Of a stretch of DNA of 64,000 nt, positions 1 through 64,000 are shown in pieces. Position 1 is the stretch's first letter, and each line of letters begins with the position of its first letter. Source of the stretch: Vicinamibacteria bacterium (GTDB lineage Bacteria > Acidobacteriota > Vicinamibacteria > Marinacidobacterales > Marinacidobacteraceae); NCBI GenBank assembly GCA_965116805.1, contig OZ220713.1, positions 532,942-596,941 of the forward strand, written 5' to 3'. The notes below the pieces were generated by a model. The model was given only the letters and a program-made list of their open reading frames with translations, had not been told where the DNA came from and searched no databases. Made by a program: the position numbers and the translations under genes.

Positions 1-1034
1 CTCTCGACCTCCAGCAGCCACTCCGGGAGACGCACGTCGAAGACCTCGGCCCCGGCGTCGCGCATCGCATCGAGCGCCGCCTCGATCGCCCAGTCCACCT
101 CGCGGTCCGTGCCCATGAAGTCCCGGGCCACGCCCAGACGCGCCCCGGACAGCGCCTCCGCGTCGAGGAACTGCGTGTAGTCGCCGTGGAACTGCCCGGC
201 GCTCCTCGCCGTCGCCGCATCCGCCTCGTCGACGCCCACCATCGTTCCGAGCGAGACCGCCACGTCATACACGCTGCGCGCCATCGGTCCACCGGTGTCG
301 AAGGAGAGCGCCAGGGGCACGATGCCGTCGCGGCTCAGGAGCCCGAGCGTCGGTTTGAGGCCCGCCAGCCCGTTCGCCGTGGAGGGGCCGCGGATCGAGC
401 CCCCGGTGTCCGAACCCAGCCCGACAAAGCCGTACGCCGCCGCCACCGCGGCGCCGGTGCCGCCGGAGGAACCGGCCGGGGTGCGGGTGGGATCGTGCGG
501 GTTCCGGGTGACTCCGCCGAGCGAACTCATGGCGCCCCCGGAGGCGAACTCGCTCAGGTTCACCTTGGCCAGCACGATCGCGCCGGCCTCCCGCAGCTTC
601 CGCACCACGAAGGCATCGTCCGGGGGCCGCGAATCCTGCAGCAGGAAGGACCCCGCGGTGGTGGGAATGTCCGCGGTGTCGAAGTTGTCCTTGAGGAGGA
701 CCGGGATCCCGTGCAGCGGGGAGCGGCGCCCGGACCGCTCCCGCTCCGCGTCCATTTCCCGGGCCCGCTGCCGGGCGTTCGGATTCACCGAGATGACGGC
801 GTTGATCCGCGGCCCCTGATCGTCGTAGGCCGCGATCCGCGCCAGGCACAGCTCGACGAGCCGCTCGGCGGTCAGGACGCCGGCATCCACCGCCTCGTTG
901 ATCTCGGCGATCGTGGCGGTGGTGAGATCGATCTCGCGGGACTGCGCGGCATCGCTGCGGGCGGCAAACGACAGGGCCAGGGCGGCAAGCGCCCCGCCCA
1001 GGAGGACGGTGGAGAACGGCAGGGGATGACGCAT
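1..1034 (-). CDS. Amidase signature family protein with signal peptide (3' end runs off the window)
   Basis: Manual translation: MRHPLPFSTVLLGG..., LHGIPVLLKDNFDT, GKVNLSEFA, PAGSSGGTGAAVAAAYGFVGLGSDTGGSIRGPS (amidase signature). Confidence 0.9.
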   Translation of the reverse strand, partial: MRHPLPFSTVLLGGALAALALSFAARSDAAQSREIDLTTATIAEINEAVDAGVLTAERLVELCLARIAAYDDQGPRINAVISVNPNARQRAREMDAERERSGRRSPLHGIPVLLKDNFDTADIPTTAGSFLLQDSRPPDDAFVVRKLREAGAIVLAKVNLSEFASGGAMSSLGGVTRNPHDPTRTPAGSSGGTGAAVAAAYGFVGLGSDTGGSIRGPSTANGLAGLKPTLGLLSRDGIVPLALSFDTGGPMARSVYDVAVSLGTMVGVDEADAATARSAGQFHGDYTQFLDAEALSGARLGVARDFMGTDREVDWAIEAALDAMRDAGAEVFDVRLPEWLLEVE

Positions 1035-1102
1035 CGCGCCATCGTATCCGCCGGGTCGGTCCGGGTGGAACGCGGGGAAGCGAACCGCTTGGCGGGTCAA
1101 CG

Positions 1103-1176
1103 TCGCGCCGTGCGCGGCGCACCAGTTCTCCCGGTGGGGGGGCGCCGGGTGTGCCGGCCTGAAGGCCGGCGGTCCC
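1103..1176. repeat. REP-like palindromic element between convergent/adjacent genes
   Basis: GCCGGCCTGAAGGCCGGCGGTCCC hairpin; upstream flank nearly identical to 26822-26893. Confidence 0.7.
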
Positions 1177-1188
1177 GCCGGCGCCCGG

Positions 1189-2223
1189 TCAGTTCGCGGA
1201 GACGCGGAGGCGCGGATCCTGGCGGAGCCGGGTGAGCGCTTCCGCCTCGAGCTGCCGCACCCGCTCCCGGGTGAGGTGAAGCTCGCGCCCGATCTCCTCC
1301 AGGTTGGCTTCCGGCCCGCCCAGAATGCCGAAGCGGCGCTTGAGCACGTGCTGCAGCCGGTCGGGGAGGTCCGAAATGGCATCCCGCACGTGCCGGCGCT
1401 GCTCGGCGTCGGTGACGCCTTCGATCGGGTTCAACTGGTCCGGATCGGGAGTCAGCTGGATCCGCGGGGTCCCGTCGGGAACCAGCGGCGCATCGAGCGA
1501 GTCGATCTGCGGCACCGAACGGAGCGCGTCGCGCAGCCTCTCCGGCGCCACGCCGATTTCGCGAGCGACGTCGTCGGTGGACGGGAACTGACCCTTGCCG
1601 CGGCGCGCCGGATCGTTCCGGTACCGCTGCTCGAGTTCCGCCCTGACCTTGGACGCCTTGCGATGGAGGTCCAGCTTGTTGATCGGGACCTTGATGGTGC
1701 GGGACTTCTGCGAGAGCGCGCGCCAGATCGCCTGGCGGATCCACCACGTGGCGTAGGTGGAGAACTTGAGGTTCCGCTCGGGCTCGAACTTGCGAACCGC
1801 CTGCATCAGTCCGATGTTGCCTTCCTGAATGAGATCGCCGAGCGGGAGTCCCTTTCCCCGGGACTGCTTGGCGATGGAGATGACGAGGCGCAGGTTCCCC
1901 TCGATCATCTTCTCGCGGTTCTTGTAGAAGGCCGCGAGGTCCTGGTTCGAAGGATCGTCGGAGTTCTCGATGTCCTGCCAGGCCCTCTGCATGGCCCGGC
2001 TGTAGCGCTGCTCGTCGTTCTTGGTGAGCAGGCGGTGCCGGTGCGTGTCGCGCAGATAGAGCCCCATCGAATCCAGATCACCGGTCTGGTGAGTGTCGGG
2101 AGCGAGACCGAGCTCGGTCGCCGCGGCTGCCTCGTCCTCAGCGGACTCTTCCTCTTCTTCCTCGAGCTCGAACCTCTCGTCGACAAACTCGATGGTTTCG
2201 TATTCCGTACTCGTAGGGTCCAT
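1189..2223 (-). CDS. RNA polymerase sigma-70 factor, RpoD/RpoS-like (group 2 type, no region 1.1)
   Basis: DSMGLYL (region 1.2), [62 protein letters not shown]. Confidence 0.93.
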
Positions 2224-2465
2224 AACGCCCTCCAGATATCTCCTTGTTGGCCTACTTCGTGTCTATTGGGTGATAAGCACGCAGCGTGCCATCCTCACTG
2301 CTCCGACCGCTCCGTCTCCGAGCGGCACTTCCGGTCACCTCTCGACGAGGTGACTCACTCCTCCTCACCCATGGGTAAAGGAATAACGCCGCACCCGAAC
2401 CAAGGGTTCCCTTCCCCGCGGACGGGACCTCGAATCGCCCCGGCCGGACGATTCAGCCCGACGTT

Positions 2466-3224
2466 TCAGTCGAACCGGCAGTCCGACTGAGGCGGCTCGG
2501 AGAGCGGCAGGCGCACGATGCTGGCGCTGGACTTCAACTCGTCCACCCAGGCGGAAATCCGCCGGTTCAGATCGCGCTGTTCAAGTATATTCCGAATCAG
2601 GCTCTCCACTTCAACCAAACTTGCGGGCGAGCCGGCGTCCAGGTCCGGGAGCAGCACGGTCCGGTAGTACTCCTCGACGTCCCGCTGGGCCACCTGCACC
2701 AGCGGCCGGAAACGACGATCCACGTAGCGGTCCACGATCAGCTCCCGCTGGATGCGCTTGCGCAGGTAGTCCTCGGCGACGCCGAGGCGCCGCAGCGTGG
2801 CGCGATAGTCCTCCGGGGTCGCGAACCGGTCCATGAGCGCCCGCAGCGTCGCCTCGCTCTCCTCTTCCGACGGCGGCTCCTGGAGGTACCGGCGGGCCTC
2901 GTGCTCCATGAGCCTCGCGTCGATGAGGCGCTCCAGCGCGTCACCGACGGTCGGGGGCGGCGTCGCCCCCGGCATCAGGGCGATCGCCTCCAGGACCTCC
3001 GAGTAGGTGATCGGTTCGCCGTTCACGACCGCGAGTACCCGGTCGACCCGCGCGGCGTCCGCTCCCGGCTGCACCTGTCCGGGCGCGCCCGGGCCACCGT
3101 CTCCCAGGACCACCGGAACGGGACCAGGCACCAGGAACGCCCCCAGCAGGAGGCGGGCAGGCCACCGGGAGCGGCGCGGGAAGGAGCTCAGGCGCCCCGC
3201 CGCGACTCGGCCGTGTCTGCGCAC
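2466..3224 (-). CDS. SurA N-terminal domain chaperone-like protein (start uncertain)
   Basis: C-terminal part of ORF 2466..4967: VDRVLAVVNGEPITYSEV...LERLID...WVDELKSSASI; lies downstream of the BamA/TamA gene. Confidence 0.8.
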   Translation of the reverse strand: MRRHGRVAAGRLSSFPRRSRWPARLLLGAFLVPGPVPVVLGDGGPGAPGQVQPGADAARVDRVLAVVNGEPITYSEVLEAIALMPGATPPPTVGDALERLIDARLMEHEARRYLQEPPSEEESEATLRALMDRFATPEDYRATLRRLGVAEDYLRKRIQRELIVDRYVDRRFRPLVQVAQRDVEEYYRTVLLPDLDAGSPASLVEVESLIRNILEQRDLNRRISAWVDELKSSASIVRLPLSEPPQSDCRFD

Positions 3225-3361
3225 GGGGACAGTCTGGCACAGCCGGGGCCGATTGCCGGTTTCCGCGCGAGGGACGGGGGCCGCTCGTTCCGCGTGGCGT
3301 CGCGCCGGGCGCGGCGCTGTGGCGCAGCGCGTGCCGGTCTGGAACCCGGCGTGCCAGGCCG

Positions 3362-6151
3362 CTAGAACGCGTGGCCGATGGTGAAGTGCCACTGGCCCCG
3401 CGGGGCGTCGCCGATATCGCCCAGCCGGACTCCGTAGTCGAACCGGAGCGGTCCCAGCGGCGTGTTCCAGCGCAGCCCGGCGCCGACGTTGTGCCCCAGG
3501 TCCGGCAGGCGGAACGAACTGACCTCGCTGTAGACCCCGCCGTGATCCGAGAACACGGCGCCGCGGAGGCTTCCCACAATGGGGAACCGGACCTCGATGT
3601 TTCCCACGATGAGCATGTTCCCGCCGACCGGGTATCCGCTCGGATCGAGCGGTCCCGCGCGGTCCAGCTTGTAGCCGCGAAGGCTGGTGGCGCCACCGGC
3701 GAAGAACCGCTCGGTGATCGGCACCAGGGCCGGCTCGTCCGCCCCCAGCGTCCACGCGAGGCCGAGCCGCCCGCTGACGGCGAGGACGACCGCTTCGCCG
3801 ACGGGGAAGAACAGGTACTGCTGCCCCAGGCCCTTCACGAACGGCGCCCGGGATCTGAGGAGCGCCGACGACCACTCCACGTCCACGAGTCCGAAACGGC
3901 CCCGGCGGGGATCCACCGGATCGTCGCGGGTGTCCGTGACCACCGAGGCCGAGGCGGCCGAGAGCCAGAGGTTGTCGGCGAAGTTCCGATCGATCTGGAT
4001 CGGGTTGATCTTCAGGTTGAACAGCTCGCTGGTGGTCAGGTCGTAGCGCAGGAACACGTTGCGCCCCAGGATCCTGCGGGTCACCTGGACGCCGATGCCG
4101 GAGCGGATGAAGTCGAGACTCTCCCGGTCCTGCGACTCCCGGAACGCGCTCACGAAGATGGGAATCTCGCCCTCGACGCTCTCCGCCCCCCGGTAGGTGG
4201 CCACCATGCGCGTGCCCTTGAGCGAGAAACGGCCGAACAGGCTCAGGGTGTGGCCCATCCCGAAGAGGTTGTTCCGGGTCCATTCGCCCTCTCCCCGAAC
4301 CTGCTCGCGCTCGCTGTAGCCGGCGCCGTAGCCGATGCTGGTGCGGGGGCCCTCCACCACCCGGATCAGCACGTTCCGTTCGCTGATCGGTTCCTCGGGT
4401 TCCAGCAGGTTCACGTCCACGCTGCGGAAAATCCCCATGGACACGAGGCGCCGGCGCACTTCCAGCAGGTCGCCGCTCCCGAGCGCCTCCCCCTCCGCAA
4501 AGGGGAGACGGGAGCGGATCACCGAGTCCCGCGTGGTGTCGAGGCCCGCGACGATGATGCCCCCGACCGTGAAGTAGCTCCCGGGGCGGATCCGGAAGAC
4601 GACCTCCGCCTCGTGAGTGACCGGGTCCACCGGGGCCTCGACCTCCACCAGCGCCTCGAGGTACCCCCGGTTCCGATGAAACGTCTCCAGGTCCTCGCGG
4701 GCATTCACGATTCCTTCGGCCACGTACGGCGAACCGGGCGCCAGGGCCGCCACTTCGGCCAGCTCGGCGTCGGTGAACGCGGCGCTCCCCTCGAAGCGCA
4801 CCGCCGCGACGGAAGCGAGCGGACCCGGCTCGATCCGCACCCGGAGATCGATCGGAACGCCGTCCTCCGCCGGCTCCCCGGGCCGGGGCGGGAGCGGCGC
4901 CACCTCGGCCTGGAAGTACCCCAGGCCGCGGAGCGTCCGGCGCAGACTGTCGGTCAGCGCCCGCCACTCCTCTTCGCGGTAGGGGCGGCCGGGCCGGAGC
5001 GGCAACAGGACCTCGGCGACGGTGTCCGCCTCCTCGGGGGGCGCCCCCTCCGAGGAGACGGCGCCGACGACGTAGCGAGGGCCCGGGTCAGCGGAGAACC
5101 GGAAGGTCCGGTGTCCGCCGCCGGCGCTCTCGACGCTCTCCACCGTGACGGCGCCGTCCCGCCGTCCCTCGCGCCGGAGTTCGTCGAGGAGCTCCTGCCT
5201 GGCCGCCTCGATCGCATCGAGCGTCAGGGTCTGTCCGGAAAGCCCGTCCACGACTCCCTGGGCGTCTCCCTGGGAAGCACCGAACCCCTGCACCTCCAGG
5301 GTTACTTCGGGGCCGCGGTCCACCGACAGCTGGACCTCGACATCCCCCGCGCCGGTCGGCCGCCAGTCGAGGCTTGCCGTGGCGAACAGGAACCCGCGAT
5401 CGCGGAGCCTCTCCTCCACCTCCGGCAGCCGCCCCGTGACGTCCGTTTCGATCCACGGATCGTTCCGTGAGATCCCCAGCGCGGAGACGAGGTCGCGGCC
5501 CAGTGCATCCTCCACCCCGAGGACCTCGATCGAGGCCACCCGCGCCCGCTCGGCGGCGGCGACCACCACCTCGAGCAGCGCGTCCCGCCCGTCCGGAACA
5601 CTCCGGATACTCACCTCCGCGCTCACGTAGCCGCGCGAGCGAAGCCAGTTCTCGCCGCTCTCGGCACGGACCGGCAGATCGTCCGGGACGGGCTCCCCCA
5701 CCTCGAGACCGAGCGTCGCGATCAGGTTCAGGTCCTCGCCGGGGGGAGCGCCCTCGACGCTCAGACGGGCGATGCCGGGGATGGGGTCGAGTTCGAAGAC
5801 GAGCCGCAGGTCCCCGCCCGGCGCTTCCTCCGACCGCACCCGGACGTCGCGGAAACGGCCGAGCGCGAACACCTGCTTGACCGACTGACGCACCACGAGC
5901 GGACGGAAGCGGGTTCCGGGACGTACCGAAATCAGGCGGGAGACCTCGTCGGGGACCGGTTCGGTGCTCCCGTCCGCCCAGCGGACGACGACCGAATCCA
6001 CCCGCCGCGACAGCGGATCTTCGGGTTGACCGGTCGCGGTCTGCCCGCCGACGGCGGGTATCGCCGAGACCCCCAACACGACGCCGGCAAGCAGAACCAC
6101 TCGCTTCCGCGTCAGAGCCGCCCAAGGACTCGCGCGGGGCACTTTCACCAC
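3362..6151 (-). CDS. BamA/TamA (Omp85) family outer membrane assembly factor
   Basis: POTRA-like repeats, ERFFAGGATSLRGY, GAGLRWNTPLGPLRFDYG, C-terminal FTIGHAF. Confidence 0.92.
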   Translation of the reverse strand: MVKVPRASPWAALTRKRVVLLAGVVLGVSAIPAVGGQTATGQPEDPLSRRVDSVVVRWADGSTEPVPDEVSRLISVRPGTRFRPLVVRQSVKQVFALGRFRDVRVRSEEAPGGDLRLVFELDPIPGIARLSVEGAPPGEDLNLIATLGLEVGEPVPDDLPVRAESGENWLRSRGYVSAEVSIRSVPDGRDALLEVVVAAAERARVASIEVLGVEDALGRDLVSALGISRNDPWIETDVTGRLPEVEERLRDRGFLFATASLDWRPTGAGDVEVQLSVDRGPEVTLEVQGFGASQGDAQGVVDGLSGQTLTLDAIEAARQELLDELRREGRRDGAVTVESVESAGGGHRTFRFSADPGPRYVVGAVSSEGAPPEEADTVAEVLLPLRPGRPYREEEWRALTDSLRRTLRGLGYFQAEVAPLPPRPGEPAEDGVPIDLRVRIEPGPLASVAAVRFEGSAAFTDAELAEVAALAPGSPYVAEGIVNAREDLETFHRNRGYLEALVEVEAPVDPVTHEAEVVFRIRPGSYFTVGGIIVAGLDTTRDSVIRSRLPFAEGEALGSGDLLEVRRRLVSMGIFRSVDVNLLEPEEPISERNVLIRVVEGPRTSIGYGAGYSEREQVRGEGEWTRNNLFGMGHTLSLFGRFSLKGTRMVATYRGAESVEGEIPIFVSAFRESQDRESLDFIRSGIGVQVTRRILGRNVFLRYDLTTSELFNLKINPIQIDRNFADNLWLSAASASVVTDTRDDPVDPRRGRFGLVDVEWSSALLRSRAPFVKGLGQQYLFFPVGEAVVLAVSGRLGLAWTLGADEPALVPITERFFAGGATSLRGYKLDRAGPLDPSGYPVGGNMLIVGNIEVRFPIVGSLRGAVFSDHGGVYSEVSSFRLPDLGHNVGAGLRWNTPLGPLRFDYGVRLGDIGDAPRGQWHFTIGHAF

Positions 6152-6157
6152 GGGATG

Positions 6158-9100
6158 TCAAAAACTCCGGTGGAAGCGGACGTCCACCCCCAGCGAGCCG
6201 TCCTGATCCCGGGAGAAGATCCAGGAGACGGGGCCGGTCGGGGTGTACTCGACCACGATGATGGACTCCTCGGCGTCCGACAGGCTCGAGGAGTAGCGGA
6301 CGTTGAGGTCCCGGGTGACCTGCTTGCCGAGCGTGACCCGCGCGGTCGGGTTGCTGAAGCGCCCGATCATGAAGGGATCGATGCTCACCCGGTCGATCCC
6401 GAACACCCGGCCGGCGCGCCGTCCGATCATGTTGCTGAGCTGCTGGCTCAACAGGCTCGCCGCCGAGGCCGCCGCGAGTTCGTCGTCGCTCGCCGCCGTC
6501 AGGAGGTCCTGCTCCGGGGCGCCGGCGAGGAGTCTGAGGATGTCGGCCTCCCGCAGCGGCGGCTCGGAACTCAGGTTCGCGTCGATCTGCTCCGCGGTTC
6601 CCGTCGCGGCGAGCCGCACCCGGTAGCTGCGGACGCTGGTCTCCGCCTCGATCTCGAACACCGGCTGGATCCCCTCGGGGTCGATGAAGTCAGCCCGGCC
6701 GGCGACGATCTGGAAGCGATGCGCGCCGAAGTACACCTCTCCCCCGACCAGGTCGGCGCGGCCCAGCACCGCGGGGGATCCGGCCGTCCCGCGAAGGCCG
6801 AAGTCCGCCGCGGCATCGAGCTGGAAGATGGAGTTCCGGACCGCGAAGGGAGAGTCCGTCTCCACCTCGACGTCCATCCGCAGCTCGTCCAGGAACCCGC
6901 TCGACTCGGTTTCCTCGGAGCGCGCGACGCTGTTGACGTCGGCGAGGATGCTGGCGAAGAACTCGTATTCGCGGCTCCAGACCGCCTGATCGAGGATCAC
7001 CTCGCCGGTCAGCAGGCGGCCGCTCTGATCGCCCAGAAGCCGCAGATCGGCATCCACGGTCGCGCTCAGGTCACTCGGATAGCGGAAGCTGGAGCCGGTG
7101 AGCTGGACGCGCAGGTCGGTGGCGGCGAACTCCGCGTCCTCGACCGAGATCGAGCCCGATACGACGGCGTCGCCGCCGCCCATGCGGCCGATGACTTCCG
7201 CGATCCGCAGCGTCCGCTGGTCGAAGTCGACGGTGCCCTCCACGTCGCTCAGGGCGTGCGGAAACCCCTCGACCCGGAAGGAGCCGCCCCGGATCGTCCC
7301 GGTGCCGAGGACCTCCGGCTCGGTCCAGGGACCGACCACCGCGGCCTCGAGACCGAACTCGCCGTCCGCGGCGAGCCAGGGCACGAAGGGCGCGGTGGCG
7401 AGCAGGGACGTCTGCCCGAGGAGCGAGAGGTCGAGAAGCTCGTCGTCCAGTCCGATGGACCCCGCGAGCGCCAGTTGGCTGTCGGCGTGCAGGAGACGGA
7501 GACCCTCGACGTGCACCCGCGCGTCCTCCAGGCGAACCGTCGTCGGACCACCCGTTTCGGCGACGAAATCCGGCGCCGTGATCTTCAGGCTCTCGAGAGT
7601 CGCCGTGCCGGTCATCCATTCGTCGAGCGGATCCTCGATGTGGAAGTCTCCGGACCCGCCGACCACGACCTGAAACCCGCGCTCGGCCGGCGCGTCGAAC
7701 AGGATCGGGGCGACGTCGACCTCCCGGAGCGTGACGGTACCGGCGCCGTCGGTGCCGAGCGGGACCCGTCCCTGCATCCGGAAGGACGCGGCGCCCGAAT
7801 CGAGGGCCCCGCTGCCCTCGAAGTCCTCGCCGTGGACGGACCCCCGGATGTCGCCCGGGCCGAGGGACAGGCCGAGGACCGCGGCATCCGGCACCCGGGC
7901 CTCGAGCAGGAGTTCCGGCACCAGCAGATCTCCGCCGACTTCGAGGCGGAAGTCGGAGCGGATGGAAATCCACTCGGGCGCCAGACCGGGCGTCAGGGGG
8001 TAGTCGCTGCCGGTGACCTGGCCCTCCATCTCCCAGTCCACGAGGCCGATGTCGAGGGCCCCTTCGGCAGTACCCTCGCGGAACACGCCGCTCATGGGAG
8101 CCAGCCGGGCCGTGTCGCCATCCATGTCCCAGGTGATGGCCACTTCGTCGAAGGGCTGCTCGAGGACGTGCCCGTCGGAGCCGACCACGGATCCGCCTCC
8201 GGTGTAGCGCTCATCCCGCCGCACGGTGTGGCTGCGGCCGGTGGTGGTCCCGTCCGCCTCGAGGTCCCACTCGAGGAAATCGATGATCTCCCGGGCGTCC
8301 CATGCCTCCCAGTCGGCGTCGAACGCCATGTCCGGATACTCGACCGCGGCGCGGTCGAAGACTCCGGAGGCGGAGATCGTTCCTCCGCCGAACCGCGCGT
8401 TCAGGCTGTCGAGAAAGATCGCGTCGCGTTCGATCCTCCCGGCCGCGATCAGCGTCTCCGTGTGGATCGTGGAGAAGCGCATCATCTGACCCTCGACCTC
8501 TCCCTCGAGCACCAGATCGGGCCAGCGGCCGCGGACGATGCCCTCGAACCCGCCGGCGCCGGAAACGTCCCAGAAGGTCGTCTCGGGATCTTCCCCGAAG
8601 AGCACCCGGCGCAGCTCCTGCTGCATGGCGTCGGCCTCCGCTGACTCGCCCGCCAGCGCGGTCGCCGCGATGCTGGCGTTCCCGGTTCGCGGATAGCGGC
8701 CTTCGAGGGAGCCGCGGAAGGCCTCGCCTTCCAGCACGACGCGGTGGATGTCGGTTGCGGTGTCATCCATGCGCAGGTCGGTCTCGAAGCCGAGCGGCAA
8801 CTCCCCGGGTCCCGTCTCGTCCGGCATGAGTCCGGTGGCCTGGATCGTCCCGGTCATCAGCCCCGGGTCGGCGAAGGGCATCCGCAGGTCCGCGTCGAGC
8901 GTCACCTGCGAACGGATCGCGGTGGGCATTCCGAAGACTCCCTCGAGGGCGGGCGCCAGCGCTCCGTCGCGGACGCTGAGCAGGATTTCCGCCGGGTTCT
9001 CCTCCCGGGGCTGCACCTGGAGCAGCCGCAGGGTGGCCGGCCCCTCCGACGCGAGTCCGCGCGAGGAGAGGATTTCGACGCGCTCGGGATCCCAGTGCAC

Positions 9101-10072
9101 GACGCCCGTCCAGTCCCGGAGGGGCACGCCGAAGAACCGGCTCCGCGGCAAGGCGAAGTCGCCGTCGATCGCCAGGCCGTTTTCCTGAAACCCCGCCGTT
9201 CCCTCGAACTCGAGCCAGGGGTCCCCCTCGGTGTCCATTCCCTCGAACTCGAACAGGAAGCGGCCCAGACGGCCGGCGTCCCCGCCGCCGACCATCCGCA
9301 GGCGGCCGTCGAGATCGTTGGCCATGTCCATGGTGCCGTCGAAGCGCACCTCGAGCAGGTCGGAGCGGAGCTCGAGGAAGTCGAAATGGAGGTCGTTCCC
9401 CCGGATCCGGAAGTCCGACGAGAGCGCCATCGGAAGGTCCGGCCGCTCCCAGAGGCGGATCACGCCCCAGCCGGACCGGATCTCGCCGTCCACGCCTCCC
9501 TCGGCGGCGGCCTGGAGGCTGAAGGCGACGTCGTCGGCGCGGACCTCCCACGGCGTCGGCCGGTTCCGGTAGCCGATCGTGGTTCCGGACACCGAGATCC
9601 GGTTCGAGGAGAACGACAGCCGGGCGGCCATCGCCTCGATGGCCGGTCCCAGGGGGGCGGACTCGGGTCGCGGTTTTCCGCCGTCGTCGAGACCCCACAG
9701 GCCCACCCCCTCGATGTCGAGGCTCTCGAGGTGGAGGCGCGCCGGGAAGAACGACCGCCAGCTCAGGCTGCCGCGGATCCGGTCGATCGAAAAGGCCGGC
9801 GGCGGCGGACCGATGTCGGTGGGCTCCCTCCCGAGCTGGAGTCCGCGAAGGACGAACTCGCCCTCGCGAACCGAGAACTCGAAGCCGCTCGCCGCGACCG
9901 GGCGGCCGAGGACGGCGCTGAGCCGGCCGGTGACGTAGGCGCCGAGACGCTGCGGATCCAGGCTCGACACCACCCAGAGGATCACCCCGAGGGACACCGC
10001 CGAGGCGGCGGCGGCGCCCGCCAGTACCAGCCAGAACCGGCGGTTTCGGCGGTTCGGAGCGGGAGCAGTCAC
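6158..10072 (-). CDS. tamB: Translocation/assembly module TamB (DUF490) protein
   Basis: 1304 aa, N-terminal TM anchor, beta-taco-like repeats, C-terminal LSSEPPLREADILRLL...TLGKQVT; adjacent to an Omp85 gene. Confidence 0.85.
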   Translation of the reverse strand: MTAPAPNRRNRRFWLVLAGAAAASAVSLGVILWVVSSLDPQRLGAYVTGRLSAVLGRPVAASGFEFSVREGEFVLRGLQLGREPTDIGPPPPAFSIDRIRGSLSWRSFFPARLHLESLDIEGVGLWGLDDGGKPRPESAPLGPAIEAMAARLSFSSNRISVSGTTIGYRNRPTPWEVRADDVAFSLQAAAEGGVDGEIRSGWGVIRLWERPDLPMALSSDFRIRGNDLHFDFLELRSDLLEVRFDGTMDMANDLDGRLRMVGGGDAGRLGRFLFEFEGMDTEGDPWLEFEGTAGFQENGLAIDGDFALPRSRFFGVPLRDWTGVVHWDPERVEILSSRGLASEGPATLRLLQVQPREENPAEILLSVRDGALAPALEGVFGMPTAIRSQVTLDADLRMPFADPGLMTGTIQATGLMPDETGPGELPLGFETDLRMDDTATDIHRVVLEGEAFRGSLEGRYPRTGNASIAATALAGESAEADAMQQELRRVLFGEDPETTFWDVSGAGGFEGIVRGRWPDLVLEGEVEGQMMRFSTIHTETLIAAGRIERDAIFLDSLNARFGGGTISASGVFDRAAVEYPDMAFDADWEAWDAREIIDFLEWDLEADGTTTGRSHTVRRDERYTGGGSVVGSDGHVLEQPFDEVAITWDMDGDTARLAPMSGVFREGTAEGALDIGLVDWEMEGQVTGSDYPLTPGLAPEWISIRSDFRLEVGGDLLVPELLLEARVPDAAVLGLSLGPGDIRGSVHGEDFEGSGALDSGAASFRMQGRVPLGTDGAGTVTLREVDVAPILFDAPAERGFQVVVGGSGDFHIEDPLDEWMTGTATLESLKITAPDFVAETGGPTTVRLEDARVHVEGLRLLHADSQLALAGSIGLDDELLDLSLLGQTSLLATAPFVPWLAADGEFGLEAAVVGPWTEPEVLGTGTIRGGSFRVEGFPHALSDVEGTVDFDQRTLRIAEVIGRMGGGDAVVSGSISVEDAEFAATDLRVQLTGSSFRYPSDLSATVDADLRLLGDQSGRLLTGEVILDQAVWSREYEFFASILADVNSVARSEETESSGFLDELRMDVEVETDSPFAVRNSIFQLDAAADFGLRGTAGSPAVLGRADLVGGEVYFGAHRFQIVAGRADFIDPEGIQPVFEIEAETSVRSYRVRLAATGTAEQIDANLSSEPPLREADILRLLAGAPEQDLLTAASDDELAAASAASLLSQQLSNMIGRRAGRVFGIDRVSIDPFMIGRFSNPTARVTLGKQVTRDLNVRYSSSLSDAEESIIVVEYTPTGPVSWIFSRDQDGSLGVDVRFHRSF

Positions 10073-10590
10073 GCAGATTCCGCGGGCTCCACGGCGAACA
10101 GGAGTTCGCCGCCCTCCATGGGAGTCCCCCGGGCAGCCCTCATGTTAGCGATGACCCCGCTCGCCGGGGCCCGGATCTCGTTCTGCATCTTCATCGCTTC
10201 GAACACCAGCACCCCGTCGCCGGCGGCGACCTGCTCTCCCTCTTCCCGCAGGAGGCGTACCACCTTGCCCGGCATCGGGGTGCGCACTTCGGAGCGTCCG
10301 CCCGCCGTCCCGCCGGCCGCCGAGCCGCTCCGCCGGGAACCGCCGGACGCGCCCCGGTCCGCCGCGAACCGGTAGGTGTGTCCGGCGATCTGGACCACCA
10401 GTTCTCCGTTCCGCTCGCCGGCAACGCCGGCCTCGACCGTGCGGCGGCCGTTCGTGATCGTCCAGCCGCCGGGCGTCTCGCGCGCGATCAGCTCTCCGCC
10501 ATCCCCCTCGATGCCGACCCTCAGGACGCCGTCCGCCGCCCGCACCTCGACCCGGCGGTCCTTGCCGTCGAGGGACAGGGTGCGCCGCAC
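10069..10590 (-). CDS. Biotin carboxyl carrier protein
   Basis: PMPGKVV...EAMKMQNEI biotinylation motif; GTG start overlaps the upstream stop. Confidence 0.9.
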   Translation of the reverse strand: MRRTLSLDGKDRRVEVRAADGVLRVGIEGDGGELIARETPGGWTITNGRRTVEAGVAGERNGELVVQIAGHTYRFAADRGASGGSRRSGSAAGGTAGGRSEVRTPMPGKVVRLLREEGEQVAAGDGVLVFEAMKMQNEIRAPASGVIANMRAARGTPMEGGELLFAVEPAESA

Positions 10591-12098
10591 TACAGCCGTT
10601 CCCGGTGCGCTTCGGCGACGCCGGCGAGCCGCCAGCGGGACGGGGGCGCGCCGGACGCGTTCGCGCCCTCGCGCCGCCACAGCTCGGCGGCCGCCGCCGC
10701 GAGCGCCAGGGGCGCGAGTTCGGCCCGCGCCGCGGATTCCCCGTCCCCGCCGTTCCGGCTGAGGGCGGACCAGTGCCCGGCGACGAACGAGGTGTCGAAC
10801 TCCCCGCTGCGGAAGGGGGCGCTGGACAGCACCCGCTCGAAGAAGGGAAGGGTCGAGGCCACGCCCACGAGCCGGGTTTCCCGGACGGCTCGAATCGCCC
10901 GCTTCCGGGCCGTCTCCCGGTCGGGCCCGGAAACGATGATCTTGGCGAGCAGGGGGTCGTAGTGCGGCGACACCACGCTGCCCGAAACGATCCCCGCGTC
11001 GCAGCGGACTCCCGGACCCGCGGGGGGGCGGAACTCCCGGATGCGGCCGGTGGCCGGGACGAAGCCGGCGAACGGGTCCTCCGCGGTGATCCGGAGCTCG
11101 ATCGCCGCGCCGCGGAGCGAGACCCCGGACTGCGCGAAACCGAGCGGCTCGCCGGCGGCGACCCGCAACTGGAGCGCGACGAGGTCCCTTCCCGAGATCA
11201 GTTCGGTCACCGGATGCTCGACCTGGAGCCGCGCGTTCATTTCGAGGAAGTAGAAGCGCCCTTCCGGATCGAGCAGGAACTCGACGGTCCCGGCGTTCCG
11301 GTAACCGGCGCCGCGCGCCAGACGCACGGCCGCTTCCCCCATCCCGGCCCGCAGTTCCGGAGAGATCGCCGGCGAGGGGCTCTCTTCGAGCAGTTTCTGG
11401 TTCCGGCGCTGGATCGAACAGTCACGCTCGCCCAGGTGAACGACGGAACCGAAGTCGTCGCCGAACACCTGGATCTCCACGTGGCGCGGGTTCTCCACGA
11501 AGCGCTCGAGGAACACCCGGGCGTCTCCGAAGGCCGCCTCCGCCTCGGACTGCGCTTCCCGCAGGGAGTCGGAGAAGTCCGACGGGTCCCGCACGAGCCG
11601 CATTCCCATGCCCCCGCCCCCGGCGGCGGCCTTGATGAGCAGCGGGAACCCGATCTCCGCGGCGGCGCGCTCCGCGTCCCGCCCCGCCACGATGTCCGAG
11701 CCCGGGACGACCGGAACCCCGGCCCTGACCGCCGCCTCCCGGGCCGCGGCCTTGTCCCCCATCCGGCGCATCGCCTCGGGAGGCGGTCCCACGAAGACGA
11801 GGCCGCGCTCGGCGCAGCGCGCGGCGAAGTCACCGTTCTCCGCCAGGAACCCGTAACCCGGGTGCAGGGCCTCGGCCTCCATGACCCGCGCCGCCTCGAT
11901 GACCCGCTCGCCGTTCAGGTAGCTGTCGCGCGAGGCCGCTCCCCCCACCTCGAAGGACTCGTCGGCCAGCCGCACGTGCAGGCTGTCCCGGTCGGCCTCG
12001 GAGTGCACCGTCACCGGGGAAACGCCGAGGTCGCGGCAGGCCCGGATGATCCGGACCGCGATCTCACCCCGGTTGGCTACGAGGACGCGGCGGAACAT
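10590..12098 (-). CDS. accC: Acetyl/propionyl-CoA carboxylase, biotin carboxylase subunit
   Basis: VLVANRGEIA, HPGYGFLAEN, ERDCSIQRRNQK, FLEMNARLQVEHPVTE. Confidence 0.93.
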   Translation of the reverse strand: MFRRVLVANRGEIAVRIIRACRDLGVSPVTVHSEADRDSLHVRLADESFEVGGAASRDSYLNGERVIEAARVMEAEALHPGYGFLAENGDFAARCAERGLVFVGPPPEAMRRMGDKAAAREAAVRAGVPVVPGSDIVAGRDAERAAAEIGFPLLIKAAAGGGGMGMRLVRDPSDFSDSLREAQSEAEAAFGDARVFLERFVENPRHVEIQVFGDDFGSVVHLGERDCSIQRRNQKLLEESPSPAISPELRAGMGEAAVRLARGAGYRNAGTVEFLLDPEGRFYFLEMNARLQVEHPVTELISGRDLVALQLRVAAGEPLGFAQSGVSLRGAAIELRITAEDPFAGFVPATGRIREFRPPAGPGVRCDAGIVSGSVVSPHYDPLLAKIIVSGPDRETARKRAIRAVRETRLVGVASTLPFFERVLSSAPFRSGEFDTSFVAGHWSALSRNGGDGESAARAELAPLALAAAAAELWRREGANASGAPPSRWRLAGVAEAHRERL

Positions 12099-12119
12099 CA
12101 GGCTGTCGGCGTCCCGCCC

Positions 12120-13685
<1,566 letters not shown>

Positions 13686-13698
13686 CCGATCCGGAGGA

Positions 13699-14346
13699 TC
13701 AGGTGACCCTCGCTGCCTCCCAGTCCTTCAGGAAACGCTCGAGGCCGATGTCCGTCAACGGGTGCCTGATGAGCAGGTCCAGCACCTTGGCGGGCATGGT
13801 GGCGATGTCGGCGCCCAGCCGCGCCGCCTCCACGACGTGAAGGGGGTTCCGGATGCTGGCGACCAGGATCTGGGTGGCGAAGCCGTAGTTGTCGTAGACC
13901 TCCCGGATGTCCGCGATCAACTGCATGCCGGGAGCGGAGATGTCGTCGAGCCGGCCGACGAAGGGGCTCACGATGTAGGCGCCCGCCTTGGCGGCGAAGA
14001 GCGCCTGCGGAACGCTGAAGCAGAGGGTCACGTTGACGCGGATCCCCTCCTCCTTCAGCTCGCGGACCGCGCGCAGGCCGTCGGGCGTCAGCGGGCACTT
14101 GATGATGACGTTCGGGGCGATGGTCGCGAGCTCCCGGCCTTCGGCCACCATCCCGGCGGTGTCGGTCGAGAGGACCTCCGCCGAGACGTCGCCGGGAACC
14201 AGCGCCGCGATGCGGGTCAGGATCTCCCGGGGATCTCCCGTCTCCTTCGCCATGAGCGACGGATTCGTCGTGACGCCGTCCACGAGCCCCATCGCGGCGG
14301 CCCGGGAAATCTCGTCAACGTTCGCGGTGTCAAGAAAGATCTGCAT
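13699..14346 (-). CDS. tal: Transaldolase (small TalC/FSA type)
   Basis: [21 protein letters not shown] and SPFVGRLDD (Glu/Phe pattern typical of transaldolase rather than FSA). Confidence 0.92.
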
Positions 14347-14520
14347 GCGCGCCCGGCACCTCGTCAATCCGGAGTTCGGCCCGGAGTCCAAGTCCCCACA
14401 CCCCGACGCAATTCTACCGGTTGGCGGCCCGACTGACGCGGCGTTCCGCCCGTCACGCCAACCGCGGAAACGGCTGCCATCACGGCGGCTGGGCGACCCG
14501 CCGGGGTGCGCCGCGGCCGC

Positions 14521-16434
14521 TCACCGCGGATTCGCGGTGCGGGGGTCGGAGGGCAGGCTCTCGTTCGGCGGGTCGGCGCCGTCCACCGCCGTGACGGCGT
14601 AGCGGTAGGCGCCCCGCGGATCGCGCGCCGCGTCCGTGTAGCTCGTCTGCTCGACGAGCGACTCGGTCAGCCGCTCGAAGCCGGTTCCGTCCGGGCCGGA
14701 ACGGTAGACGTGGTACCCGGCGACGTCGGTGGACGCCGAGTCCCTCCAACTGAGTTCGGTCGCCTCGCTTCGCCAGAAGAGCCGGAGGTCCGAAGGCGGG
14801 ACCGGCGGGAAGACGTCCACCGGGGTAACGCATTCCTCGGCGGACATCGGTCCGACGCTCAGCGCCCCGGTCCCGGCGCCCGGGACCCGGATCGGGATCG
14901 GGGTCCACGGGTCTTCCTCCGCTTCGGGCTCGTCCGGCACCGGCGCTGCTTCCGCCTCGGGATCCTCGGGCTCCGCATCGGGTGTCTCAGGGGCGCCTGC
15001 CTCAACGGTTTCGTCCGGAGCCGGCGTTTCCGCGGCGTCCGGGTCCGGAGCCGTAGGCTCGCCGGCGCTCTCCTCCCCCTCGGGGGTGGCCGGCGCGACG
15101 GGCCCGGGGTCGGGGAGCACCCTTTCCTCCGCGGCCCCCGCCACGACCAGCCGCGCGCCGTAGCAGACCTCTTCCCCCCAGACCACGTCGGCGTCCGTCT
15201 GGCTCGGGCCAAAGGACCGTCCCAGCCGTTCGGACTCCTCTCCGCGCCTCCGGAAGACCTCGAACACGGGGTCCGCCACGGGCGCCTCCCCCAGGGCGCC
15301 GCGAGGATCCTGCCAGCGGATGGTCAGCTCCCGCGGCCCGACCTCGACCACAACGCCCTCGACCGCCGGAAGCGGGCCGGTGACGTCGAGGGACTGGAGT
15401 TCGCTCTCCTCGCTCGCCCCGCCGCGCGCCTCGTAGCGAACGGTGACCTCCAGGCGGCGGCCGATCCAGTCAGGTTCCACCGGCAGCTCGAGGACCCGTT
15501 CCTCGCCGGGCACTTCCGACTCGATCTCGGAGAGCACTTCGAACTCGAGCTCCTCGTAGTCGAGGAGGGTTCCCTCGGGTTCCGGTTCGGGTTCCGGCTC
15601 AACCTCCGCCTCGGGCTCCGGCTCGGCCTCCGGCTCCGGCTCCGGGGCCTGTTCCGGAGTCTCACCACCCGCCTCCTCCGGGACCGGCTCTTCGGCGCCC
15701 GCCGCTTCCTGGGTCTCGCCGGGCTCCGTTTCCGCTACCGCCTCCGGCGCGGCGTCCGCCTCCTGTCCGGGCTCGGGCGCGGTTTCCGCCTCCTGCTCCG
15801 GCGCGGTTTCCGCCTCCTGCTCCGGCGCGGTTTCCGCCTCCTGCTCCGGGTCCGTTTCCGCCTCCTCGGGGGGAGGCTCGCCAGCGGGGGGCTGCTCTTC
15901 CGCCGCTACGGGCGGCTGATCGGGTTCGGGCGCCGCGCCCGGCGGTGCGTCCTCGGGCAGCGGGTCGCCCGTCTCCGGGGGCACGGCATCCGGCGCGGGC
16001 GTTTCTTCCCCGGGGCCGGCCGCTACGGTTTCGAGCTCCGCCGTATCCGTCGCGGATCCCTCATCCGTCCCGGCGCCCTCCGGTTCCGGGACTTCGGCCG
16101 CGTCCTCGTCTCCGGAAGGGGTGTCCTCGGGTTCCTCTTCGACCTCTTCCTCCGGGGGCCGGCGCTGGGCGGCGCGCTCCTCCGCGGCGAGGGCGTGGAG
16201 GTCCACGATCCGGTAGGACACGATCGCCTTCCGCAGCCGCAGGTCCGCGGGGTCCCCCCCGGAGTCCAGCCGGGGCGCGTACCAGCGCACCACGACCGCG
16301 CCGTTCTCCTGCCGGAGCGGCAGGACCCGAGGCGTCTCCGGGTCCACCTGAAGCGGCGCGAGCGGCGGACCCCGGCGGCCGCAGCCGCCGGCGGCGGCGA
16401 TCAGGACGAAGGCGAGCGCGGCGAGCGTCTTCAT
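14521..16434 (-). CDS. Lipoprotein with fibronectin type III-like domains and a long acidic Glu/Pro-rich insert
   Basis: Lipobox AGGC followed by GRRGPPLAP; C-terminal DVFPPVPP...VAGYHVYRS...YAVTAVD...NES; EQEAETAP tandem repeats. Confidence 0.8.
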   Translation of the reverse strand: MKTLAALAFVLIAAAGGCGRRGPPLAPLQVDPETPRVLPLRQENGAVVVRWYAPRLDSGGDPADLRLRKAIVSYRIVDLHALAAEERAAQRRPPEEEVEEEPEDTPSGDEDAAEVPEPEGAGTDEGSATDTAELETVAAGPGEETPAPDAVPPETGDPLPEDAPPGAAPEPDQPPVAAEEQPPAGEPPPEEAETDPEQEAETAPEQEAETAPEQEAETAPEPGQEADAAPEAVAETEPGETQEAAGAEEPVPEEAGGETPEQAPEPEPEAEPEPEAEVEPEPEPEPEGTLLDYEELEFEVLSEIESEVPGEERVLELPVEPDWIGRRLEVTVRYEARGGASEESELQSLDVTGPLPAVEGVVVEVGPRELTIRWQDPRGALGEAPVADPVFEVFRRRGEESERLGRSFGPSQTDADVVWGEEVCYGARLVVAGAAEERVLPDPGPVAPATPEGEESAGEPTAPDPDAAETPAPDETVEAGAPETPDAEPEDPEAEAAPVPDEPEAEEDPWTPIPIRVPGAGTGALSVGPMSAEECVTPVDVFPPVPPSDLRLFWRSEATELSWRDSASTDVAGYHVYRSGPDGTGFERLTESLVEQTSYTDAARDPRGAYRYAVTAVDGADPPNESLPSDPRTANPR

Positions 16435-16468
16435 CGAGCCCCGGCAGCCGGCGGGAATCGGCAGCCCG

Positions 16469-17887
<1,419 letters not shown>

Positions 17888-17911
17888 GGGGGGGAGATAT
17901 TCGACCAGAAG

Positions 17912-18448
17912 TCACACCTCTTCGTAGATCACCTGACCGTTCGTGTAGATGCAGATGCCGCCGGTGACGCGCATCGCCTCCTCGGCGATCTCCCGGGCCG
18001 TGAGTTCGGTGCGGGAGGCGAGGGCGCGCGCCGCCGCCAGCGCGAAGGGCGCGCCCGCGCCGATCGCCATGATGCCGTCGTCGGGCTGCATGAGGTCGCC
18101 GTCGCCCGAAAGCAGGAAGACGTGGTGCTTGTCGGCGACGAGGAGCAGGGCGTCCAGATGGCGGAGCACCCGGTCGGTGCGCCAGTCCTGGGCGAGCTCG
18201 ACGCACGCGCGTTCGAGGTTCCCCCGGTGGGCTTCGAGCTTGGTCTCGAACTTCGCGAACAGCGCCTGGGCATCCGCGGTGGCGCCGGCGAAACCGGCGA
18301 GGATCGCTCCGTCGCTCATGCGGCGCAGCTTGCGCGCCCCGTGCTTCACCACGATGTCGCCCAGGGTGACCTGCCCGTCGGCGGCCAGGGTCGTGCTCCC
18401 GCCGCGGCGGACAGCCAGCACGGTCGTGGAGTGGAACGGGGAGGGCAC
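17912..18448 (-). CDS. hslV: ATP-dependent protease peptidase subunit HslV
   Basis: FHSTTVLAVRR, ADGQVTLG, AGFAGATADA, ELAQDWRTDR, ICIYTN. Confidence 0.96.
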   Translation of the reverse strand: MPSPFHSTTVLAVRRGGSTTLAADGQVTLGDIVVKHGARKLRRMSDGAILAGFAGATADAQALFAKFETKLEAHRGNLERACVELAQDWRTDRVLRHLDALLLVADKHHVFLLSGDGDLMQPDDGIMAIGAGAPFALAAARALASRTELTAREIAEEAMRVTGGICIYTNGQVIYEEV

Positions 18449-18647
18449 GGAACTGCTGCGGAGCCCCCGCGGACCTGGACCATCGCAATGCCGCGCGCGC
18501 ACCCCGCCGATACCCGGGCGCCGCATGCGGTTTTCCACACGGGGCAGTCAGGCAGTATAGCCGGGGCCCAATTGGCTGTAATGGGCGGATGACAGGCCGC
18601 CGAGCGGCCCTTCGCAGGGGGTCACCGCGCGCCGTTACCCTTGGCCG

Positions 18648-19055
18648 ATGAGGTTGCTCCTTGGCGTCGTCGTGGTCAGCGGCATCTACGACGTGCTCCT
18701 GGGCGGCGCGCTGCTCTTCGCCCTCGACGAAGTCCGGCAGTTGTTCGGCACCGAGCCGCCCCGCTTCCCGATCCACGCGAACCTGAACGGACTCTTCGCC
18801 CTCGCGGTCGGCCTCGGGTACTTCGCGATCCTGAGGAACCTGGAAGCGAACCGCTGGTACATCTGGATCATGGGACCGGTGCTCAAGGGCGGCGGGGCCC
18901 TGCTCTTCGTGCTGGACTTCCTGCTCAGGGACTCCCCTCCCCTGTTCCTGGCGTTCGCCGCTTCGGACGGTGTGCTGGCCGCCGTGACGGCGGTCGCGCT
19001 GGTCCGCACGACCGCGCGGGACCGCGGCGGCACCGGGACGGCCGCTTCGCTGTAA
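18648..19055 (+). CDS. Small integral membrane protein (about 4 TM helices)
   Basis: Four hydrophobic segments; GC3-rich codons. Confidence 0.75.
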   Translation: MRLLLGVVVVSGIYDVLLGGALLFALDEVRQLFGTEPPRFPIHANLNGLFALAVGLGYFAILRNLEANRWYIWIMGPVLKGGGALLFVLDFLLRDSPPLFLAFAASDGVLAAVTAVALVRTTARDRGGTGTAASL

Positions 19056-19140
19056 TTTGGCGTAACGTATTCAAAACAGGCGTCGAAGAGGGGGTCCGGA
19101 GACGGTTTCGAAGCAATAGACTCCCCTGCTTTCGCTGCGC

Positions 19141-19842
19141 ATGGACTCCTGGGAGCTGTTTCGCCGTCTGGTGGCGGCGCGTTCGGACGACCCGCTGTGG
19201 ACGGTTCTGTTCCGGCGCTGCCGGACCCTCATCGGGGTGGTCGTGCACGCGCGCTTCGCGGGCCGCCGGCGCATGGATCGCGGCGCCGTGGACGACCTGT
19301 CGCAGGACGTCATGGAGCGGCTCGTCTCCGACGGGCGCCGGGTGATCCGCAGCTTCGCCGGGAAGCGGGAGGAGACGTTCGAGGTCTTCATCCGCCGGAT
19401 TGCCGAGAACATCGTTCGGGACCAGTTCCGGCGCGACGGCTACCGGCGACACGTCGAGCAGTCCTTTTCGGCCGATGAGGCGTGGCGGCTCGAAGCGGCG
19501 CTGGCCGAAAGCCCGATCGAAGACGTCGGTGACGATCCGGAGGCCGCCGTCCGGATGCGGGAGATGAACGAGTGCGTCGAGTCGATCCTGCGGCGGATCT
19601 CCCTGGACGAACGCCAGCAGGCCCTGAACCGGCTCCTGTTCCAGCTCTACTTCCGGGACCGCTGCAGCATTCCGCAGATCGCGCGCCTGCGGGCGGTGCC
19701 GCTCAGCGCTTCCTCGGTGGGCCGCCGCATCACGCTGATCAAACGGGCGCTCCGTACCTCGCTCGCCGGGCGCCGCCACCGAACGGAAATGCGGCCCGCG
19801 GCGCCGCACCCGCGGCGAGCGGCGAGGAAAGGTCCCGGCTAG
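19141..19842 (+). CDS. ECF-type sigma-70 family factor (divergent)
   Basis: Region 2-like VDDLSQDVMERL...FEVFIRRIAENIVRDQFRR; region 4-like LFQLYFRDRCSIPQIA HTH. Confidence 0.75.
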   Translation: MDSWELFRRLVAARSDDPLWTVLFRRCRTLIGVVVHARFAGRRRMDRGAVDDLSQDVMERLVSDGRRVIRSFAGKREETFEVFIRRIAENIVRDQFRRDGYRRHVEQSFSADEAWRLEAALAESPIEDVGDDPEAAVRMREMNECVESILRRISLDERQQALNRLLFQLYFRDRCSIPQIARLRAVPLSASSVGRRITLIKRALRTSLAGRRHRTEMRPAAPHPRRAARKGPG

Positions 19843-21230
19843 TCCGCCTTCCTCCGCCCGCTCGCGGCGCTCACGGGGCCCGGCACGCCGGCCGTCAGTC
19901 CCACCATGAGGTCCATGACGTTCGTGCCGGTGGGGCCGGTCACCAGCAGGTCACCCGTTGCCCGGAAGAGAGACCAGGAATCGTTGTTCCGGAGCGCCGC
20001 CTCCGGATCGAGGCCTCGCTGCCGCGCCCGGCGCCACGACGCTCCGTCCGCGAAGGCCCCGGCCGCGTCCGTGGGGCCGTCGGTGCCGTCGGTCCCGGCG
20101 GCGAGCAGCGCGGCTCCGGAAACGCCCTCCAACTGCCGCGCCGCCACCAGCGCGAACTCCTGGCTCCGTCCCCCGCGGCCGTCTCCGGTCACCTCGAGCG
20201 TCAGCTCCCCGCCCGCGAGCAGCGCGGCCGGCGCCGGCTCCCCGCCAAGGACGGCCAGCCGGCCCGCGAACCGGCGGGCGGTCTCGTGGACCCCGCCCGC
20301 GAGGTCCCGGCCGAAGACCTCGGTGCGGTAGCCGAGCCGGGACGCTTCCTCCCCGGCCGCCCGGAGGGAGTGGAAGTTGCTGGCCACGATGTGGTGGGGA
20401 ACGGTCTCGCCGGGCGCGTCGGGCGTCTCCGCGACCGCCCCGGCGACCCCGTCGCGGAAGCGCCCGAGCACCGCTTCCGGGACCCTTCCCGCCAGGCCGA
20501 ACTTCTCGAGCACGCCCAGCGCCTCGGCGAACGTCGTGGGATCCCCCGTGGCCGGCCCGGAACCGATGGAGGTCAACTGGTCGCCGATCACGTCGGAGAT
20601 CACGAGCGCGGCGGCCCGCCCCGGCGGCAGCAGGGGGATCAGGCCGCCGCCCTTGACGGCGGAGAGGTGCTTGCGGACGGTGTTGATCTCGTGGATGTCG
20701 GCGCCGCAGGCGAGCAGCAGCGAGCTGACCCGCGACTTGTCCTCCAGGGTGATGCCCGCCGCCGGAGCCACCAGCAGCGCCGACGCCCCCCCGGTCAGCA
20801 CCACCAGGACCCGGCCGCTCGCGCCGCTCGCCCGGAGGTCTGCGAGCAGCCGCTGCGTCGCCTCGACCGAGTGGGCGTCCGGTACGGGATGCCCCGCCTC
20901 CTCGACCACCACCCCGGGCACCTCGAGCCGGTGTCCGTGCTTCACGATGATCCTCCCGCGCACGGCCTCCCCGGCAAGGGCGCGCCGGACCCCCCGGGCG
21001 AGCGCGGCGGCCGCCTTGCCGGCGCCGAACAGGAAGACCGGTTTCCCCCGCGTGCGGGCGGGAGGCAGCAGCGGACGGCCCCGGAAGGTCCATCCGGACG
21101 CCGCGTCGCCCCTGAGATCCCGCTCCAGGATCCGCTCCGGATCGGCCGCCCGCAGCGCCGCGCGGTGAATGGCCAGGAGGTCCGCGCGAAGCCGGCCGGA
21201 CCCCGGCGGCAGACCGCGCGAAGCGTCCAT
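19839..21230 (-). CDS. Glycerate kinase type 2 (DUF4147/MOFRL family)
   Basis: GAGKAA, AGHPVPD, TGGASAL, INTVRKHLSAVKGG, GTDGTDGPTDAAGA, TGPTGTNVMD. Confidence 0.93.
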   Translation of the reverse strand: MDASRGLPPGSGRLRADLLAIHRAALRAADPERILERDLRGDAASGWTFRGRPLLPPARTRGKPVFLFGAGKAAAALARGVRRALAGEAVRGRIIVKHGHRLEVPGVVVEEAGHPVPDAHSVEATQRLLADLRASGASGRVLVVLTGGASALLVAPAAGITLEDKSRVSSLLLACGADIHEINTVRKHLSAVKGGGLIPLLPPGRAAALVISDVIGDQLTSIGSGPATGDPTTFAEALGVLEKFGLAGRVPEAVLGRFRDGVAGAVAETPDAPGETVPHHIVASNFHSLRAAGEEASRLGYRTEVFGRDLAGGVHETARRFAGRLAVLGGEPAPAALLAGGELTLEVTGDGRGGRSQEFALVAARQLEGVSGAALLAAGTDGTDGPTDAAGAFADGASWRRARQRGLDPEAALRNNDSWSLFRATGDLLVTGPTGTNVMDLMVGLTAGVPGPVSAASGRRKAD

Positions 21231-21647
21231 TTTTCCCGGGGTCAGCGGGCCCGAAACGCCGCCGGGACCGGTGGCCGGACTGCTAGCAGCCGGTGGTGGA
21301 ACTGGCGTGAGCACCGAGAACGGCGAGGCGCCCGGCTGACAAGGCGCGTGAGGGAGGAATACCGGGTGTATCCCGACCGAAACGCAACGATGAGGGTCGC
21401 GGAGCGGCCCGGTTCAGCCGGGATGCATCGCCGTTCGAATGCCGCGCGAGTTCCACTACCGGTTGCTAGGGTTCCCCGATGAACGGGCCGGCGGATCCGG
21501 GCGGACCGAACCCGAAGCGCTGGCACTTCGTAGTGGCTCTTGCGCCCATCGTCCTGGCGGCGCTCGCCCTCGGCGGACTCCTCCTGTTTCACTGCGGAGG
21601 GAACTGAGGGAGCGGCGGGCAGGCCGGGGTTCGCGAAAGGAGAGAAC

Positions 21648-22649
21648 ATGTCAACCAGCCAATGGTACGTAGCCGAGGGAGGCCGGACGCTCGGTCCCTT
21701 CTCCACGGCCGACGTCCGGCAGTCGCTCCAGACCGGCCGCTGGACCGCGGCCACCCTGGTGTGCCCGCTCGGAGAAAGCTCCTGGACGCCGGCCTCCGAC
21801 GTCCCGGAGCTGCGGACCGGCATCGGGAACGGCGCGGCGCCGCCGCGTCCGCCGGCGCCGCGCCGGATGCACGAGGTGGACTACCGGATCTTCGGCGAGG
21901 AGATGCAGTTCGTGGAGGTCGAGCTCGATCCCGGCGAGGGGGCCGTGGCCGAGGCGGGAGCCATGATGTTCATGAGCTCCGGCATCGAGATGCAGACGAT
22001 CTTCGGCGACGGGAACCAGACCGGTTTCATGGACAAGATGCTGGGCGCCGGCAAGCGGCTGCTCACCGGCGAGAGCCTGTTCATGACCGAGTTCGTGAAC
22101 CGCGGCGGCGGCAAGCAGCACGTGGCGTTCGCCTCGCCCTATCCGGGCAAGATCCTGCCGGTGCAGCTGGACGAACTGGGCGGCCGGCTCGTCGCCCAGA
22201 AGGACGCGTTCCTCTGCGGGGCCAAGGGCGTCTCGATCGGCATCGCGTTCCAGCGCAAGATCGGGACGGCGCTGTTCGGCGGCGAGGGCTTCATCATGCA
22301 GTCGCTCGAGGGCGACGGGCTGGCCTTCCTCCACGCCGGCGGCACGGTCGTGAAGCGCGAGCTGGCCGCCGGCGAGAACCTGCGCGTGGACACCGGCTGT
22401 CTCGTCGCGCTCGCCCCCTCGGTCAACTACGACATCCAGTTCGTGGGCGGCGTCAAGTCGGCCATCTTCGGTGGCGAGGGTTTCTTCTTCGCGAGCCTCA
22501 CCGGCCCCGGATGGGTCTGGCTGCAGTCGCTGCCGTTCAGCCGCCTCGCGGGCCGGATCCACCAGGCCGCACCGCAGACGGGCGGCGGCGGCAAGGGCGA
22601 GGGATCCCTGCTCGGCCGCCTGTCGGGAGTCGGTTGGGACGGCAGTTGA
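21648..22649 (+). CDS. TIGR00266/AIM24 family protein with N-terminal GYF_2-like domain
   Basis: WYVAEGGRTLGPFS...W N-domain; HEVDYRIFGEEMQFVEVELDPGE...LQSLPFSRLAGRI; RBS AGGAG. Confidence 0.88.
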   Translation: MSTSQWYVAEGGRTLGPFSTADVRQSLQTGRWTAATLVCPLGESSWTPASDVPELRTGIGNGAAPPRPPAPRRMHEVDYRIFGEEMQFVEVELDPGEGAVAEAGAMMFMSSGIEMQTIFGDGNQTGFMDKMLGAGKRLLTGESLFMTEFVNRGGGKQHVAFASPYPGKILPVQLDELGGRLVAQKDAFLCGAKGVSIGIAFQRKIGTALFGGEGFIMQSLEGDGLAFLHAGGTVVKRELAAGENLRVDTGCLVALAPSVNYDIQFVGGVKSAIFGGEGFFFASLTGPGWVWLQSLPFSRLAGRIHQAAPQTGGGGKGEGSLLGRLSGVGWDGS

Positions 22650-23236
22650 CGGAAGACGGCATCTCCCCGGAGGCGCGGGGGTTCCTGCAGGCCTTCTCGT
22701 GGGACGGCTGGACCCCGGAGGAACGGGCCACCCTGCTCTTCGTCGTCCGGGACGGACGGATCCTGCTGATCGAGAAGCACCGGGGACTGGGACAGGGGAA
22801 GATCAACGGACCCGGCGGACGGCTGGAGCCCGGCGAGACGCCCCGCGCCGCGGCGGTCCGCGAGGCGGAGGAGGAGATCCGGATCCGCCCCACCGGGATT
22901 CGCCCGGCCGGGGAACTGCGCTTCCAGTTCGTGGACGGCTACTCGATCCACGTCTACGTGTTCCGCGCCGACGGTTTCGCCGGCGAGCCCGAGTCCACCG
23001 TCGAGGCGACGCCGCTCTGGGCGGACCTCGACTCCATTCCCTACGAGCGCATGTGGGAGGACGACGCCGTCTGGCTCCCGCTCCTCCTGCGGGAGCAGCC
23101 GTTCGCGGGCCGGTTCGTCTTCGACGGCGAGCTGATGCTCACGAACGAGGTGGACCTGCTCGCGATCCCGGCGTTCGCTCCCGGGGAACCACCGGCCGCC
23201 CGCGAAGGCGAGGTGTTCGCGGGCGGCCGGCCCTGA
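22646..23236 (+). CDS. NUDIX hydrolase, 8-oxo-dGTP diphosphatase (MTH1-like)
   Basis: GKINGPGGRLEPGETPRAAAVREAEEE Nudix box; IPYERMWEDD; TTG start overlaps the upstream stop. Confidence 0.88.
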   Translation: MTEDGISPEARGFLQAFSWDGWTPEERATLLFVVRDGRILLIEKHRGLGQGKINGPGGRLEPGETPRAAAVREAEEEIRIRPTGIRPAGELRFQFVDGYSIHVYVFRADGFAGEPESTVEATPLWADLDSIPYERMWEDDAVWLPLLLREQPFAGRFVFDGELMLTNEVDLLAIPAFAPGEPPAAREGEVFAGGRP

Positions 23237-23254
23237 GCGCGCCGGGGGAAGCCG

Positions 23255-26200
23255 CTACTGCTCCTTCCAGCGCCCGGCGTCCACCGGGTCCGCGCCCCCG
23301 GCGGTGATCCGCCCGTTCAGGTCGTCGAGACGGTCGCCGAGCAGCCCGCCGAGCCTTCCCAGGTGCTCCTCCAGCTCGCCTGACAGCTCCTCGAAGACCG
23401 CGTAGGCGCCGTCCGTGGGCTTCGCGTCGCCGGTCTCCACGCTGCGGCGGAGCGACGCGAGCCGGTTGTTGAGCCGGATCGGGAAGTTCAGCGGATCCTG
23501 GTTGCTGCGGTTCTTCGTCTGGTAGAGGGCCTCCTCGACCTCGGTCATCTCCTCGAGCAGCCGGCCGCCCTCGGCGATCAGCCCCTGGTCGCTCGATCCC
23601 TCCAGCCGCTCCTCGAGCTGCACGCGGACGTCCCGGATCTGGATCACGGCCTCGTTCGCCTCGGAGGTCCGGTCCCGGATCTTGCTGGCCAGCTCGAACT
23701 GCTCCACGAGGTCGGCGGTGGTAACGCCCTTGAGGCGGGGATCCGCGATCAGCGTGAGGTTCGTGGTCTCGGTGACGCCGGCCGCGGTGACGCTCACCCG
23801 GTACTCGCCCGGAGGCGCCTTCGGACCGCTGGTGGCCCGGGCGCTCCAGAGGATCATCCCGTCGAACTCGACGGCGCCCTGGTAGCGGCCGCTCCAGACG
23901 AAGCGGTTGAGTCCCTGGCCGGTGGTGGGCTCCGACGAGCGCCGCACCCGGAACCAGGAGAAGTCCGGCTCCGCCTCGAAGTCCGGCTCGGTCCCCTCGA
24001 AGCGGTCCACCAGCGTCCCGCTCGCGTCGTGGATCTCCACCACCACCGAGTCCACCTCCTCCGCGAGGTGGTACTGGACGATCCCGTCCTGGACGCCGCG
24101 CACCGCCGGGTCGGGATCGAAGACGGTCAGCGTGGCGTTCAGCGACTCGGGGGTGTACTGCCGGAGCGGCTGGATGTCGTCGAGGATCCAGAACCCGCGG
24201 CCGTGGGTGCCGAGCACCACGTCCGCATCCTTGACCACCAGGTCGCGGATCGGGGTGTCCGGGAGGTTCTGCTGGAGGGACACCCACTGGTCGCCGTCGT
24301 CCCAAGAGGCGTACACCGCGTGCTCGGTCCCGAGGAAGAGCAGCCCCTGGCGCACCGGGTCCTCCCGGACCGCCCGCGCGAAGTGCCCGGGGGCGATGCC
24401 GTTCACGATCTTCGTCCAGGTGGCGCCGTAGTCGGTGGTCCGGAAGACGTAGGGCTCGCGGTCGTCCACCTGGTAGCGGTTGGCGGCCACGAAGATCGTG
24501 CCGGGCCGGTGCGAGGACTCCTCGATGATGCTGACCCGGCTGAACTTCGGAAGGTCGGCCGGGGTGATCTCCGTCCAGTTCGCCCCGTGGTCCCGGGTGA
24601 CGTGGATGCGCCCGTCGTCCGAGCCGGCCCAGATGGTGTCGATGTCGTGCTGCGAAGGGGCGACCGCGAAGATCGTGGCGTAGATCTCGGGGCCGTTCAT
24701 GTCCATCGTGATGACGCCGCCGGTCTCGCCGAGCGTCTCCGGATCGGCGTAGGTCAGATCGGGGCTGATCCTGGTCCAGGACTGGCCGTCGTCCGTCGTG
24801 ATGTAGAGGAACTGCGAACTCGTGTAGAGCCGGTTCTCGTCGAGCGGCGAGAAGACGATCGGGAAGGTCCACTGCCAGCGGTCGGGGAGCGCGCTCGCCG
24901 GTTCTCCGGAGAAAAAGCGCGGATACACCTGGATGTCCCGGATCTGGCCGTTCGCGCGGTTGTAGCGGGTCAGCAGCGCTCCCTGGCTGCCGGCGTAGAA
25001 GACGTCCAGGTTCGACGGATGCTGCGTGATGTAGCCGCTCTCGCCGCCGCCCGCGTCGTAGTACCAGCGGCTGCCCGGACCGCGCGCCTGCATGTGGTCC
25101 CAGCCCTCGCTGGGCGTGCAGAGCGTGGTGTTGTCCTGCTGGGCGCCGCAGACGTGGTAGGGGAAGTCGTTCGTCACGTTCACGTGGTAGAGCTGGGTGG
25201 TCGAGTAGGCCTGACCGGTCCAGGTCTCCCCGCCGTTCACGCTCACGTTGCCCCCGCCGTCGTTGGAGTTGCACATCCGCATGGGGTTGTTGGGATCGAT
25301 CCAGAGGTCGTGCTGGTCCCCGTGGGGCGGGCGGATCACGTGGTCGAAGGTCTCGCCGCCGTCGGTTGACTTGTAGAAGCCGGTGTTCAGCGCGTAGACC
25401 GTGTCCACGTCCACCGGATCGGCGTAGACCCGGGAGTAGTAGAAGGCGCGCTGGCGCAGCTTGCGCTCGTTGTTGGTGAGCCGCCAGGTCGCGCCGCCGT
25501 CCTCGGACCGGAACACCCCGCCCTCGGGGGCTTCCACGATCGCCCAGACCCGGTCGGGGTTCGCCGGGGAAACGGTGACGCCGATCTTGCCGATGGGGCC
25601 GGCCGGCATTCCCGGGTTCTCCGTGAGCTCGGTCCAGGTGTCGCCGCCGTCGTCCGAGCGGTAGAGGCCGGAATCGGGGCCTCCGCCCCACATCTTCCAG
25701 GCCTTCCGGTACACCTGCCAGATGCTCGCGTAGAGCACGTCCGGGTTCGTGCGGTCGATGATGAGATCGGCCGCTCCCGCGCCCGGGCTGACGAAGAGGA
25801 TCCGTTCCCAGGTGTTGCCGCCGTCGCGGGAGCGGAAGACGCCGCGCTCCTCGTTGTCGCCGTAGGGATGACCGAGCGCCGCGACGTAGACGATGTCGGG
25901 GTTCACCGGATGGATCCGGATGCGGGCGACCGCCTGGGTGTCGCGGAGGCCCACGTGGCGCCAGGTCTCCCCGCCGTCGGAACTCTTGTAGACGCCGTCG
26001 CCCTGGGTGATGCTGCCCCGGAGCTGGGTCTCGCCCCCGCCGATGAAGACGATGTCGGGGTTGGTCTCCGCCACCGCGACGGCGCCGATCGAGGAGCTCG
26101 AGATCTGGCCGTCGGTCACCGGGAACCACGTCGTCCCCGAGTCGAGGGTCTTCCAGAGACCGCCGCCGGTGGCCCCGAAGTAGTACTCGTGGCGCCGGCC

Positions 26201-26380
26201 GGGACTGCCGGTGCAGGAGAGGGAACGGCCGCCGCGGAGCGGGCCGATGTTGCGCCACTCCATGGTCCGGAGGTGGGATGCCTCGAGCCGCAGGTCCTGG
26301 GCGAAACCGGGCGCGGCGAGGGCGAGCGCCGCCAGGCCGGCGAGCGCCGCGCGGGTGAATCTCAGTTGCCGAAAAGCCAT
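23255..26380 (-). CDS. Secreted BNR/VPS10-repeat glycosyl hydrolase-like protein
   Basis: Signal peptide, WRNIGPLRGGRS, many S/T-x-D-G-G-x-T-W Asp-box repeats, THGRGFWILDD. Confidence 0.9.
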   Translation of the reverse strand: MAFRQLRFTRAALAGLAALALAAPGFAQDLRLEASHLRTMEWRNIGPLRGGRSLSCTGSPGRRHEYYFGATGGGLWKTLDSGTTWFPVTDGQISSSSIGAVAVAETNPDIVFIGGGETQLRGSITQGDGVYKSSDGGETWRHVGLRDTQAVARIRIHPVNPDIVYVAALGHPYGDNEERGVFRSRDGGNTWERILFVSPGAGAADLIIDRTNPDVLYASIWQVYRKAWKMWGGGPDSGLYRSDDGGDTWTELTENPGMPAGPIGKIGVTVSPANPDRVWAIVEAPEGGVFRSEDGGATWRLTNNERKLRQRAFYYSRVYADPVDVDTVYALNTGFYKSTDGGETFDHVIRPPHGDQHDLWIDPNNPMRMCNSNDGGGNVSVNGGETWTGQAYSTTQLYHVNVTNDFPYHVCGAQQDNTTLCTPSEGWDHMQARGPGSRWYYDAGGGESGYITQHPSNLDVFYAGSQGALLTRYNRANGQIRDIQVYPRFFSGEPASALPDRWQWTFPIVFSPLDENRLYTSSQFLYITTDDGQSWTRISPDLTYADPETLGETGGVITMDMNGPEIYATIFAVAPSQHDIDTIWAGSDDGRIHVTRDHGANWTEITPADLPKFSRVSIIEESSHRPGTIFVAANRYQVDDREPYVFRTTDYGATWTKIVNGIAPGHFARAVREDPVRQGLLFLGTEHAVYASWDDGDQWVSLQQNLPDTPIRDLVVKDADVVLGTHGRGFWILDDIQPLRQYTPESLNATLTVFDPDPAVRGVQDGIVQYHLAEEVDSVVVEIHDASGTLVDRFEGTEPDFEAEPDFSWFRVRRSSEPTTGQGLNRFVWSGRYQGAVEFDGMILWSARATSGPKAPPGEYRVSVTAAGVTETTNLTLIADPRLKGVTTADLVEQFELASKIRDRTSEANEAVIQIRDVRVQLEERLEGSSDQGLIAEGGRLLEEMTEVEEALYQTKNRSNQDPLNFPIRLNNRLASLRRSVETGDAKPTDGAYAVFEELSGELEEHLGRLGGLLGDRLDDLNGRITAGGADPVDAGRWKEQ

Positions 26381-26504
26381 TCGAACGGCCTCCTGTGAGG
26401 ACAGATTCCCGAAGCGGAAGAACCCTGGAGCATATGGCCACGCGGCCCTGAATCCGTCCGTGGCTACCTCGCCGGGAGGCCGCTTGTTAGCATTCCCGGA
26501 GCCC

Positions 26505-26768
26505 ATGGCCAACCGCTCCCGACAGACGTTTCTCAAGCGCCGCAAGGAAAAGGAGCGCGTTGCGCGGCAGCGGGCCAAGGAATTGCGGCGCCGCGAACGC
26601 GCCATCGAGAAGGAGCGGGCGAAGGCCGCGCCCACGGACGGCGACCGCGACATCGAGGGGATCGTCGCGGGTCCTCAGGAGCCCGTCTGGAAGATGGCGG
26701 ACGTCCTGACCGAGGACGAGCGGAGCCTGCTCGAGGCCGAGGAAGAAGAGGAAGAAGCGCGGGCGTAG
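26505..26768 (+). CDS. Small charged hypothetical protein
   Basis: MANRSRQTFLKRRKEKER...DIEGIVAGPQ; basic N-terminus, acidic C-terminus; good codon usage. Confidence 0.7.
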   Translation: MANRSRQTFLKRRKEKERVARQRAKELRRRERAIEKERAKAAPTDGDRDIEGIVAGPQEPVWKMADVLTEDERSLLEAEEEEEEARA

Positions 26769-26779
26769 GAGTCTGCGCC

Positions 26780-26895
26780 GCGGCTTGGAGCGCCGCGCGT
26801 GCCATCACGGCCGTTGGCGTTACGCCGTGCGCGGCGCGCCAGTTCTCCCGGTGGGGGGGCGCCGCGCGTGCCGATCTGGAGATCGGCGTTCCAGG
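26780..26895. repeat. REP-like element pair
   Basis: GGCTTGGAGCGCCG... and GCCGATCTGGAGATCGGCGTTCCA hairpin. Confidence 0.65.
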
Positions 26896-26899
26896 CCCG

Positions 26900-27526
26900 T
26901 CAGCCGCGGCGGCTGGTGCGGGCGCGCGGTCCCCGGCGCCCGCGCATCTGCTCGAGCTGCTCGCGCTGCTCCTCGGTGAGGATGGCGGCGATCCGCTCGC
27001 GTTCGGAACGGCGCTGGAGCGCCTGGTCCGCCTGGGCCCTGCCGAAGGCCTCGCCGAGCGCCTGGACTTCTTCGGCGCTCCGTTCGGGGTTCCGCGCCGC
27101 CCGCTGGAAGGAACGCCGGGCGTCGGCGACCTCCCGCCGGCTCGTCCGGCGGTTGTCGCCGATCTCCCGCATCGCCTCCCGCATCTGGTCACGCTGCTCC
27201 CCGGTGAGGTCGAGCGCCGCGGCCAGGCGCCGTCCGAACCAGCGCGCCGCCGGACCCGAGCGGCCTTCGCGGCGCGCACCCCGGCGGGCGCGGCGCTCCT
27301 GGCCGGCCCAGCGCCGGTCGAACCGGCGCTCCATCCGTTCGCGGCCCGGCTGCGACGCCGTCTCCGGTGTGGGCTCCGCGGAGGGCCCCGCGAGCGTCCG
27401 GGCATCCGGCTCCGGGGGCGATTCCGCGGCGGCCGGCCCGGCGGCGACCAGCGCGAAGGGCGCGGCGATCAGGAGCGCGCGGAAGAGGCCGGATCGAACC
27501 GGCGCGGGACTCTTGCTCTGCTTCAT
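26900..27526 (-). CDS. Spy/CpxP family periplasmic chaperone
   Basis: Signal peptide and two LTxEQ motifs (LDLTGEQR, ILTEEQR). Confidence 0.85.
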   Translation of the reverse strand: MKQSKSPAPVRSGLFRALLIAAPFALVAAGPAAAESPPEPDARTLAGPSAEPTPETASQPGRERMERRFDRRWAGQERRARRGARREGRSGPAARWFGRRLAAALDLTGEQRDQMREAMREIGDNRRTSRREVADARRSFQRAARNPERSAEEVQALGEAFGRAQADQALQRRSERERIAAILTEEQREQLEQMRGRRGPRARTSRRG

Positions 27527-27572
27527 GGGAGGGACTCCTTTCCGCGCTCCGGCGCGCGGTGTATCGGACGAA

Positions 27573-27598
27573 AACGCAACCGGTGTGCCACATGTTCC
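27573..27598 (-). promoter_or_regulatory. Putative ECF-sigma promoter GGAAC-N17-CGTT upstream of the Spy/CpxP gene
   Basis: Minus strand reads GGAAC ATGTGGCACACCGGTTG CGTT, about 47 bp before the ATG. Confidence 0.55.
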
Positions 27599-27635
27599 CA
27601 GTGATAAAGTTGGCCGGTTCCGACGAAATTCGGTT

Positions 27636-27710
27636 GGCGGGGTAGCTCAGTCCGGTTAGAGCGAAGGACTCATAACCCTTAGGTCGGCGGTTCAAGTCCG
27701 CCCCCCGCTA
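27636..27710 (+). tRNA. tRNA-Met (CAT), elongator type; CCA not encoded
   Basis: GGCGGGG acceptor stem pairs with CCCCGCT; TAGCTCAG D-arm, CTCATAA anticodon loop, GGTTCAAGTCC T-loop. Confidence 0.93.
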
Positions 27711-27756
27711 CCGTCGGCAACCTCCGTGTCTCGGAGGTCCGGCTTCGGGAGTTGCC

Positions 27757-28086
27757 ATGGACATGAAGAAAACGTTCAAGATCAAGGCTCGGCGGGACGT
27801 CGCCTGTCCCGAGGTGTACGCGAACTTCTGCGAAGCGACGCACTCACCCTTCGATCTGACGATCACCTTCTGCAGCCTCACCGGCATCCAGCCGGAGGAT
27901 CTCTCGCACACCGATTCATCCGGTGAACCGGTCGTGCACGCGGACCCCAAGACCCGGGTCACGCTTCCCTTCCGGATCGTCCCCGCCCTCATCAAGATGC
28001 TCGAGACCCAGTTGAGCGCCGTGGAGCAGAGCGAGGGCGAGGGCGTCCCCCGCCCGCAGGGAACCGACTCCTCCACCGTTCACTAG
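27757..28086 (+). CDS. DUF3467-like protein
   Basis: EVYANF...SPFDLTITF...RVTLP...ALIKML pattern. Confidence 0.7.
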   Translation: MDMKKTFKIKARRDVACPEVYANFCEATHSPFDLTITFCSLTGIQPEDLSHTDSSGEPVVHADPKTRVTLPFRIVPALIKMLETQLSAVEQSEGEGVPRPQGTDSSTVH

Positions 28087-28541
28087 TGCCCCGCACCGCC
28101 CGCTCCCCCCGGCGCGCCGAGCGGCCGAAGGCGCCGCGTACGGACCGGGACGTCGGCCTGGACCGGATCCAGGACTCCCGCGCCGCCGTGGCGAGGAAAT
28201 CGCTCTGGCTGAAGCGCGGCAGCGTGGCCCTGGTGGCGGGCGCCATCGGCTTCGGGGTCCTCCAGGGATGGCTTCTCCTGCGGCTGGCCGCGATCCCGGC
28301 CGCGCTCTGGTTCTGGTGGATGGACGCCTCGCTCACCCGCACCGACGAGCGGTTGCAGCGGCTCTACGACGGCGTCTTCGAGGGATCGGCGGAACCGCCG
28401 CTGATGGGCACCGAGATGGCGGCGGCGGCCGAGATGACGGAGCCGGCCGGCGCACTCCGGCGGGCGATCCTCTCAGGCCCCGGCGCCAGTCTCCACTGGA
28501 TGATGTCCGGCGTCGCCGTCCTCTTCAACATTCTCGGCTGA
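28086..28541 (+). CDS. Hypothetical membrane protein
   Basis: TM segments, FWWMDA...ERLQRLYD pattern; coupled to the upstream gene. Confidence 0.65.
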   Translation: MPRTARSPRRAERPKAPRTDRDVGLDRIQDSRAAVARKSLWLKRGSVALVAGAIGFGVLQGWLLLRLAAIPAALWFWWMDASLTRTDERLQRLYDGVFEGSAEPPLMGTEMAAAAEMTEPAGALRRAILSGPGASLHWMMSGVAVLFNILG

Positions 28542-28811
28542 ATCGCTGCCCTCGCCCTCCGGGGCCGGGATCGCGATGCGTTCCTCGATCAGCATGATCG
28601 GGATCCCGTTCCGCACCGGATAGAGGAACTTCCCGTCTTCCCGGACCAGGCCGCCGTCCAGAACGCCGGCCGCCTCGCCGCCGGCGGGCACGCTGAGGCT
28701 GCCGTCGCGGATGGCCCGGTTCACCGATTCCACGAGCGCCTCGGGCGCCTCGCGCACCGGCTGCCGGGTCTCCGGGCAACACAGGATCTCGAGAAGTTCG
28801 GGATGGATCAT
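28473..28811 (-). CDS. Trm112 family protein
   Basis: MIHPELLEILCCPET...YPVRNGIPIMLIEE. Confidence 0.85.
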   Translation of the reverse strand: MIHPELLEILCCPETRQPVREAPEALVESVNRAIRDGSLSVPAGGEAAGVLDGGLVREDGKFLYPVRNGIPIMLIEERIAIPAPEGEGSDSAENVEEDGDAGHHPVETGAGA

Positions 28812-28873
28812 TCAGATCACATTATCGGAGGTGGAAGCCCCCGGCACAGCCCCCGGCAATTCGGGGGGGAAAG

Positions 28874-28905
28874 TGTGAAAGGGGGGGCTCGCCCCCCCTT
28901 TCACA
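28874..28905. terminator. Perfect 14-bp hairpin (terminator or second REP type) downstream of tRNA-Leu
   Basis: TGTGAAAGGGGGGG-CTCG-CCCCCCCTTTCACA. Confidence 0.5.
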
Positions 28906-29076
28906 AAACGGAAACCTACATCGGAACTCGCCGCCGCGCGCCGCAGGCGCGCAAGGGAGTTTCGATTGCCAGGCGCGAAGCGCCTGGGCGGACCGGGAAC
29001 GGGGCCTCCCCGCTCACCTGAATCAGCCGACCAGACTGGAACCGTCTCGCGGCCCCGTTCCCGGTCCGCTCAGACC

Positions 29077-29164
29077 TGGTGCCGGAGGAGGGACTCGAAC
29101 CCTCATGATCACGAGGACCGCGGGATTTTGAGTCCCGTGCGTCTACCAATTCCGCCACTCCGGC
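29077..29164 (-). tRNA. tRNA-Leu (CAA)
   Basis: Reverse complement GCCGGAGTGGCGGAATTGGTAGACGC...CTCAAAA...long variable arm...GGTTCGAGTCCCTCCTCCGGCACCA. Confidence 0.96.
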
Positions 29165-29316
29165 AAACCCCGAAGCGCCCGGCGCCCGGAATCACAGTCT
29201 ACCAACCGGGGGTCGCAGTTCTTCGGTATCCCGGCGGCGGCGAAGGCCCGGTCCGCCACCGCCGGCGGGCGCGCCAAATCCCAAGAATGCCAGCGTTTCC
29301 CGGCGGTTCCTGGGTG

Positions 29317-29325
29317 TGGTATGAT
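29317..29325 (+). promoter_or_regulatory. Extended -10 promoter (TGnTATGAT) of carD
   Basis: TGGTATGAT about 50 bp upstream of the ATG in an AT-richer patch. Confidence 0.5.
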
Positions 29326-29374
29326 TAACGGTTCGCGTATCCGAAACGCTACCGGGAGGCGTCGCTGAGTGTTG

Positions 29375-30013
29375 ATGCGGTTTGAAGTTGGAGACAAGGT
29401 GATCTACCCGAATCAGGGGATCAGCATTGTCGAGAGTATTGAGTCCACCAACGGAACTGCAGGACCGAACTTCTATCGCCTGCGCCTGTTGTCAAAGTCA
29501 ACCCTGGTCATGGTTCCCATCGACAAGGTCGACGAGGTCGGGCTGCGGCCGATCATGACCGAGAGCGATGTCGAGGAAGTGCTCGACGTGCTCGAGAACG
29601 GCGCGGTCGACGAGCAGATCAACTGGAAGACCCGCTACAAGGACAACTCGGACCGCATGAAGAGCGGTTCGCCCGTGGAGGTTGCCGGAGTCCTCAAGGG
29701 GCTCTTCTATCTCAGCGAGCGAAAGACCCTCTCCTTCCGCGAGAAGCGGATGCTCGACCGGGCGCATCAGCTCACCGTGACCGAGGTCGCCGAAGTCGCC
29801 GAAGAAACCCTCGAGGCGGTCGAGCGGAAGGTCGTGGAGGCTCTCCGCCGCAGCCGGAACGGAGACAACGGCATCGAGGCCGTCGAGGGGGAGAACGACG
29901 GAGGAACCGGGGCGGCCACCAGCGTGGTGCCCCTCCGTCCGCCCAAGCGGCGCCGGGTCGCCAAGTCCGGCAGCGGACGGCGGCCGGTTTCGATCTCGAT
30001 CAACCGCTACTGA
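29375..30013 (+). CDS. carD: CarD family transcriptional regulator
   Basis: FEVGDKVIYPNQG, VGLRP, NWKTRYK, LSFREKRML. Confidence 0.93.
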   Translation: MRFEVGDKVIYPNQGISIVESIESTNGTAGPNFYRLRLLSKSTLVMVPIDKVDEVGLRPIMTESDVEEVLDVLENGAVDEQINWKTRYKDNSDRMKSGSPVEVAGVLKGLFYLSERKTLSFREKRMLDRAHQLTVTEVAEVAEETLEAVERKVVEALRRSRNGDNGIEAVEGENDGGTGAATSVVPLRPPKRRRVAKSGSGRRPVSISINRY

Positions 30014-30031
30014 CCCTTCGCCGGGACACGG

Positions 30032-30874
30032 GTGGGCGAACGTGAGGTGGTGAACCCTCGCCCCGAGGCCGATGGGCGGCCGCCCCGCTGGAGCGGACGT
30101 CTCCGCACCGCCCGCGCCGTGGTGGGCACGGCGGGAATCGCGCTGGTCCTGCCGTTCCTGTTGCTGGCGGGATTGATGCTGATGCCGCTCGGGGACGTGC
30201 TCAGCGGCCGCCACCGCCTCGGCTACGAGATCGGACGCCGGATCGTCTGGGTCTTGTGGTTCGTCGGCGGCATCCGCATGCACGAGGTGGACCGGCGCCG
30301 CGTCGAGCCGTTCCGGACGCGCGTCTACATGCCCAACCACCAGTCGCTGGCCGACATGCCGCAGGTGCTCTATCTGCTCCCGAAGGCGAACGGGACGCTG
30401 ATCAAGAAGGAGGCGTTCCGCGTCCCGGTGCTCGGCGGGGCGTTTCGCGCGGCCGGCTTCACGCCCGTGGACCGTTCCAACCCGAAGGCGGCGCGGGCGA
30501 GCCTCGAAGCGGCGGTCACGGCCATGAAGAACGGCCGGTCCTTCGTGATCGCCCCCGAAGGGACCCGGAGCCGCACCGGAAAGCTCGGACCCTTCAAGTC
30601 GGGCGGATTCCGGCTCGCGGCCCGGGCGGGGGTGCCGGTGGTGCCGATCACCGTCACCGGAGCCCGGGACGTTCTCCCCAAGGGGGGCAAGCTGATCTAT
30701 CCCGGGACCATTCAGGTGCGGTATCACGAACCCATCGAGACCACGGACATCGATCCCCAGAACCGGGAGGCCATCGGAGCGCTGATGGAACGGGTGCGCG
30801 GCGCCATCCAGAGCGGCCTCGACGCGACGCGCCCGGCCGCCCAGGGCCAGCAGCCCGGGGACAGCATGGGGTGA
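30032..30874 (+). CDS. plsC: 1-acyl-sn-glycerol-3-phosphate acyltransferase
   Basis: NHQSLAD (HX4D), PEGTRS, PFKSGGF. Confidence 0.88.
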   Translation: MGEREVVNPRPEADGRPPRWSGRLRTARAVVGTAGIALVLPFLLLAGLMLMPLGDVLSGRHRLGYEIGRRIVWVLWFVGGIRMHEVDRRRVEPFRTRVYMPNHQSLADMPQVLYLLPKANGTLIKKEAFRVPVLGGAFRAAGFTPVDRSNPKAARASLEAAVTAMKNGRSFVIAPEGTRSRTGKLGPFKSGGFRLAARAGVPVVPITVTGARDVLPKGGKLIYPGTIQVRYHEPIETTDIDPQNREAIGALMERVRGAIQSGLDATRPAAQGQQPGDSMG

Positions 30875-30879
30875 GCGCA

Positions 30880-30930
30880 GCGGAGCGCCGGCCTCCGGCC
30901 GGCATCGCGGCCGCAGGCCGCGAAACGCAT
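30880..30930. repeat. REP-like element
   Basis: CGGAGCGCCGGCCTCCGGCCGGCATCGCGGCCGCAGGCCGCGAAACGC; reverse complement of copies at 34212, 34654 and 54097. Confidence 0.75.
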
Positions 30931-30982
30931 CACCGGGGGTGTTCCGGAGGACCCTTGGGCCACTAGAATCAACGCTCCGTCC

Positions 30983-32611
30983 TTGACCCACCTCCAGACC
31001 GAGCATCTCGGCTTCGCGCAGAGCCGTCACGGCCTCAAGCTCGCCGGCATCCGGTATCCGCGCCGGGTCTTCTGGAATCTCTCGAGCGCGGCCCTGACGC
31101 AGGAAGCCGTGTTCCGGGGCGAGGCGATCCTGGCCCACGGAGGCCCGATCGTGGTCCGCACCGGAGAGTTCACCGGCCGGTCCCCCTCGGACAAGTACGT
31201 GGTGGGCGGGCCGGGCCCGAACCCCGACGTCTGGTGGGGTCCGCACAACCAGCCGTTCCCCAAGGCGCGCTACGACCGGCTGCGCTGGCGGCTCACCGCG
31301 TACCTGCAGAACCGCGAGCTCTTCGTCCAGGACTGCTTCGTCGGCGCCCATCCGCGTTTCCGCATGCCGCTCCGGGTCATCACGACCGAAGCCTGGCAGA
31401 GCCTGTTCGCGCGCAACATGTTCGTGAGGTCGCGGAACCGCGACGTGCTGAGCGAGCATCTGCCGCAGTACACCGTCATCGCCGCCCCCCGGTTCCGGGC
31501 CGCCCCGGACCAGGACGGCACCCGGTCCGAAGTGTTCGTGATCGTCAACTTCGAGCGGAAGGAAGTGCTGATCGGCGGCACCGCCTACGCCGGCGAGATC
31601 AAGAAGTCGGTGTTCTCGGTGATGAACTGGCTGATGCCCGAGCACGACGTGCTGCCGATGCACTGCGCCGCGAACACGGATGCGCACGGCGGGAACCTCG
31701 CGATCTTCTTCGGCCTCTCGGGCACCGGCAAGACGACGCTCTCGGCAGACCCCGGCAGGGTCCTGATCGGCGACGACGAGCACGGCTGGGGGACGGACGG
31801 CGTCTTCAACTTCGAAGGCGGCTGTTACGCCAAGGTGATCCGGCTCTCGCGGACCGGCGAGCCCGAGATCCACGCCACCACCCGGAAGTTCGGCACCATC
31901 CTCGAGAACGTCGTGGTGCACGAGGACACGCGGCGGCTCGACCTCGACAGCGCTGAGTTCACCGAGAACACCCGCGCTTCCTACCCGGTCACCCACATCC
32001 CGAGCGCTTCGAAGAGCGGCGCGGGCGGGCAGCCGGAAGTCGTGCTGATGCTGACCGCCGACGCCTTCGGCGTCCTGCCCCCGATCGCCCGCCTGTCCTC
32101 CGGGCAGGCGATGCACCACTTCATGTCCGGATACACCGCCAAGGTCGCCGGCACCGAACGGGGGATCAGCGAACCGCAGGCGACCTTCAGCGCGTGCTTC
32201 GGGGCTCCGTTCATGACCCGGCGGCCCGAGGTGTACGCCGGCCTCCTGGGGCGGCGCATCGAGGAGCAGGACGTCCGCTGCTATCTCGTGAACACCGGCT
32301 GGGCGGGCGGCCCCTGCGGGGTCGCGGACCGCATGCCGCTGGCGCTCACCCGGCAACTGGTCCGGGCGGCCCTGAGCGGCGAGATCGACCGGGCGGGATT
32401 CGACCGGGAGCCGGTCTTCGGGCTCAGCATTCCCCGCGCCTGCCCGGGCGTTCCGGGGCGCGTGCTCGAACCCCGCGGCGCCTGGGACGACCCCGCCGCC
32501 TACGACCGCCAGGCCCGGATACTGAGCGAGATGTTCGAGGAGAACGCGAAGGAGCTGGGAATCCCGGCGCCCTCCGCGGCCAGCGAGGCCCCGCTCGTCC
32601 CGTCGGGATGA
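30983..32611 (+). CDS. pckA: Phosphoenolpyruvate carboxykinase (ATP)
   Basis: TGRSPSDK, YAGEIKK, MHC, FFGLSGTGKTTLSAD, LIGDDEHGW, FNFEGGCYAK. Confidence 0.97.
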   Translation: MTHLQTEHLGFAQSRHGLKLAGIRYPRRVFWNLSSAALTQEAVFRGEAILAHGGPIVVRTGEFTGRSPSDKYVVGGPGPNPDVWWGPHNQPFPKARYDRLRWRLTAYLQNRELFVQDCFVGAHPRFRMPLRVITTEAWQSLFARNMFVRSRNRDVLSEHLPQYTVIAAPRFRAAPDQDGTRSEVFVIVNFERKEVLIGGTAYAGEIKKSVFSVMNWLMPEHDVLPMHCAANTDAHGGNLAIFFGLSGTGKTTLSADPGRVLIGDDEHGWGTDGVFNFEGGCYAKVIRLSRTGEPEIHATTRKFGTILENVVVHEDTRRLDLDSAEFTENTRASYPVTHIPSASKSGAGGQPEVVLMLTADAFGVLPPIARLSSGQAMHHFMSGYTAKVAGTERGISEPQATFSACFGAPFMTRRPEVYAGLLGRRIEEQDVRCYLVNTGWAGGPCGVADRMPLALTRQLVRAALSGEIDRAGFDREPVFGLSIPRACPGVPGRVLEPRGAWDDPAAYDRQARILSEMFEENAKELGIPAPSAASEAPLVPSG

Positions 32612-33354
32612 GCGGTCCCGAACGAATCCTGGTTCTCCTCCGTCACGGGGAGAGCGTCTGGAACCGGCAGAACCGGTTCACCGGCTGGGCCGACGTGCCG
32701 CTCACCAACACGGGACACGAGCAGGCGCGGCGCTCCGGGGACCAGTTGCGGGAGGCCGGGATCGTTCCGGTGGTGGCGCACACCTCGGTCCTGCAGCGCG
32801 CCGTCCACACGCTCGAGGAAGTCCTCGGCCGGCTCGATCTGCCGGACCTCCCGATCCGGTACGCCTGGGAGCTGAACGAACGGCACTACGGACGGCTCCA
32901 GGGGAAGGACAAGGCCGAGACGGAGCGCGAGTTCGGGCCGGACCAGACGCTCGCCTGGCGCCGCAGTTACGCCGATCCGCCGCCGCCGGTGGACCTCGAC
33001 GACCGGCGGCACCCGCGGTTCGACGAGCGCTACGCGGAGGTTCCGGTGGACGTCCTGCCGCGCGGCGAATCGCTGCGGGACACCGCGCGGCGGGTGATCC
33101 CCTACTGGGAGCGGCGGATCGTTCCGGACCTCGCCCTGGGTCCGGTGCTGGTGGTCGCGCACGGCAACAGCCTGCGCTCGCTCGTCATGCACCTCGAGGG
33201 CATCGGGCCGGCCGAGATCCAGCAGCGGAACATCCCGACCGGGATCCCGCTGGTGTACCGGCTGGACGCGGCGCTGGGCGTGCTCGGCCAGCGCTACCTG
33301 GCGGGGGAAGCGGAGCTCACGGACGGGATCGCGAAGGCGATCCAGCGTCCGTAG
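32608..33354 (+). CDS. gpmA: 2,3-bisphosphoglycerate-dependent phosphoglycerate mutase
   Basis: LRHGESVWN, LNERHYG, AHGNSLR, NIPTGIP. Confidence 0.96.
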   Translation: MSGPERILVLLRHGESVWNRQNRFTGWADVPLTNTGHEQARRSGDQLREAGIVPVVAHTSVLQRAVHTLEEVLGRLDLPDLPIRYAWELNERHYGRLQGKDKAETEREFGPDQTLAWRRSYADPPPPVDLDDRRHPRFDERYAEVPVDVLPRGESLRDTARRVIPYWERRIVPDLALGPVLVVAHGNSLRSLVMHLEGIGPAEIQQRNIPTGIPLVYRLDAALGVLGQRYLAGEAELTDGIAKAIQRP

Positions 33355-33463
33355 TCACGCCGCCAGGGCGCGACGGCGTGGGGCCGCCCGCGGCCCTGCG
33401 GGCCGCTGTGCCGGCTGAAGCCGGCGTTCCAAGCCGACGCGTCACCCCGGTCCGCTGGCTGAA

Positions 33464-33534
33464 GTGCACGTTCGCTTCGACTTTTCCACAATTCGCGCGG
33501 GAACGGGAAGAAATGGGTCGGATTCTCGTCTAGG
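33464..33534 (+). promoter_or_regulatory. Conserved leader element, copy 1 (DnaA-box-like plus ECF-like promoter)
   Basis: GTGCACGTTCGCTTCGAC-TTTTCCACA-N15-GGAAG-N16-CGTCTAG; four other copies in the window. Confidence 0.7.
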
Positions 33535-33586
33535 GAAGTAGAGGGGGACGCCGGGTCTTTCTCTCCATTCACCGGAGGAGCGTTCG

Positions 33587-34135
33587 ATGCCCACCCAGCC
33601 CCCGCCGCAACCCTCGGCCCCCGAGCTGTCCGCCAAGCCGGCCCAACCGTCGGTGGACGCGTCGCCTTCCGGTCCGGACGCCGCTGCGAAACCGGTCCAG
33701 GAGGGAGCGCTTTTCCATCTGCTCGTGGAGCGCGGGTGGGATGCGGCGCTTGCGTATACTGCGGATCAACGAATACACGCCATGACTTCGGAGATTGCTG
33801 CCGCCGGCCTCAAGCCGGTGTTGGCAGAACTCGCGCGGATCCGCGAAACCATGGCCGGCTTTGCCACCAAGAAGGAACTCCAGACCGAACTCCGGCAGAT
33901 CCGCGAGAGCATGGTCACCAAAACGGATCTGGCCGATTTCGTCACCAGGGAGGACCTGAAGGCGACCCTGGCCGACTTCCCCACCAAGGCGGACCTGCGG
34001 CATGAACTCGCGGAGTTCCGGACGGATCTGCGGCGTGTACTCGCGGAGCGCGAGACGCGGCTCGTCAAGTGGGTGTTCGGGGCGCTGCTGGCGCAGACGG
34101 CGGTCATCGTCGGATTGGTGACGCTGCTGAGGTAG
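33587..34135 (+). CDS. Membrane-anchored coiled-coil protein, DUF1640/CCDC90-like
   Basis: Pro-rich N-terminus, repeated (F/M)(A/V/P)T(K/R)xDL beta-layer-type motifs, C-terminal LVKWVFG...TM; RBS GGAGGAG. Confidence 0.8.
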   Translation: MPTQPPPQPSAPELSAKPAQPSVDASPSGPDAAAKPVQEGALFHLLVERGWDAALAYTADQRIHAMTSEIAAAGLKPVLAELARIRETMAGFATKKELQTELRQIRESMVTKTDLADFVTREDLKATLADFPTKADLRHELAEFRTDLRRVLAERETRLVKWVFGALLAQTAVIVGLVTLLR

Positions 34136-34262
34136 CTGCCTCCGCCCGCCTCCGGCGAGCTTTGCCGGCTGAATGAAGCCGGCCCAGTTCTTCCGGTGGG
34201 GGGGAGCGGGGTGCGTTTCGCGGCCTGCGGCCGCGATGCCGGCCGGAGGCCGGCGCTCCGAG

Positions 34263-34580
34263 CGGACGCGCCGACCTGGCCGGGACGCCGCGAAACCGGC
34301 TCGGGAAGAGACGCTTTTCCAGCCGCTCGTGGAGAGCGGATGGGACCCGAGGCTCGCCTATACTGCGAACCAGCGGATACACGCCATGACTTCGGAGATT
34401 GCTGCCGCCGGCCTCAAGCCAGTGCTGGCGGAACTCGCGCGGATCCGCGAGAGCATGGTCACCAAGACGGATCTGCGGCGTGAGCTCGCTGAGCGCGAGA
34501 CGCGGCTCGTCAAGTGGGTGTTCGGGGCGATGCTGGCGCAGACGGCGGTGATCGTCGGATTGGTGACGCTGCTGAGGTAG
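34263..34580 (+). pseudogene. 5'-truncated, repeat-collapsed tandem duplicate of 33587..34135 (possible short CDS from ATG 34386)
   Basis: Near-identical sequence lacking the leader, the start and the internal ATK repeats; begins right after a REP. Confidence 0.7.
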
Positions 34581-34712
34581 ACGCCTCCGCCCGGCTGCGG
34601 CGGGCTTTGCCGGCTGGAGCCGGCCCGGTTCTTCCGGTGTGGAGGGGGCGGCGTGCGTTTCGCGGCCTGCGGCCGCGATGCCGGCCGGAGGCCGGCGCTC
34701 CGAGCTCCGAGC

Positions 34713-36014
34713 CTAGTGACCCTTGTGGCCGAGCGGACCCCGGGCGGAGCTGCGCTTCGCGCCGCCCTCGTCGTCGTCGGCCTCGGCGGCGTTGCCGCGC
34801 AGGATGGCGGGCACGTCCACTCCGGTGGAGGTCTTCAACTGCTCGAGGAAGGCGGCGATGGACCCGGTGAGGCCGCGCACGTGGTTCGGGACCGCGCCGC
34901 CGGTGCCGTTGTCCACCACGGTGAGCCGTTCCACGTGGAGGTTGTCGTGGAGCACGTGGGTGACCTTGTCGATGATCTGCGGGAGCATCTGCAGCAGCAT
35001 GATTTCCCGCGTGGTGTCGTCGTCCCACTGCGCCTTGATCTCGGCGAGGGCATCGGCGGTGGCCTTGCCGTTCTCGCGGATCCGGGAGGCCTCGCCCTGG
35101 GAGGTCAGCGCCCGGGCCTGGCTGGAAGCCTCGGCCGGCACCACCGTGTTGGCCTTCTCGCGAAGCTCGTTCCGCGCCACGCGGATCTCTTCGAGCTTGC
35201 GCTCTTCCTCGATCCGGGCCATGCGCTTCGCCACCTCGGCGACCTGTTCGGCCTGGTTCGACGCCGCGGCCCGCTCGGCCCGCCGCATCCGCACGCCGTG
35301 CTCGGCGTCCACGATGGCCTCTTCGGCGCTGGTCTCCGCGACCACCGCATCACGCTTCGCGTTCGCGGCCACGTCGCGCGCCTCGGCGTCCGCCCGGGCC
35401 TCGGCGACCTTGGCGTCCCGGCGGACGGCCGCGCTGCGCTTGCGGCCGATGGCGTCGAGGTAGCCCTCGGTGTCGGACAGGTGCTGGATCTTGAAGGTGT
35501 CCAGCACGAGGCCGAGCTGCGAGAAGTCCTGCCGCACCGCTTCCGACACCGCATCGCCGACGCCCAGCCGCTCGGCGTTCGCCTCCTCGGGAGTCCGGGT
35601 GGCGATGACGCCGCGCAGGCTGCCTTCGAGCGTCTGCTTCGCGACGGTCTGGATCTCGTGCTGGGTCCGGCCGAGGAAACGCTCCACCGCCTGGTCGAGG
35701 CCGCCCTCCGGATCGCCGGCGATCTTCACGGTCGCCATGCCGTCCACGTCCAGCGGGATCATCCCCGCCGACAGCGCCTTCTTGACCGTGACCTCGATGG
35801 GAATGGTGTTCAGGGAGATGCGGGACACCGTCTCGATGAGCGGACGGCGGAAACCGCGGCCGCCCCGGATGATGCGATAGCCCTTCTTCCGTCCCGAGAA
35901 GATCACCGCCTCGTTGGGGGCGCAGACCACCACGTGCGCGCGGATGAAGATGATGATCGCCAAGATCCCGACGATCGCGAGAGAAAGGGCGATTCCAATG
36001 GTTCCTGGAGTCAT
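34713..36014 (-). CDS. Flotillin/SPFH domain protein
   Basis: N-terminal TM, PNEAVIFSGR, AVERFLG, TLEGSLRGVIA, EGYLDAIGR, Ala/Glu coiled coil. Confidence 0.9.
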   Translation of the reverse strand: MTPGTIGIALSLAIVGILAIIIFIRAHVVVCAPNEAVIFSGRKKGYRIIRGGRGFRRPLIETVSRISLNTIPIEVTVKKALSAGMIPLDVDGMATVKIAGDPEGGLDQAVERFLGRTQHEIQTVAKQTLEGSLRGVIATRTPEEANAERLGVGDAVSEAVRQDFSQLGLVLDTFKIQHLSDTEGYLDAIGRKRSAAVRRDAKVAEARADAEARDVAANAKRDAVVAETSAEEAIVDAEHGVRMRRAERAAASNQAEQVAEVAKRMARIEEERKLEEIRVARNELREKANTVVPAEASSQARALTSQGEASRIRENGKATADALAEIKAQWDDDTTREIMLLQMLPQIIDKVTHVLHDNLHVERLTVVDNGTGGAVPNHVRGLTGSIAAFLEQLKTSTGVDVPAILRGNAAEADDDEGGAKRSSARGPLGHKGH

Positions 36015-36065
36015 GAAAGGGCCTCCGTGGCCGCTGGCCGGACGCTTTGCAAGCCGCTCCGAGAA

Positions 36066-37481
36066 TCAGCAGTCATAGTAGAGAGCGAACTCCGCGGGAT
36101 GGGGTCGCTGGTCCATGTAGGCGAGTTCGTTGGCCCGCTTGTAGCGGATCCAGGTATCGATGACATCGTGCGTGAAGACGTCGCCCCGCAGCAGGTACTC
36201 GTGGTCCTCCTCCAGCGCGTTGAGCGCCGCCTTGAGCGTCGGCGGGGTGTCGCCAATCTTCCGCAGTTCCGCTTCGGGCAGTTCGTAGAGGTCCTGGTCC
36301 ACCGGATCGGGAGGAACGATCCGGTTCGTGATGCCGTCGACCCCCGCCATCATGATGGCCGAGAAGGCCAGGTACGGGTTCGCGCTCGGGTCGGGACAGC
36401 GGAACTCGATCCGCTTGGCCCCCGGGGCGGCCGAATACATCGGGATCCGCACCGCGGCGGAGCGGTTGCTCCGGGAATAGACGAGCTTGTTCGGAGCTTC
36501 GAAGCCGGGGACGAGGCGCCGGTAGGAGTTGGCGGTGGGGCAGGTGAAGGCGCACAGCGACGACGCGTGCTTCAGGATGCCGCCGATGAAGAAGACCCCC
36601 GCCTCGCTGAGGCCGGCGTAGCCGTCCGGGTCGTAGAAGAGGTTCTTCCCCTTGCGCCACAGGCTCATGTGGCAGTGCATTCCCGAACCGTTGTCGCCGA
36701 AGAGAGGCTTCGGCATGAAGGTCGCGGTCCGGCCGTGCCGGTTGGCGGTGTTCTTGACGATGTACTTGAACTTCATCATTGAGTCCGCCATCTGGCTGAT
36801 CGTCGTGTACTTGATCCCGATCTCGCACTGGCCGCCGCTGCCCACTTCCTGGTGGTGGAGTTCGGCATCCACCCCGCAGTCGCGCAGGTTGGTGAGCATC
36901 TGCGAGCGCACGTCCTGGTAGGGATCCGTCGGGGGCATCCGGAAGTAGCCCTGCTTGAGTCCCGGCTTGTGGCCGAGGTTCGGCTTCTCGACCCGTCCGA
37001 CGTTCCAGGCGCCGATCCCGGAGTCCACGTAGTAGAAGGCCTCGTTCACCGTCTGGTCGAAGCGGACGTCGTCGAAGATGTAGAACTCGGCTTCGGGGCC
37101 GACGTAGCAGGTGTCGGCGAGCGCCGAGGTCTCGAGGAACCGGGTGGCCTTCTCGACGATGTTCCGCGGGTCGCGCGAATAGAGACTGAGGTCCACCGGG
37201 TCCTTGACGTTGCAGATGAAGACCAGGGTGGGCTCCTCGTAGAAGGGATCGATGAAGCCGCTGTCCGGATCGGGGCGGAGCAGCATGTCGCTCCGCTCGA
37301 TGCCCTGGAAGCCCCGGACCGAGGAACCGTCGAAGCCGATGCCGTGGACGAACATGTCCTCGTCGAAGGCCTCGATGGCGTAGGAGATGTGGCGCCAGCC
37401 GCCGAGGAGGTCCGTGAACCGGAAGTCCACGAACCGGATCTTGCGGTCCTGGATGACGCGGCGGACGTCGCGAAGAGACAT
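36066..37481 (-). CDS. glnA: Type I glutamine synthetase
   Basis: FDGSS, HHQEV, TFMPKPLFGDNGSGMHCH, NSYRRLVPGFEAP, NRSAAVRIP, DLY. Confidence 0.97.
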   Translation of the reverse strand: MSLRDVRRVIQDRKIRFVDFRFTDLLGGWRHISYAIEAFDEDMFVHGIGFDGSSVRGFQGIERSDMLLRPDPDSGFIDPFYEEPTLVFICNVKDPVDLSLYSRDPRNIVEKATRFLETSALADTCYVGPEAEFYIFDDVRFDQTVNEAFYYVDSGIGAWNVGRVEKPNLGHKPGLKQGYFRMPPTDPYQDVRSQMLTNLRDCGVDAELHHQEVGSGGQCEIGIKYTTISQMADSMMKFKYIVKNTANRHGRTATFMPKPLFGDNGSGMHCHMSLWRKGKNLFYDPDGYAGLSEAGVFFIGGILKHASSLCAFTCPTANSYRRLVPGFEAPNKLVYSRSNRSAAVRIPMYSAAPGAKRIEFRCPDPSANPYLAFSAIMMAGVDGITNRIVPPDPVDQDLYELPEAELRKIGDTPPTLKAALNALEEDHEYLLRGDVFTHDVIDTWIRYKRANELAYMDQRPHPAEFALYYDC

Positions 37482-37488
37482 GGAGCCG

Positions 37489-37830
37489 CTAGCCGATGGC
37501 CTGCGAGCCGCGCTCGCCGGTCCGGATCCGGATGCAGTCGTGGAGGTCGGTGACGAAGATCTTCCCGTCCCCCGCCTGTCCGGTCTGCGCCGCCCTGAGG
37601 ATCGCCTGGACCGCGCGCTCCACGAAGTCCTCGTTCACGGCGACGTCGATGCGGACGCGCTTCAGGATGTTCACCTGCGTCTGGACCCCGCGGAAGGTGG
37701 CCTGGTACCCCTTCTGGGTTCCGTGGCCGACGCCCGCGGTGATCGAGAACTTGTTGATCTGCGCTCCGAAGAGTTCCTCCTGGACCAGGGGAACCACCTC
37801 GGGTTGAACCATGGCGGTGACTAGCTTCAT
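37489..37830 (-). CDS. glnK: P-II family nitrogen regulator
   Basis: MKLVTAMVQP, TGQAGDGKIFV, IRIRTGERG; adjacent to amtB. Confidence 0.92.
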   Translation of the reverse strand: MKLVTAMVQPEVVPLVQEELFGAQINKFSITAGVGHGTQKGYQATFRGVQTQVNILKRVRIDVAVNEDFVERAVQAILRAAQTGQAGDGKIFVTDLHDCIRIRTGERGSQAIG

Positions 37831-37858
37831 GTCGTGACAGCCTCGAAGGAAGTTCCCC

Positions 37859-39175
37859 TCAGGAACCCAGGATCTGGAAGCCGGTGTAGGACTCCATGCC
37901 GTGCTCGTTCATGTCGAGTCCGCGAATCTCTTCCATCCGGTCCACCCGGAGGCCGAGCACCGCCTTGATGGCGATGAACACGAGGCCCATGGAGAGGAAG
38001 ACGAAGATGCCGGAGGCGAAGGTGCCGAGCGCCTGGATCCCGAGCTGCTCGAAGCCGCCGCCGTAGAAGAGCCCCTCCCGGGCGAGTCCGAGCGATTCCC
38101 TCCCCCATAACCCGACGGTCAGGGTCCCCCAGATGCCGCAGAGGCCGTGCACCGGGAAGGCGCCGCACGGATCGTCCACCTTGATGATCCGCAGCAGCCC
38201 CTCACCGAGGACGATCACGAACCCGCCGGTCACGCCGATCCAGATCGCGGCCGCCGGGCTCACCACCGCGCAGGGCGCGGTGATCGAGACCAGGCCGGCG
38301 AGCGCCCCGTTCATGGTGAAGAACAGGTCGGGCTTTCCGAACAGGATCCAGGAGATGAAGGTCGTGGTCACCGCGGCGGCGGCGGCGGCGAGGTTCGTGT
38401 TGATGGCGATCAGCGAGATGGCCTCCCCGTCGCCCACCGCGAGGTTGGAACCCGGGTTGAAGCCGAACCAGCCGAACCAGAGGATGAAGACCCCGAGCGA
38501 GGCCAGCGGCACCGAGTGGCCGGGGATGGGGTTCGAGGAGCCGTCGGCGTTGAAGCGGCCGAGGCGCGGCCCCAGGATCATGGCGCCCACCAGCGCCGTC
38601 GCGCCTCCGGTCAGGTGGACGACCGTCGAGCCCGCGAAGTCGAAGAAGTCGAGCTGGGCCAGCCAGCCGCCGCCCCAGGTCCAGTGTCCGACGACCGGGT
38701 AGACGAACGCGGAGATGATGAAGGAGTACGCGAGGTAGGCGGGGAACTTCATCCGCTCCGCCATCCCGCCGGCCACGATGGTGGCCGCGGCGCCGCAGAA
38801 CGCCGCCTGGAACAGCCAGAACGCCCACAGCGGCACGTCGGCGCCCGACTCGGCGCCCACCAGGAAGAAGCCGCTGGTCCCGAAGAAGGGGTTCCCCTCC
38901 GAGAACATGATGGCGTAGCCGAACACGAAGAACCCGAGCGACGCCATGCAGTAGTCGAGGAAGTTCTTCGTGAGGATGTTGCAGGTGTTCTTCGCGCGGA
39001 TGAAACCGGCCTCCAGCATCCCGAACCCGGCCTGCATGAGGAACACGAGGAACGCGGACACCAGCACGAACAGGGTGTCGAGCCCCACCGTGCTCGCGCC
39101 GCCGTCGTCCTGCGCAAACGCGGGTTCGGTCAGCAGGAGGGCGGCCAACCCGATCAGCGGAATTCGCCTCAGCAT
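37859..39175 (-). CDS. amtB: Ammonium transporter
   Basis: LVFLMQAGF, DFAGSTVVH, ILWFGWFGFN, NGALAGLVSITA, DDPCGAFPVHG. Confidence 0.96.
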   Translation of the reverse strand: MLRRIPLIGLAALLLTEPAFAQDDGGASTVGLDTLFVLVSAFLVFLMQAGFGMLEAGFIRAKNTCNILTKNFLDYCMASLGFFVFGYAIMFSEGNPFFGTSGFFLVGAESGADVPLWAFWLFQAAFCGAAATIVAGGMAERMKFPAYLAYSFIISAFVYPVVGHWTWGGGWLAQLDFFDFAGSTVVHLTGGATALVGAMILGPRLGRFNADGSSNPIPGHSVPLASLGVFILWFGWFGFNPGSNLAVGDGEAISLIAINTNLAAAAAAVTTTFISWILFGKPDLFFTMNGALAGLVSITAPCAVVSPAAAIWIGVTGGFVIVLGEGLLRIIKVDDPCGAFPVHGLCGIWGTLTVGLWGRESLGLAREGLFYGGGFEQLGIQALGTFASGIFVFLSMGLVFIAIKAVLGLRVDRMEEIRGLDMNEHGMESYTGFQILGS

Positions 39176-39334
39176 CAGGACCTCCTCCTCAGGAGCACTT
39201 GTCTCCGGATGCCCGCCATCCCGGCCGGGCGTCCCTACACGGGCGCGGAGCGTACGGCCACAGGCGCGGGCGGGTCAACCCCGGCACGGCGCCGGCGATC
39301 ACGGTTGTATATGGCACGCCGGTCCGCGCGGCGG

Positions 39335-40207
39335 CTACACCGTCAGTCCGGTGACGGTCAGCAGCGCCATCAGGCCGAGCATCACAGTCACGGCGTGGAC
39401 GGTCATCAGGACGAACTGCTTCGCGAGGGTCTTCAGCACCCCGTCCGCGTAGACGCGGCGCAGCGACAGGAAAAGCGCCGTCAACAGCGCCAGATAGGCG
39501 ATCGTGGACGGGATCTGGGTGTCGAGGATCAGGGTTCCGCTGGCGCCGGCCACGAGCAGCACGAACGCGAGCGTGTGGAAGTGCAGCGCGAACACCAGGT
39601 GCGGAACGAAGTAGCGCTCCCGCCGGCGGTACAGCAGCCGGAGCCAGAGGGCGAAGAGGGGAACCTGGGCGAACACCGTCCACTGGAGCCGCTGGTGGAA
39701 GAGCCGCTGGGCGCGTTCCGGAGCTTCGAGCGCCGGCTGGAACACATGTTCCGAGAACCAATCGGGTTCGTCTTCGCCGGACTCCGAATCCTCGCCTTCG
39801 ACAACCTCCACAGCGATCGGCGCCGCACCGGAGGGCAGATCGACGGGGGGAGGTCCCGAACCGATCCGGAGCGGCGCCCAGGGGTTGGTACCGGTCGCGT
39901 CGAGGACCGCGTTCGGCGCGGTGAACACGAGGAAGAGGAAGCTCACGAAGCTGACGATCAGGTACAGCCGCAGCGGCGTCACGAACCGGGCCCGGCGCCC
40001 CGCCCAGTAGTCCGCGGTCAGCGAGCCGGGCCGGCGGAAGAGCGCGACGAGCGTCCGCCAGATCCGCGAATCGAACGAGAAGACGTCGTCCAGGGCCTCG
40101 CGGAGGAACGCGCTGACCGGCGTCCGCAGTTCGGCGGCGCGCTGGCCGCAGGCGGGGCAGTACCGCTCCACCTGCCCGGACCCGCAGTTCGGACAGCGCT
40201 CGCTCAT
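39335..40207 (-). CDS. DUF3667 domain membrane protein
   Basis: CPNCG...YCPACGQ, FDSRIWRTL...PGSLTADY.AGRR..PLRLYL. Confidence 0.88.
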   Translation of the reverse strand: MSERCPNCGSGQVERYCPACGQRAAELRTPVSAFLREALDDVFSFDSRIWRTLVALFRRPGSLTADYWAGRRARFVTPLRLYLIVSFVSFLFLVFTAPNAVLDATGTNPWAPLRIGSGPPPVDLPSGAAPIAVEVVEGEDSESGEDEPDWFSEHVFQPALEAPERAQRLFHQRLQWTVFAQVPLFALWLRLLYRRRERYFVPHLVFALHFHTLAFVLLVAGASGTLILDTQIPSTIAYLALLTALFLSLRRVYADGVLKTLAKQFVLMTVHAVTVMLGLMALLTVTGLTV

Positions 40208-40416
40208 CGTCGAAACGCGAGCGTACCCGGTTGCCCGGGCTTGCTGTCCCGTTGGCCGTTCTTGCTGTTCGTCCACGGCGGCGTTTTTTCCTTGCGCGCC
40301 CTTGCTGTTTCGTTGTCCCTGCCTGCTGTCTTCGCGTTCGCCTCGGGTGCGTTCGGGTTGCGCGCGCGGAACACGCGTTTCATCCTGCTGCGTACGAGTC
40401 CCCGGGGGCCGATGTC

Positions 40417-40737
40417 ATGGCAGGAAACAGGACACATAGCGTCGCACTCAAACGGCAGGTCGTTCAGGAATACCTCGACGGCGAGACGCTCCACGGACTG
40501 GCGCGCCGTCACGACCTGCCCCACAACCTGATCCGCCTCTGGGTGGATGAAACCCTGTATCCCGCGCAGCGCGGCGAACCGGGCGAAGCTCCCGCTCTCG
40601 AGGACCTCGCGGCGCTCGCCCGGGCGATCCATGAATGCGAGACGCGCATCGAGGCCATCGAGCGTCTCGTCGCCCGGCGCGCCGCGCAGTTCGGGATCCG
40701 GCGCCGGGAACGGCCGCCGGGCGCCGCATCCGATTGA
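40417..40737 (+). mobile_element. IS3-family OrfA-like HTH transposase fragment (no OrfB visible)
   Basis: RTHSVALKRQVVQEYLDGETLHGLARRHDL...LIRLWV...IEAIERLV. Confidence 0.7.
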
Positions 40738-41067
40738 CCCCGTAGGCCGAACTCCCGCGGACGGGAACCGCCGGGGTGCGATGCATCGCATGGGCAGGTC
40801 ATTTGTTGTCGGGACATCGAACGCCGAACGCAACCTCCTGCAACGTCTTCATGCTGCAGCGCCAACCGCCGCTACGGACGTTGACGGATCGACGCGTCCA
40901 CTGCACGGCCCGTCACATTCGTTCATGCGATATCCCGCACACTTCGAAGTTTGTCGCACTATCGAAATGACGCGCGACACGAACACGGCGTCACTGCCTC
41001 CAGTTTGCACAGTTGACCGAGAACAGTTATCAATACGTGACACTCATTGGGATCGTGGTGGTGCTTC

Positions 41068-41997
41068 ATGGAGAACAGCCGACGCCGGCGCACTGATTTC
41101 GACACTGCACTTCGTCTCGGCAGACACGTACCCGCCAAGTACATAACGGGGACCCAACTCGGCACCAGCAACGGCCGGGGATGGAAACGGCTGCTGGCCG
41201 AGCGCTGGCGTCACGCGCCGGGCCAGCTCGGCAACGCGCCGGGACAGGAAACGGAAGTCGCCGTCATCCTGCGGGGCCGTCTGCCCGTCCGCCGCCGCGA
41301 CAACGGCCGGGCGCAGGACTGCTACGCCATTCCGGGCACGGTGGCGCTGTGTCCCGCCGGCTTTCAGGAGGAGAGTTTCCAGCTCCGGGGGGAGATCGGC
41401 GAATGCGTCCACCTGTTCCTGCCCCGGCTCGCGGAAACGGCGCTTCGTGAACTCGACGCCGATCCCGGCAGGATCCGGCTCCGCTACGAGAAGGCGTTCC
41501 GCGATCCCCTGATCGAGGGAATCGCCCGGGCGATCCGCGCGGAGATGCTCGATCCCACCCCGGCGGGCAACATGCTGGCGGAGACCCTGGCCACGGCGCT
41601 CGAGGTTCATCTGCTTCAGCGTCACTCCAGCCTGACCGCCGCCGCCTCGTCCCTCCCGACCGCCCGCGGGGCGCTCGATCCCGGACGGCTCGGCCGCGTC
41701 ACGGACTACATCGAGACCCATCTGGCCGAAGACCTGACCATCGAGGCGCTCGCGAACGAGGCCTGTCTGAGTCCCTTCCACTTCGCCCGCGCCTTCAAGG
41801 CGGCGACCGGCATGGCGCCGCACCGCTACCTCACGAGCCGCCGGCTCGAGAAGGCCCGGTCCTGGATCGCGGAGGGCCAGCTCTCGCTCGCCGAGATCGC
41901 CTTCCGCTGCGGGTTCGCCTCCCAGGCCTCGTTCACCAGGTGGTTCAAGCGCCTCGCCGGCGCCACCCCCGGCGAATACCGATCAGGCGACGCCTGA
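41068..41997 (+). CDS. AraC family transcriptional regulator
   Basis: C-terminal double HTH: LTIEALANEACLSPFHFARAFK...LSLAEIAFRCGFASQASFTRWFKR..GATPGEYR. Confidence 0.92.
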   Translation: MENSRRRRTDFDTALRLGRHVPAKYITGTQLGTSNGRGWKRLLAERWRHAPGQLGNAPGQETEVAVILRGRLPVRRRDNGRAQDCYAIPGTVALCPAGFQEESFQLRGEIGECVHLFLPRLAETALRELDADPGRIRLRYEKAFRDPLIEGIARAIRAEMLDPTPAGNMLAETLATALEVHLLQRHSSLTAAASSLPTARGALDPGRLGRVTDYIETHLAEDLTIEALANEACLSPFHFARAFKAATGMAPHRYLTSRRLEKARSWIAEGQLSLAEIAFRCGFASQASFTRWFKRLAGATPGEYRSGDA

Positions 41998-42003
41998 GGA
42001 AGG

Positions 42004-42145
42004 GGACCGGGACCGCCGGTCTTCAGACCGGCACCGCGGGCCGCAGGCCCGCGCACAACACACCGCCACCAACCCCAGATCGCGCCCACGGCTTGGAACG
42101 CCGGCTTCAGCCGGCACAGCGGGCCGCAGGCCCGCGCACAACACG
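42004..42145. repeat. REP-like cluster
   Basis: GGGACCGCCGGTCTTCAGACCGGC and GGCTTGGAACGCCGGCTTCAGCCGGC hairpins, each followed by GCGGGCCGCAGGCCCGCGCACAACAC. Confidence 0.75.
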
Positions 42146-42222
42146 CCGCCACCAACGCCAGATGGCCGCGCACGGCGCTCCCAGCCGGGGACACCATCAC
42201 CGCTCCTAACCCACCCGCGGAA

Positions 42223-42293
42223 GTGCACATTCGCTTCGACTTTTCCACAAAACCCTCCGAAGCGGGAAGAAACGGGGCCGAATTCCGTCTAGG
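42223..42293 (+). promoter_or_regulatory. Conserved leader element, copy 2
   Basis: GTGCACATTCGCTTCGAC-TTTTCCACA-N15-GGAAG-N16-CGTCTAG. Confidence 0.7.
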
Positions 42294-42343
42294 AAAGTAG
42301 AGGAGGACACCGCGTCCTCCGACGCTTCCCCCAGGAGTTCCCG

Positions 42344-42886
42344 ATGCCCTCCCAGCCCGCCCCGGCGCCCGCCCCCGAACCTACGCCGAAGCCGGCCCCC
42401 CCACCCGCCGACGCTCCGCCACCCGTCCCGGACGGCGCCCCACCCGAACCTCCCGAGGAAGGCGCCATCTTCCACGCCTTGCTCGACGCGGGGGTCGAGG
42501 CGAAGCTCGCCTATACTGCGGAAAAGCGAATGCACACCATGACTTCCGAGACCGTCGCCGCGCACACGCAGCCGATCCTGGAGGAAGTCAGCCAGCTCAC
42601 CATGCAGGTTCGCGACCTCGCCGAGATGGTCCGCGGCCTCACCGAGCAGGTTCGCGACCTCGCCGAGACCGTCGCCGAGAACCACCGCACGGTCACCGCC
42701 GATATCCAGGCGCTCAAGGAGGCCGAAGCCGAACAGGATCGCAAGTTGGATGAGCTTGCCAAGGCCGTCGCCACGCACGACCGCAAGCTGGACGTGCTGT
42801 CAGCCCAGATGCGGCTGGTGACAGGCGCGCTCGGCCTCCTGATCACCGCCCTCATCGCGGTCTTCGGCATCCTGTTCACAAGGTAG
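42344..42886 (+). CDS. Membrane-anchored coiled-coil protein, paralog of 33587
   Basis: Pro-rich N-terminus, shared head EGAIFHALLDAG...LAYTAEKRMHTMTSE, heptad stalk, C-terminal TM. Confidence 0.8.
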   Translation: MPSQPAPAPAPEPTPKPAPPPADAPPPVPDGAPPEPPEEGAIFHALLDAGVEAKLAYTAEKRMHTMTSETVAAHTQPILEEVSQLTMQVRDLAEMVRGLTEQVRDLAETVAENHRTVTADIQALKEAEAEQDRKLDELAKAVATHDRKLDVLSAQMRLVTGALGLLITALIAVFGILFTR

Positions 42887-43285
<399 letters not shown>

Positions 43286-43449
43286 GGCTGACGGCGCACG
43301 CGGAATGCCCGGCCGGCGCGCCATCCCCGGACCGCCCGGTGGCACGCCCGGCTTGGAACGCCGGTCTCCAGACCGGCACGCGCGGCGCTCCGCGCCGCGC
43401 ACGGCGCAACCTCATTCACCGTCACAGCACCCACGCCGGAGATTTCCTG

Positions 43450-44560
43450 GCTCCGGTCGATATCCAGGGCCGGCGGGCGGAGCCTTAGGCCGATAACGCC
43501 CAGCTCCGGTCGATATCCGGGGCCGGCGGGCGGAGCCTTAGGTCGATAACGCCAAGCTCCGGTCGATATCCGGGGCCGGCGGGCGGAGCCTTAGGTCGAT
43601 AACGCTGAGCTCCGGTCGATGTCCAAGGCCGGCGGGATGGAGCCTTAGGTCGATAACCCGAGCTCCGGTCGATATCCGGGGTCGGCGGGTTGGAGCCTTA
43701 GGTCGATAACGCCGAGTTCCGGTCGATATCCGGGGTCGGCGGGTTGGAGCCTTAGGTCGATAACGCCGAGTTCCGGTCGATATCCAGCGCCGGCGGACGG
43801 AGCCTTAGGTCGATAACGCCGAACTCCGGTCGATATCTAGGGCCGGCGGGCGGAGCCTTGGGTCGATAACGCCGAACTCCAGTCGATATCCAGGGCCGGC
43901 GGGCGAAGCCTTAGGTCGATATCGCCCAGCTCCGGTGGATATCCGAGCCCGGCGGACAGAAGCTCCGGTCGATAACGCCGAGCTCCGGTCGATATCGAGG
44001 GCCGGCGAGTGCAGGCTCCGGTCGATAACGCCAAGCTCCGCTCCCTTCGCCTCGCGGCCGCCCGGCCGGAAGCAGCCCTCCCTTCAAGGAACACCAGTGC
44101 GCAAAAGTTGGTGTCTCCCAAACTGCGTACAAGTTCGTGTCTCTTGACCATAACGCCGAGCTTGGGTCGATATCGGGGACCAGCGGATGGAAGCTCCGGT
44201 CGATATCCAGGGCCGGCGGGCGGAGCCTTAGGTCGATATCGCCTACCTCCGGTCGATATCCGGGGTCGGCAGGCTCGAGCCTTAGGTCGATATCGCCCAT
44301 TTCCGGTCGATATCCAGGGCCGGCGGGCGAAGCCTTAGGTCGATATCGCCCAGCTCCGGTCGATATCCGAGCCCGGCGGACAGAAGCTCCGGTCGATAAC
44401 GCCGAGCTCCGGTCGATATCCGAGGTCGGCGGGCGGAGCCTTAGGTCGATAACGCCAAGCTCCGGTCGATATCCGAGGTCGGCGGACGAAAGCTCCGGTC
44501 GATATCGCCAACCTCCGGTCGATATCCGAGGTCGGCGGACGAAAGCTCCGGTCGATGACA
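43450..44560. repeat. Non-coding tandem array of about 19 imperfect 53-bp units in two blocks (43450-44040 and 44146-44560)
   Basis: Consensus approximately GCTCCGGTCGATATCCRGGGCCGGCGGGCGGAGCCTTAGGTCGATAACGCCGA; GGTCGATA cores alternate 33 and 20 bp apart. Confidence 0.93.
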
Positions 44561-44587
44561 GCGGTCGGTGAGCGCCGCCGAGCCGCG

Positions 44588-45676
44588 CTACGCGCTGTCG
44601 TCGGGCCAGCCGTCAATCCCCGGGGGCCGACCCGTGGAGCGGTAAGCCTGCTTCGGATGCCTGATCTGGTCGGGAATCGTGCGCTCGACGGCGCCGTCGT
44701 CGACAAGCGCGCTGAGATGGCGCTTGGCGAGATTCGCGGGATCCATCTGCAACAGCAATCCCAGGTCCTCAGAGGTCTGCTCGCCGCACTCGTTCAGGAT
44801 CCTCCAGATGGTGTATCGCAGCACCGCCTTCCGAGGACGCTTGCCCAGCCTGAGGATCTCCCCGCGCAGGCGCTTTGACATCTTCGCGAGCGCGTCGGCG
44901 CGCGGCCCTGGGGGCAGGCCGGGGACGGGGGAGGTGGCCGCCCGGACGGGTTCTGCGGAGCCGCTGGCCGGCGGATCCTCCCGGGACGGTTCCGGTTCGG
45001 ACGGATCTGGCGGAGACGGTTCCGCTGAGGGTGGTGCCGGTGGGGATGGTTCGGGTCCGGACACCTCGTTTGTCGGCGATCCCGCCGCGCCGGGGGAAGC
45101 GGAGGCTTCTTCCCGGCTCGTCGGACCGCCGCGAGTGGATGCACGCGGCTCGTTCGTCCCCGGGCCATCCGGTGTTTCGGTGGCTGACTCCGACCCTGGT
45201 CTGGAAGGCGGCCGCTCCCGTTCGGGCGGGCGTTCGCGGTGTCCGGGCTCGTTTTCCCACATCCTGGGGACGCGCTCCGCCTCGCTGCCGATGCCCAGGA
45301 GCGCGAGCGCGAAGCGGCCGAGCGACCGGCTGCCGTCGGCCAGATGCCCGGCCACCGCGCGGCCCCGGCTTCCGGGCGGAAACGTCCCTTCCAACCGCAC
45401 GCTCAACCGGCTTGCGGCCCCGCGCAACGCCTGAATGATCCTGGCCGTCTTGCGAAGCGTCTCGACCGTGCGGCGGAGCGCCGGACCGCTGTTCGCCCGC
45501 AGCCAGCGGTAGACCTTGCGGACGCCTTTCGCAGTATGCGGCACCCAGAGCCACAGGCGGCGGAGCCGGGGGCGCGGCTTCGAGAGCCAGTCGCGGATGA
45601 GATCGAGACCGAGCGGCTCCTCGGTCGGCGGCTCCTTGGGAGGAGCCGGATCGCCGCGGAGATTGAGTCCTTCCAC
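44588..45676 (-). CDS. Hypothetical protein with Pro/Ser/Glu-rich linker and C-terminal winged-helix (Fic-like C-terminal type) domain
   Basis: C-terminus LGKRPR..LRYTIWRIL...TSEDLGLLLQMDPANLAKRHLSALVDDGAVERTIPDQIRHPKQAYR resembles the wHTH ends of AlbA/RecG-C and Fic proteins. Confidence 0.7.
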   Translation of the reverse strand: MEGLNLRGDPAPPKEPPTEEPLGLDLIRDWLSKPRPRLRRLWLWVPHTAKGVRKVYRWLRANSGPALRRTVETLRKTARIIQALRGAASRLSVRLEGTFPPGSRGRAVAGHLADGSRSLGRFALALLGIGSEAERVPRMWENEPGHRERPPERERPPSRPGSESATETPDGPGTNEPRASTRGGPTSREEASASPGAAGSPTNEVSGPEPSPPAPPSAEPSPPDPSEPEPSREDPPASGSAEPVRAATSPVPGLPPGPRADALAKMSKRLRGEILRLGKRPRKAVLRYTIWRILNECGEQTSEDLGLLLQMDPANLAKRHLSALVDDGAVERTIPDQIRHPKQAYRSTGRPPGIDGWPDDSA

Positions 45677-45901
45677 GAGGGGCGAGCTTACTGGAGCCGG
45701 TCGCCGGTTTTCGTTGGTTTACTGTTCCTTTTTTGAGTGACTTATTTGTAAGTTACGGATGCAATTGACTGATGTAATGACAACACGGCCACCCCTCCGG
45801 GTCTTGGAGACGTGGAGGGATGCGTGTAGGCGGCGGGAGCCCCGGTCGATAGCGCGAAGCTCCTGTCGATTCCGGGGGCCAGCGGACGGAGGCTCCGGTC
45901 G

Positions 45902-46216
45902 ATGACACGGGCGCTCGCGGACACCAGTTCCGATGAGGCGCCCACCTATACTGCGGACGCGCACACCGAGTCCATGGTTCCCGAGACCGCCGCCGCGCAG
46001 GCGCGTCCTATCGTCATAGAAATGCGGCGCGTTGACCAGGAGTGGCACGCACACTTCGGCGAGATGGAGCTGCGACCGGACCCGTTCGCATACGACCCCT
46101 GGGAGGGAGTCCGCAAGCTGGACAAGCTCATCACCCAGATGTGGGTGGTGCTGGCCCTGATGGGCGTGGCACTGATCCTGGCATTCGCCATTCTCGGTCT
46201 CCTGCTGACCCGCTGA
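45902..46216 (+). CDS. Short degenerate paralog of the membrane-anchored coiled-coil family
   Basis: PTYTAD...SMVPETAAAQARPI matches the family head (AYTA..MTSETVAAHTQPI); C-terminal TM ending LLTR. Confidence 0.55.
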   Translation: MTRALADTSSDEAPTYTADAHTESMVPETAAAQARPIVIEMRRVDQEWHAHFGEMELRPDPFAYDPWEGVRKLDKLITQMWVVLALMGVALILAFAILGLLLTR

Positions 46217-46247
46217 CGGCGGCAGGTGTTCCCGATGCCGCCGCCGC

Positions 46248-46336
46248 CCAGATGCGGCTCCTGGTGGCGCGGCCTGGACCTGCTGGTGACCGTCCTGATC
46301 GCGGTCTTCGGCTTCCTCTTCGCGAACACGAACTGA
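46248..46336 (+). pseudogene. Frameshifted fragment of a family C-terminal TM anchor
   Basis: CAGATGCGGCT...CTGATCGCGGTCTTCGGC matches 42806-42886. Confidence 0.55.
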
Positions 46337-46575
46337 ACTGGTCGGGTGTCCCGAGGCGCACCGCGCCGCGTGTGGCTTTGAGCCCTCACGGTGCGGCGGC
46401 TCGGAGCGCCGACCTCTGGTCGGCATCGCCGAGCGCAGCGAGGCAAAACCGCACACCCCCAGGGAGCCGACCGCGGCTCTCACGTCCCCATCGCGCGGTG
46501 CCATCAACACGGGTTGTGCGCTCCCGGGCGATGCTGGCTTGAAGCCGGCGCTCCCCTACGGCCGCCACCGCCCTT

Positions 46576-46646
46576 ACGCACCTTTGCTTCGACTTTTCCA
46601 CATTCCGGCCCCGGGCGGGAAGAAACGGGCCCGAATTCCGTCTAGG
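46576..46646 (+). promoter_or_regulatory. Conserved leader element, copy 3 (orphan, no downstream gene)
   Basis: GCACCTTTGCTTCGAC-TTTTCCACA-N15-GGAAG-N16-CGTCTAG, followed by lower-GC DNA. Confidence 0.65.
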
Positions 46647-46712
46647 GAATGCCCGAGAGCCAATACTGACTCTGTAGCCTGGGTTGATGCCTGGGGATTC
46701 GTAGCTCGCCAC

Positions 46713-47135
46713 TTAAGTCACTAGCTTGTCTTTGTCTTCTGCCTTCAGGATTAGGCTGAACAACTCGCCGACCTCTAGTTCCGAATCGTCGTAACCGAGA
46801 TCGCGCCGCATCTCGCGAACGATGCTGTCGAACGCCCTGAGAACGTCCGGCCCACCCTCTCCTGCGCTCTTCTCCATGTGATTCCACGCCCTGATGACTC
46901 CAGCACTTGCGAAGAGCATCAGTTCGCGCTTGTGTCCCATGATCTTGGCGATATCTCGTGCGGGTATCTCGCTTCGTCCTGAAGCAGAATTCCGACTGAC
47001 AATCTCCATGTAGTCATTGATCGCCTTTCCGTAGACTCGGCGTTTTTCCGGATACAAGCGGCTTTCGATTTCCCTGGCCCTAATCTGATTTTGCTGATGC
47101 CATGCGGCCACCAAGCCACCGAATAATCCCTTCAT
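46713..47135 (-). CDS. Hypothetical protein, lower GC, possibly 5'-truncated
   Basis: 140-aa helical ORF with atypical codon usage downstream of the tmRNA. Confidence 0.65.
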   Translation of the reverse strand: MKGLFGGLVAAWHQQNQIRAREIESRLYPEKRRVYGKAINDYMEIVSRNSASGRSEIPARDIAKIMGHKRELMLFASAGVIRAWNHMEKSAGEGGPDVLRAFDSIVREMRRDLGYDDSELEVGELFSLILKAEDKDKLVT

Positions 47136-47481
47136 GGCTCTCTTTTCCCTTTCGGCTCATCCCTTCTGGGGGAATCCCCGTTAAGACAATAGCCCACTCC
47201 CTTTCCGACTGGAGCCCCCCGTCACCGTGCGGCGGCGCTTGCCGCGCTCTTCGTGGATGACACAGTACGTCGCCATCGTGGCAGTTCCCCTATCGACAAA
47301 GTAAGGGACCAGAAACGGATGTGCCCCTGCCGACAGTTCTCCGCTCTTTCCGGCTGCCCTCGATTGCCGTTACCTCGCCAGACAACTAACAGTGCAAGCG
47401 TCGACTCGTCAACGAAGCGCGGTACTTTCGAGTTGCAACGGTTCTCGCGGAACAGCAGAGAGCAACCAAACTCAGGCCACT

Positions 47482-47852
47482 TGGTGGAGGCGGCGGGAAT
47501 CGAACCCGCGTCCGAAAGCCTTCGACAACGACGTCTACATGCATATCCGGGTTGTGGCGGGAACCCGCGCCCGGAGGCGCCTTTCCCTGCTTCGGCCCCG
47601 CGGCGCATCAACCCGGCGAATCGCGCCGTAGGACCTATCCCTGAGTCTCACCGGCGGCTCGGGAGGACCGCCAGCCAAGCCCGCCTAGTCGACGTCCTTT
47701 CCCGCCCGGCAGGCGTGGTCAGGAAGGACGTGGCTTATGCAGCCAGTGCCAGATCAGTGTTGGCGTTTGTTGTGTTTCCACCGTTTACGGGAGATGGACC
47801 CCCGACATGCAGTCGTTGCTTCATGTACCTTCGTCGAACCCAGTACGCCCCC
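47482..47852 (-). ncRNA. ssrA: tmRNA; tag peptide (A)ANTDLALAA at 47764-47735
   Basis: 5' GGGGGCGTACTGGGTTCGAC; 3' GACGCGGGTTCGATTCCCGCCGCCTCCACCA; internal ORF ending LAA-stop. Confidence 0.96.
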
Positions 47853-48204
47853 TCCTCGCGCGAGTCAAGGCGGCAATTCCGGGGCCGAAAACCGGCCCCG
47901 TATCCCGGTGGGGACAGTTGCCCCGCACTCAGGACCGCGTCGCGAATCGGCTACGATTGTAGCAGCCTGTGATGAGGTCGCGCGGCAGCCAACCGGCGGT
48001 GGATTTCCGGCGGGAGCGGCTCTCCGGTGGGGGGGATGCTGGTGAGCGGATTGGCTTGGGGAGCGTGCTGGGGATGAGAGAGGTGGCGCTATCGGGGCGG
48101 GTTTCGCGGTTGTGCGCGATGGTGGCCGGGGGGCGGCGTTCCGAGGCGGGGGTGCCGTCTCCGCTGGTTGGCTCCGCGCCGAGGCCGGAGCCACCTGGTT
48201 CCGG

Positions 48205-48635
48205 GTGGGGTTACGACGTGCGCGGCGCGGAGCGCCGCGGGTGCCGGTCTGAAGACCGGCGGTCCCGGGCGGGGGTGCTACGGCGGCGATCTGGAGGTTG
48301 GTGGTTCTTGGGTTCGCGGGATGGGGGTGAGGAGGTGGACGTGGTTTCGCCCGCTGCGCGGGCGATGCCGGCCGGAGGCCGGCGCTCCGAGGGGGTGGCG
48401 TCCGGGCGGTCTGGGGGTTGGATATTCCTGCGTTCGCGCGATCGGGGTGAGCAGACATACGCGACTTCGCCCGCCGGGGGCGGGCTGTGCCGGCTGAAGC
48501 CGGCGTTCCAAGCCGGGGGGGCGGTGCCCGCTGGGCGGGCTTCCGGGAGGTGGGCGGCGTGAGGTTGGGTGGAGTTACGACGTGCGCGGCGCGGGGCGCC
48601 GCGCGTGCCGGTCTGAAGACCGGCGGTCCCGGGCG
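48205..48635. repeat. BIME-like mosaic of four REP hairpins with about 120-bp periodicity
   Basis: Hairpins near 48243, 48367, 48488 and 48606; spacer 48291-48331 repeated at 48411-48451. Confidence 0.75.
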
Positions 48636-50847
48636 GGGGTGGCGTGCCGCTCTTGCTGGTGGGGCCTTCGTTGTTCTTGTGGCGATCCCGCTGGGGGCAG
48701 CGGAGGAGTTCTCGGGGATTCCTTGGGAGGCGCTGGAGGAGTTGCCGGATGGGCTGGCGGCGGTGCGGCGGGCGGCGATGGTCGAGTCGCGGGCGGACCG
48801 GCGGGAGGCGTTGGAGGCGATTGCTGATGATGGCGCGGTGTCGGCGCGGGCGCGGGCCGCGGCTTCGTACCGGTTGGGGGCGGATGCGTTGCGGCGGGGG
48901 CGGTGGACGGAGGCGGAGGAGCGGCTGACGGCGCCGGTGCTGACCGACAGCCAGTTGGCGGCGGATGCGTTGCACATCCTGGGGAGGAGCTTGCCGGGGG
49001 TGCGGCGGAGCGACGGGATTGCGCTGCTGCGGCGGGTGGTGGAGGAGTTTCCGGAGTATGGGGACCGGGACCGGCTTCGGTTCGACCTGGGGCGGCGGCT
49101 GGCGCGGGCGGGGGAACGGGAGGAGGCGCTGGTCCATCTGGATGCGGCCGCCGAGGGTGGCTTCACGCTAAGAGGGGAGGCGTTGGCGGCGAAGGCGGCG
49201 GCACTCGAACGGATGGGGCGGCGGGAGGAGGCCGCGCGGACGCTCGAGGTCCTGTACTACGACATGCCGACGCATGGGGAGTCGCTGCCGGCGGGGCGGC
49301 AGCTCTCGAAGCTGTACAAGCGGCGGGACGTCGCGAACCCCTCGGACGCCGAGAAGTACCCGCGGGCGATGCGGCGGGCGGCGGGGTTCGCGCGGGCCGG
49401 GAACCACCGGAAGGCGCACGAGAACTACCTGGAGGTCGCGCGGCGCTTCGCCTCGGCGGCGGACAGCGAGCTGGTGCGGCTGCGGATCGGGGTGGCGGAG
49501 CACCACCGGCGCCGGCTGAGCGCGTCGCTGCGGACCCTGGCGCGGATCAAGCGGCCGGACCTCCTGCCGGAGGCGCTCTACTACCGCGGGGAGTCGCTGC
49601 GGCGGCTGGAGCGGCGGACGACCCAGCAGCGGGTGCTCGAGGAGCTGCTCGGCCTCGAACAGGAACACCCGTTCGGGGAGCGGGCGCTCTACAGCATGGC
49701 GCGCGCGCAGTTGGCGAAGAACGACCGGGTGGCCGCGCTGCCGTATCTGGCGCGGCTGGCGGAGGCGTATCCGACCGGGCAGCACGGGCTGTTCGCCCGC
49801 TGGCACGTGCTCTGGGACCGGTACCGCAACGACGACCTGGACGGGACGGCCGAGGAGTTCGAGCGGGCGGCGCGGGAGAACCCCGGCGACTTCATGGCCG
49901 GCCAGTTCCTGTACTTCGCGGGCCGGTCACGGGAGCGGACGGGGGACCCGGAGGGCGCGGCGGACCTCTACCGGGAGGTCTTCGTCGGCTATCAGCACTC
50001 CTACTACGGGCGGATGGCCGCGGAGCGCCTCGAGGAGATGGGCGGGGAGGAAGCCCTCGTCAACCCGCTGAGCGAGCCGCACCGGCTCCTCGAGCGGTTC
50101 CGGGTGCAGCGGACGGCGGAGGCGGCGCGCGTCGAGGAGCTCTACGCCGCCGGCTACGGCGAGCGGGCCCGGGATGCGGCGCTGGCCGCCGCCCGGCGCG
50201 GACTGCCCGACGACCCGGCGTTCGAGGCGATGCGCGCCTGGCTGCTCGCCGACGACAACAAGGCGGTCCAGGCCATCCAGGCGCTCCGGCGCGCCGCGCC
50301 GTTCCACACCTCCGCCGCCGGGGAGGCCCTGCCCGACGCCTGGTGGCGCATCCTCTACCCGCTGCGCTTCGAGGAGCGGATCCTGGAGCGCTCCGAGCAG
50401 TGGGACCTCGACCCCTACTGGGTCGCGTCGCTCATCCGGCAGGAGTCGGTGTTCGTCCCCCGCACCCGGTCGCCGGTGGGGGCGCGCGGGCTGATGCAGG
50501 TCATGCCGGCGACCGGCCGGGCGCTCGCCCGGCTCGAAGGGGTCAGCTACCGCACCTCGCGGCTCTACGACCCCGGGGTGAGCATCCGCTTCGGGACGCG
50601 CTACCTGCGGCAGCTCCTCGACCGGTTCGCGAGCCGCCCGGAGCTGGCGCTCGCCGGCTACAACGCCGGCCCGCACCGGGTGCGGGACTGGACCGACATG
50701 AACATGAAGATCCCCGCCGAGGTGTTCATCGAGGAGATCCCGTTCACCGAGACGCGCAACTACGTGAAGCTCATCCTGCGGAACGAGAAGATCTACCGCC
50801 GGCTCTACCCCGAACTCGGCAACGCGAAAGCGAAGGCCAACCAGTGA
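48559..50847 (+). CDS. slt: Soluble lytic transglycosylase (Slt70-like) with TPR repeats (start uncertain)
   Basis: SLIRQES.F, SPVGARGLMQVMP.T, ALAGYNAGP, EEIPFTETRNYVK. Confidence 0.9.
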   Translation: MRLGGVTTCAARGAARAGLKTGGPGRGWRAALAGGAFVVLVAIPLGAAEEFSGIPWEALEELPDGLAAVRRAAMVESRADRREALEAIADDGAVSARARAAASYRLGADALRRGRWTEAEERLTAPVLTDSQLAADALHILGRSLPGVRRSDGIALLRRVVEEFPEYGDRDRLRFDLGRRLARAGEREEALVHLDAAAEGGFTLRGEALAAKAAALERMGRREEAARTLEVLYYDMPTHGESLPAGRQLSKLYKRRDVANPSDAEKYPRAMRRAAGFARAGNHRKAHENYLEVARRFASAADSELVRLRIGVAEHHRRRLSASLRTLARIKRPDLLPEALYYRGESLRRLERRTTQQRVLEELLGLEQEHPFGERALYSMARAQLAKNDRVAALPYLARLAEAYPTGQHGLFARWHVLWDRYRNDDLDGTAEEFERAARENPGDFMAGQFLYFAGRSRERTGDPEGAADLYREVFVGYQHSYYGRMAAERLEEMGGEEALVNPLSEPHRLLERFRVQRTAEAARVEELYAAGYGERARDAALAAARRGLPDDPAFEAMRAWLLADDNKAVQAIQALRRAAPFHTSAAGEALPDAWWRILYPLRFEERILERSEQWDLDPYWVASLIRQESVFVPRTRSPVGARGLMQVMPATGRALARLEGVSYRTSRLYDPGVSIRFGTRYLRQLLDRFASRPELALAGYNAGPHRVRDWTDMNMKIPAEVFIEEIPFTETRNYVKLILRNEKIYRRLYPELGNAKAKANQ

Positions 50848-52019
50848 GCGAAACGCTGGCGGCGCGGCGCCGCGGCAGCCGGAAGGCCGCGCAGTTCACC
50901 GAGTCGGTGATCCGGGAGATGACCCGGCTCTCGATGCAGTACGGCGGCGTGAACCTCGCCCAGGGGTTTCCGGACTTCCCGGCCCCCGCCGAGATCAAGG
51001 AAGCGGCCGTCGAGGCCATCCGGCGAGACATCAACCAGTACGCCATCACCTGGGGCGCCAAGTCGCTGCGCGACGCGCTCGCCGAGCGCTACCGGGCGCT
51101 CTACGGCATGGACGTGGACCCCGAGCGCAACTTCACGGTGGCCTGCGGCTCGACCGAGGCCATGATCGCCACGATGCTGGCGGTGGTGGATCCGGGCGAG
51201 GAGGTCATCGTCTTCGAGCCGTTCTACGAGAACTACGGGCCGGACACCATCCTCTCGGGAGCGGTGCCCCGCTACGTCCGCCTCCACGAGCCGGACTGGA
51301 CCTTCGACGAGGACGAGCTGCGCGCCGCCGTCAACGAGCGCACCCGGGCGATCATCGTGAACTCGCCCCAGAACCCGAGCGGGAAGGTGTTCGGCGAGGC
51401 GGAGCTGTCGCGGATCGCGGCGCTCTGCACCGAGCACGACCTGATCGCCTTCACCGACGAGATCTACGAGTTCATCACCTACGACGGCGCCCGGCACATC
51501 CCGATCGCGACGCTGCCGGGGATGGCGGACCGGACGGTGACCATCAGCGGGCTGTCCAAGTCGTACTCGGTCACCGGCTGGCGGGTCGGCTGGACGGTAG
51601 CCAGCGAGGACCTGAGCGCCGCGATCCGCAAGGTGCACGACTTTCTGACGGTGGGCGCGGCCGCTCCCTTGCAGGAGGCGGGGGCGGCGGCCCTGCGGCT
51701 GCCCGAGAGCTACTACGAAGAACTGCGGACGGGATATGAAGAGCGGCGCGACCTCATGGTGGCCGGTCTGACCGAGGTCGGCTTCCGATGTTTCGAGCCC
51801 GGCGGCGCCTACTACGTGATGACGGACATCTCGGACTTCGGCTTCCCGGACGACGTGGCCTTCGCCGAGCACCTAGTGAAGACGGTGGGGGTGGCCGCGG
51901 TGCCGGGGTCGAGCTTCTACGCCGACCCCGCGGCGGGCAGCCAGCGGCTCCGGTTCACCTTCTGCAAGAACCGGGAAACGCTCGTGGAGGCGGTCGAGCG
52001 GCTCCGGCGACTCCGTTGA
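50844..52019 (+). CDS. PLP-dependent aminotransferase class I/II
   Basis: NLAQGFPDF, NSPQNPSGKVF, DEIYE, SGLSKSYSVTGWRVGW. Confidence 0.93.
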   Translation: MSETLAARRRGSRKAAQFTESVIREMTRLSMQYGGVNLAQGFPDFPAPAEIKEAAVEAIRRDINQYAITWGAKSLRDALAERYRALYGMDVDPERNFTVACGSTEAMIATMLAVVDPGEEVIVFEPFYENYGPDTILSGAVPRYVRLHEPDWTFDEDELRAAVNERTRAIIVNSPQNPSGKVFGEAELSRIAALCTEHDLIAFTDEIYEFITYDGARHIPIATLPGMADRTVTISGLSKSYSVTGWRVGWTVASEDLSAAIRKVHDFLTVGAAAPLQEAGAAALRLPESYYEELRTGYEERRDLMVAGLTEVGFRCFEPGGAYYVMTDISDFGFPDDVAFAEHLVKTVGVAAVPGSSFYADPAAGSQRLRFTFCKNRETLVEAVERLRRLR

Positions 52020-54043
52020 GCCCTCGGGGCGCCGCGGCGTTGGTCGCGGTGTGGGTGGTGGGGGCGTCCGCCTGGGCGCAGCCGCCGGGTTCGGCGGAGC
52101 ACGCGGAGGCGCGGCGGCTGCTGGGGAGCGGCGATGGGGAGGCGGCGCTGGAGAGCGCGTTTGCGGCGGTCACGGGCTCCGACGCGTTCGAGCCGACGGA
52201 CTGGAGCCAGGAGATCCCAGAGGGGCGGATCGTCCTGGACGAGTTCACCGGGGCCGCGAATGCCGCGTACCGGCTGGCGCGGGCGGCGTACCGGGTGACG
52301 CTGGGGGATGCGCTGGCCGCTACGGGGGACGCCGTGGGGGCGGCGCGGGAGTACCGGCGGGCGATTGCGCTCGATCCGCGAGCGGAGACGTGGCGCCGGC
52401 TGGCGGATCTTCCGGGGATCCCGCTGTCCGGGCGGGTCGATGCGCTGCTGCGGTCGTGGGCGCGTTCGGGGGGATCGGATCCGGAAGCGTTGGAGTTGTT
52501 GCGGGAGACCGGCGCCTTTCGGACCGAGAACGGGCTGGCGGCGGCGCTCGACCGGTTCCGCTTCCGGGCCCCCGAGACCTCGCGGCGGCGGCCGCCGGAG
52601 GGGACGACCCCTTACGACGGGGTCTTCCCGGTTCTGTCGCTGGCCGTCGAGGGGGGCGTCTGGTCGAGCGAGCGCTCGTTCGGGGAGGGCCGGCCGCTCG
52701 TCCTCTACTTCCCAGCGGACGGCTGTCCGCGCTGCGGCGAGGTGCTGGACGAACTGCAGAACGCGCTGCGGGGCCAGCCCGCGGACGTGCTGGCGGCGGT
52801 GTCCGACGCCGACCTCGCCATCCTGACCCGGATCGCCGGGTTGACGGGCGGCGGGTTCTTCATGCCCGAGCCGCAGTCGGCGGCGGCGCGGGCGGGGATC
52901 CGGGAGCGCCCCATCGGGCACGTCGTCCGGCGGGTCACCGTGGGATTCCAGCCTGTTGCGGACACCGGCGGCACCCTCTGGCTGGCGGCGCGGGCGGGGC
53001 TTTCCGTCTGGCGTCTTCCGCTGGGCGGCGGTTCGGTGCGCCGCGACCTGAGCGCGCTGTTCCGGTTCCTCGACAACTCCCCGATCGAGGGCAGCGGCGC
53101 GCCGCTGGTGGAGGTCCCGGACGACGCGGAGGCGATGATCGAGGTTCTGCGGCGCCTCGAGGCCGGCGCCGAACCGGTGCGGGACATCGAGGAACGGCTG
53201 CTGAACGCGGTCCGCACCGGGTTGCGGGGGGCCAGCGATCCGGCGGGGCGCGGGGTGTCACTGCTCCGGGCGGCTTCCGGGCTGGAGGCCGGGGACGCTG
53301 CCCGGCTCGCGCTGCTGGCGCGGATGACGCCCCGCTTCGGGGAGCGTCTGCTGCAGGCGGCGCAGGCGCTGGACGGGGACGTGGTGCGGGCCGTTCCGGG
53401 CGGGCGGCTGCGGGTCGCGGCCGTCGGGGAGTCCTTCGTCATCCAGCGGGACTACGAGGGGGCGGACGGCGCGGCGCTGGTGCTGTCGGCGGTGGTCCGG
53501 CCGGGAGATCCGGGGCAACTCGAGGTGCTCGAGATCGTTCCCGGACGCGCCGGGAACGTGACCGCCCGCGAGGAGGGATTGGTGTTCCTGCGGGAGCGTC
53601 CCGACGGAGAGGCCTGCCTCGCCTGGGGCCCCGCCACCGGCCCCTTCGAGGAGGACTGCACCGCCGATTTCCGTGAGGGCGCGGTGGTCGTCTCCCGGAG
53701 CCAGCTCGCCGGCGGCAACGACGCCGGCGCGCCGGACTACCGGGTCCGGGTGGACGGCGGCCCGGAGCCCGCCGAGGTCGCCGCGCTGACCGAGGGCCTG
53801 GCCGCGTTCGCCGCCGGCGAAGCCGAGGCCGCCGGCGCCGCCTTCACCCGCGCGTCCGGAACCATCGGACCAGGATCCCCACTCGACATGGCGGCCATCC
53901 GCTTCAACCTCGCACTGGTGGCCGAGGCCCGCGGCGACCGCGAGGAAGCCCTCGCCGCCCTCCAGGCCATCGGCGACGCCACGTTCCCGGGCGTACTCGA
54001 AGAAGCGATCCGCCGCCTCTACCGCGCCGGCGAGAATCGCTGA
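52016..54043 (+). CDS. Exported hypothetical protein with TPR-like ends and a central thioredoxin-like CxxC segment
   Basis: Signal peptide, TPR-like helices, PLVLYFPADGCPRC; TTG start overlaps the upstream stop. Confidence 0.65.
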   Translation: MSPRGAAALVAVWVVGASAWAQPPGSAEHAEARRLLGSGDGEAALESAFAAVTGSDAFEPTDWSQEIPEGRIVLDEFTGAANAAYRLARAAYRVTLGDALAATGDAVGAAREYRRAIALDPRAETWRRLADLPGIPLSGRVDALLRSWARSGGSDPEALELLRETGAFRTENGLAAALDRFRFRAPETSRRRPPEGTTPYDGVFPVLSLAVEGGVWSSERSFGEGRPLVLYFPADGCPRCGEVLDELQNALRGQPADVLAAVSDADLAILTRIAGLTGGGFFMPEPQSAAARAGIRERPIGHVVRRVTVGFQPVADTGGTLWLAARAGLSVWRLPLGGGSVRRDLSALFRFLDNSPIEGSGAPLVEVPDDAEAMIEVLRRLEAGAEPVRDIEERLLNAVRTGLRGASDPAGRGVSLLRAASGLEAGDAARLALLARMTPRFGERLLQAAQALDGDVVRAVPGGRLRVAAVGESFVIQRDYEGADGAALVLSAVVRPGDPGQLEVLEIVPGRAGNVTAREEGLVFLRERPDGEACLAWGPATGPFEEDCTADFREGAVVVSRSQLAGGNDAGAPDYRVRVDGGPEPAEVAALTEGLAAFAAGEAEAAGAAFTRASGTIGPGSPLDMAAIRFNLALVAEARGDREEALAALQAIGDATFPGVLEEAIRRLYRAGENR

Positions 54044-54160
54044 TCGCAGAACGGCTTGGAACGCCGGCGGCGCCGCGCGAGCGCTCAGCGGTACGCGGTT
54101 TCGCGGCCTGCGGCCGCGATGCCGGCCGGAGGCCGGCGCTCCGAGCCGACACGCCGGAAT

Positions 54161-54231
54161 GTGCACGTTCGCTTCGACTTTTCCACATTGGCGTCCGAAA
54201 CGGGAAGAAACGGACCGGAATTACGTCTAGG
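54161..54231 (+). promoter_or_regulatory. Conserved leader element, copy 4
   Basis: GTGCACGTTCGCTTCGAC-TTTTCCACA-N15-GGAAG-N16-CGTCTAG. Confidence 0.7.
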
Positions 54232-54349
54232 CAGATAGGGGGAAACAACGGGTTTCCTCCACTGCACATCAGGAGGAGTTCCCGATGCCGAACACCGGCC
54301 ACGTCCCGCCGATCAATCCGCTCTGCGCGTCCGACGGGGGGTTGGTAGC

Positions 54350-54928
54350 ATGACTGCCCCACAGGTTGCAGAAGCAGTGTTCGACAGCCACCGGTTCGTG
54401 AAGCGGCTCACCGAGGCCGGCATGGAGCGAGGGCTGGCCGAGGTCCTGGCCGAAGAGCACATGGGCCCCTGGATCCGAAACGTCGCCACAAAGACGGATG
54501 TCGAGAGCTTCCGGCGCGAAGCAGCCACCAAGGCCGACACGGAGCTGGTTCGGAGGGATCTGGCAGACACCGAAGCGAACATCCGGCGAGACGTCGCCAC
54601 GAAGGCGGACGTGGAGGCGGTCCGGGAGGACCTGGCCAACTTCCGCGCAAACGGCGTCTCCAAGAAGGATCTCGAGGACCTCCGTGCCGACATGGCCTCC
54701 AAGAAGGATCTCGAAGACCTCCGCGCCGACATGGCCTCCAAGGAGGATCTCGAGGACCTACGCACCGACATGGTCTCCAAAGAGGATCTCGCGCACACCG
54801 TGAAGCTGGTCCAGATGGACGTGGAGAAACGGATCGCCGTGCTCCGCGGTGATCTGATCAAGTGGATGTTCGGGGCGCTGATGGCCCAGGCGGCGCTCGT
54901 GGTGGCCATGATCAAGCTGTTCTCGTAG
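54350..54928 (+). CDS. DUF1640/CCDC90 family membrane-anchored coiled-coil protein
   Basis: Head FDSHRFVKRLTEAGM...AEVLAE, ATKxD and MASKxDL 11-aa repeats, LIKWMFG...TM. Confidence 0.87.
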   Translation: MTAPQVAEAVFDSHRFVKRLTEAGMERGLAEVLAEEHMGPWIRNVATKTDVESFRREAATKADTELVRRDLADTEANIRRDVATKADVEAVREDLANFRANGVSKKDLEDLRADMASKKDLEDLRADMASKEDLEDLRTDMVSKEDLAHTVKLVQMDVEKRIAVLRGDLIKWMFGALMAQAALVVAMIKLFS

Positions 54929-54944
54929 GTCGAGAGTTCGGCTT

Positions 54945-55072
54945 CCGCCCGCCTGCGGCGGGCTGTGCCGGCTGAAGCCGGCGTTCCAAGCCGGCGGCGC
55001 CATCCGGGCGCGCAGCGGTACGCGGTTTCGCGGCCTGCGGCCGCGGTGCCGGTCTGAAGACCGGCGGTCCCC
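54945..55072. repeat. REP-like cluster between convergent coiled-coil genes
   Basis: GCCGGCTGAAGCCGGCGTTCCAAG and GCCGGTCTGAAGACCGGCGGTCCC hairpins. Confidence 0.75.
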
Positions 55073-55139
55073 GCCTTACTCCAGGCCCGCCAAGCCCTTC
55101 ACCGACGCGATCAGCTCCCTATCGAGCTGGCAGAGGCAG

Positions 55140-55805
55140 TTAACCGCCGACCAGCGCCGCCACCGCCCGCTCGAACAGCGGGCGAATCAGTCCCCCGGCC
55201 AGAAGCAGGCCGACGGCGCCCAGGACGCCCCAGGCCAGGCGGCGCGTTCCGGAACTCCGTTCCAGGGACTTGTTGGCCAAGGCCGTGAGGTCCAGCAACG
55301 CGTTCTCCAGTCTCTCGAGCCGGACTTCCGCCGCTCCGAACCGTTGGGCGATTCCGGCCTCCAGCTCCTTCGTGCGTTGCTCCGCCCGAGCGTCCACCTC
55401 AGTCAACCGCTCGTTGAACCGGACCTCCAGCTCCTTCGCCCGGCGCTCCGCCCGCGAGTCCACTTCGGTCAACCGCTCGTTGAACCAGACCTCCAGCTCC
55501 TTCGTCCGCTGCTCTGCCCGAGCGTCCACCCGGGCGATGTCGGTCTTGAGTTCCCTGAAGTCCTCGCGGTGCTGCCTCCGGAAATCCCGGAACTCCTCAC
55601 GGTCCTCCTGCCGTTCCGACCGAAGTACCGCGAACTGACCGTGCACGAGGTTGAACCCGTCGGTGAGGTTCCGGTCCAGCGCCCGGATCGCCGCCATTTC
55701 TGCGCTGTTCACGACTTCCTCTTGACCGTTGCCGAGACCAGTATAGGGCCCCTCCACGACGCCGGTGGCGGCGGCGGCAACCGGGTTTTTCTTCGCTTCG
55801 TTCAA
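55140..55805 (-). CDS. Membrane-anchored coiled-coil protein with 22-aa repeats
   Basis: Three copies of VD(A/S)RAE(Q/R)R(T/A)KELE...FNERLTE, C-terminal TM, RBS GGAGG before TTG. Confidence 0.75.
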   Translation of the reverse strand: MNEAKKNPVAAAATGVVEGPYTGLGNGQEEVVNSAEMAAIRALDRNLTDGFNLVHGQFAVLRSERQEDREEFRDFRRQHREDFRELKTDIARVDARAEQRTKELEVWFNERLTEVDSRAERRAKELEVRFNERLTEVDARAEQRTKELEAGIAQRFGAAEVRLERLENALLDLTALANKSLERSSGTRRLAWGVLGAVGLLLAGGLIRPLFERAVAALVGG

Positions 55806-55867
55806 GGCAGTGGTCCCTCCAGGTGGAATAGCGACGACGAGGCGCGCGTGCCCCGTCCCTCACCACC

Positions 55868-55938
55868 TATAGACGCAATTCCGCGTACTTTCTTCCCATC
55901 CGGAGCGCTTTTGTGGAAAAGTCGGTGCGAAGCGGCAC
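55868..55938 (-). promoter_or_regulatory. Conserved leader element, copy 5 (most diverged)
   Basis: Minus strand GTGCCGCTTCGCACCGAC-TTTTCCACA-N15-GGAAG-N16-CGTCTAT. Confidence 0.65.
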
Positions 55939-56052
55939 TCAGCAACTCCCGTCCTCAAGCCGGCGGCGCCGTCGGGGCTCGCGGGCGTACCGTGTTTCGC
56001 GGCCTGCGGCCGCGGTGCCGGCTGAAGCCGGCGCTCCAAGCCGACGCGTCCC

Positions 56053-57492
56053 CTATTCCAGCCCCACCAAGCCCTTCACCGACGCGATCAGCTTCAGGGA
56101 GTCGTAGCCGACGCCGTCCTTGAAGACGGTCACCACGTTCCGGATCTGGAAGGGGTCGGCCACCGGATCGCCGTCGATGAGGATCAGGTCGGCGAGCTTG
56201 CCCTCCTCGATGCTGCCGAGGTCGCCGTCCACCCCGAGCACCCGGGCGCCGTTCAGGCTCATCACCTGGAGCGCCTGGGCCGGGGTGAACTCGGCCTCGA
56301 GCAGCAGCTCGTAGTTCCGCTGGTCGCCGAAGCCGGGTAGGGCGCCGCCGTTCCCGGTGGGGTCCACCCCGGCGGCGAGCAGGCCGCCCGCCTGGAAGTA
56401 GCGGTACTCGAACGCCTGGGCCTTCGGGAAGAGGTCCTGCATGACCGCGTCGCTGGCGCCGGCGATTTCCTCGCGGCGGGCGAGGTACTCGTCGCGGGCC
56501 CCGGGGGAGAGCGCCTCCAGGTTCCGGTCCTCGAGCGGGGGCCGGCCGGGGACCGAGAGCTCATAGACCGCCAGCGTGGAGGTGAGCGCGACCTCGTTGT
56601 CCACCATGTGGGAGATGGTGGCGTTGACCTCGTCCGAATCGATGTCGATGTCGCGGAGGGTGTTCCGGAAGTCGGGCGGGCACTCGTCCGGCTCCTTGTC
56701 CGCGTGGTACTCGGTGTTCGTGAAGAACCCGTGCTCCAGCGAGTCGATCCCGAGGTCCACCGCCTCCCGGAAGGTCACCGAGCAGAGGTGCGCGGTGAAC
56801 TTGAGGCCGTGCTTGTGCGCTTCCTCGATGGCGGCGCCGAGCTCGGCCCGGGAGATACGGGTGTAGGCCTTGAACCAGGTCGCCCCTTCCTCGGCCCAGT
56901 AGGCCACCACCCGGCGGGCGTCCTCGGGGTTGTTCACCTGGGTCATGTAGGTGCTGGCGCCGGCGCCCGAGATGTAGGGGCCGGTGATGTGCATCCGCGG
57001 GCCCACGATCTCGCCCGCCTCGATGGCGCGCCGCATATTGATCTCGCTGTACGGGGAATAGCTGCCCGTGGTGCGGATCGTGGTGACGCCGGCCGCCAGG
57101 TAGAGCCGCGGCGAGGTGGTGTTCATCTGCGAGTGCCGCGCCGCCGTCGTGTAGAACGTGTGGTTGTGGATGCCGATGAGGCCGGGGATCACGGTGTGCC
57201 CGGAGCCGTCGATCTGCCGCGCGCCCTCGGGGATCGCGACGTCGCCGTCCGCGCCCAGGCTCTGGATGCGGCGGTCGGCGATGACCACGGTCTGGCCGGA
57301 GCGGGGGGCGGCGCCGGTGCCGTCCACCACCTGGACCCCGGTGATCGCGATGACCGGGTCGCCGTACTGCACGAACTGCCGGGCGTCTTCGGTGAGTTCG
57401 TCGGCGGTCTGAGCGGCGGCCGCCGCCGGGAGCGCGAGGAGCGCGATGGCCCCGACAAGCCCAAGGGCCTTCCTGAAAGAGAGATCGGACAT
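56053..57492 (-). CDS. Amidohydrolase family protein (secreted)
   Basis: Signal peptide, VIPGLIGIHNH, SLEHG, GSIEEGKLADL, VFKDG. Confidence 0.9.
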   Translation of the reverse strand: MSDLSFRKALGLVGAIALLALPAAAAAQTADELTEDARQFVQYGDPVIAITGVQVVDGTGAAPRSGQTVVIADRRIQSLGADGDVAIPEGARQIDGSGHTVIPGLIGIHNHTFYTTAARHSQMNTTSPRLYLAAGVTTIRTTGSYSPYSEINMRRAIEAGEIVGPRMHITGPYISGAGASTYMTQVNNPEDARRVVAYWAEEGATWFKAYTRISRAELGAAIEEAHKHGLKFTAHLCSVTFREAVDLGIDSLEHGFFTNTEYHADKEPDECPPDFRNTLRDIDIDSDEVNATISHMVDNEVALTSTLAVYELSVPGRPPLEDRNLEALSPGARDEYLARREEIAGASDAVMQDLFPKAQAFEYRYFQAGGLLAAGVDPTGNGGALPGFGDQRNYELLLEAEFTPAQALQVMSLNGARVLGVDGDLGSIEEGKLADLILIDGDPVADPFQIRNVVTVFKDGVGYDSLKLIASVKGLVGLE

Positions 57493-57569
57493 CGGCGCCT
57501 CCTTGCCGGAGCGGGAACCGGCGAACGGTACCCCGAATCCGGCCGTCCGTGCGAGAATCACCGGTTCCC

Positions 57570-58913
57570 ATGCGCGCCCTGACCCGTTCGCGTCTTAGCG
57601 GTTTCGCCGGCGTCCTGCTGCTCGCCGCCGGGGCCGGGGCCCAGGAGGGCGTTTCGCCGCTCGAGACCCCCGCCCCGGACGGGAGCGGGATGTACTCGCT
57701 CTACGCGGCGCCGGAAGGGGCGACCTTCCTCAGTTGGGTGGAGACGGCCGGCGAGGGACATGCCCTCCGGTTCTCGGAACTCCAGCGTCCGGGGGGCAGC
57801 GAAGAGGTGACCGAGGACGCCTGGGGCGAGCCGAAGCCGATCGCCGAAGGGTCCGACTGGTACGCGAACTGGGCGGACCACCCGAGCATCGCGCTCGTCG
57901 GGGAGGACCGTCTCGCCGCGCACTACCTCGTCCGGAACCCGGAGGCCAGCGGCCACTACGGCTACGGGCTGAAGATCGTTTTTTCCATGGACCGGGGCGC
58001 CACCTGGCGCGAGGTGTTCTCCGAGGGGCTGAACAACGTCGAGAGCTACTCCGGATTTGTTTCCTTCACCCCGGAGCAGGGCGGATTCTCGGCGGCCTAC
58101 CTCACCCCGCCGCCGGGCGCGACGGACCCCGCGGACATGACCCTGCGGCTCGCCCGGTTCCACGAACAGGGCTACCAGCTCGGCAACCAGCGGCTCGACC
58201 CCGACGTATGCAGTTGCTGCCCCACCGCGATGGCGACCATCGACGGCGATCCGGCCGTCGTCTACCGGGACCGGGTCCGGAACGCCCCGGAGGACGACGT
58301 CCGCGACATCGCCATCACCCGCAAGCTGAGGGGCCGCTGGGAGCCGGCGAGGCCGGTCCACGCCGACGGCTGGGGCATCAACGCCTGCCCGGTGAACGGT
58401 CCCGCGATCGCGGCGACCGGCAGCGCCGTGGCGGTCGCCTGGTTCACCATGGCGAGCGGGGAGCCCGAGGTCCGCTTCGCCTTCTCGCAGAACGGCGGGG
58501 AGAGCTTCGGAGTCCCGATCCGGCTGGACGGCGGCAACGGGCGCGGCTACACCGCGGTCACGATGCTCGACGACGGCAGCGCGGTCGCGGCCTGGCTCGA
58601 AACGCCCGGCTCGCGGCAGGGCGAGGTCCGGGTCCGGCGCGTCTGGCCGGACGGGCTCATCGGGCCGTCCGTCAAGGTGGCGGACGCCCCGGCGGGCCGG
58701 GAGGCCGGGGTCCTGCAGCTCGTCCGGGTGGCCAACGAGCCGCCCCCGGAGCCGGAGGAAGACGAAGAGGCCGAGGACGAGGCTGACGAGGAAGAGGCGG
58801 CGGAAGGCGAGGACATCGAGGAGGTCTTCGACGTCCAGGAACGCCTCATGGTCGCCTGGCGCGACGGCAAGGTCCGCACCGCCGTCGTGGCGGTCTCCGC
58901 CCTGGAGTTCTGA
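57570..58913 (+). CDS. Secreted BNR/Asp-box (sialidase-like) protein
   Basis: ANWADHPS, SMDRGATW, VCSCCPT, DGWGINACPVNGP, SQNGGESF. Confidence 0.82.
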   Translation: MRALTRSRLSGFAGVLLLAAGAGAQEGVSPLETPAPDGSGMYSLYAAPEGATFLSWVETAGEGHALRFSELQRPGGSEEVTEDAWGEPKPIAEGSDWYANWADHPSIALVGEDRLAAHYLVRNPEASGHYGYGLKIVFSMDRGATWREVFSEGLNNVESYSGFVSFTPEQGGFSAAYLTPPPGATDPADMTLRLARFHEQGYQLGNQRLDPDVCSCCPTAMATIDGDPAVVYRDRVRNAPEDDVRDIAITRKLRGRWEPARPVHADGWGINACPVNGPAIAATGSAVAVAWFTMASGEPEVRFAFSQNGGESFGVPIRLDGGNGRGYTAVTMLDDGSAVAAWLETPGSRQGEVRVRRVWPDGLIGPSVKVADAPAGREAGVLQLVRVANEPPPEPEEDEEAEDEADEEEAAEGEDIEEVFDVQERLMVAWRDGKVRTAVVAVSALEF

Positions 58914-58921
58914 CGGCCCGT

Positions 58922-59045
58922 ACGGCTTGGAACGCCGGTCTCCAGACCGGCACAGCCCGCCGCAGGCGGGCGGGGGGACGGATCCCATGCGCCGGAAGGG
59001 CGCGACGGCTTGGAACGCCCGCTTCAGCCGGCGTTCCAAGCCGTG
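58922..59045. repeat. REP-like cluster
   Basis: GGCTTGGAACGCCGGTCTCCAGACCGGC and GGCTTGGAACGCC...GGCGTTCCAAGCC. Confidence 0.75.
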
Positions 59046-59194
59046 GCGTCACCTCCGCTCCGAGTCGAGTAGCGCACCATTGCCGTTGGTAAATCACGGG
59101 CGTTTGCTGTGGTAGCGTTGCCGGTGTCAGCCCTCAAATGCCCATGCCTTGATGCCTCTTGTGCTGACTCGCATTTCACAAGGGAGGGCCGGAC

Positions 59195-59482
59195 GTGGAT
59201 GCAGAAACAAAGCAGTTTCTGACCGAGCAGTTCGCGAGTTTCCGCAAGGAAATGAACGCTCGCTTCGACAATGTCGATCAGCGCTTTGATGAAGCATCCG
59301 CAGAGCGGGAGTTGATGTGGGGGGTTCTGGTGGAGAACACCCGCCACCAGCATCGAATGCTCAAGGAAGCGAGGAAGGCGGCCTCCAAGGACGCCCCGAC
59401 GACGGCCCCCGGCAAGAAGCGCAGGAAGGCGAGAGGCGGTCGTTCCGCTTCCGCTGTACCGTTGGCGGCGAAGGATGGCTGA
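59195..59482 (+). CDS. Small coiled-coil protein with basic tail
   Basis: RBS GGGAGG, EMNARFDNVDQRFD heptads; lower GC. Confidence 0.6.
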   Translation: MDAETKQFLTEQFASFRKEMNARFDNVDQRFDEASAERELMWGVLVENTRHQHRMLKEARKAASKDAPTTAPGKKRRKARGGRSASAVPLAAKDG

Positions 59483-59700
59483 CTAACTACCGGTCAGAAC
59501 CAGACGGGGCGGAGCCGATGCGCCGGTGGACCCGCCGCAGCCTTCTGGCCCGGCGCCTTCGCCAGGAGATCTGGCACGGGCGCCGCTCCGGCCCATCCGG
59601 TCCAAGGGGGATCGCAGATCAACTCGCCGGGCGGCTGGACCTGCTTAGTCAGCGATGCAATCCCCGGTACAGAATGGTCTCTGCGTCAGGAGGCATGCCG

Positions 59701-60030
59701 ATGGCCGCGACCCAGCCGATCCCGGTTCGGGAGTTGCATGACCTTTTCGAGAGGCACCTCCGGTTCGACTTCGCCGAGCGTCACCACAGCCAGTATGCGC
59801 TGATCTATCGCGACGCGACGGTGCCCGGCGCCGATCCGGTCGAGCAGCTCCGGTCGGGAGCGCTCTTCTGCGAAAGCATGGAGGCTGCCGTGGACGAGGC
59901 GTATCGCCGGAGCCTGCAGCCGGGGTATTTCCTGGTCGCGGAGTGCGTCTTCCGCAGCGAACGGCAACCCGCCATCGTGTACTCCAGAGTGGCGGGCGGG
60001 GAGCTGGCGGTTTCGGCGCTGGCGTTCTGA
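59701..60030 (+). CDS. Small hypothetical protein (DUF5678-like pattern) with a C-terminus borrowed from a duplicated gene end
   Basis: RBS AGGAGG; FERHL...QYALI...EAAVDEAY...GYFLVAEC...YSRV, then LAVSALAF. Confidence 0.55.
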   Translation: MAATQPIPVRELHDLFERHLRFDFAERHHSQYALIYRDATVPGADPVEQLRSGALFCESMEAAVDEAYRRSLQPGYFLVAECVFRSERQPAIVYSRVAGGELAVSALAF

Positions 60031-60407
60031 GGGCGGAGACGACTCGGAGCGCCGGCCTCCGGCCGGCATCGCGCGGGAGCGCGAAACCCGCGTCGACCGC
60101 GCTGCTTTACGGCGATGTGGGGGGCCGCGCTCGGCTCCTTTCGGGCGGTGAGGCGCCGTTCCTGGCTGGGATCACGCCAGGTGGGTTGGTTGGGGCATAC
60201 GTTTCGCGGCCTTCGGCCGCGCGTGCCGGTCTGAAGACCGGCGCTCCCGGCCCGACCGCTCCGCATCGAGGAGGGCCTGTTTCCGCTCGCGGCCCCAGCC
60301 GACCCGGGAGAGCAGCTCCGGGCGGGGAGCTGGCGGTTTCGGCGCTGGAGTTCTGAGGGCGCGTCACCTGCGGGGGTGGGCCGGGGGCGCGGTGAGGGCG
60401 GGTGGGG

Positions 60408-61358
60408 TTACGACGTGCGCGGTGCGGAGCACCGCGCGTGCCGGTCTGAAGACCGGCGCTCCCACCCCCTACCCGACCGCTCCGCGTCGAGGAGGGCTCG
60501 TTTCCGCTCGAGGCCCCAGCGGTAGCCGCCGAGGTTGCCGTCGCCCCGCAGGACGCGGTGGCAGGGCACCAGGACCGCGACGCGGTTCGCTGCGCAGGCG
60601 GCGGCCACGGCGCGGGCCGCCCGCGGCCGTTCGATTCCTGCCGCCAGCTCGCCGTAGCTGATGACGTCGCCCTTGCGGACGCTCAGGAGGAAACGCCAGA
60701 CCTTCATCTGGAAGGCCGTGCCGCGCAGGTCGAGCGGTAGTTCGGGGCGCGGGGCGCCGCCGGCGAGGTGCGCCTCCAGCGCCGTGATCCAGGCGTCGAG
60801 TTCCGGAGCGTCCTGTGCGCCCGAAGCGATGAGGTCCGCGTTCGGGAACTCCCGGCGGAGTTGCTCGAGCAGGGTTTCCGGGGCCTCCCCGAACTGCGCG
60901 AAGCAGACGCCGCGTTCGGTGGCCGCCATCAGCAGGGCGCCAAGCGACGTGTCTCGCCACGCGTAGGCGATCGTCTCGCCGGCGCCGCCGGCGCGGTAGG
61001 CCTTCGGAGTCATCCCGACGTTGCGGGCGGGTTCGCCGTAGACCCGGCTCAGGGATCCGAAGCCCGCCGAGAAGATCGCGCCGGCGACGCCGTCGCCTTC
61101 CTTGAGCGCCGCCTTCAGGCGCTTCATCCGGACCGCGTCCTGATACGCCTTGGGCGAGACGCCGAACGCGGCCTTGAAGACGCGCTGGAAGCGCGATGGT
61201 GAGAGGCCCACCTGCCCCGCAAGTTCGCGCAGCGTGAGGCGCTCCTCGGCGTGGGCTTCGATGTGCCGGGCGGCTTCGACCAGTCGCGTCAGCCGCGACT
61301 CGGGGTCCCCGGGGCGGCGGTGCTGGCCCGGTTCGGATGGCATCGGCATTCTTTTCAA
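60408..61358 (-). CDS. ada: Ada-like AraC-HTH / O6-methylguanine-DNA methyltransferase (no N-terminal Zn-binding domain)
   Basis: GLSPSRFQRVFK..GVSPK, LDLRGTAFQMKVW, VPCHRV active site, YRWGLERK. Confidence 0.9.
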   Translation of the reverse strand: MKRMPMPSEPGQHRRPGDPESRLTRLVEAARHIEAHAEERLTLRELAGQVGLSPSRFQRVFKAAFGVSPKAYQDAVRMKRLKAALKEGDGVAGAIFSAGFGSLSRVYGEPARNVGMTPKAYRAGGAGETIAYAWRDTSLGALLMAATERGVCFAQFGEAPETLLEQLRREFPNADLIASGAQDAPELDAWITALEAHLAGGAPRPELPLDLRGTAFQMKVWRFLLSVRKGDVISYGELAAGIERPRAARAVAAACAANRVAVLVPCHRVLRGDGNLGGYRWGLERKRALLDAERSGRGWERRSSDRHARCSAPRTS

Positions 61359-61418
61359 CTCCCGACGTCATTCCAGCGCAGCCGCCCCTGCGCGTCCATC
61401 CGATTCTTGCCGCCGAAT

Positions 61419-63620
61419 CTAGGGATCCACCTCGAAGACGAAGCGCATGCCGGCCTCGAGGTGCTCGGCGATGTGGCAGTGGGCCATCCACTTGCCGGGG
61501 TTGGTGATCTCGAGCAGGAGGTCCACCGTCTCCCCCGCCGGGATGAGCACCGTGTCCTTGAAGACCTGGTTCGTCACCGGCGCCCCGTTCCGGCGCAGCA
61601 CCAGGAAGCGCTGGCCGTGGATGTGGAAGGGGTGCTGCATCGCGTGGAGGGCCGCGGCGTCGTTCTCGATCCGGATCGTGACCACGTCCCCGACCGAAAA
61701 GCGCCAGGCGATGTCCATGTCCTCGCGGCCGGTCGCCGGTTCGCGCACGATCCAGCGGACCTCCTCCGGGGTGGCCACCGAGTTCATCATCGGCATGGTG
61801 TCCGCCCACTCGACCGCCGGGAAGAAGACCCGGTCGGCGCGCATCCGCTGCATGATGGCGGGGTCCAGGCCGGTCACATCCATCGTGAGCAGGAGTTCGT
61901 AGTCCGGCTCGCGGTCGAAGTGGTCGCGGAAGCGGGCCACGTCCTCCACCACCGGAGCGTTCTCCCGCAGTTCGCCGTAACCCGGCGCGCCCGCGGGGTC
62001 GGCGTCCCGGTCACGGACCGTCACCGTTCCCAGCCGGGTGACCCGCGAGAAGTAGCCGCCGAAGGTGTGCTCGAGCGGGCGCACCCGGTTCTCGAGGGCG
62101 TGCTCGCCCGCCGTCTCGTAGCGGACCTCCACGATGTAGCGCTCGGCGGGCGCGAGAGCGACCGAATCCACCCAGGTCTCGCGCTCGAACTTGGACAGGT
62201 CGGACCCGACGACCTTGATGCGGTGGGTGCCCGGTTCCCCGAACGACAGGTTGAAGGTGCGGGTGTTCGAGACGTTCGTGAGGAAGAAGCGGACGACCTC
62301 GCCCCGGTCGAGTTGCAGCGCGTACTCCGGTTCGCCGTTCACGAGCATCAGGTTGCCGAACCGCCCCATGAGCGAATGGGTGGCGCGCTCGGTCCCGAAG
62401 GGGAAGAGCCCCCCGTCGTCGGCGATCAGGAGATCGTCGAGCATGAGGATCTCCTCGCGGTGGACCGGCGCGTACCAGGTATCCGGCGGGGACTCCACCA
62501 GCATGTTCCCGTAGAGCCCGAGGTCCTGCTGGACCTCCTCGCGGTGGTGGGGGTGGTACCAGTAGAGGCCGGCGTCGGGGAAGTAGAGCCGGTACTCGAA
62601 GCGCCCGCCGGGAGGGACGGGGTCCTGGGTGAGGTGGGGCACGCCGTCGAAGGCGTTGTCGAGGCGGAGCCCGTGCCAGTGGATCGCGGTGGGCCAGGAC
62701 GTGTGGTTCTCGAAGTTGACGAAGATCGTGGAGTCCTGGTTCACGTGGATCAGGGGGCCCGGGTACTGCCCGTTGAAGCCGTACATGACGTAGTCGCGGC
62801 CGTGGATGGTGCGGCGGACCCGGCCGGCGGTCAGGTCGAGCGTCTGGCCGTCCTGGAGGCGGACCACCTGCGAGGGAACGGCGTCCGGGAGCGTTTCGTC
62901 CGCCGTGACCCGGGGCAGGAACGGCAGCGGCTCCGGCCGCAGGTGGCCGAGTCCGGGGACCATGGGCGTCTCGGGAAGCATCGGAGGGTGCGACCAGGCC
63001 GGCTCGTCGGATGCCGGTCCGTGCCCCATCGCCGCGTGGTCCATCGCGCCGTGGTCCATGGGTAGCGCGGCGCTCTCGCCGGTGCCGGTCACCGGGACCA
63101 TGAGGTGGTTGTCGGGGAGGATGCGGGTGGACGGCGAGGCGCCGCGCAACGCGAGCCGGCCGGTGCGGCGCTGAACCTCCGCCGAGGGCTCGACGCTGAT
63201 CAGGATCACGAACTTGTCGAAGGCGACGGGCCCGAGGCCCGCGAAGGTCCCGTTGCCGACCTCTCCGAGCCGCACCACCGGGTCCATGATGGGCGTCGTC
63301 GCCCAGGCGACGTAGGTGCGGTACTCCCCGAGCGATCCGGGCTCGGGGAGCCCCTCGATCTCGAGGTCGAGGCGGTAGCGCTGGCTGCCGTCGCGGGTGA
63401 CCGAGACCCCGAAGGGACTCGGGTCCCAGCGCAGGAAGGCGGTGCCGCCGGCGGGGGCGAGGTCGGGAGTCGGGTAGAGGGCGACGCGGTTGAGGCCGGG
63501 GGCGCCCCAGTCGGATCGGTCGGGGGTTGGGGGTGTTTCCTGCGCCGCGCCGGGGCTCGGCATCAGCAGGAGCGCCGCGCACAGAGCGGCGACCCGGCAA
63601 CTCTCCCTGCGCGCTCTCAT
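61419..63620 (-). CDS. Multicopper oxidase with an extra N-terminal domain
   Basis: HWHG, WYHPH, HPFHIHG and HCHIAEHLEAGM copper ligands; signal peptide; Met/His-rich linker. Confidence 0.93.
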   Translation of the reverse strand: MRARRESCRVAALCAALLLMPSPGAAQETPPTPDRSDWGAPGLNRVALYPTPDLAPAGGTAFLRWDPSPFGVSVTRDGSQRYRLDLEIEGLPEPGSLGEYRTYVAWATTPIMDPVVRLGEVGNGTFAGLGPVAFDKFVILISVEPSAEVQRRTGRLALRGASPSTRILPDNHLMVPVTGTGESAALPMDHGAMDHAAMGHGPASDEPAWSHPPMLPETPMVPGLGHLRPEPLPFLPRVTADETLPDAVPSQVVRLQDGQTLDLTAGRVRRTIHGRDYVMYGFNGQYPGPLIHVNQDSTIFVNFENHTSWPTAIHWHGLRLDNAFDGVPHLTQDPVPPGGRFEYRLYFPDAGLYWYHPHHREEVQQDLGLYGNMLVESPPDTWYAPVHREEILMLDDLLIADDGGLFPFGTERATHSLMGRFGNLMLVNGEPEYALQLDRGEVVRFFLTNVSNTRTFNLSFGEPGTHRIKVVGSDLSKFERETWVDSVALAPAERYIVEVRYETAGEHALENRVRPLEHTFGGYFSRVTRLGTVTVRDRDADPAGAPGYGELRENAPVVEDVARFRDHFDREPDYELLLTMDVTGLDPAIMQRMRADRVFFPAVEWADTMPMMNSVATPEEVRWIVREPATGREDMDIAWRFSVGDVVTIRIENDAAALHAMQHPFHIHGQRFLVLRRNGAPVTNQVFKDTVLIPAGETVDLLLEITNPGKWMAHCHIAEHLEAGMRFVFEVDP

Positions 63621-63767
63621 ACTCCCTTTCTTCCGACGACCGAATGCGGTTCGTATGGTAGCGGCGGGTTGGGTGGCTGAGGACGATTGGCGTTGCGCTG
63701 CCGCCCGCCTGCGGCGGGCTGTGCCGGTCTGAAGACCGGCGCTCCCGGACCCTGTTAATTTGCGGTG

Positions 63768-64000
63768 ATGCGCAGCCTGCGACTTCTCCCCCTTGCGGTC
63801 CTGGTCTCCCTTCCCGCCGCGGCGGAGGACGAGACGCTGGTGCTCGACAACGACTACGCCGCGGTCCACCGGAACGCGGCGCCGTGCGCCGAGGCGGGTC
63901 CCGGTTGCGGGGACCGGGTGGTGGTCGCGTTCGGTGACGTCGAGGTCGCCGCGGGCGGATCAACCGTCGAACTCGGGTACGCCGAGGTATTCGTGGCGAA
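63768..64000 (+). CDS. Exported hypothetical protein (partial)
   Basis: MRSLRLLPLAVLVSLPAAAEDETLVLDND..., open to the window end. Confidence 0.6.
   Translation, partial: MRSLRLLPLAVLVSLPAAAEDETLVLDNDYAAVHRNAAPCAEAGPGCGDRVVVAFGDVEVAAGGSTVELGYAEVFVA

Follow-up and report, generated by a model that had tools for sequence, protein, structure and literature searches.

A DNA element that couples a DnaA-type box to an ECF-type -35/-10 pair at near-constant spacing is repeated across a family of sponge-associated acidobacteria, upstream of type IV pilus genes, of comM and of genes for small membrane-anchored coiled-coil proteins. In one genus of this family, the box has changed together with the boxes of the replication origin. 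We lean slightly towards a competence-like regulon as the explanation, in which an ECF-type sigma factor would read the promoter and DnaA would co-regulate it.

Architecture and copies of the element

Within the window, that is, the whole analysed stretch of 64,000 nucleotides, the pattern TTTTCCACA-N15-GGAAG-N16-CGTCTA matches exactly five times (33482, 42241, 46594 and 54179 on the plus strand; 55920-55870 on the minus strand), whereas 100 shuffles that preserve dinucleotide composition averaged 0.00 matches. This bears out the first-pass annotation, which had proposed a five-copy element of fixed geometry, and the conserved block indeed begins where it had been placed, about 24 nt upstream of the exact pattern (gTGCnCnTTCGCTTCGAC). 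The copies, with an element length of about 75-78 nt, are the following:

33458..33537, plus strand: composite promoter copy 1; upstream block gTGCACGTTCGCTTCGAC, box at 33482-33490, -35 GGGAAGAAA with GGAAG at 33506-33510, -10 CGTCTA at 33527-33532
42217..42296, plus strand: composite promoter copy 2
46570..46649, plus strand: composite promoter copy 3, cargo lost
54155..54234, plus strand: composite promoter copy 4
55865..55944, minus strand: composite promoter copy 5

The element has the layout of a two-part promoter, with a DnaA-type box half followed by a -35/-10 half. The upstream half consists of TCGnnnCGAC and TTTTCCACA, and its centre would lie near -57 for a transcript beginning immediately after CGTCTA. 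The conserved block measures 21-23 bp, exceeding the length of a DnaA box, and reaches 12 nt past the 9-mer (cTTCGCTTCGAC, with TCGnnnCGA inside). The downstream half comprises the -35 GGGAAGAAA, a 16-nt spacer, a T-rich stretch and the -10 CGTCTA. With its GGAA-type -35, its CGTC -10 and the 16 nt between them, this layout is of the ECF type, and the ECF-like promoter proposed earlier stands as a prediction. Assembled RNA-library contigs also span the promoter itself.

Spacing was counted in 76 regex rows from 16 or more genomes, of which seven degenerate-box rows in the genome containing the window (G000) were dropped as noise. In the remaining 69 copies, all with a recognisable box, the distance from GGAAG to CGTC is always 16 nt, while that from the box to GGAAG is 15 nt in 60, 26 nt in five, 16 nt in three and 14 nt in one. 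The spacers thus do not vary freely, and the proposed 15/16 geometry holds for all five window copies and, in its second figure, for the whole census, but the box spacing is not invariant. The 26-nt spacing (+11, one helical turn) belongs to five orthologous copies in five species, and longer spacers, of ~25 nt, occur at the same orthologous locus in genera g5 and g7. A later scan revealed some genomes with a 15-nt GGAAG-CGTC variant, 1 nt shorter in total (for instance nine copies in genome G010).

Across the 3.56-Mb genome there are 10 exact copies and 20 nhmmer matches at E<=8.5e-5. When each half was searched alone with its own PWM (>30 bits), 21 promoter-half and 19 box-half sites were found; all 19 box-half sites coincide with promoter-half sites, and the promoter half stands alone only once among the strong sites, before dprA. 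The 19 consensus boxes outside oriC, five of them within 22 kb and about 146-169 kb from oriC, could alternatively serve mainly to titrate DnaA and tune replication initiation, in the manner of datA and the DnaA-box clusters of Bacillus, with their promoter position being secondary. We consider this improbable, since titration would not call for boxes at a set distance from the -35 and in constant helical phase with it (15 or 26 nt), nor for a promoter half beside every box.

Genes behind the element

The genes and repeats that accompany the window copies are:

33587..34135, plus strand: copy 1 cargo, family F1, 182 aa with a Pro-rich head, coiled-coil repeats and a C-terminal hydrophobic anchor
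34173-34580: promoter-less partial duplicate of the copy 1 cargo (repeat families D8-D12)
42344..42886, plus strand: copy 2 cargo, F1b, 180-aa coiled-coil protein with a C-terminal anchor
42929-43285: Phd/YefM antitoxin gene, next after the copy 2 cargo
54082..54146, no strand assigned: double-hairpin repeat of REP-like type (GCGGCCTGCGGCCGC..GCCGGCCGGAGGCCGGC), immediately before copy 4 (repeat families D4, D5, D7, D13)
54285..54353, plus strand: uORF after copy 4, 22 codons, keeping the family SD+ATGCC start
54350..54928, plus strand: copy 4 cargo, 192 aa with KxDLEDLRxDM repeats, anchored at the C terminus
55140..55805, minus strand: copy 5 cargo, F3, coiled-coil protein of 221 aa whose C-terminal segment is hydrophobic; TTG start

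Four copies had been described as lying shortly before the start of a coiled-coil gene. This is true of copies 1, 2 and 5, in which 54, 52 and 64 nt separate the end of CGTCTA from the start codon, but the SD+ATGCC of copy 4 opens the uORF, whose TGA stop shares bases with the main gene's ATG at 54350 (ATGA); the orthologous loci of other genomes likewise have a long leader of 192-193 nt. Copy 3 keeps the leader and ATGCC (46687), similarity ends right after, and lower-GC DNA with a minus-strand ORF comes next. By inspection, the four cargo proteins resemble coiled coils with a hydrophobic C-terminal segment. None of them reaches the Pfam threshold for the DUF1640/CCDC90-like family: the copy 4 protein gives a weak match of 27.2 bits to PF07798 (E 4.1e-6), under the 33.5 gathering cut-off, and those of copies 1, 2 and 5 have no PF07798 match in Pfam. 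An atlas search for the cargo proteins returned leads at 0.88-0.89 only. Relatives of the REP-like repeat, at 33389-33443, 34199-34263, 34641-34705, 48328-48392 and 55978-56042, bracket the cassettes.

Conservation is higher in the element than in its cargo, as would be the case if a structured leader RNA or a mobile, MITE-like repeat cassette were spreading with the coiled-coil genes. Such an origin would also accommodate the REP-like hairpins on the cassette flanks, a long-leader class in which CGTCTA is followed by a stem-loop with arms of differing sequence from copy to copy, and an MFE stem-loop in 21/21 folded leaders, a count made without a chance control. On the other hand, a second class of short leaders has no downstream hairpin, whole-leader folds are not better than those of shuffles (z -2.2 to +0.7), and spacer pairing is the same for cognate and non-cognate partners (-9.21 versus -9.35 kcal/mol, permutation p = 0.64). 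No covariation was seen between columns of the element alignment, and the element matches no Rfam family at gathering thresholds, where only a tmRNA and two tRNAs were found. In different species, orthologous copies precede one and the same set of housekeeping genes (pilus genes, comM and dprA). As far as Rfam, covariation and cognate pairing reach, a structured RNA is excluded; the element is a DNA-level promoter architecture, and we regard the RNA or mobile-repeat origin as highly improbable.

Genome-wide, coiled-coil membrane-protein genes of at least three unrelated architectures lie behind 12 of the 21 strong sites. The remaining targets include pilB (T2SSE, E 3e-121), pilM/N/O with the secretin, an operon of prepilin-type minor pilins and PilY1, comM (Mg_chelatase, E 8e-81) and an RHH-PIN pair; a few toxin-antitoxin and nuclease-like genes also carry the full element. 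The same -35/-10 without a box precedes dprA (E 7.5e-72) and, as a weaker site of 13.9 bits, recA; in another genome (G019), a strong box-less promoter precedes recA (E 1.9e-132). For the pilT-pilC-pilin cluster, the scans gave no more than a weak site ahead of pilT (9.9 or 13.7 bits, depending on the PWM). By number, most regulon targets are proteins without an assigned function.

Outside this genome, the exact pattern occurs in 14 of 15 other genomes of the genus and is absent from all 25 scanned genomes that belong to other genera; reversed-pattern controls gave 0. A sequence model recovers the element in all 15, with 7-32 copies each, and the element is also present in other genera of the family. 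Among 53 distinct downstream stretches, pilB accounts for 5, pilM for 3, minor pilins for 7, comM for 3 and coiled-coil families for 28, and the remainder is made up of unk191 (3), RHH (1) and none (3). The dprA promoter is alignable in 15 genus genomes, and g1, g4 and g5 have all kept the comM copy; with the query used, comM had no match in two g6 genomes (G041 and G020), so that genus g6 adds nothing either way. The regulon that had been postulated thus exists as a genome-wide and genus-wide set behind a two-part promoter, but it is not defined by the coiled-coil family. Pilus genes and comM form its conserved core; the coiled-coil genes look like a lineage-specific expansion added to it.

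As in a competence-type regulon, the pilus machine shares its -35/-10 with dprA, comM and recA. The receptor and channel genes comEA and comEC, both present in the genome, have no motif upstream (best PWM score about -11), which would fit a cell-surface programme not concerned with DNA uptake, in which pili would serve attachment to the sponge host or motility within it, alongside membrane coiled coils. Type IV pili have many roles, including adhesion and motility, and the 12 strong sites of 21 that precede membrane coiled-coil genes of no assigned function also favour such a programme. However, comM, dprA and recA encode cytoplasmic DNA-acting proteins with the same -35/-10, and the comM copy has been kept in three genera; these observations make a pure surface programme somewhat unlikely in our view.

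Box identity and the putative regulators

The word TTTTCCACA fits the DnaA consensus TTWTNCACA, is given as a DnaA box in two published studies (PMC4674748, PMC7988490) and is present in 19 of the 20 copies of the genome, the exception being TTCTCCACG at 3258075. It occurs exactly 26 times in this genome: 19 times within elements and three times in tandem, at 11-bp spacing, near dnaA. Three exact and several one-mismatch boxes of the oriC lie at 735.1-735.3 kb, with dnaA on one side and an AT-rich stretch on the other, and in two further g1 genomes the oriC box word is likewise that of the promoters.

The relation extends to genus g4, in which promoters were located via their proteins. All three genomes have TTTTCGACA as the box of the pilM promoter, as does the single comM promoter looked at. 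The pattern TTTTCGACA-N35/36-CGT occurs 4-5 times per genome in three g4 genomes, in none of 22 genomes of g1, g2, g5, g6 and g7, and in g3 as one unrelated match; conversely, TTTTCCACA-N36-CGT is found in 0/3 g4 genomes versus 15/15 other g1 genomes. The g4 oriC boxes are TTTTCGACA, TTTTCGACG or CTTTCGACA, and g4 DnaA carries K or N at the site of the base-contacting D433 of E. coli (contact residues as listed in PMC2533591 and PMC7561715). In g5 and g7, TTTTCCCCA is present at oriC and in promoters, with mixed CCACA/CCCCA in both places. Genus g6 fits the co-variation only partly: its promoters mostly have TTTTCCACA (3-15 per genome) and less often TTTTCCCCA, and the boxes found between dnaA and dnaN are TTTTCCCCA or TTTCCCGG (CCCCA or CCCGG). 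With consensus match, oriC identity and the joint shift of box, oriC and DnaA helix in g4, the earlier DnaA-box interpretation gains support, and the block behaves as a putative DnaA box.

Because the conserved block is longer than a DnaA box, a second or different factor may bind. The same promoter and regulon could be served by a dedicated activator or an extra sigma domain on the upstream block, the DnaA-box match then being coincidence or site sharing. The 12-nt extension points in this direction, as do the CCACA promoters of g6 beside its CCCCA or CCCGG origin-side boxes, and a TTTTCC half that is more constant across genera than the CACA half. In contrast, the box is the very 9-mer of the tandem oriC boxes, the switch to CGACA in g4 is joint in promoters and oriC along with the changed base-contact residue, and the copy at 3308399 retains the 9-mer while having lost the 12-nt block. 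On balance, we judge binding by a factor other than DnaA to be unlikely.

ECF sigmas as a rule control their own gene through the motif they read and have an anti-sigma partner. None of the PWM matches, neither the 21 strong ones nor the weaker ones, lies upstream of the 10 sigma-70-family genes of the genome. An ECF/anti-sigma pair at 1501 kb lies near the copy at 1499161, but a convergent gene stands between the two and they are not co-transcribed. One further gene is a candidate only:

19141..19842, plus strand: divergent ECF-type sigma (TIGR02937, E 6.2e-11, 42.2 bits against a cut-off of 42.9)

This gene is single-copy and found in 27/28 family genomes, with and without a detectable element, and so does not discriminate.

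In the competence-like regulon that we favour, an alternative ECF-type sigma would read the downstream half (-35 GGGAAGAAA, 16-nt spacer, -10 CGTCTA), and DnaA on the upstream box would help or gate the sigma-RNA polymerase from one helix face, probably as an activator rather than a repressor. The core would consist of pilB, pilM-N-O-secretin, minor pilins/PilY1 and comM, the transformation helicase gene; dprA and recA would use the same -35/-10 without the box, and the numerous lineage-specific genes for small membrane coiled coils would carry the full element. The presence of a DnaA-box promoter before pilus, recombination and coiled-coil genes suggests a coupling of DNA uptake to the replication state of the chromosome.

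In a stronger version, which we put forward tentatively, an ECF-type "competence sigma" could not act at the boxed promoters without DnaA as its co-activator. The genes for pilus assembly, comM and the coiled-coil swarm would then be switched on only at high free DnaA, for example during stalled or re-initiating replication, while sigma alone would suffice for dprA and recA. Initiator and regulon boxes would have co-evolved in one genus, with Asp->Lys/Asn in DnaA alongside CCACA->CGACA in oriC and every regulon box, a natural instance of an essential initiator evolving together with a whole regulon.

Significance and comparison with known systems

To our knowledge, the control of natural transformation is understood in detail in few phyla, and we know of no such account for Acidobacteriota; a literature search found no paper combining these subjects. 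If our interpretation is correct, a promoter word would mark the competence-like regulon of a sponge-symbiont family that is uncultured and would link the replication initiator directly to DNA uptake and recombination, where in other bacteria replication stress reaches competence indirectly. The family would also offer a set of naturally occurring DnaA variants that differ in the box they prefer (CCACA, CCCCA, CGACA). Several small membrane-anchored coiled-coil families without known function are assigned a regulatory context.

The competence regulons of Firmicutes (ComX/SigX with the "cin-box" in streptococci; SigH-type factors, as in Lactobacillus sakei, PMC3364868) similarly place an alternative-sigma promoter word before pilus-type uptake genes, dprA and recA, together with many co-regulated small genes without known role. 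They differ in phylum and in promoter word, which here is the ECF-like GGGAAGAAA-N12/13-TTnCGTCTA and not the cin-box/SigH consensus; here, furthermore, an upstream box is obligatory in most members, and comEA/comEC are not behind the motif.

ECF promoters such as those of RpoE, SigW and EcfG are of the GGAAC-N16/17-CGTC type. Our element shares with them the GGAA-type -35, the CGTC -10 and a nearly invariant 16-nt spacer, but its -35 is followed by an A-run or T-run, it has an upstream activator-type site, and no autoregulated sigma/anti-sigma operon carries the motif.

DnaA acts as a transcription factor on dnaA and nrdAB in E. coli. Consensus boxes in promoter regions outside oriC are common to E. 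coli, B. subtilis and the present system, and in all of them the level or state of DnaA could signal replication status to gene expression. The B. subtilis DnaA regulon mapped by ChAP-chip (PMC2533591) and the E. coli DnaA binding landscape (PMC11317965) are the closest precedents. In the present system, one box in fixed helical phase lies upstream of a predicted alternative-sigma -35 at some 20 promoters per genome, and the targets are pilus and recombination genes instead of replication or nucleotide genes. Finally, the cyanobacterial DnaA box (PMC4674748) is the same 9-mer, with an oriC beside dnaA/dnaN, whereas within this single acidobacterial family CCACA, CCCCA and CGACA appear to shift with substitutions in the DnaA DHTT recognition motif.

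The putative composite promoter and its copies in the window

The element is a putative composite promoter of about 75 bp, in which an upstream block and a DnaA-type box (the box half) precede an ECF-like -35/-10 pair (the promoter half). The pattern TTTTCCACA-N15-GGAAG-N16-CGTCTA matches exactly five times in the window, and 100 dinucleotide-preserving shuffles averaged 0.00 matches. This confirms the five copies and the identical 15- and 16-nt spacers described in the first-pass annotation:

33482, +, copy 1; 54 nt ahead of an SD and start codon
42241, +, copy 2; 52 nt ahead of an SD and start codon
46594, +, copy 3; gene lost
54179, +, copy 4; conserved SD+ATGCC beginning a uORF of 22 codons, with its stop overlapping the start of the actual gene (54350)
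55920-55870, -, copy 5; 64 nt ahead of an SD and start codon

The genes behind copies 1, 2 and 5 encode coiled-coil proteins with a hydrophobic C-terminus. In the alignment the conserved block covers about 78 nt, gTGCnCnTTCGCTTCGAC-TTTTCCACA-N14-GGGAAGAAA-N7-GAaTTnCGTCTA, and both inner stretches are variable in sequence and constant in length. The window itself is ordinary 70%-GC chromosome, with PEPCK, glnA-glnB-amtB and BamA/TamB among its genes, and is neither phage nor plasmid.

The stretch at 46690-47852 includes a tmRNA gene (47482-47852, -; 153.9 bits). Between the 3' end of this gene and the truncated promoter copy 3 lies DNA of lower GC content (62%), inside which a 140-aa ORF of no family is found (46713-47135, -). 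ssrA is a usual hotspot for islands and insertions. The lower-GC DNA looks like such an island or insertion, which may have taken away the cargo of copy 3.

Two repeat types were also observed in the window. REP-like repeats (33389-33443, 34199-34263, 34641-34705, 48203-48642, 54052-54146, 54946-55057 and 55948-56050), each a pair of GC-rich hairpins, GCGGCCTGCGGCCGC and GCCGGC(C/T)(G/T)GA(A/G)GCCGGC, are dispersed and flank the coiled-coil cassettes on both sides; being multi-copy in the metagenome runs, they cause depth spikes and false joints. A tandem array at 43319-44574, flanked by genes for a Phd/YefM antitoxin and a Fic-like protein, consists of about 24 units with a period of 53 bp (sub-spacing 20+33) and has TCCGGTCGATA(T/A)C as its basic word. 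It is not a CRISPR, since the intervening units are repeats too, and looks like an iteron or centromere-type set of binding sites.

The genome under study (G000) is one contig of 3,555,437 bp, of which the window covers 532,942-596,941. In it the exact pattern occurs 10 times, and a profile of the element core finds 20 copies, of which 19 score E<=2.5e-12 and the last 8.5e-5; a site with the promoter half only comes next (E 0.043). When the halves were scanned separately above 30 bits, 21 promoter-half and 19 box-half sites were obtained, and all of the latter coincide with promoter-half sites. The two halves therefore form one unit, in which the promoter half is able to stand alone and the box half is not.

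A spacing census across the genome and its relatives (76 regex rows, reduced to 69 by discarding as noise 7 degenerate-box rows in G000) bears out that the spacer lengths are not free. Among copies with a recognisable box, -35 and -10 are 16 nt apart in 69/69, and the distance from box to -35 is 15 nt in 60, 16 in 3, 14 in 1 and 26 in 5; in some genomes copies are 1 nt shorter in total (9 in the relative G010). All five 26-nt cases belong to one locus, orthologous among five species, where precisely 11 bases are added; at this locus the spacing is about 25 nt in the related genera g5 and g7. Retention of a one-helical-turn insertion over this evolutionary distance would be expected if a protein bound to the box has to face the polymerase.

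A structured RNA was considered as an alternative. The two variable spacers appear complementary by eye; this complementarity is compositional, as the folding energy of cognate spacer pairs (-9.21 kcal/mol) shows no advantage over that of non-cognate ones (-9.35 kcal/mol; permutation p = 0.64, 47 distinct copies). No covariation was seen between the columns of the two spacers, whole-leader folds were no better than shuffles, and the Rfam matches within the window at gathering thresholds were the tmRNA and a pair of tRNAs only. Genes of a long-leader class carry a stem-loop a few nt past CGTCTA, with arm sequences that vary among copies, in the minimum-free-energy structure of 21/21 leaders folded, a count made without a control. 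Since the short-leader class has no stem-loop there, we take this stem-loop to belong to the 5' UTR of the long-leader genes, outside the shared element.

Genes behind the putative promoter and their conservation

The first-pass annotation had viewed a dispersed coiled-coil family as the cargo of the element. This is true in part: 12/21 strong sites in G000 stand before genes of small membrane proteins with coiled coils, which fall into at least three architectures (Pro-rich head and tail anchor; KxDLxxLR repeats and tail anchor; bitopic, with the coiled coil at the C-terminus and a short leader of 21 nt), and the others include pilus and DNA-processing genes. The proposed DUF1640/CCDC90-type likeness is weak: the window member of the KxDLxxLR architecture matches CCDC90-like with 27.2 bits, below the cut-off of 33.5. 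For two coiled-coil proteins the ESM Atlas gave hypothetical clusters only, and an NCBIfam search returned nothing above cut-offs.

Further sites of the element or its promoter half in G000
pilB (T2SSE + MshEN)
pilM-pilN-pilO-secretin
prepilin-type minor-pilin operon with PilY1
comM (Mg-chelatase-type helicase)
RHH-PIN pair
191-aa protein with a faint Hjc-like match
copy 3 in the window, no gene behind
G000:C1:2872231-2872316 (L040:204-289), antisense into an rsmD-type methyltransferase gene; orthologues L085-L088, L111, L125
dprA-topA, promoter half only

The site at recA, GGGACAGAA-N-CTACGTCT, shares this geometry and is weaker (13.9 bits). Sites of at least 14 bits number 30 on both strands, compared with 2 on the one strand of the reversed control. 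No clear site was found at comEC, comEA or the pilC-pilin cluster of G000, pilT has a weak one only, and TfoX_N was not found in this genome.

Among the G000 copies only the antisense rsmD element has the +11-bp spacer; it is followed after about 720 nt by a 405-aa ORF of no family. The arrangement is kept in at least five species and two other genera, and may give an antisense transcript or a long leader. The pilB frame (G000:C1:2304857-2308042, -; L037:8722-11907) is open for 1061 codons and its T2SSE domain extends no further than residue 612; what follows resembles translated antisense or low-complexity sequence, and the long frame could be a missing stop, an assembly frameshift or chance in 70%-GC DNA. 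Two further pilus loci carry no motif: a second T2SSF gene, accompanied by two genes for prepilins (G000:C1:1388517-1390602), just upstream of the promoter copy at 1387619, and a prepilin gene immediately after comEA (G000:C1:1634372-1634951).

We then compared genomes of the same genus (g1) and of other genera; g2-g7 denote the other genera of the family. The exact pattern is present in 14/15 other g1 genomes and in 0/25 genomes of other genera, and the reversed pattern gave 0 in every genome searched. A sequence-only covariance model detects 7-32 copies in each of 15/15 other g1 genomes and also matches in g7, g5, g2 and one g6 genome; with simpler patterns the element appears in all four g6 genomes, with diverged -35/-10, and in g4. 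Assignment by tblastn of 53 distinct downstream stretches gave coiled-coil families for 28, the minor-pilin operon for 7 (including g5 and g7), pilB for 5, pilM, comM and the 191-aa protein for 3 each, RHH for 1 and nothing for 3. The dprA promoter is alignable across 15 g1 genomes. In G019, a g5 genome, the box is absent from 4/8 promoters, one of which precedes recA. The recurrence of orthologous targets thus identifies pilus, comM, dprA and recA as the conserved core, and the coiled-coil genes as the variable, expanding part.

Some 12 nt ahead of the -35 of dprA, the word G(G/C)GAAAAC is conserved in 15 genomes; it is an inverted TTTTCCCC-like word, reading TTTTC(C/G)C in the opposite sense. 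As a DnaA box it was rejected for its misfit to the DnaA consensus (L076:1100-1135; alignment).

The box, the replication origin and DnaA

As the first-pass annotation had proposed, TTTTCCACA fits the DnaA consensus. The identical 9-mer is found in tandem beside dnaA. Its 26 occurrences in G000 (about 3.5 expected from base composition by simple arithmetic) comprise 19 in elements, 3 at the origin and 4 elsewhere; the three origin copies are in tandem with 11-bp spacing, together with near-variants, and adjoin an AT-rich stretch right beside dnaA. Passages in PMC4674748 and PMC7988490 document the same box at cyanobacterial origins and as a tested variant in Deinococcus.

The layout of the dnaA-dnaN spacer is common to the family, and its boxes differ between genera. 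The DnaA recognition motif, aligned with Mycobacterium RDHTTV, varies as well; the corresponding E. coli residues D433, H434, T435 and H439 are base contacts, according to passages in PMC2533591 and PMC7561715.

Boxes in the dnaA-dnaN spacer and DnaA recognition motif, by genus
g1: CCACA; RRDHST
g5 and g7: CCCCA, plus CCACG; RRDHSS
g4: CGACA, CGACG; RR(K/N)HST
g6: CCCCA, CCCGG; DHAT
g3: motif HHST

In other genera pilM and comM were located through protein similarity, so that the g4 promoter boxes are independent of any box search. There, TTTTCGACA stands at the usual distance in 3/3 pilM promoters and in the sole comM promoter examined. Box-N-CGT patterns were searched equally in all 28 family genomes. 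TTTTCGACA-N35/36-CGT occurs 4-5 times in each of 3 g4 genomes and 0 times in 22 genomes of g1, g2, g5, g6 and g7, with one unrelated match in g3. TTTTCCACA-N36-CGT is found in 0/3 g4 genomes, in 15/15 other g1 genomes (3-19 each), in G000 (18) and also in g5, g6 and g7. TTTTCCCCA-N35/36-CGT is present in g5, g6 and g7 and, within g1, in four deep-branching species; the other 12 g1 genomes, G000 included, lack it. Among 19 further TTTTCGACA sites in the genomes G018 and G043, about 4 have promoter-like sequence downstream, as judged by eye.

In g4, origin and promoters share a new word and DnaA has a changed contact residue, a combination that would be hard to explain unless DnaA reads both. 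The weak point of this co-variation is g6, whose promoters mostly have CCACA and whose recognisable origin-side boxes are CCCCA or CCCGG.

Two repeat arrangements were noted in these genomes. The dnaA-dnaN spacer of G041 (g6; L152) contains at least five tandem units of about 65-70 nt, each with (G/A)TTTCCCGGG, a layout unusual for the family at a putative origin. Nine identical 47-nt stretches starting with TTTTCCACA in G008:C1 (e.g. 901696, 1216803, 2129774) are unrelated to the promoter element and probably represent an insertion-sequence end or other repeat.

Sigma candidates and a proposed competence-like regulon

The motif is on none of the 10 sigma-family genes of G000, of which about eight are of the ECF type. 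The window encodes a divergent ECF-like sigma (19141-19842) that is conserved family-wide; it is present in 27/28 family genomes and its identity follows kinship, therefore its phylogenetic profile does not discriminate, and a PDB sequence search with it gave nothing useful. A lone TTTTCCACA at 18531, upstream of the divergent-sigma operon, was dismissed as a DnaA-sigma link. It falls in the first codons of a proteasome-type gene (17912-18538, -), and because its variants in 4/6 genomes (TCTTCC, TTCTCC) read as Lys to Lys or Lys to Arg codon changes, we consider it a coding-sequence coincidence. Sigma-54, sigma-28/FliA, SigH and CRP-S readings of the motif, compared by hand with consensus sequences, were rejected, since their spacings misfit or their elements fall in variable stretches. 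Three RNA-library runs and one other run were available, all as contigs; RNA-library depth follows the DNA run, the contigs cover the promoter itself, and the depth peaks stem from multi-copy repeats.

Based on the observed anatomy, distribution and targets of the element and the co-variation of its box, we infer, for the whole mechanism from sequence, a competence-like regulon to which the coiled-coil genes are added cargo. An ECF-type sigma would recognise GGGAAGAAA/CGTCTA, and the family-wide promoter core is roughly G.GA(A/C)AAA ... CGT. DnaA bound to a single strong box centred near -57, on one helix face, would stimulate or license initiation, and the box-less promoters (dprA, recA and half of those of G019) would depend on the sigma alone. 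Pilus-based DNA uptake and comM branch migration would in this way be coupled to the replication state reported by DnaA.

Our literature search found no competence control in Acidobacteriota, no ECF sigma or DnaA box over competence genes, and no description of an alternative-sigma competence regulon combined with DnaA control. Competence regulons under alternative sigma factors (ComX, SigH) and DnaA as a transcription factor are known kinds of control; the regulon proposed here would differ from each in combining both.

Follow-up and report, generated by a model that had tools for sequence, protein, structure and literature searches.

A phased direct-repeat array beside a winged-helix gene looks like one member of an undescribed protein-plus-array family in marine Acidobacteria

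In P1/F-type iterons (incC-repA-incA), direct repeats that are asymmetric and spaced in whole helical turns lie beside or around the gene of the initiator. Partition centromeres such as sopC/SopB, parC/ParR and tubC/TubR consist of arrays of 7–12 or more sites; a small DNA-binding protein from a neighbouring gene, in the case of TubR one with a winged helix, covers them cooperatively. In REP/REPIN-RAYT systems, a chromosomal gene has short repeats of its own class on its flanks, several classes are co-resident and copies are dispersed. Cbp1 of the Sulfolobales, a CRISPR-repeat DNA-binding protein, is a lineage-specific helix-turn-helix (HTH) protein recognising the repeat units of long chromosomal arrays.

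Here, we analyzed a 64,000-nucleotide stretch from a Vicinamibacteria bacterium (GCA_965116805.1, contig OZ220713.1, positions 532,942 to 596,941; hereafter the window), in which a long repeat array adjoins a winged-helix gene. By analogy with iterons, the locus has phased asymmetric direct repeats that adjoin or flank the gene of the expected binder, with probable monomer-per-site binding and possible scope for autoregulation, titration and 'handcuffing' of separate arrays. However, the protein has no Rep-family domain and a single winged helix instead of the two of the Rep_3 (RepA/TrfA) type, no DnaA box accompanies the array, the modules are chromosomal, five per genome and without plasmid match, and they comprise 10–40 sites at 32 bp, whereas iterons are a handful at about 22 bp. 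Partition centromeres likewise pair a tandem site array with a DNA-binding protein encoded alongside, but no ParA, ParM or TubZ partner was found among the neighbours scanned, many specificity classes reside together on one chromosome in addition to orphan arrays, and the protein carries a long acidic linker and a coiled-coil hairpin. Unlike REP/REPIN-RAYT systems, which have hairpin-paired repeats, the locus has tandem, direct, non-palindromic repeats and no HUH/Y1 transposase domain. In contrast to the Cbp1 case, the array in the window has no spacers and no cas genes nearby, gene and array are physically joined and their specificities diversified side by side. In this family, the C-terminal domain appears to be of the type found in Fic and AlbA_2/HATPase_c_4 proteins (PF21247), but the N-terminal domain and linker are lineage-specific. 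The literature, in the part available to us, contains no description of such modules or of the organism. The pair in the window looks like one member of an undescribed protein-plus-array family in marine Acidobacteria.

Anatomy of the array, the control region and the winged-helix protein

Tandem Repeats Finder resolves positions 43450–44538 as one array with a period of 53 bp, 20.5 copies and 76% matches, in agreement with a single repeat array noted in an initial reading of the sequence alone. The motif GGTCGATA occurs 33 times in the window, always on the + strand, with 32 occurrences within 43455–44517 and one at 45844; shuffled sequences held a mean of 0.89 occurrences and 0 of 100 reached 33. 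Allowing up to one mismatch, the array contains 37 cores arranged head to tail, and the core-to-core spacing is 33/34 bp (19 times) or 19/20 bp (16 times), long and short in alternation, apart from one gap of 145 bp. The 37 cores and the measured spacings therefore confirm the count of that sequence-only reading, which had proposed about 19 units with about 38 cores in a 33+20 rhythm. It had described an 8-mer core separated by drifting DNA; such a conserved block exists and the inter-core DNA does drift, but the block is longer, a 14-bp core of the form CTYM-GGTCGATA-WC in which positions −4 to +9 (C-T-Y-M-G-G-T-C-G-A-T-A-W-C) carry 1.0–2.0 bits each. Between the cores, most positions carry less than 1 bit and follow a drifting consensus with no unique spacers. 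All cores are asymmetric, non-palindromic and of single orientation. Among the arrays, longer periods (107, 160 and 213 bp) were also seen.

In a correction to that reading, the array is broken once by a foreign element of about 125 bp (44040–44160), which splits a core between GGTCG and ATAACG. It separates a distal part (43450–44039, + strand), with 22 cores in the alternating 33/20-bp rhythm and antisense to the gene, from a gene-proximal part (44161–44560, + strand) with 15 cores. On its − strand, the insert holds two direct repeats of about 23 bp of the GGGAGACACCAACTTTTGCGCAC type. Copies of the insert lie in or beside the arrays A1, A5 and A6 of this genome, and the copy at A5 contains a nested insertion sequence of the IS256/Mutator family. 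The last core (44550–44557) ends about 30 bp short of the stop codon of the gene at 44588–45676 (− strand), as close to the winged-helix gene as had been reported. The degenerate repeat seen on the other side of the gene proved to be a vestigial upstream array (45836–45907, + strand) with three degenerate cores at 45844, 45864 and 45897, and this upstream position is the site of the main array in most family members. Direct repeats of 70 nt, made of array units, stand on either side of the gene (44491–44560 vs 45838–45907, 81% identical).

An A+T-rich control region of 160 bp (45677–45835, − strand) lies between the gene and the upstream sites. It contains GTAAGTTAC at 45748–45756 (+ strand), some 80 nt ahead of the GTG start codon, and a TAAGTCACT element at about 45736–45744. 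Both elements are conserved throughout all specificity classes of the family, and at 18 of 25 loci a GTAAGTTAC-like element has a fixed position, about 80 bp before the start codon.

The encoded protein of 362 amino acids has three parts. An antiparallel coiled-coil hairpin of basic character, which contains the invariant motif PxGLxxIRxWxxKPRPxL, occupies residues ~17–136; it is followed by a disordered acidic Pro/Glu/Ser linker of about 120 residues (~137–255) and by a winged HTH (~256–350), apparently of the Fic-like_C type. The structure model shows a single winged helix, predicted with confidence (pLDDT ~91), a linker that is disordered and, at low confidence (pLDDT ~60), a helical hairpin as the N-terminal domain; the profile of this domain matches antiparallel coiled coils with E values of 1.6e-5 to 3e-4. 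As modelled, the architecture would fit a tethered DNA binder. Against PF21247 (Fic-like_C), with a gathering cut-off of 27 bits, the window protein scores 18.9 bits, its relatives L041 (a paralogue) and L040 29.2 and 26.9. Among 30 distant profile matches scanned, PF21247 was listed in 20 (E ≤0.001), seven of them above the cut-off, and HATPase_c_4 in 10. The Fic protein chain 4rgl aligns with Z 7.3 and 31% identity; Fic, AlbA_2 and ATPase domains are absent. A Foldseek search against the PDB gave generic winged helices and nothing at E ≤0.001, and a comparison with 48,161 chains by VIA-align yielded generic winged helices (Z 7–9) and generic helical hairpins (Z 7–8), which is background level. 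The protein atlas offered no usable match for the N-terminal domain, and Pfam, NCBIfam, PHROGs and PADLOC provided no family for the protein besides the weak winged-helix match and no recognisable catalytic domain. Invariant polar residues are few in the family, and the N-terminal coiled-coil domain together with the linker is restricted to this lineage.

Linkage and co-diversification of genes and arrays

A profile search identified five family genes in this genome, each with an array of about 32-bp phasing within ~0.7 kb, in a 3.56-Mb genome that has only 20 tandem-repeat regions of at least 150 bp. Besides the gene in the window, family genes are located at 1202532–1203806, with arrays A3 and A4, one on each side, at 3307226 with an array alongside, at 990410–991470 (a split gene, also with an array alongside), and at 874755 with ten TAGTGACAGGAGCT sites upstream. 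Class A arrays are found at 0.49, 0.58, 1.20, 1.40 and 2.06 Mb, more exactly at 488, 576, 1202–1204, 1403 and 2057 kb. The sequence-only reading had tied the array to the winged-helix gene, and a genome-wide search for the core bears this out in part: three of the six GGTCGATA arrays are linked to a family gene, and the other three (A1, A5 and A6) are orphans, as are four further arrays of other core types. That reading had named arrays unlinked to the gene as a ground for its refutation, which the orphans A1, A5 and A6 and the related genomes without a class A gene described below supply in part. Several arrays contain nested sequences: A6 has a HicB-like fragment, A5 has units with a different type of core, and the related locus L039 has HicA.

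Among 28 homologue loci from 14 genomes, 25 carry an array, placed upstream only (20), downstream only (3) or on both sides (2); of the three without, one has a contig end 74 bp upstream, one holds a gene fragment only and one has a weak 33-bp array of 3.3 copies, which is entered as none in the placement tally yet counted among the 25 array-bearing loci. In most relatives, the array lies about 100–200 bp upstream of the gene. A second set of loci, from genomes partly shared with the first, has an array in 15 of 19 cases. These linkage counts, like those on the tree below, come from related genomes and are not independent samples. The period of 31–33 bp is maintained over clades merely 25–30% identical. 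The 53-bp rhythm occurs at five class A loci, i.e. the four-member clade of the window protein and L018, and is a derived 33+20 state. Cores run antisense to the gene in 10/10 class A loci.

The core sequence follows the protein clade. Proteins at least 50% identical share the TATCGACCGGA core, and more distant clades have other cores, e.g. ATAGACGCATGC, ATAGACGCCGGTGG, TATCGCACCCAG and GTGCATGGAGTTCC. On a tree of 24 rows with 10 core classes, which were set by eye from consensus lines and of which class E is not a single clade, nine changes suffice, the minimum possible; shuffled core labels required a mean of 15.1 changes and 0 of 200 shuffles were as low as nine. The residues of the recognition helix and wing differ by class, class A proteins having DPANLAKRHL... 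there, and the N-terminal motif is invariant. The 13-mer TCCGGTCGATAWC is present in 10–136 copies in 13 of 16 genomes of the genus, including that of the window, and in 0–1 copies in the remaining three and in 12 genomes of other genera; its reversed control gave 0–1 copies. All seven genomes carrying a class A gene have class A sites, and at least five related genomes, with fragmented assemblies of 80–410 contigs, have 12–39 class A sites and no class A gene detected. Modules occupy syntenic sites in different species (L031/L039; L032/L036; L034/L040/L043), which indicates long-term retention. The neighbourhoods often contain toxin-antitoxin genes, integrases and insertion sequences.

Read evidence, which consists of contigs only, argues for the reality of the array; array parts lacking RNA-library cover carry no weight. 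Internal segments are matched with 0 differences by DNA contigs from two public runs, possibly the source samples, and arrays of the same kind are present in independent assemblies, so the assembly artefact considered at the outset is an unlikely origin. Contigs of three runs join 43460–43464 straight to 45910–45938 and thus represent a form with neither array nor gene, with short flanks of 27–65 letters and possibly from other strains. Several internal skips in contigs of run X4 show that unit order and number vary between strains.

A probable cognate docking array and alternative readings

Altogether, we consider it likely that the array serves the adjoining winged-helix protein as its cognate docking array and that the two, with the control region, constitute a three-part chromosomal module. 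The two-part system of phased array and winged-helix protein suggested at first gains comparative support from the 25/28 loci, the clade-specific cores and the class-specific recognition helix; the binding itself we infer. Each asymmetric 14-bp core would take one winged-helix domain as a monomer, head to tail, as on iterons. Spacings of 32/33 bp (about three turns) and 20 bp (about two turns) would align every bound domain along a single side of the helix. With its ~120 residues, the acidic linker would allow the basic coiled-coil N-domains of neighbours, about 70–110 Å apart, to bundle, and 20–40 proteins could thereby coat the array into a single large nucleoprotein body. This complex probably also sets the expression of its own gene, since the array mostly lies about 100–200 bp upstream and GTAAGTTAC is fixed at about −80. 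Unlinked arrays with the same core (A1, A5 and A6) may be bound in trans and could pair with a gene-linked array. In principle, the winged helix could instead bind the family-wide, operator-like GTAAGTTAC element, and something else the arrays. Candidates for the cellular purpose are a chromosome landmark or tether, local silencing and titration.

A rather improbable alternative is a selfish or semi-selfish repeat-plus-gene element resembling REP/REPIN-RAYT, in which the arrays are a satellite spread or kept through the protein; the gene cassette would here lie within an array and could, by recombination between units, be lost or moved to another array. It would account for the 70-nt repeats bracketing the gene and the paralogue with full arrays on both sides, for the contigs of three runs lacking array and gene (short sides, possibly other strains), for the dispersal of orphan arrays, for the genes and repeat types nested in A6, A5 and L039, and for the insertion sequences, integrases and toxin-antitoxin genes often nearby. 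However, the protein has no recognisable catalytic domain, with neither Y1_Tnp nor any other transposase family detected in it, and few invariant polar residues, the sites are syntenic in different species, and plasmid, phage and viral-contig collections gave no match. This alternative overlaps the docking-array reading, because binding of the array by the protein is needed there too.

The sequence-only reading had also offered the labels iteron and centromere. In our view, it is highly unlikely that the array is the iteron-type origin or partition centromere of a plasmid-like element that has integrated, and the winged-helix protein its initiator or centromere binder. Phased direct repeats beside or flanking the gene of a DNA-binding protein do recall the layout of P1 incC-repA-incA and of the sopC or parC arrays, the A+T-rich 160-bp stretch separates the upstream sites from the gene, and the window lies near a broad GC-skew minimum (0.45–0.9 Mb). 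Yet neither the 26 window proteins scanned, which include the products of the genes flanking the module, nor 72 neighbours of 16 related loci gave a match to a Rep, ParA/CbiA, ParM or TubZ family, and no TTATCCACA-like DnaA box (up to one mismatch) occurs within 43300–45900. The gene dnaA, at 735946, is about 158 kb away, the modules number five per chromosome and all lie on Mb-scale chromosomal contigs, and the searches of plasmid, phage and viral-contig collections were, as mentioned above, negative. The protein matches no ParB or RHH family; its fold resembles generic winged helices (Z 7–9), which is compatible with a TubR-like relation as well as with its absence. Iterons are not known to comprise 20–40 sites at a 32-bp period. 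These labels are therefore unsupported.

Two further candidates were rejected. The first is an island at the tmRNA gene (47482–47852): no direct repeat of the tmRNA 3' end is present in 28000–47900, and none of the ORFs scanned between array and tmRNA gene was recognised by Pfam as an integrase. The second is a replication-fork barrier; four of the five class A array loci point along the presumed fork direction, a count that carries no weight since the origin is only roughly placed (GC-skew minimum, dnaA at 0.736 Mb). For synteny of the left flank (42300–43440), a search across the genus gave no usable result, being swamped by a REP-like element with hundreds of copies.

It is most improbable that the array acts as RNA, i.e. 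as a transcribed repeat processed to unit-length small RNAs in a CRISPR-like or other manner. No terminator-like site lies between the stop codon of the gene and the array, and a contig from an RNA library (strain ~97% identical) covers 44513–44957, running from the gene into the final array units, but RNA-library contigs may reflect DNA carry-over. The fold-back GCTCCG...CGGAGC and the processed repeat RNA raised in the sequence-only reading found no support either: six RNA folds, each with one or two units and together covering both strands, had z −1.28 to +0.55, no better than shuffles and thus at chance level. Rfam has no match within the array, and the array of most relatives is placed upstream of the promoter region, outside the transcript. 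A CRISPR array, already dismissed from the sequence alone, is rightly rejected, given the period of 53 bp (33+20; 32 bp in relatives), the drifting consensus in place of unique spacers and the lack of Cas families among the 26 window proteins scanned; one of the 72 neighbours scanned at related loci is a Cas_GSU0053 protein, ~2.6 kb from the module in L032. Finally, a neutral minisatellite (VNTR) merely adjoining the gene has next to no probability and was already disfavoured, as the variable unit order and number between strains (run X4) and the periods of 107, 160 and 213 bp typical of unequal crossing-over face an adjacency repeated in 25/28 loci over clades 25–30% identical, a conserved period, fixed polarity, clade-specific cores and cores far better conserved than the DNA between them.

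Coming back to the docking-array reading, a small clade would, if the binding holds, possess natural orthogonal DNA-binding domains with matching 14-bp sites. Domains and sites diversified together and would therefore offer a ready-made case for reading how winged-helix specificity changes, and possibly a toolbox of tether/array pairs without cross-reaction. A more tentative extension, which we regard as possible, is a bacterial counterpart of satellite DNA and its binding protein: a lineage-specific set of at least eight co-resident protein/array specificity pairs, in which each protein would use its tethered coiled-coil domain to gather linked and orphan arrays into class-specific nucleoprotein bodies. 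If this is true, distant loci would be paired, here the five class A arrays listed above, and gene cassettes could also use the arrays as landing pads. It would also be a new bacterial means to organise, mark or silence parts of the chromosome. Large phased arrays at syntenic sites and without replication or partition partners may stand for a form of chromosome marking or long-range pairing that is undescribed in bacteria.

The array and its counterparts in the same genome

Tandem Repeats Finder resolved one array in the window, at 43450–44538, with a period of 53 bp and 20.5 copies. The window contains 33 copies of the 8-mer GGTCGATA, all on the plus strand (expected 0.89; 0 of 100 shuffles reached 33), and tolerating one mismatch gives 37 cores, spaced by 33/34 bp in 19 cases and 19/20 bp in 16, with a single gap of 145 bp. 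These results bear out the sequence-only reading of a 53-bp array beside a winged-helix gene (ORF 44588–45676, minus strand). The conserved block spans 14 bp (C-T-Y-M-GGTCGATA-W-C, 1–2 bits per position), and the DNA between cores is far less conserved. The proposed fold-back of the units proved no better than chance (six folds, z −1.28 to +0.55), and Rfam gave no match in the array, its only matches in the window being a tmRNA (47482–47852, minus strand) and two tRNAs. The 145-bp gap contains a foreign element of about 125 bp, inserted precisely within a core (GGTCG / ATAACG). The final 70 nt of the array region (44491–44560) recur as an 81%-identical repeat upstream of the gene, so that the gene cassette is bracketed by array units; three vestigial cores are kept upstream of the gene.

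The window's genome, a single contig of 3.56 Mb with 69.8% G+C, contains 139 exact cores, 120 of them within six arrays: A1 near 488 kb (7 cores), A2, the window array (32), A3 and A4 at 1.2016–1.2045 Mb (18 and 26), A5 at 1.403 Mb (8) and A6 at 2.057 Mb (29). A paralogue 64% identical to the product of ORF 44588–45676 sits exactly between A3 and A4. A family profile search detected five family genes in this genome, each adjoined by a ~32-bp-phased array. Cores of different types adjoin the genes at 3307226 (AAGTGCATGGAGTTCC), 990410–991470 (minus strand, split; GGGGCGATAC) and 874755 (ten TAGTGACAGGAGCT sites). No family gene adjoins A1, A5 and A6, nor four further arrays, at 76, 354, 1516 and 3404 kb, whose cores are of other types. 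The class B-like gene at 990410–991470 consists of two overlapping frames, a probable frameshift, and its array at 991578–991980 is intact (12.6 copies), so that here the array has outlived the gene.

The evidence from public sequencing runs consists of contigs throughout. DNA contigs of two runs, possibly from the source samples, agreed with segments inside the array at every position (0 differences). A sponge metatranscriptome library gave contigs that cover 44513–45620 at about 97% identity, one of them continuing past the gene end into array units; DNA carry-over in this library is possible. Contigs of three runs join 43460–43464 to 45910–45938, a form without array and gene that may come from other strains, since the flanks measure 27–65 letters.

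The protein and its arrays in related genomes

The 362-aa product matched no Pfam family above threshold (one weak match, Fic-like_C, 18.9 bits versus a cut-off of 27) and nothing in NCBIfam, PHROGs or PADLOC. The 63 homologues found in a collection of 5.8 billion proteins are all without a functional name, and one has a precomputed PF21247 domain. Alignment and AlphaFold modelling divide the protein into a conserved N-terminal region (residues ~17–136) predicted to form a long helical hairpin (pLDDT about 60), a disordered Pro/Glu/Ser-rich linker of variable length (~137–255) and, in the AlphaFold model, a confident C-terminal winged helix-turn-helix (pLDDT about 91). Structure searches matched generic winged helices alone (MarR, ArsR, Z-alpha and Fic C-terminal kinds), and the N-domain profile matched antiparallel coiled coils and chemoreceptor hairpins (E 1.6e-5 to 3e-4). 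A profile search of 1.84 billion representatives returned 57 proteins at E ≤1e-30, mainly full-length relatives or their fragments, and 2073 at E ≤0.001, mainly via the winged helix alone; 30 distant matches were scanned, of which 20 carry Fic-like_C and 10 HATPase_c_4, several with AlbA_2 too. Every locus of a full-length relative is titled Acidobacteria, Vicinamibacteria or Candidatus Marinacidobacterium, and the protein was unmatched in plasmid (72,556 records), phage (50,697 records) and viral-contig collections.

A homologue search of 28 genomes of the taxonomic family gave matches in 14, including 12 of the 15 other genomes of the genus, and yielded 28 loci. Homologues co-occur with arrays, as the proposed pairing predicted: 25 of the 28 loci carry a tandem array with a period of 31–33 or 53–54 bp within about 1.5 kb. 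The other three lack a Tandem Repeats Finder row of at least three copies, namely L024 (74 bp of upstream sequence available), L025 (a gene fragment) and L028, though the latter has ten TAGTGACAGGAGCT sites upstream. The array lies upstream only at 20 loci, downstream only at three (the window's own locus, L004 and L005) and on both sides at two; L015, which is among the 25 because of a weak array of 3.3 copies (33 bp) downstream, was scored as none in this tally.

The core TATCGACCGGA (gene strand) is common to proteins at least 50% identical to the window protein, and remoter clades have other cores. On a maximum-likelihood tree of 24 proteins (L007, L008, L015, L023 and L025 left out for unclear starts or as fragments, L041 added), ten core classes, assigned by eye and drawn from related and hence non-independent genomes, require nine changes, the minimum, against a mean of 15.1 for shuffled labels (0 of 200 as low). 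Classes A (the window's; 8 rows), C (5), B (2) and D (2) form single clades, with moderate support for C and B (82 and 84), and class E is not one clade. The recognition helix and wing are class-specific, and the N-terminal motif PxGLxxIRxWxxKPRPxL is invariant. Within class A, L006, L007, L009 and L019 have a plain 32-bp period, and the 33+20 form occurs in the clade of L003, L004, L005 and L017, plus L018, which has no settled tree position; the 53-bp rhythm is a derived state.

The sequence TCCGGTCGATAWC occurs in 10–136 copies in 13 of 16 genus genomes, the window's own among them, and in 0–1 copies in the other three and in 12 genomes of other genera (reversed control 0–1). All seven genomes with a class A gene have such sites. 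In five genomes with 12–39 sites a directed profile search detected no class A gene, and in a sixth, G020, the family-wide search detected none; these assemblies are in 80–410 contigs.

Class A cores are antisense to the gene in 10 of 10 loci, and in most classes the units also contain an unvarying CCGAC-like segment, some 10 nt to the 5' side of the variable core. An A+T-rich region separates array from gene. Within it, GTAA-N-T-N-AC (mostly GTAAGTTAC or GTAAGTGAC) lies 75–104 nt upstream of the start codon at 18 of 25 loci (L008, L023 and L025 left out), with one match in their remaining ~88 kb. In the window's genome GTAAGT[TG]AC occurs nine times, four of them directly upstream of family genes (4 of 5 genes), the window copy at 45748–45756.

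Genomic setting and nested elements

Other genes of the window include those for glutamine synthetase, P-II, an ammonium transporter, an AraC-type regulator and small coiled-coil membrane proteins, and a tmRNA gene. The latter (47482–47852, minus strand; 1.8 kb from the module) encodes the tag peptide ANTDLALAA, and neither an integrase nor a repeat of the tmRNA 3' end was seen to mark an island boundary there. A Phd/YefM-type antitoxin gene (42929–43285, plus strand) is followed by no recognisable toxin gene; the array starts about 165 bp downstream, in the usual place of a toxin gene. Besides housekeeping and toxin-antitoxin genes, the 72 neighbours at 16 further loci include Fic, AlbA_2/HATPase_c_4, AAA_14/DUF4143 and trypsin-like peptidase families, insertion sequences and integrases; one is Cas_GSU0053 and none belongs to the Rep, ParA, ParM or TubZ families. 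Several modules are syntenic across species: peroxidase, carbonic anhydrase and ERG4-like genes are common to L031 and L039, a peptidase M14 gene to L032 and L036, and trypsin-like peptidase genes to L034, L040 and L043 (L034/L040 also AAA_14, L034/L043 Nramp).

Nested cassettes seem to accumulate in arrays, in which insertions may land preferentially or be safely tolerated. The ~125-bp element inside an array core (44040–44160), with two 23-bp direct repeats of the GGGAGACACCAACTTTTGCGCAC type, has genome copies at 488435–488560, 1401223, 2057917–2057941 and 3342420–3342527; a 23-mer search (at most 5 mismatches) gave 11 matches at about eight places, four of them within or next to GGTCGATA arrays. 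The copy at A5 harbours an IS256/Mutator-family insertion sequence that has inverted ends of 23 bp, and Mutator transposase genes also lie near the modules of L037 and L038. Three units with another type of core (AGCTATACGCATT) lie within A5, the orphan array A6 contains a candidate HicB-like open reading frame (2057214–2057458, from translated sequence), and a HicA toxin gene of another species has an array on either side (L039, 7781–8008).

A G+C-rich, REP-like palindromic element (GCGCGGCGC..GCGCCGCGCGTGCCGGTCT..AGACCGGCG) at 43310–43440 and 46340–46560 has hundreds of copies in every genus genome, flanks most arrays (A1, A3, A5 and A6 included) and forms its own 82–83-bp tandem arrays at 1396763, 3220414 and 3341431 of the window's genome. 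A conserved ~100-nt leader (GCTTCGACTTTTCCACA...GGGAAGAAA...GTCTAGGGAA), perhaps a shared promoter or leader RNA, lies at 33458–33557, 42217–42316 and 46570–46669; TTTTCCACA is also found at 18531, 54179 and 55912. The leader precedes paralogous small coiled-coil genes with a C-terminal membrane helix (33542–34135, 42344–42886), with more paralogues at 34173–34580 and 45902–46216 and none after the copy at 46570.

A proposed cognate protein/array module

The simplest account is a cognate protein/array module, in which the winged-helix protein probably binds the array. Four features favour a functional role over drift: phasing by whole helical turns, fixed polarity, a period kept among deeply divergent proteins, and a core that changes in parallel with the recognition helix. 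Many DNA-bound winged helices could bundle their N-domains into one body, an idea based on the architecture of basic coiled-coil hairpin, acidic flexible linker and winged helix. We infer binding, stoichiometry, oligomerisation, autoregulation and the pairing of arrays; the main loose ends are the orphan arrays and the GTAAGTTAC element, which is independent of class.

Among known systems, the module would work most like iteron or centromere arrays and their binding proteins. The likeness proposed in the sequence-only reading holds for repeated sites beside a putative binder gene, but the module has neither the Rep domain of iteron replicons nor, among the neighbours scanned, the NTPase of par systems. 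Unlike REP/RAYT, it has no HUH domain and no hairpins. CRISPR, already dismissed earlier, is rightly set aside, as there are no spacers and no cas gene by the window's array.

Judged from titles and abstract openings, the literature searched held nothing on such modules or the organism. Iterated sites beside a binder gene are known; here they come with a new protein family and an unusual multi-class chromosomal deployment.
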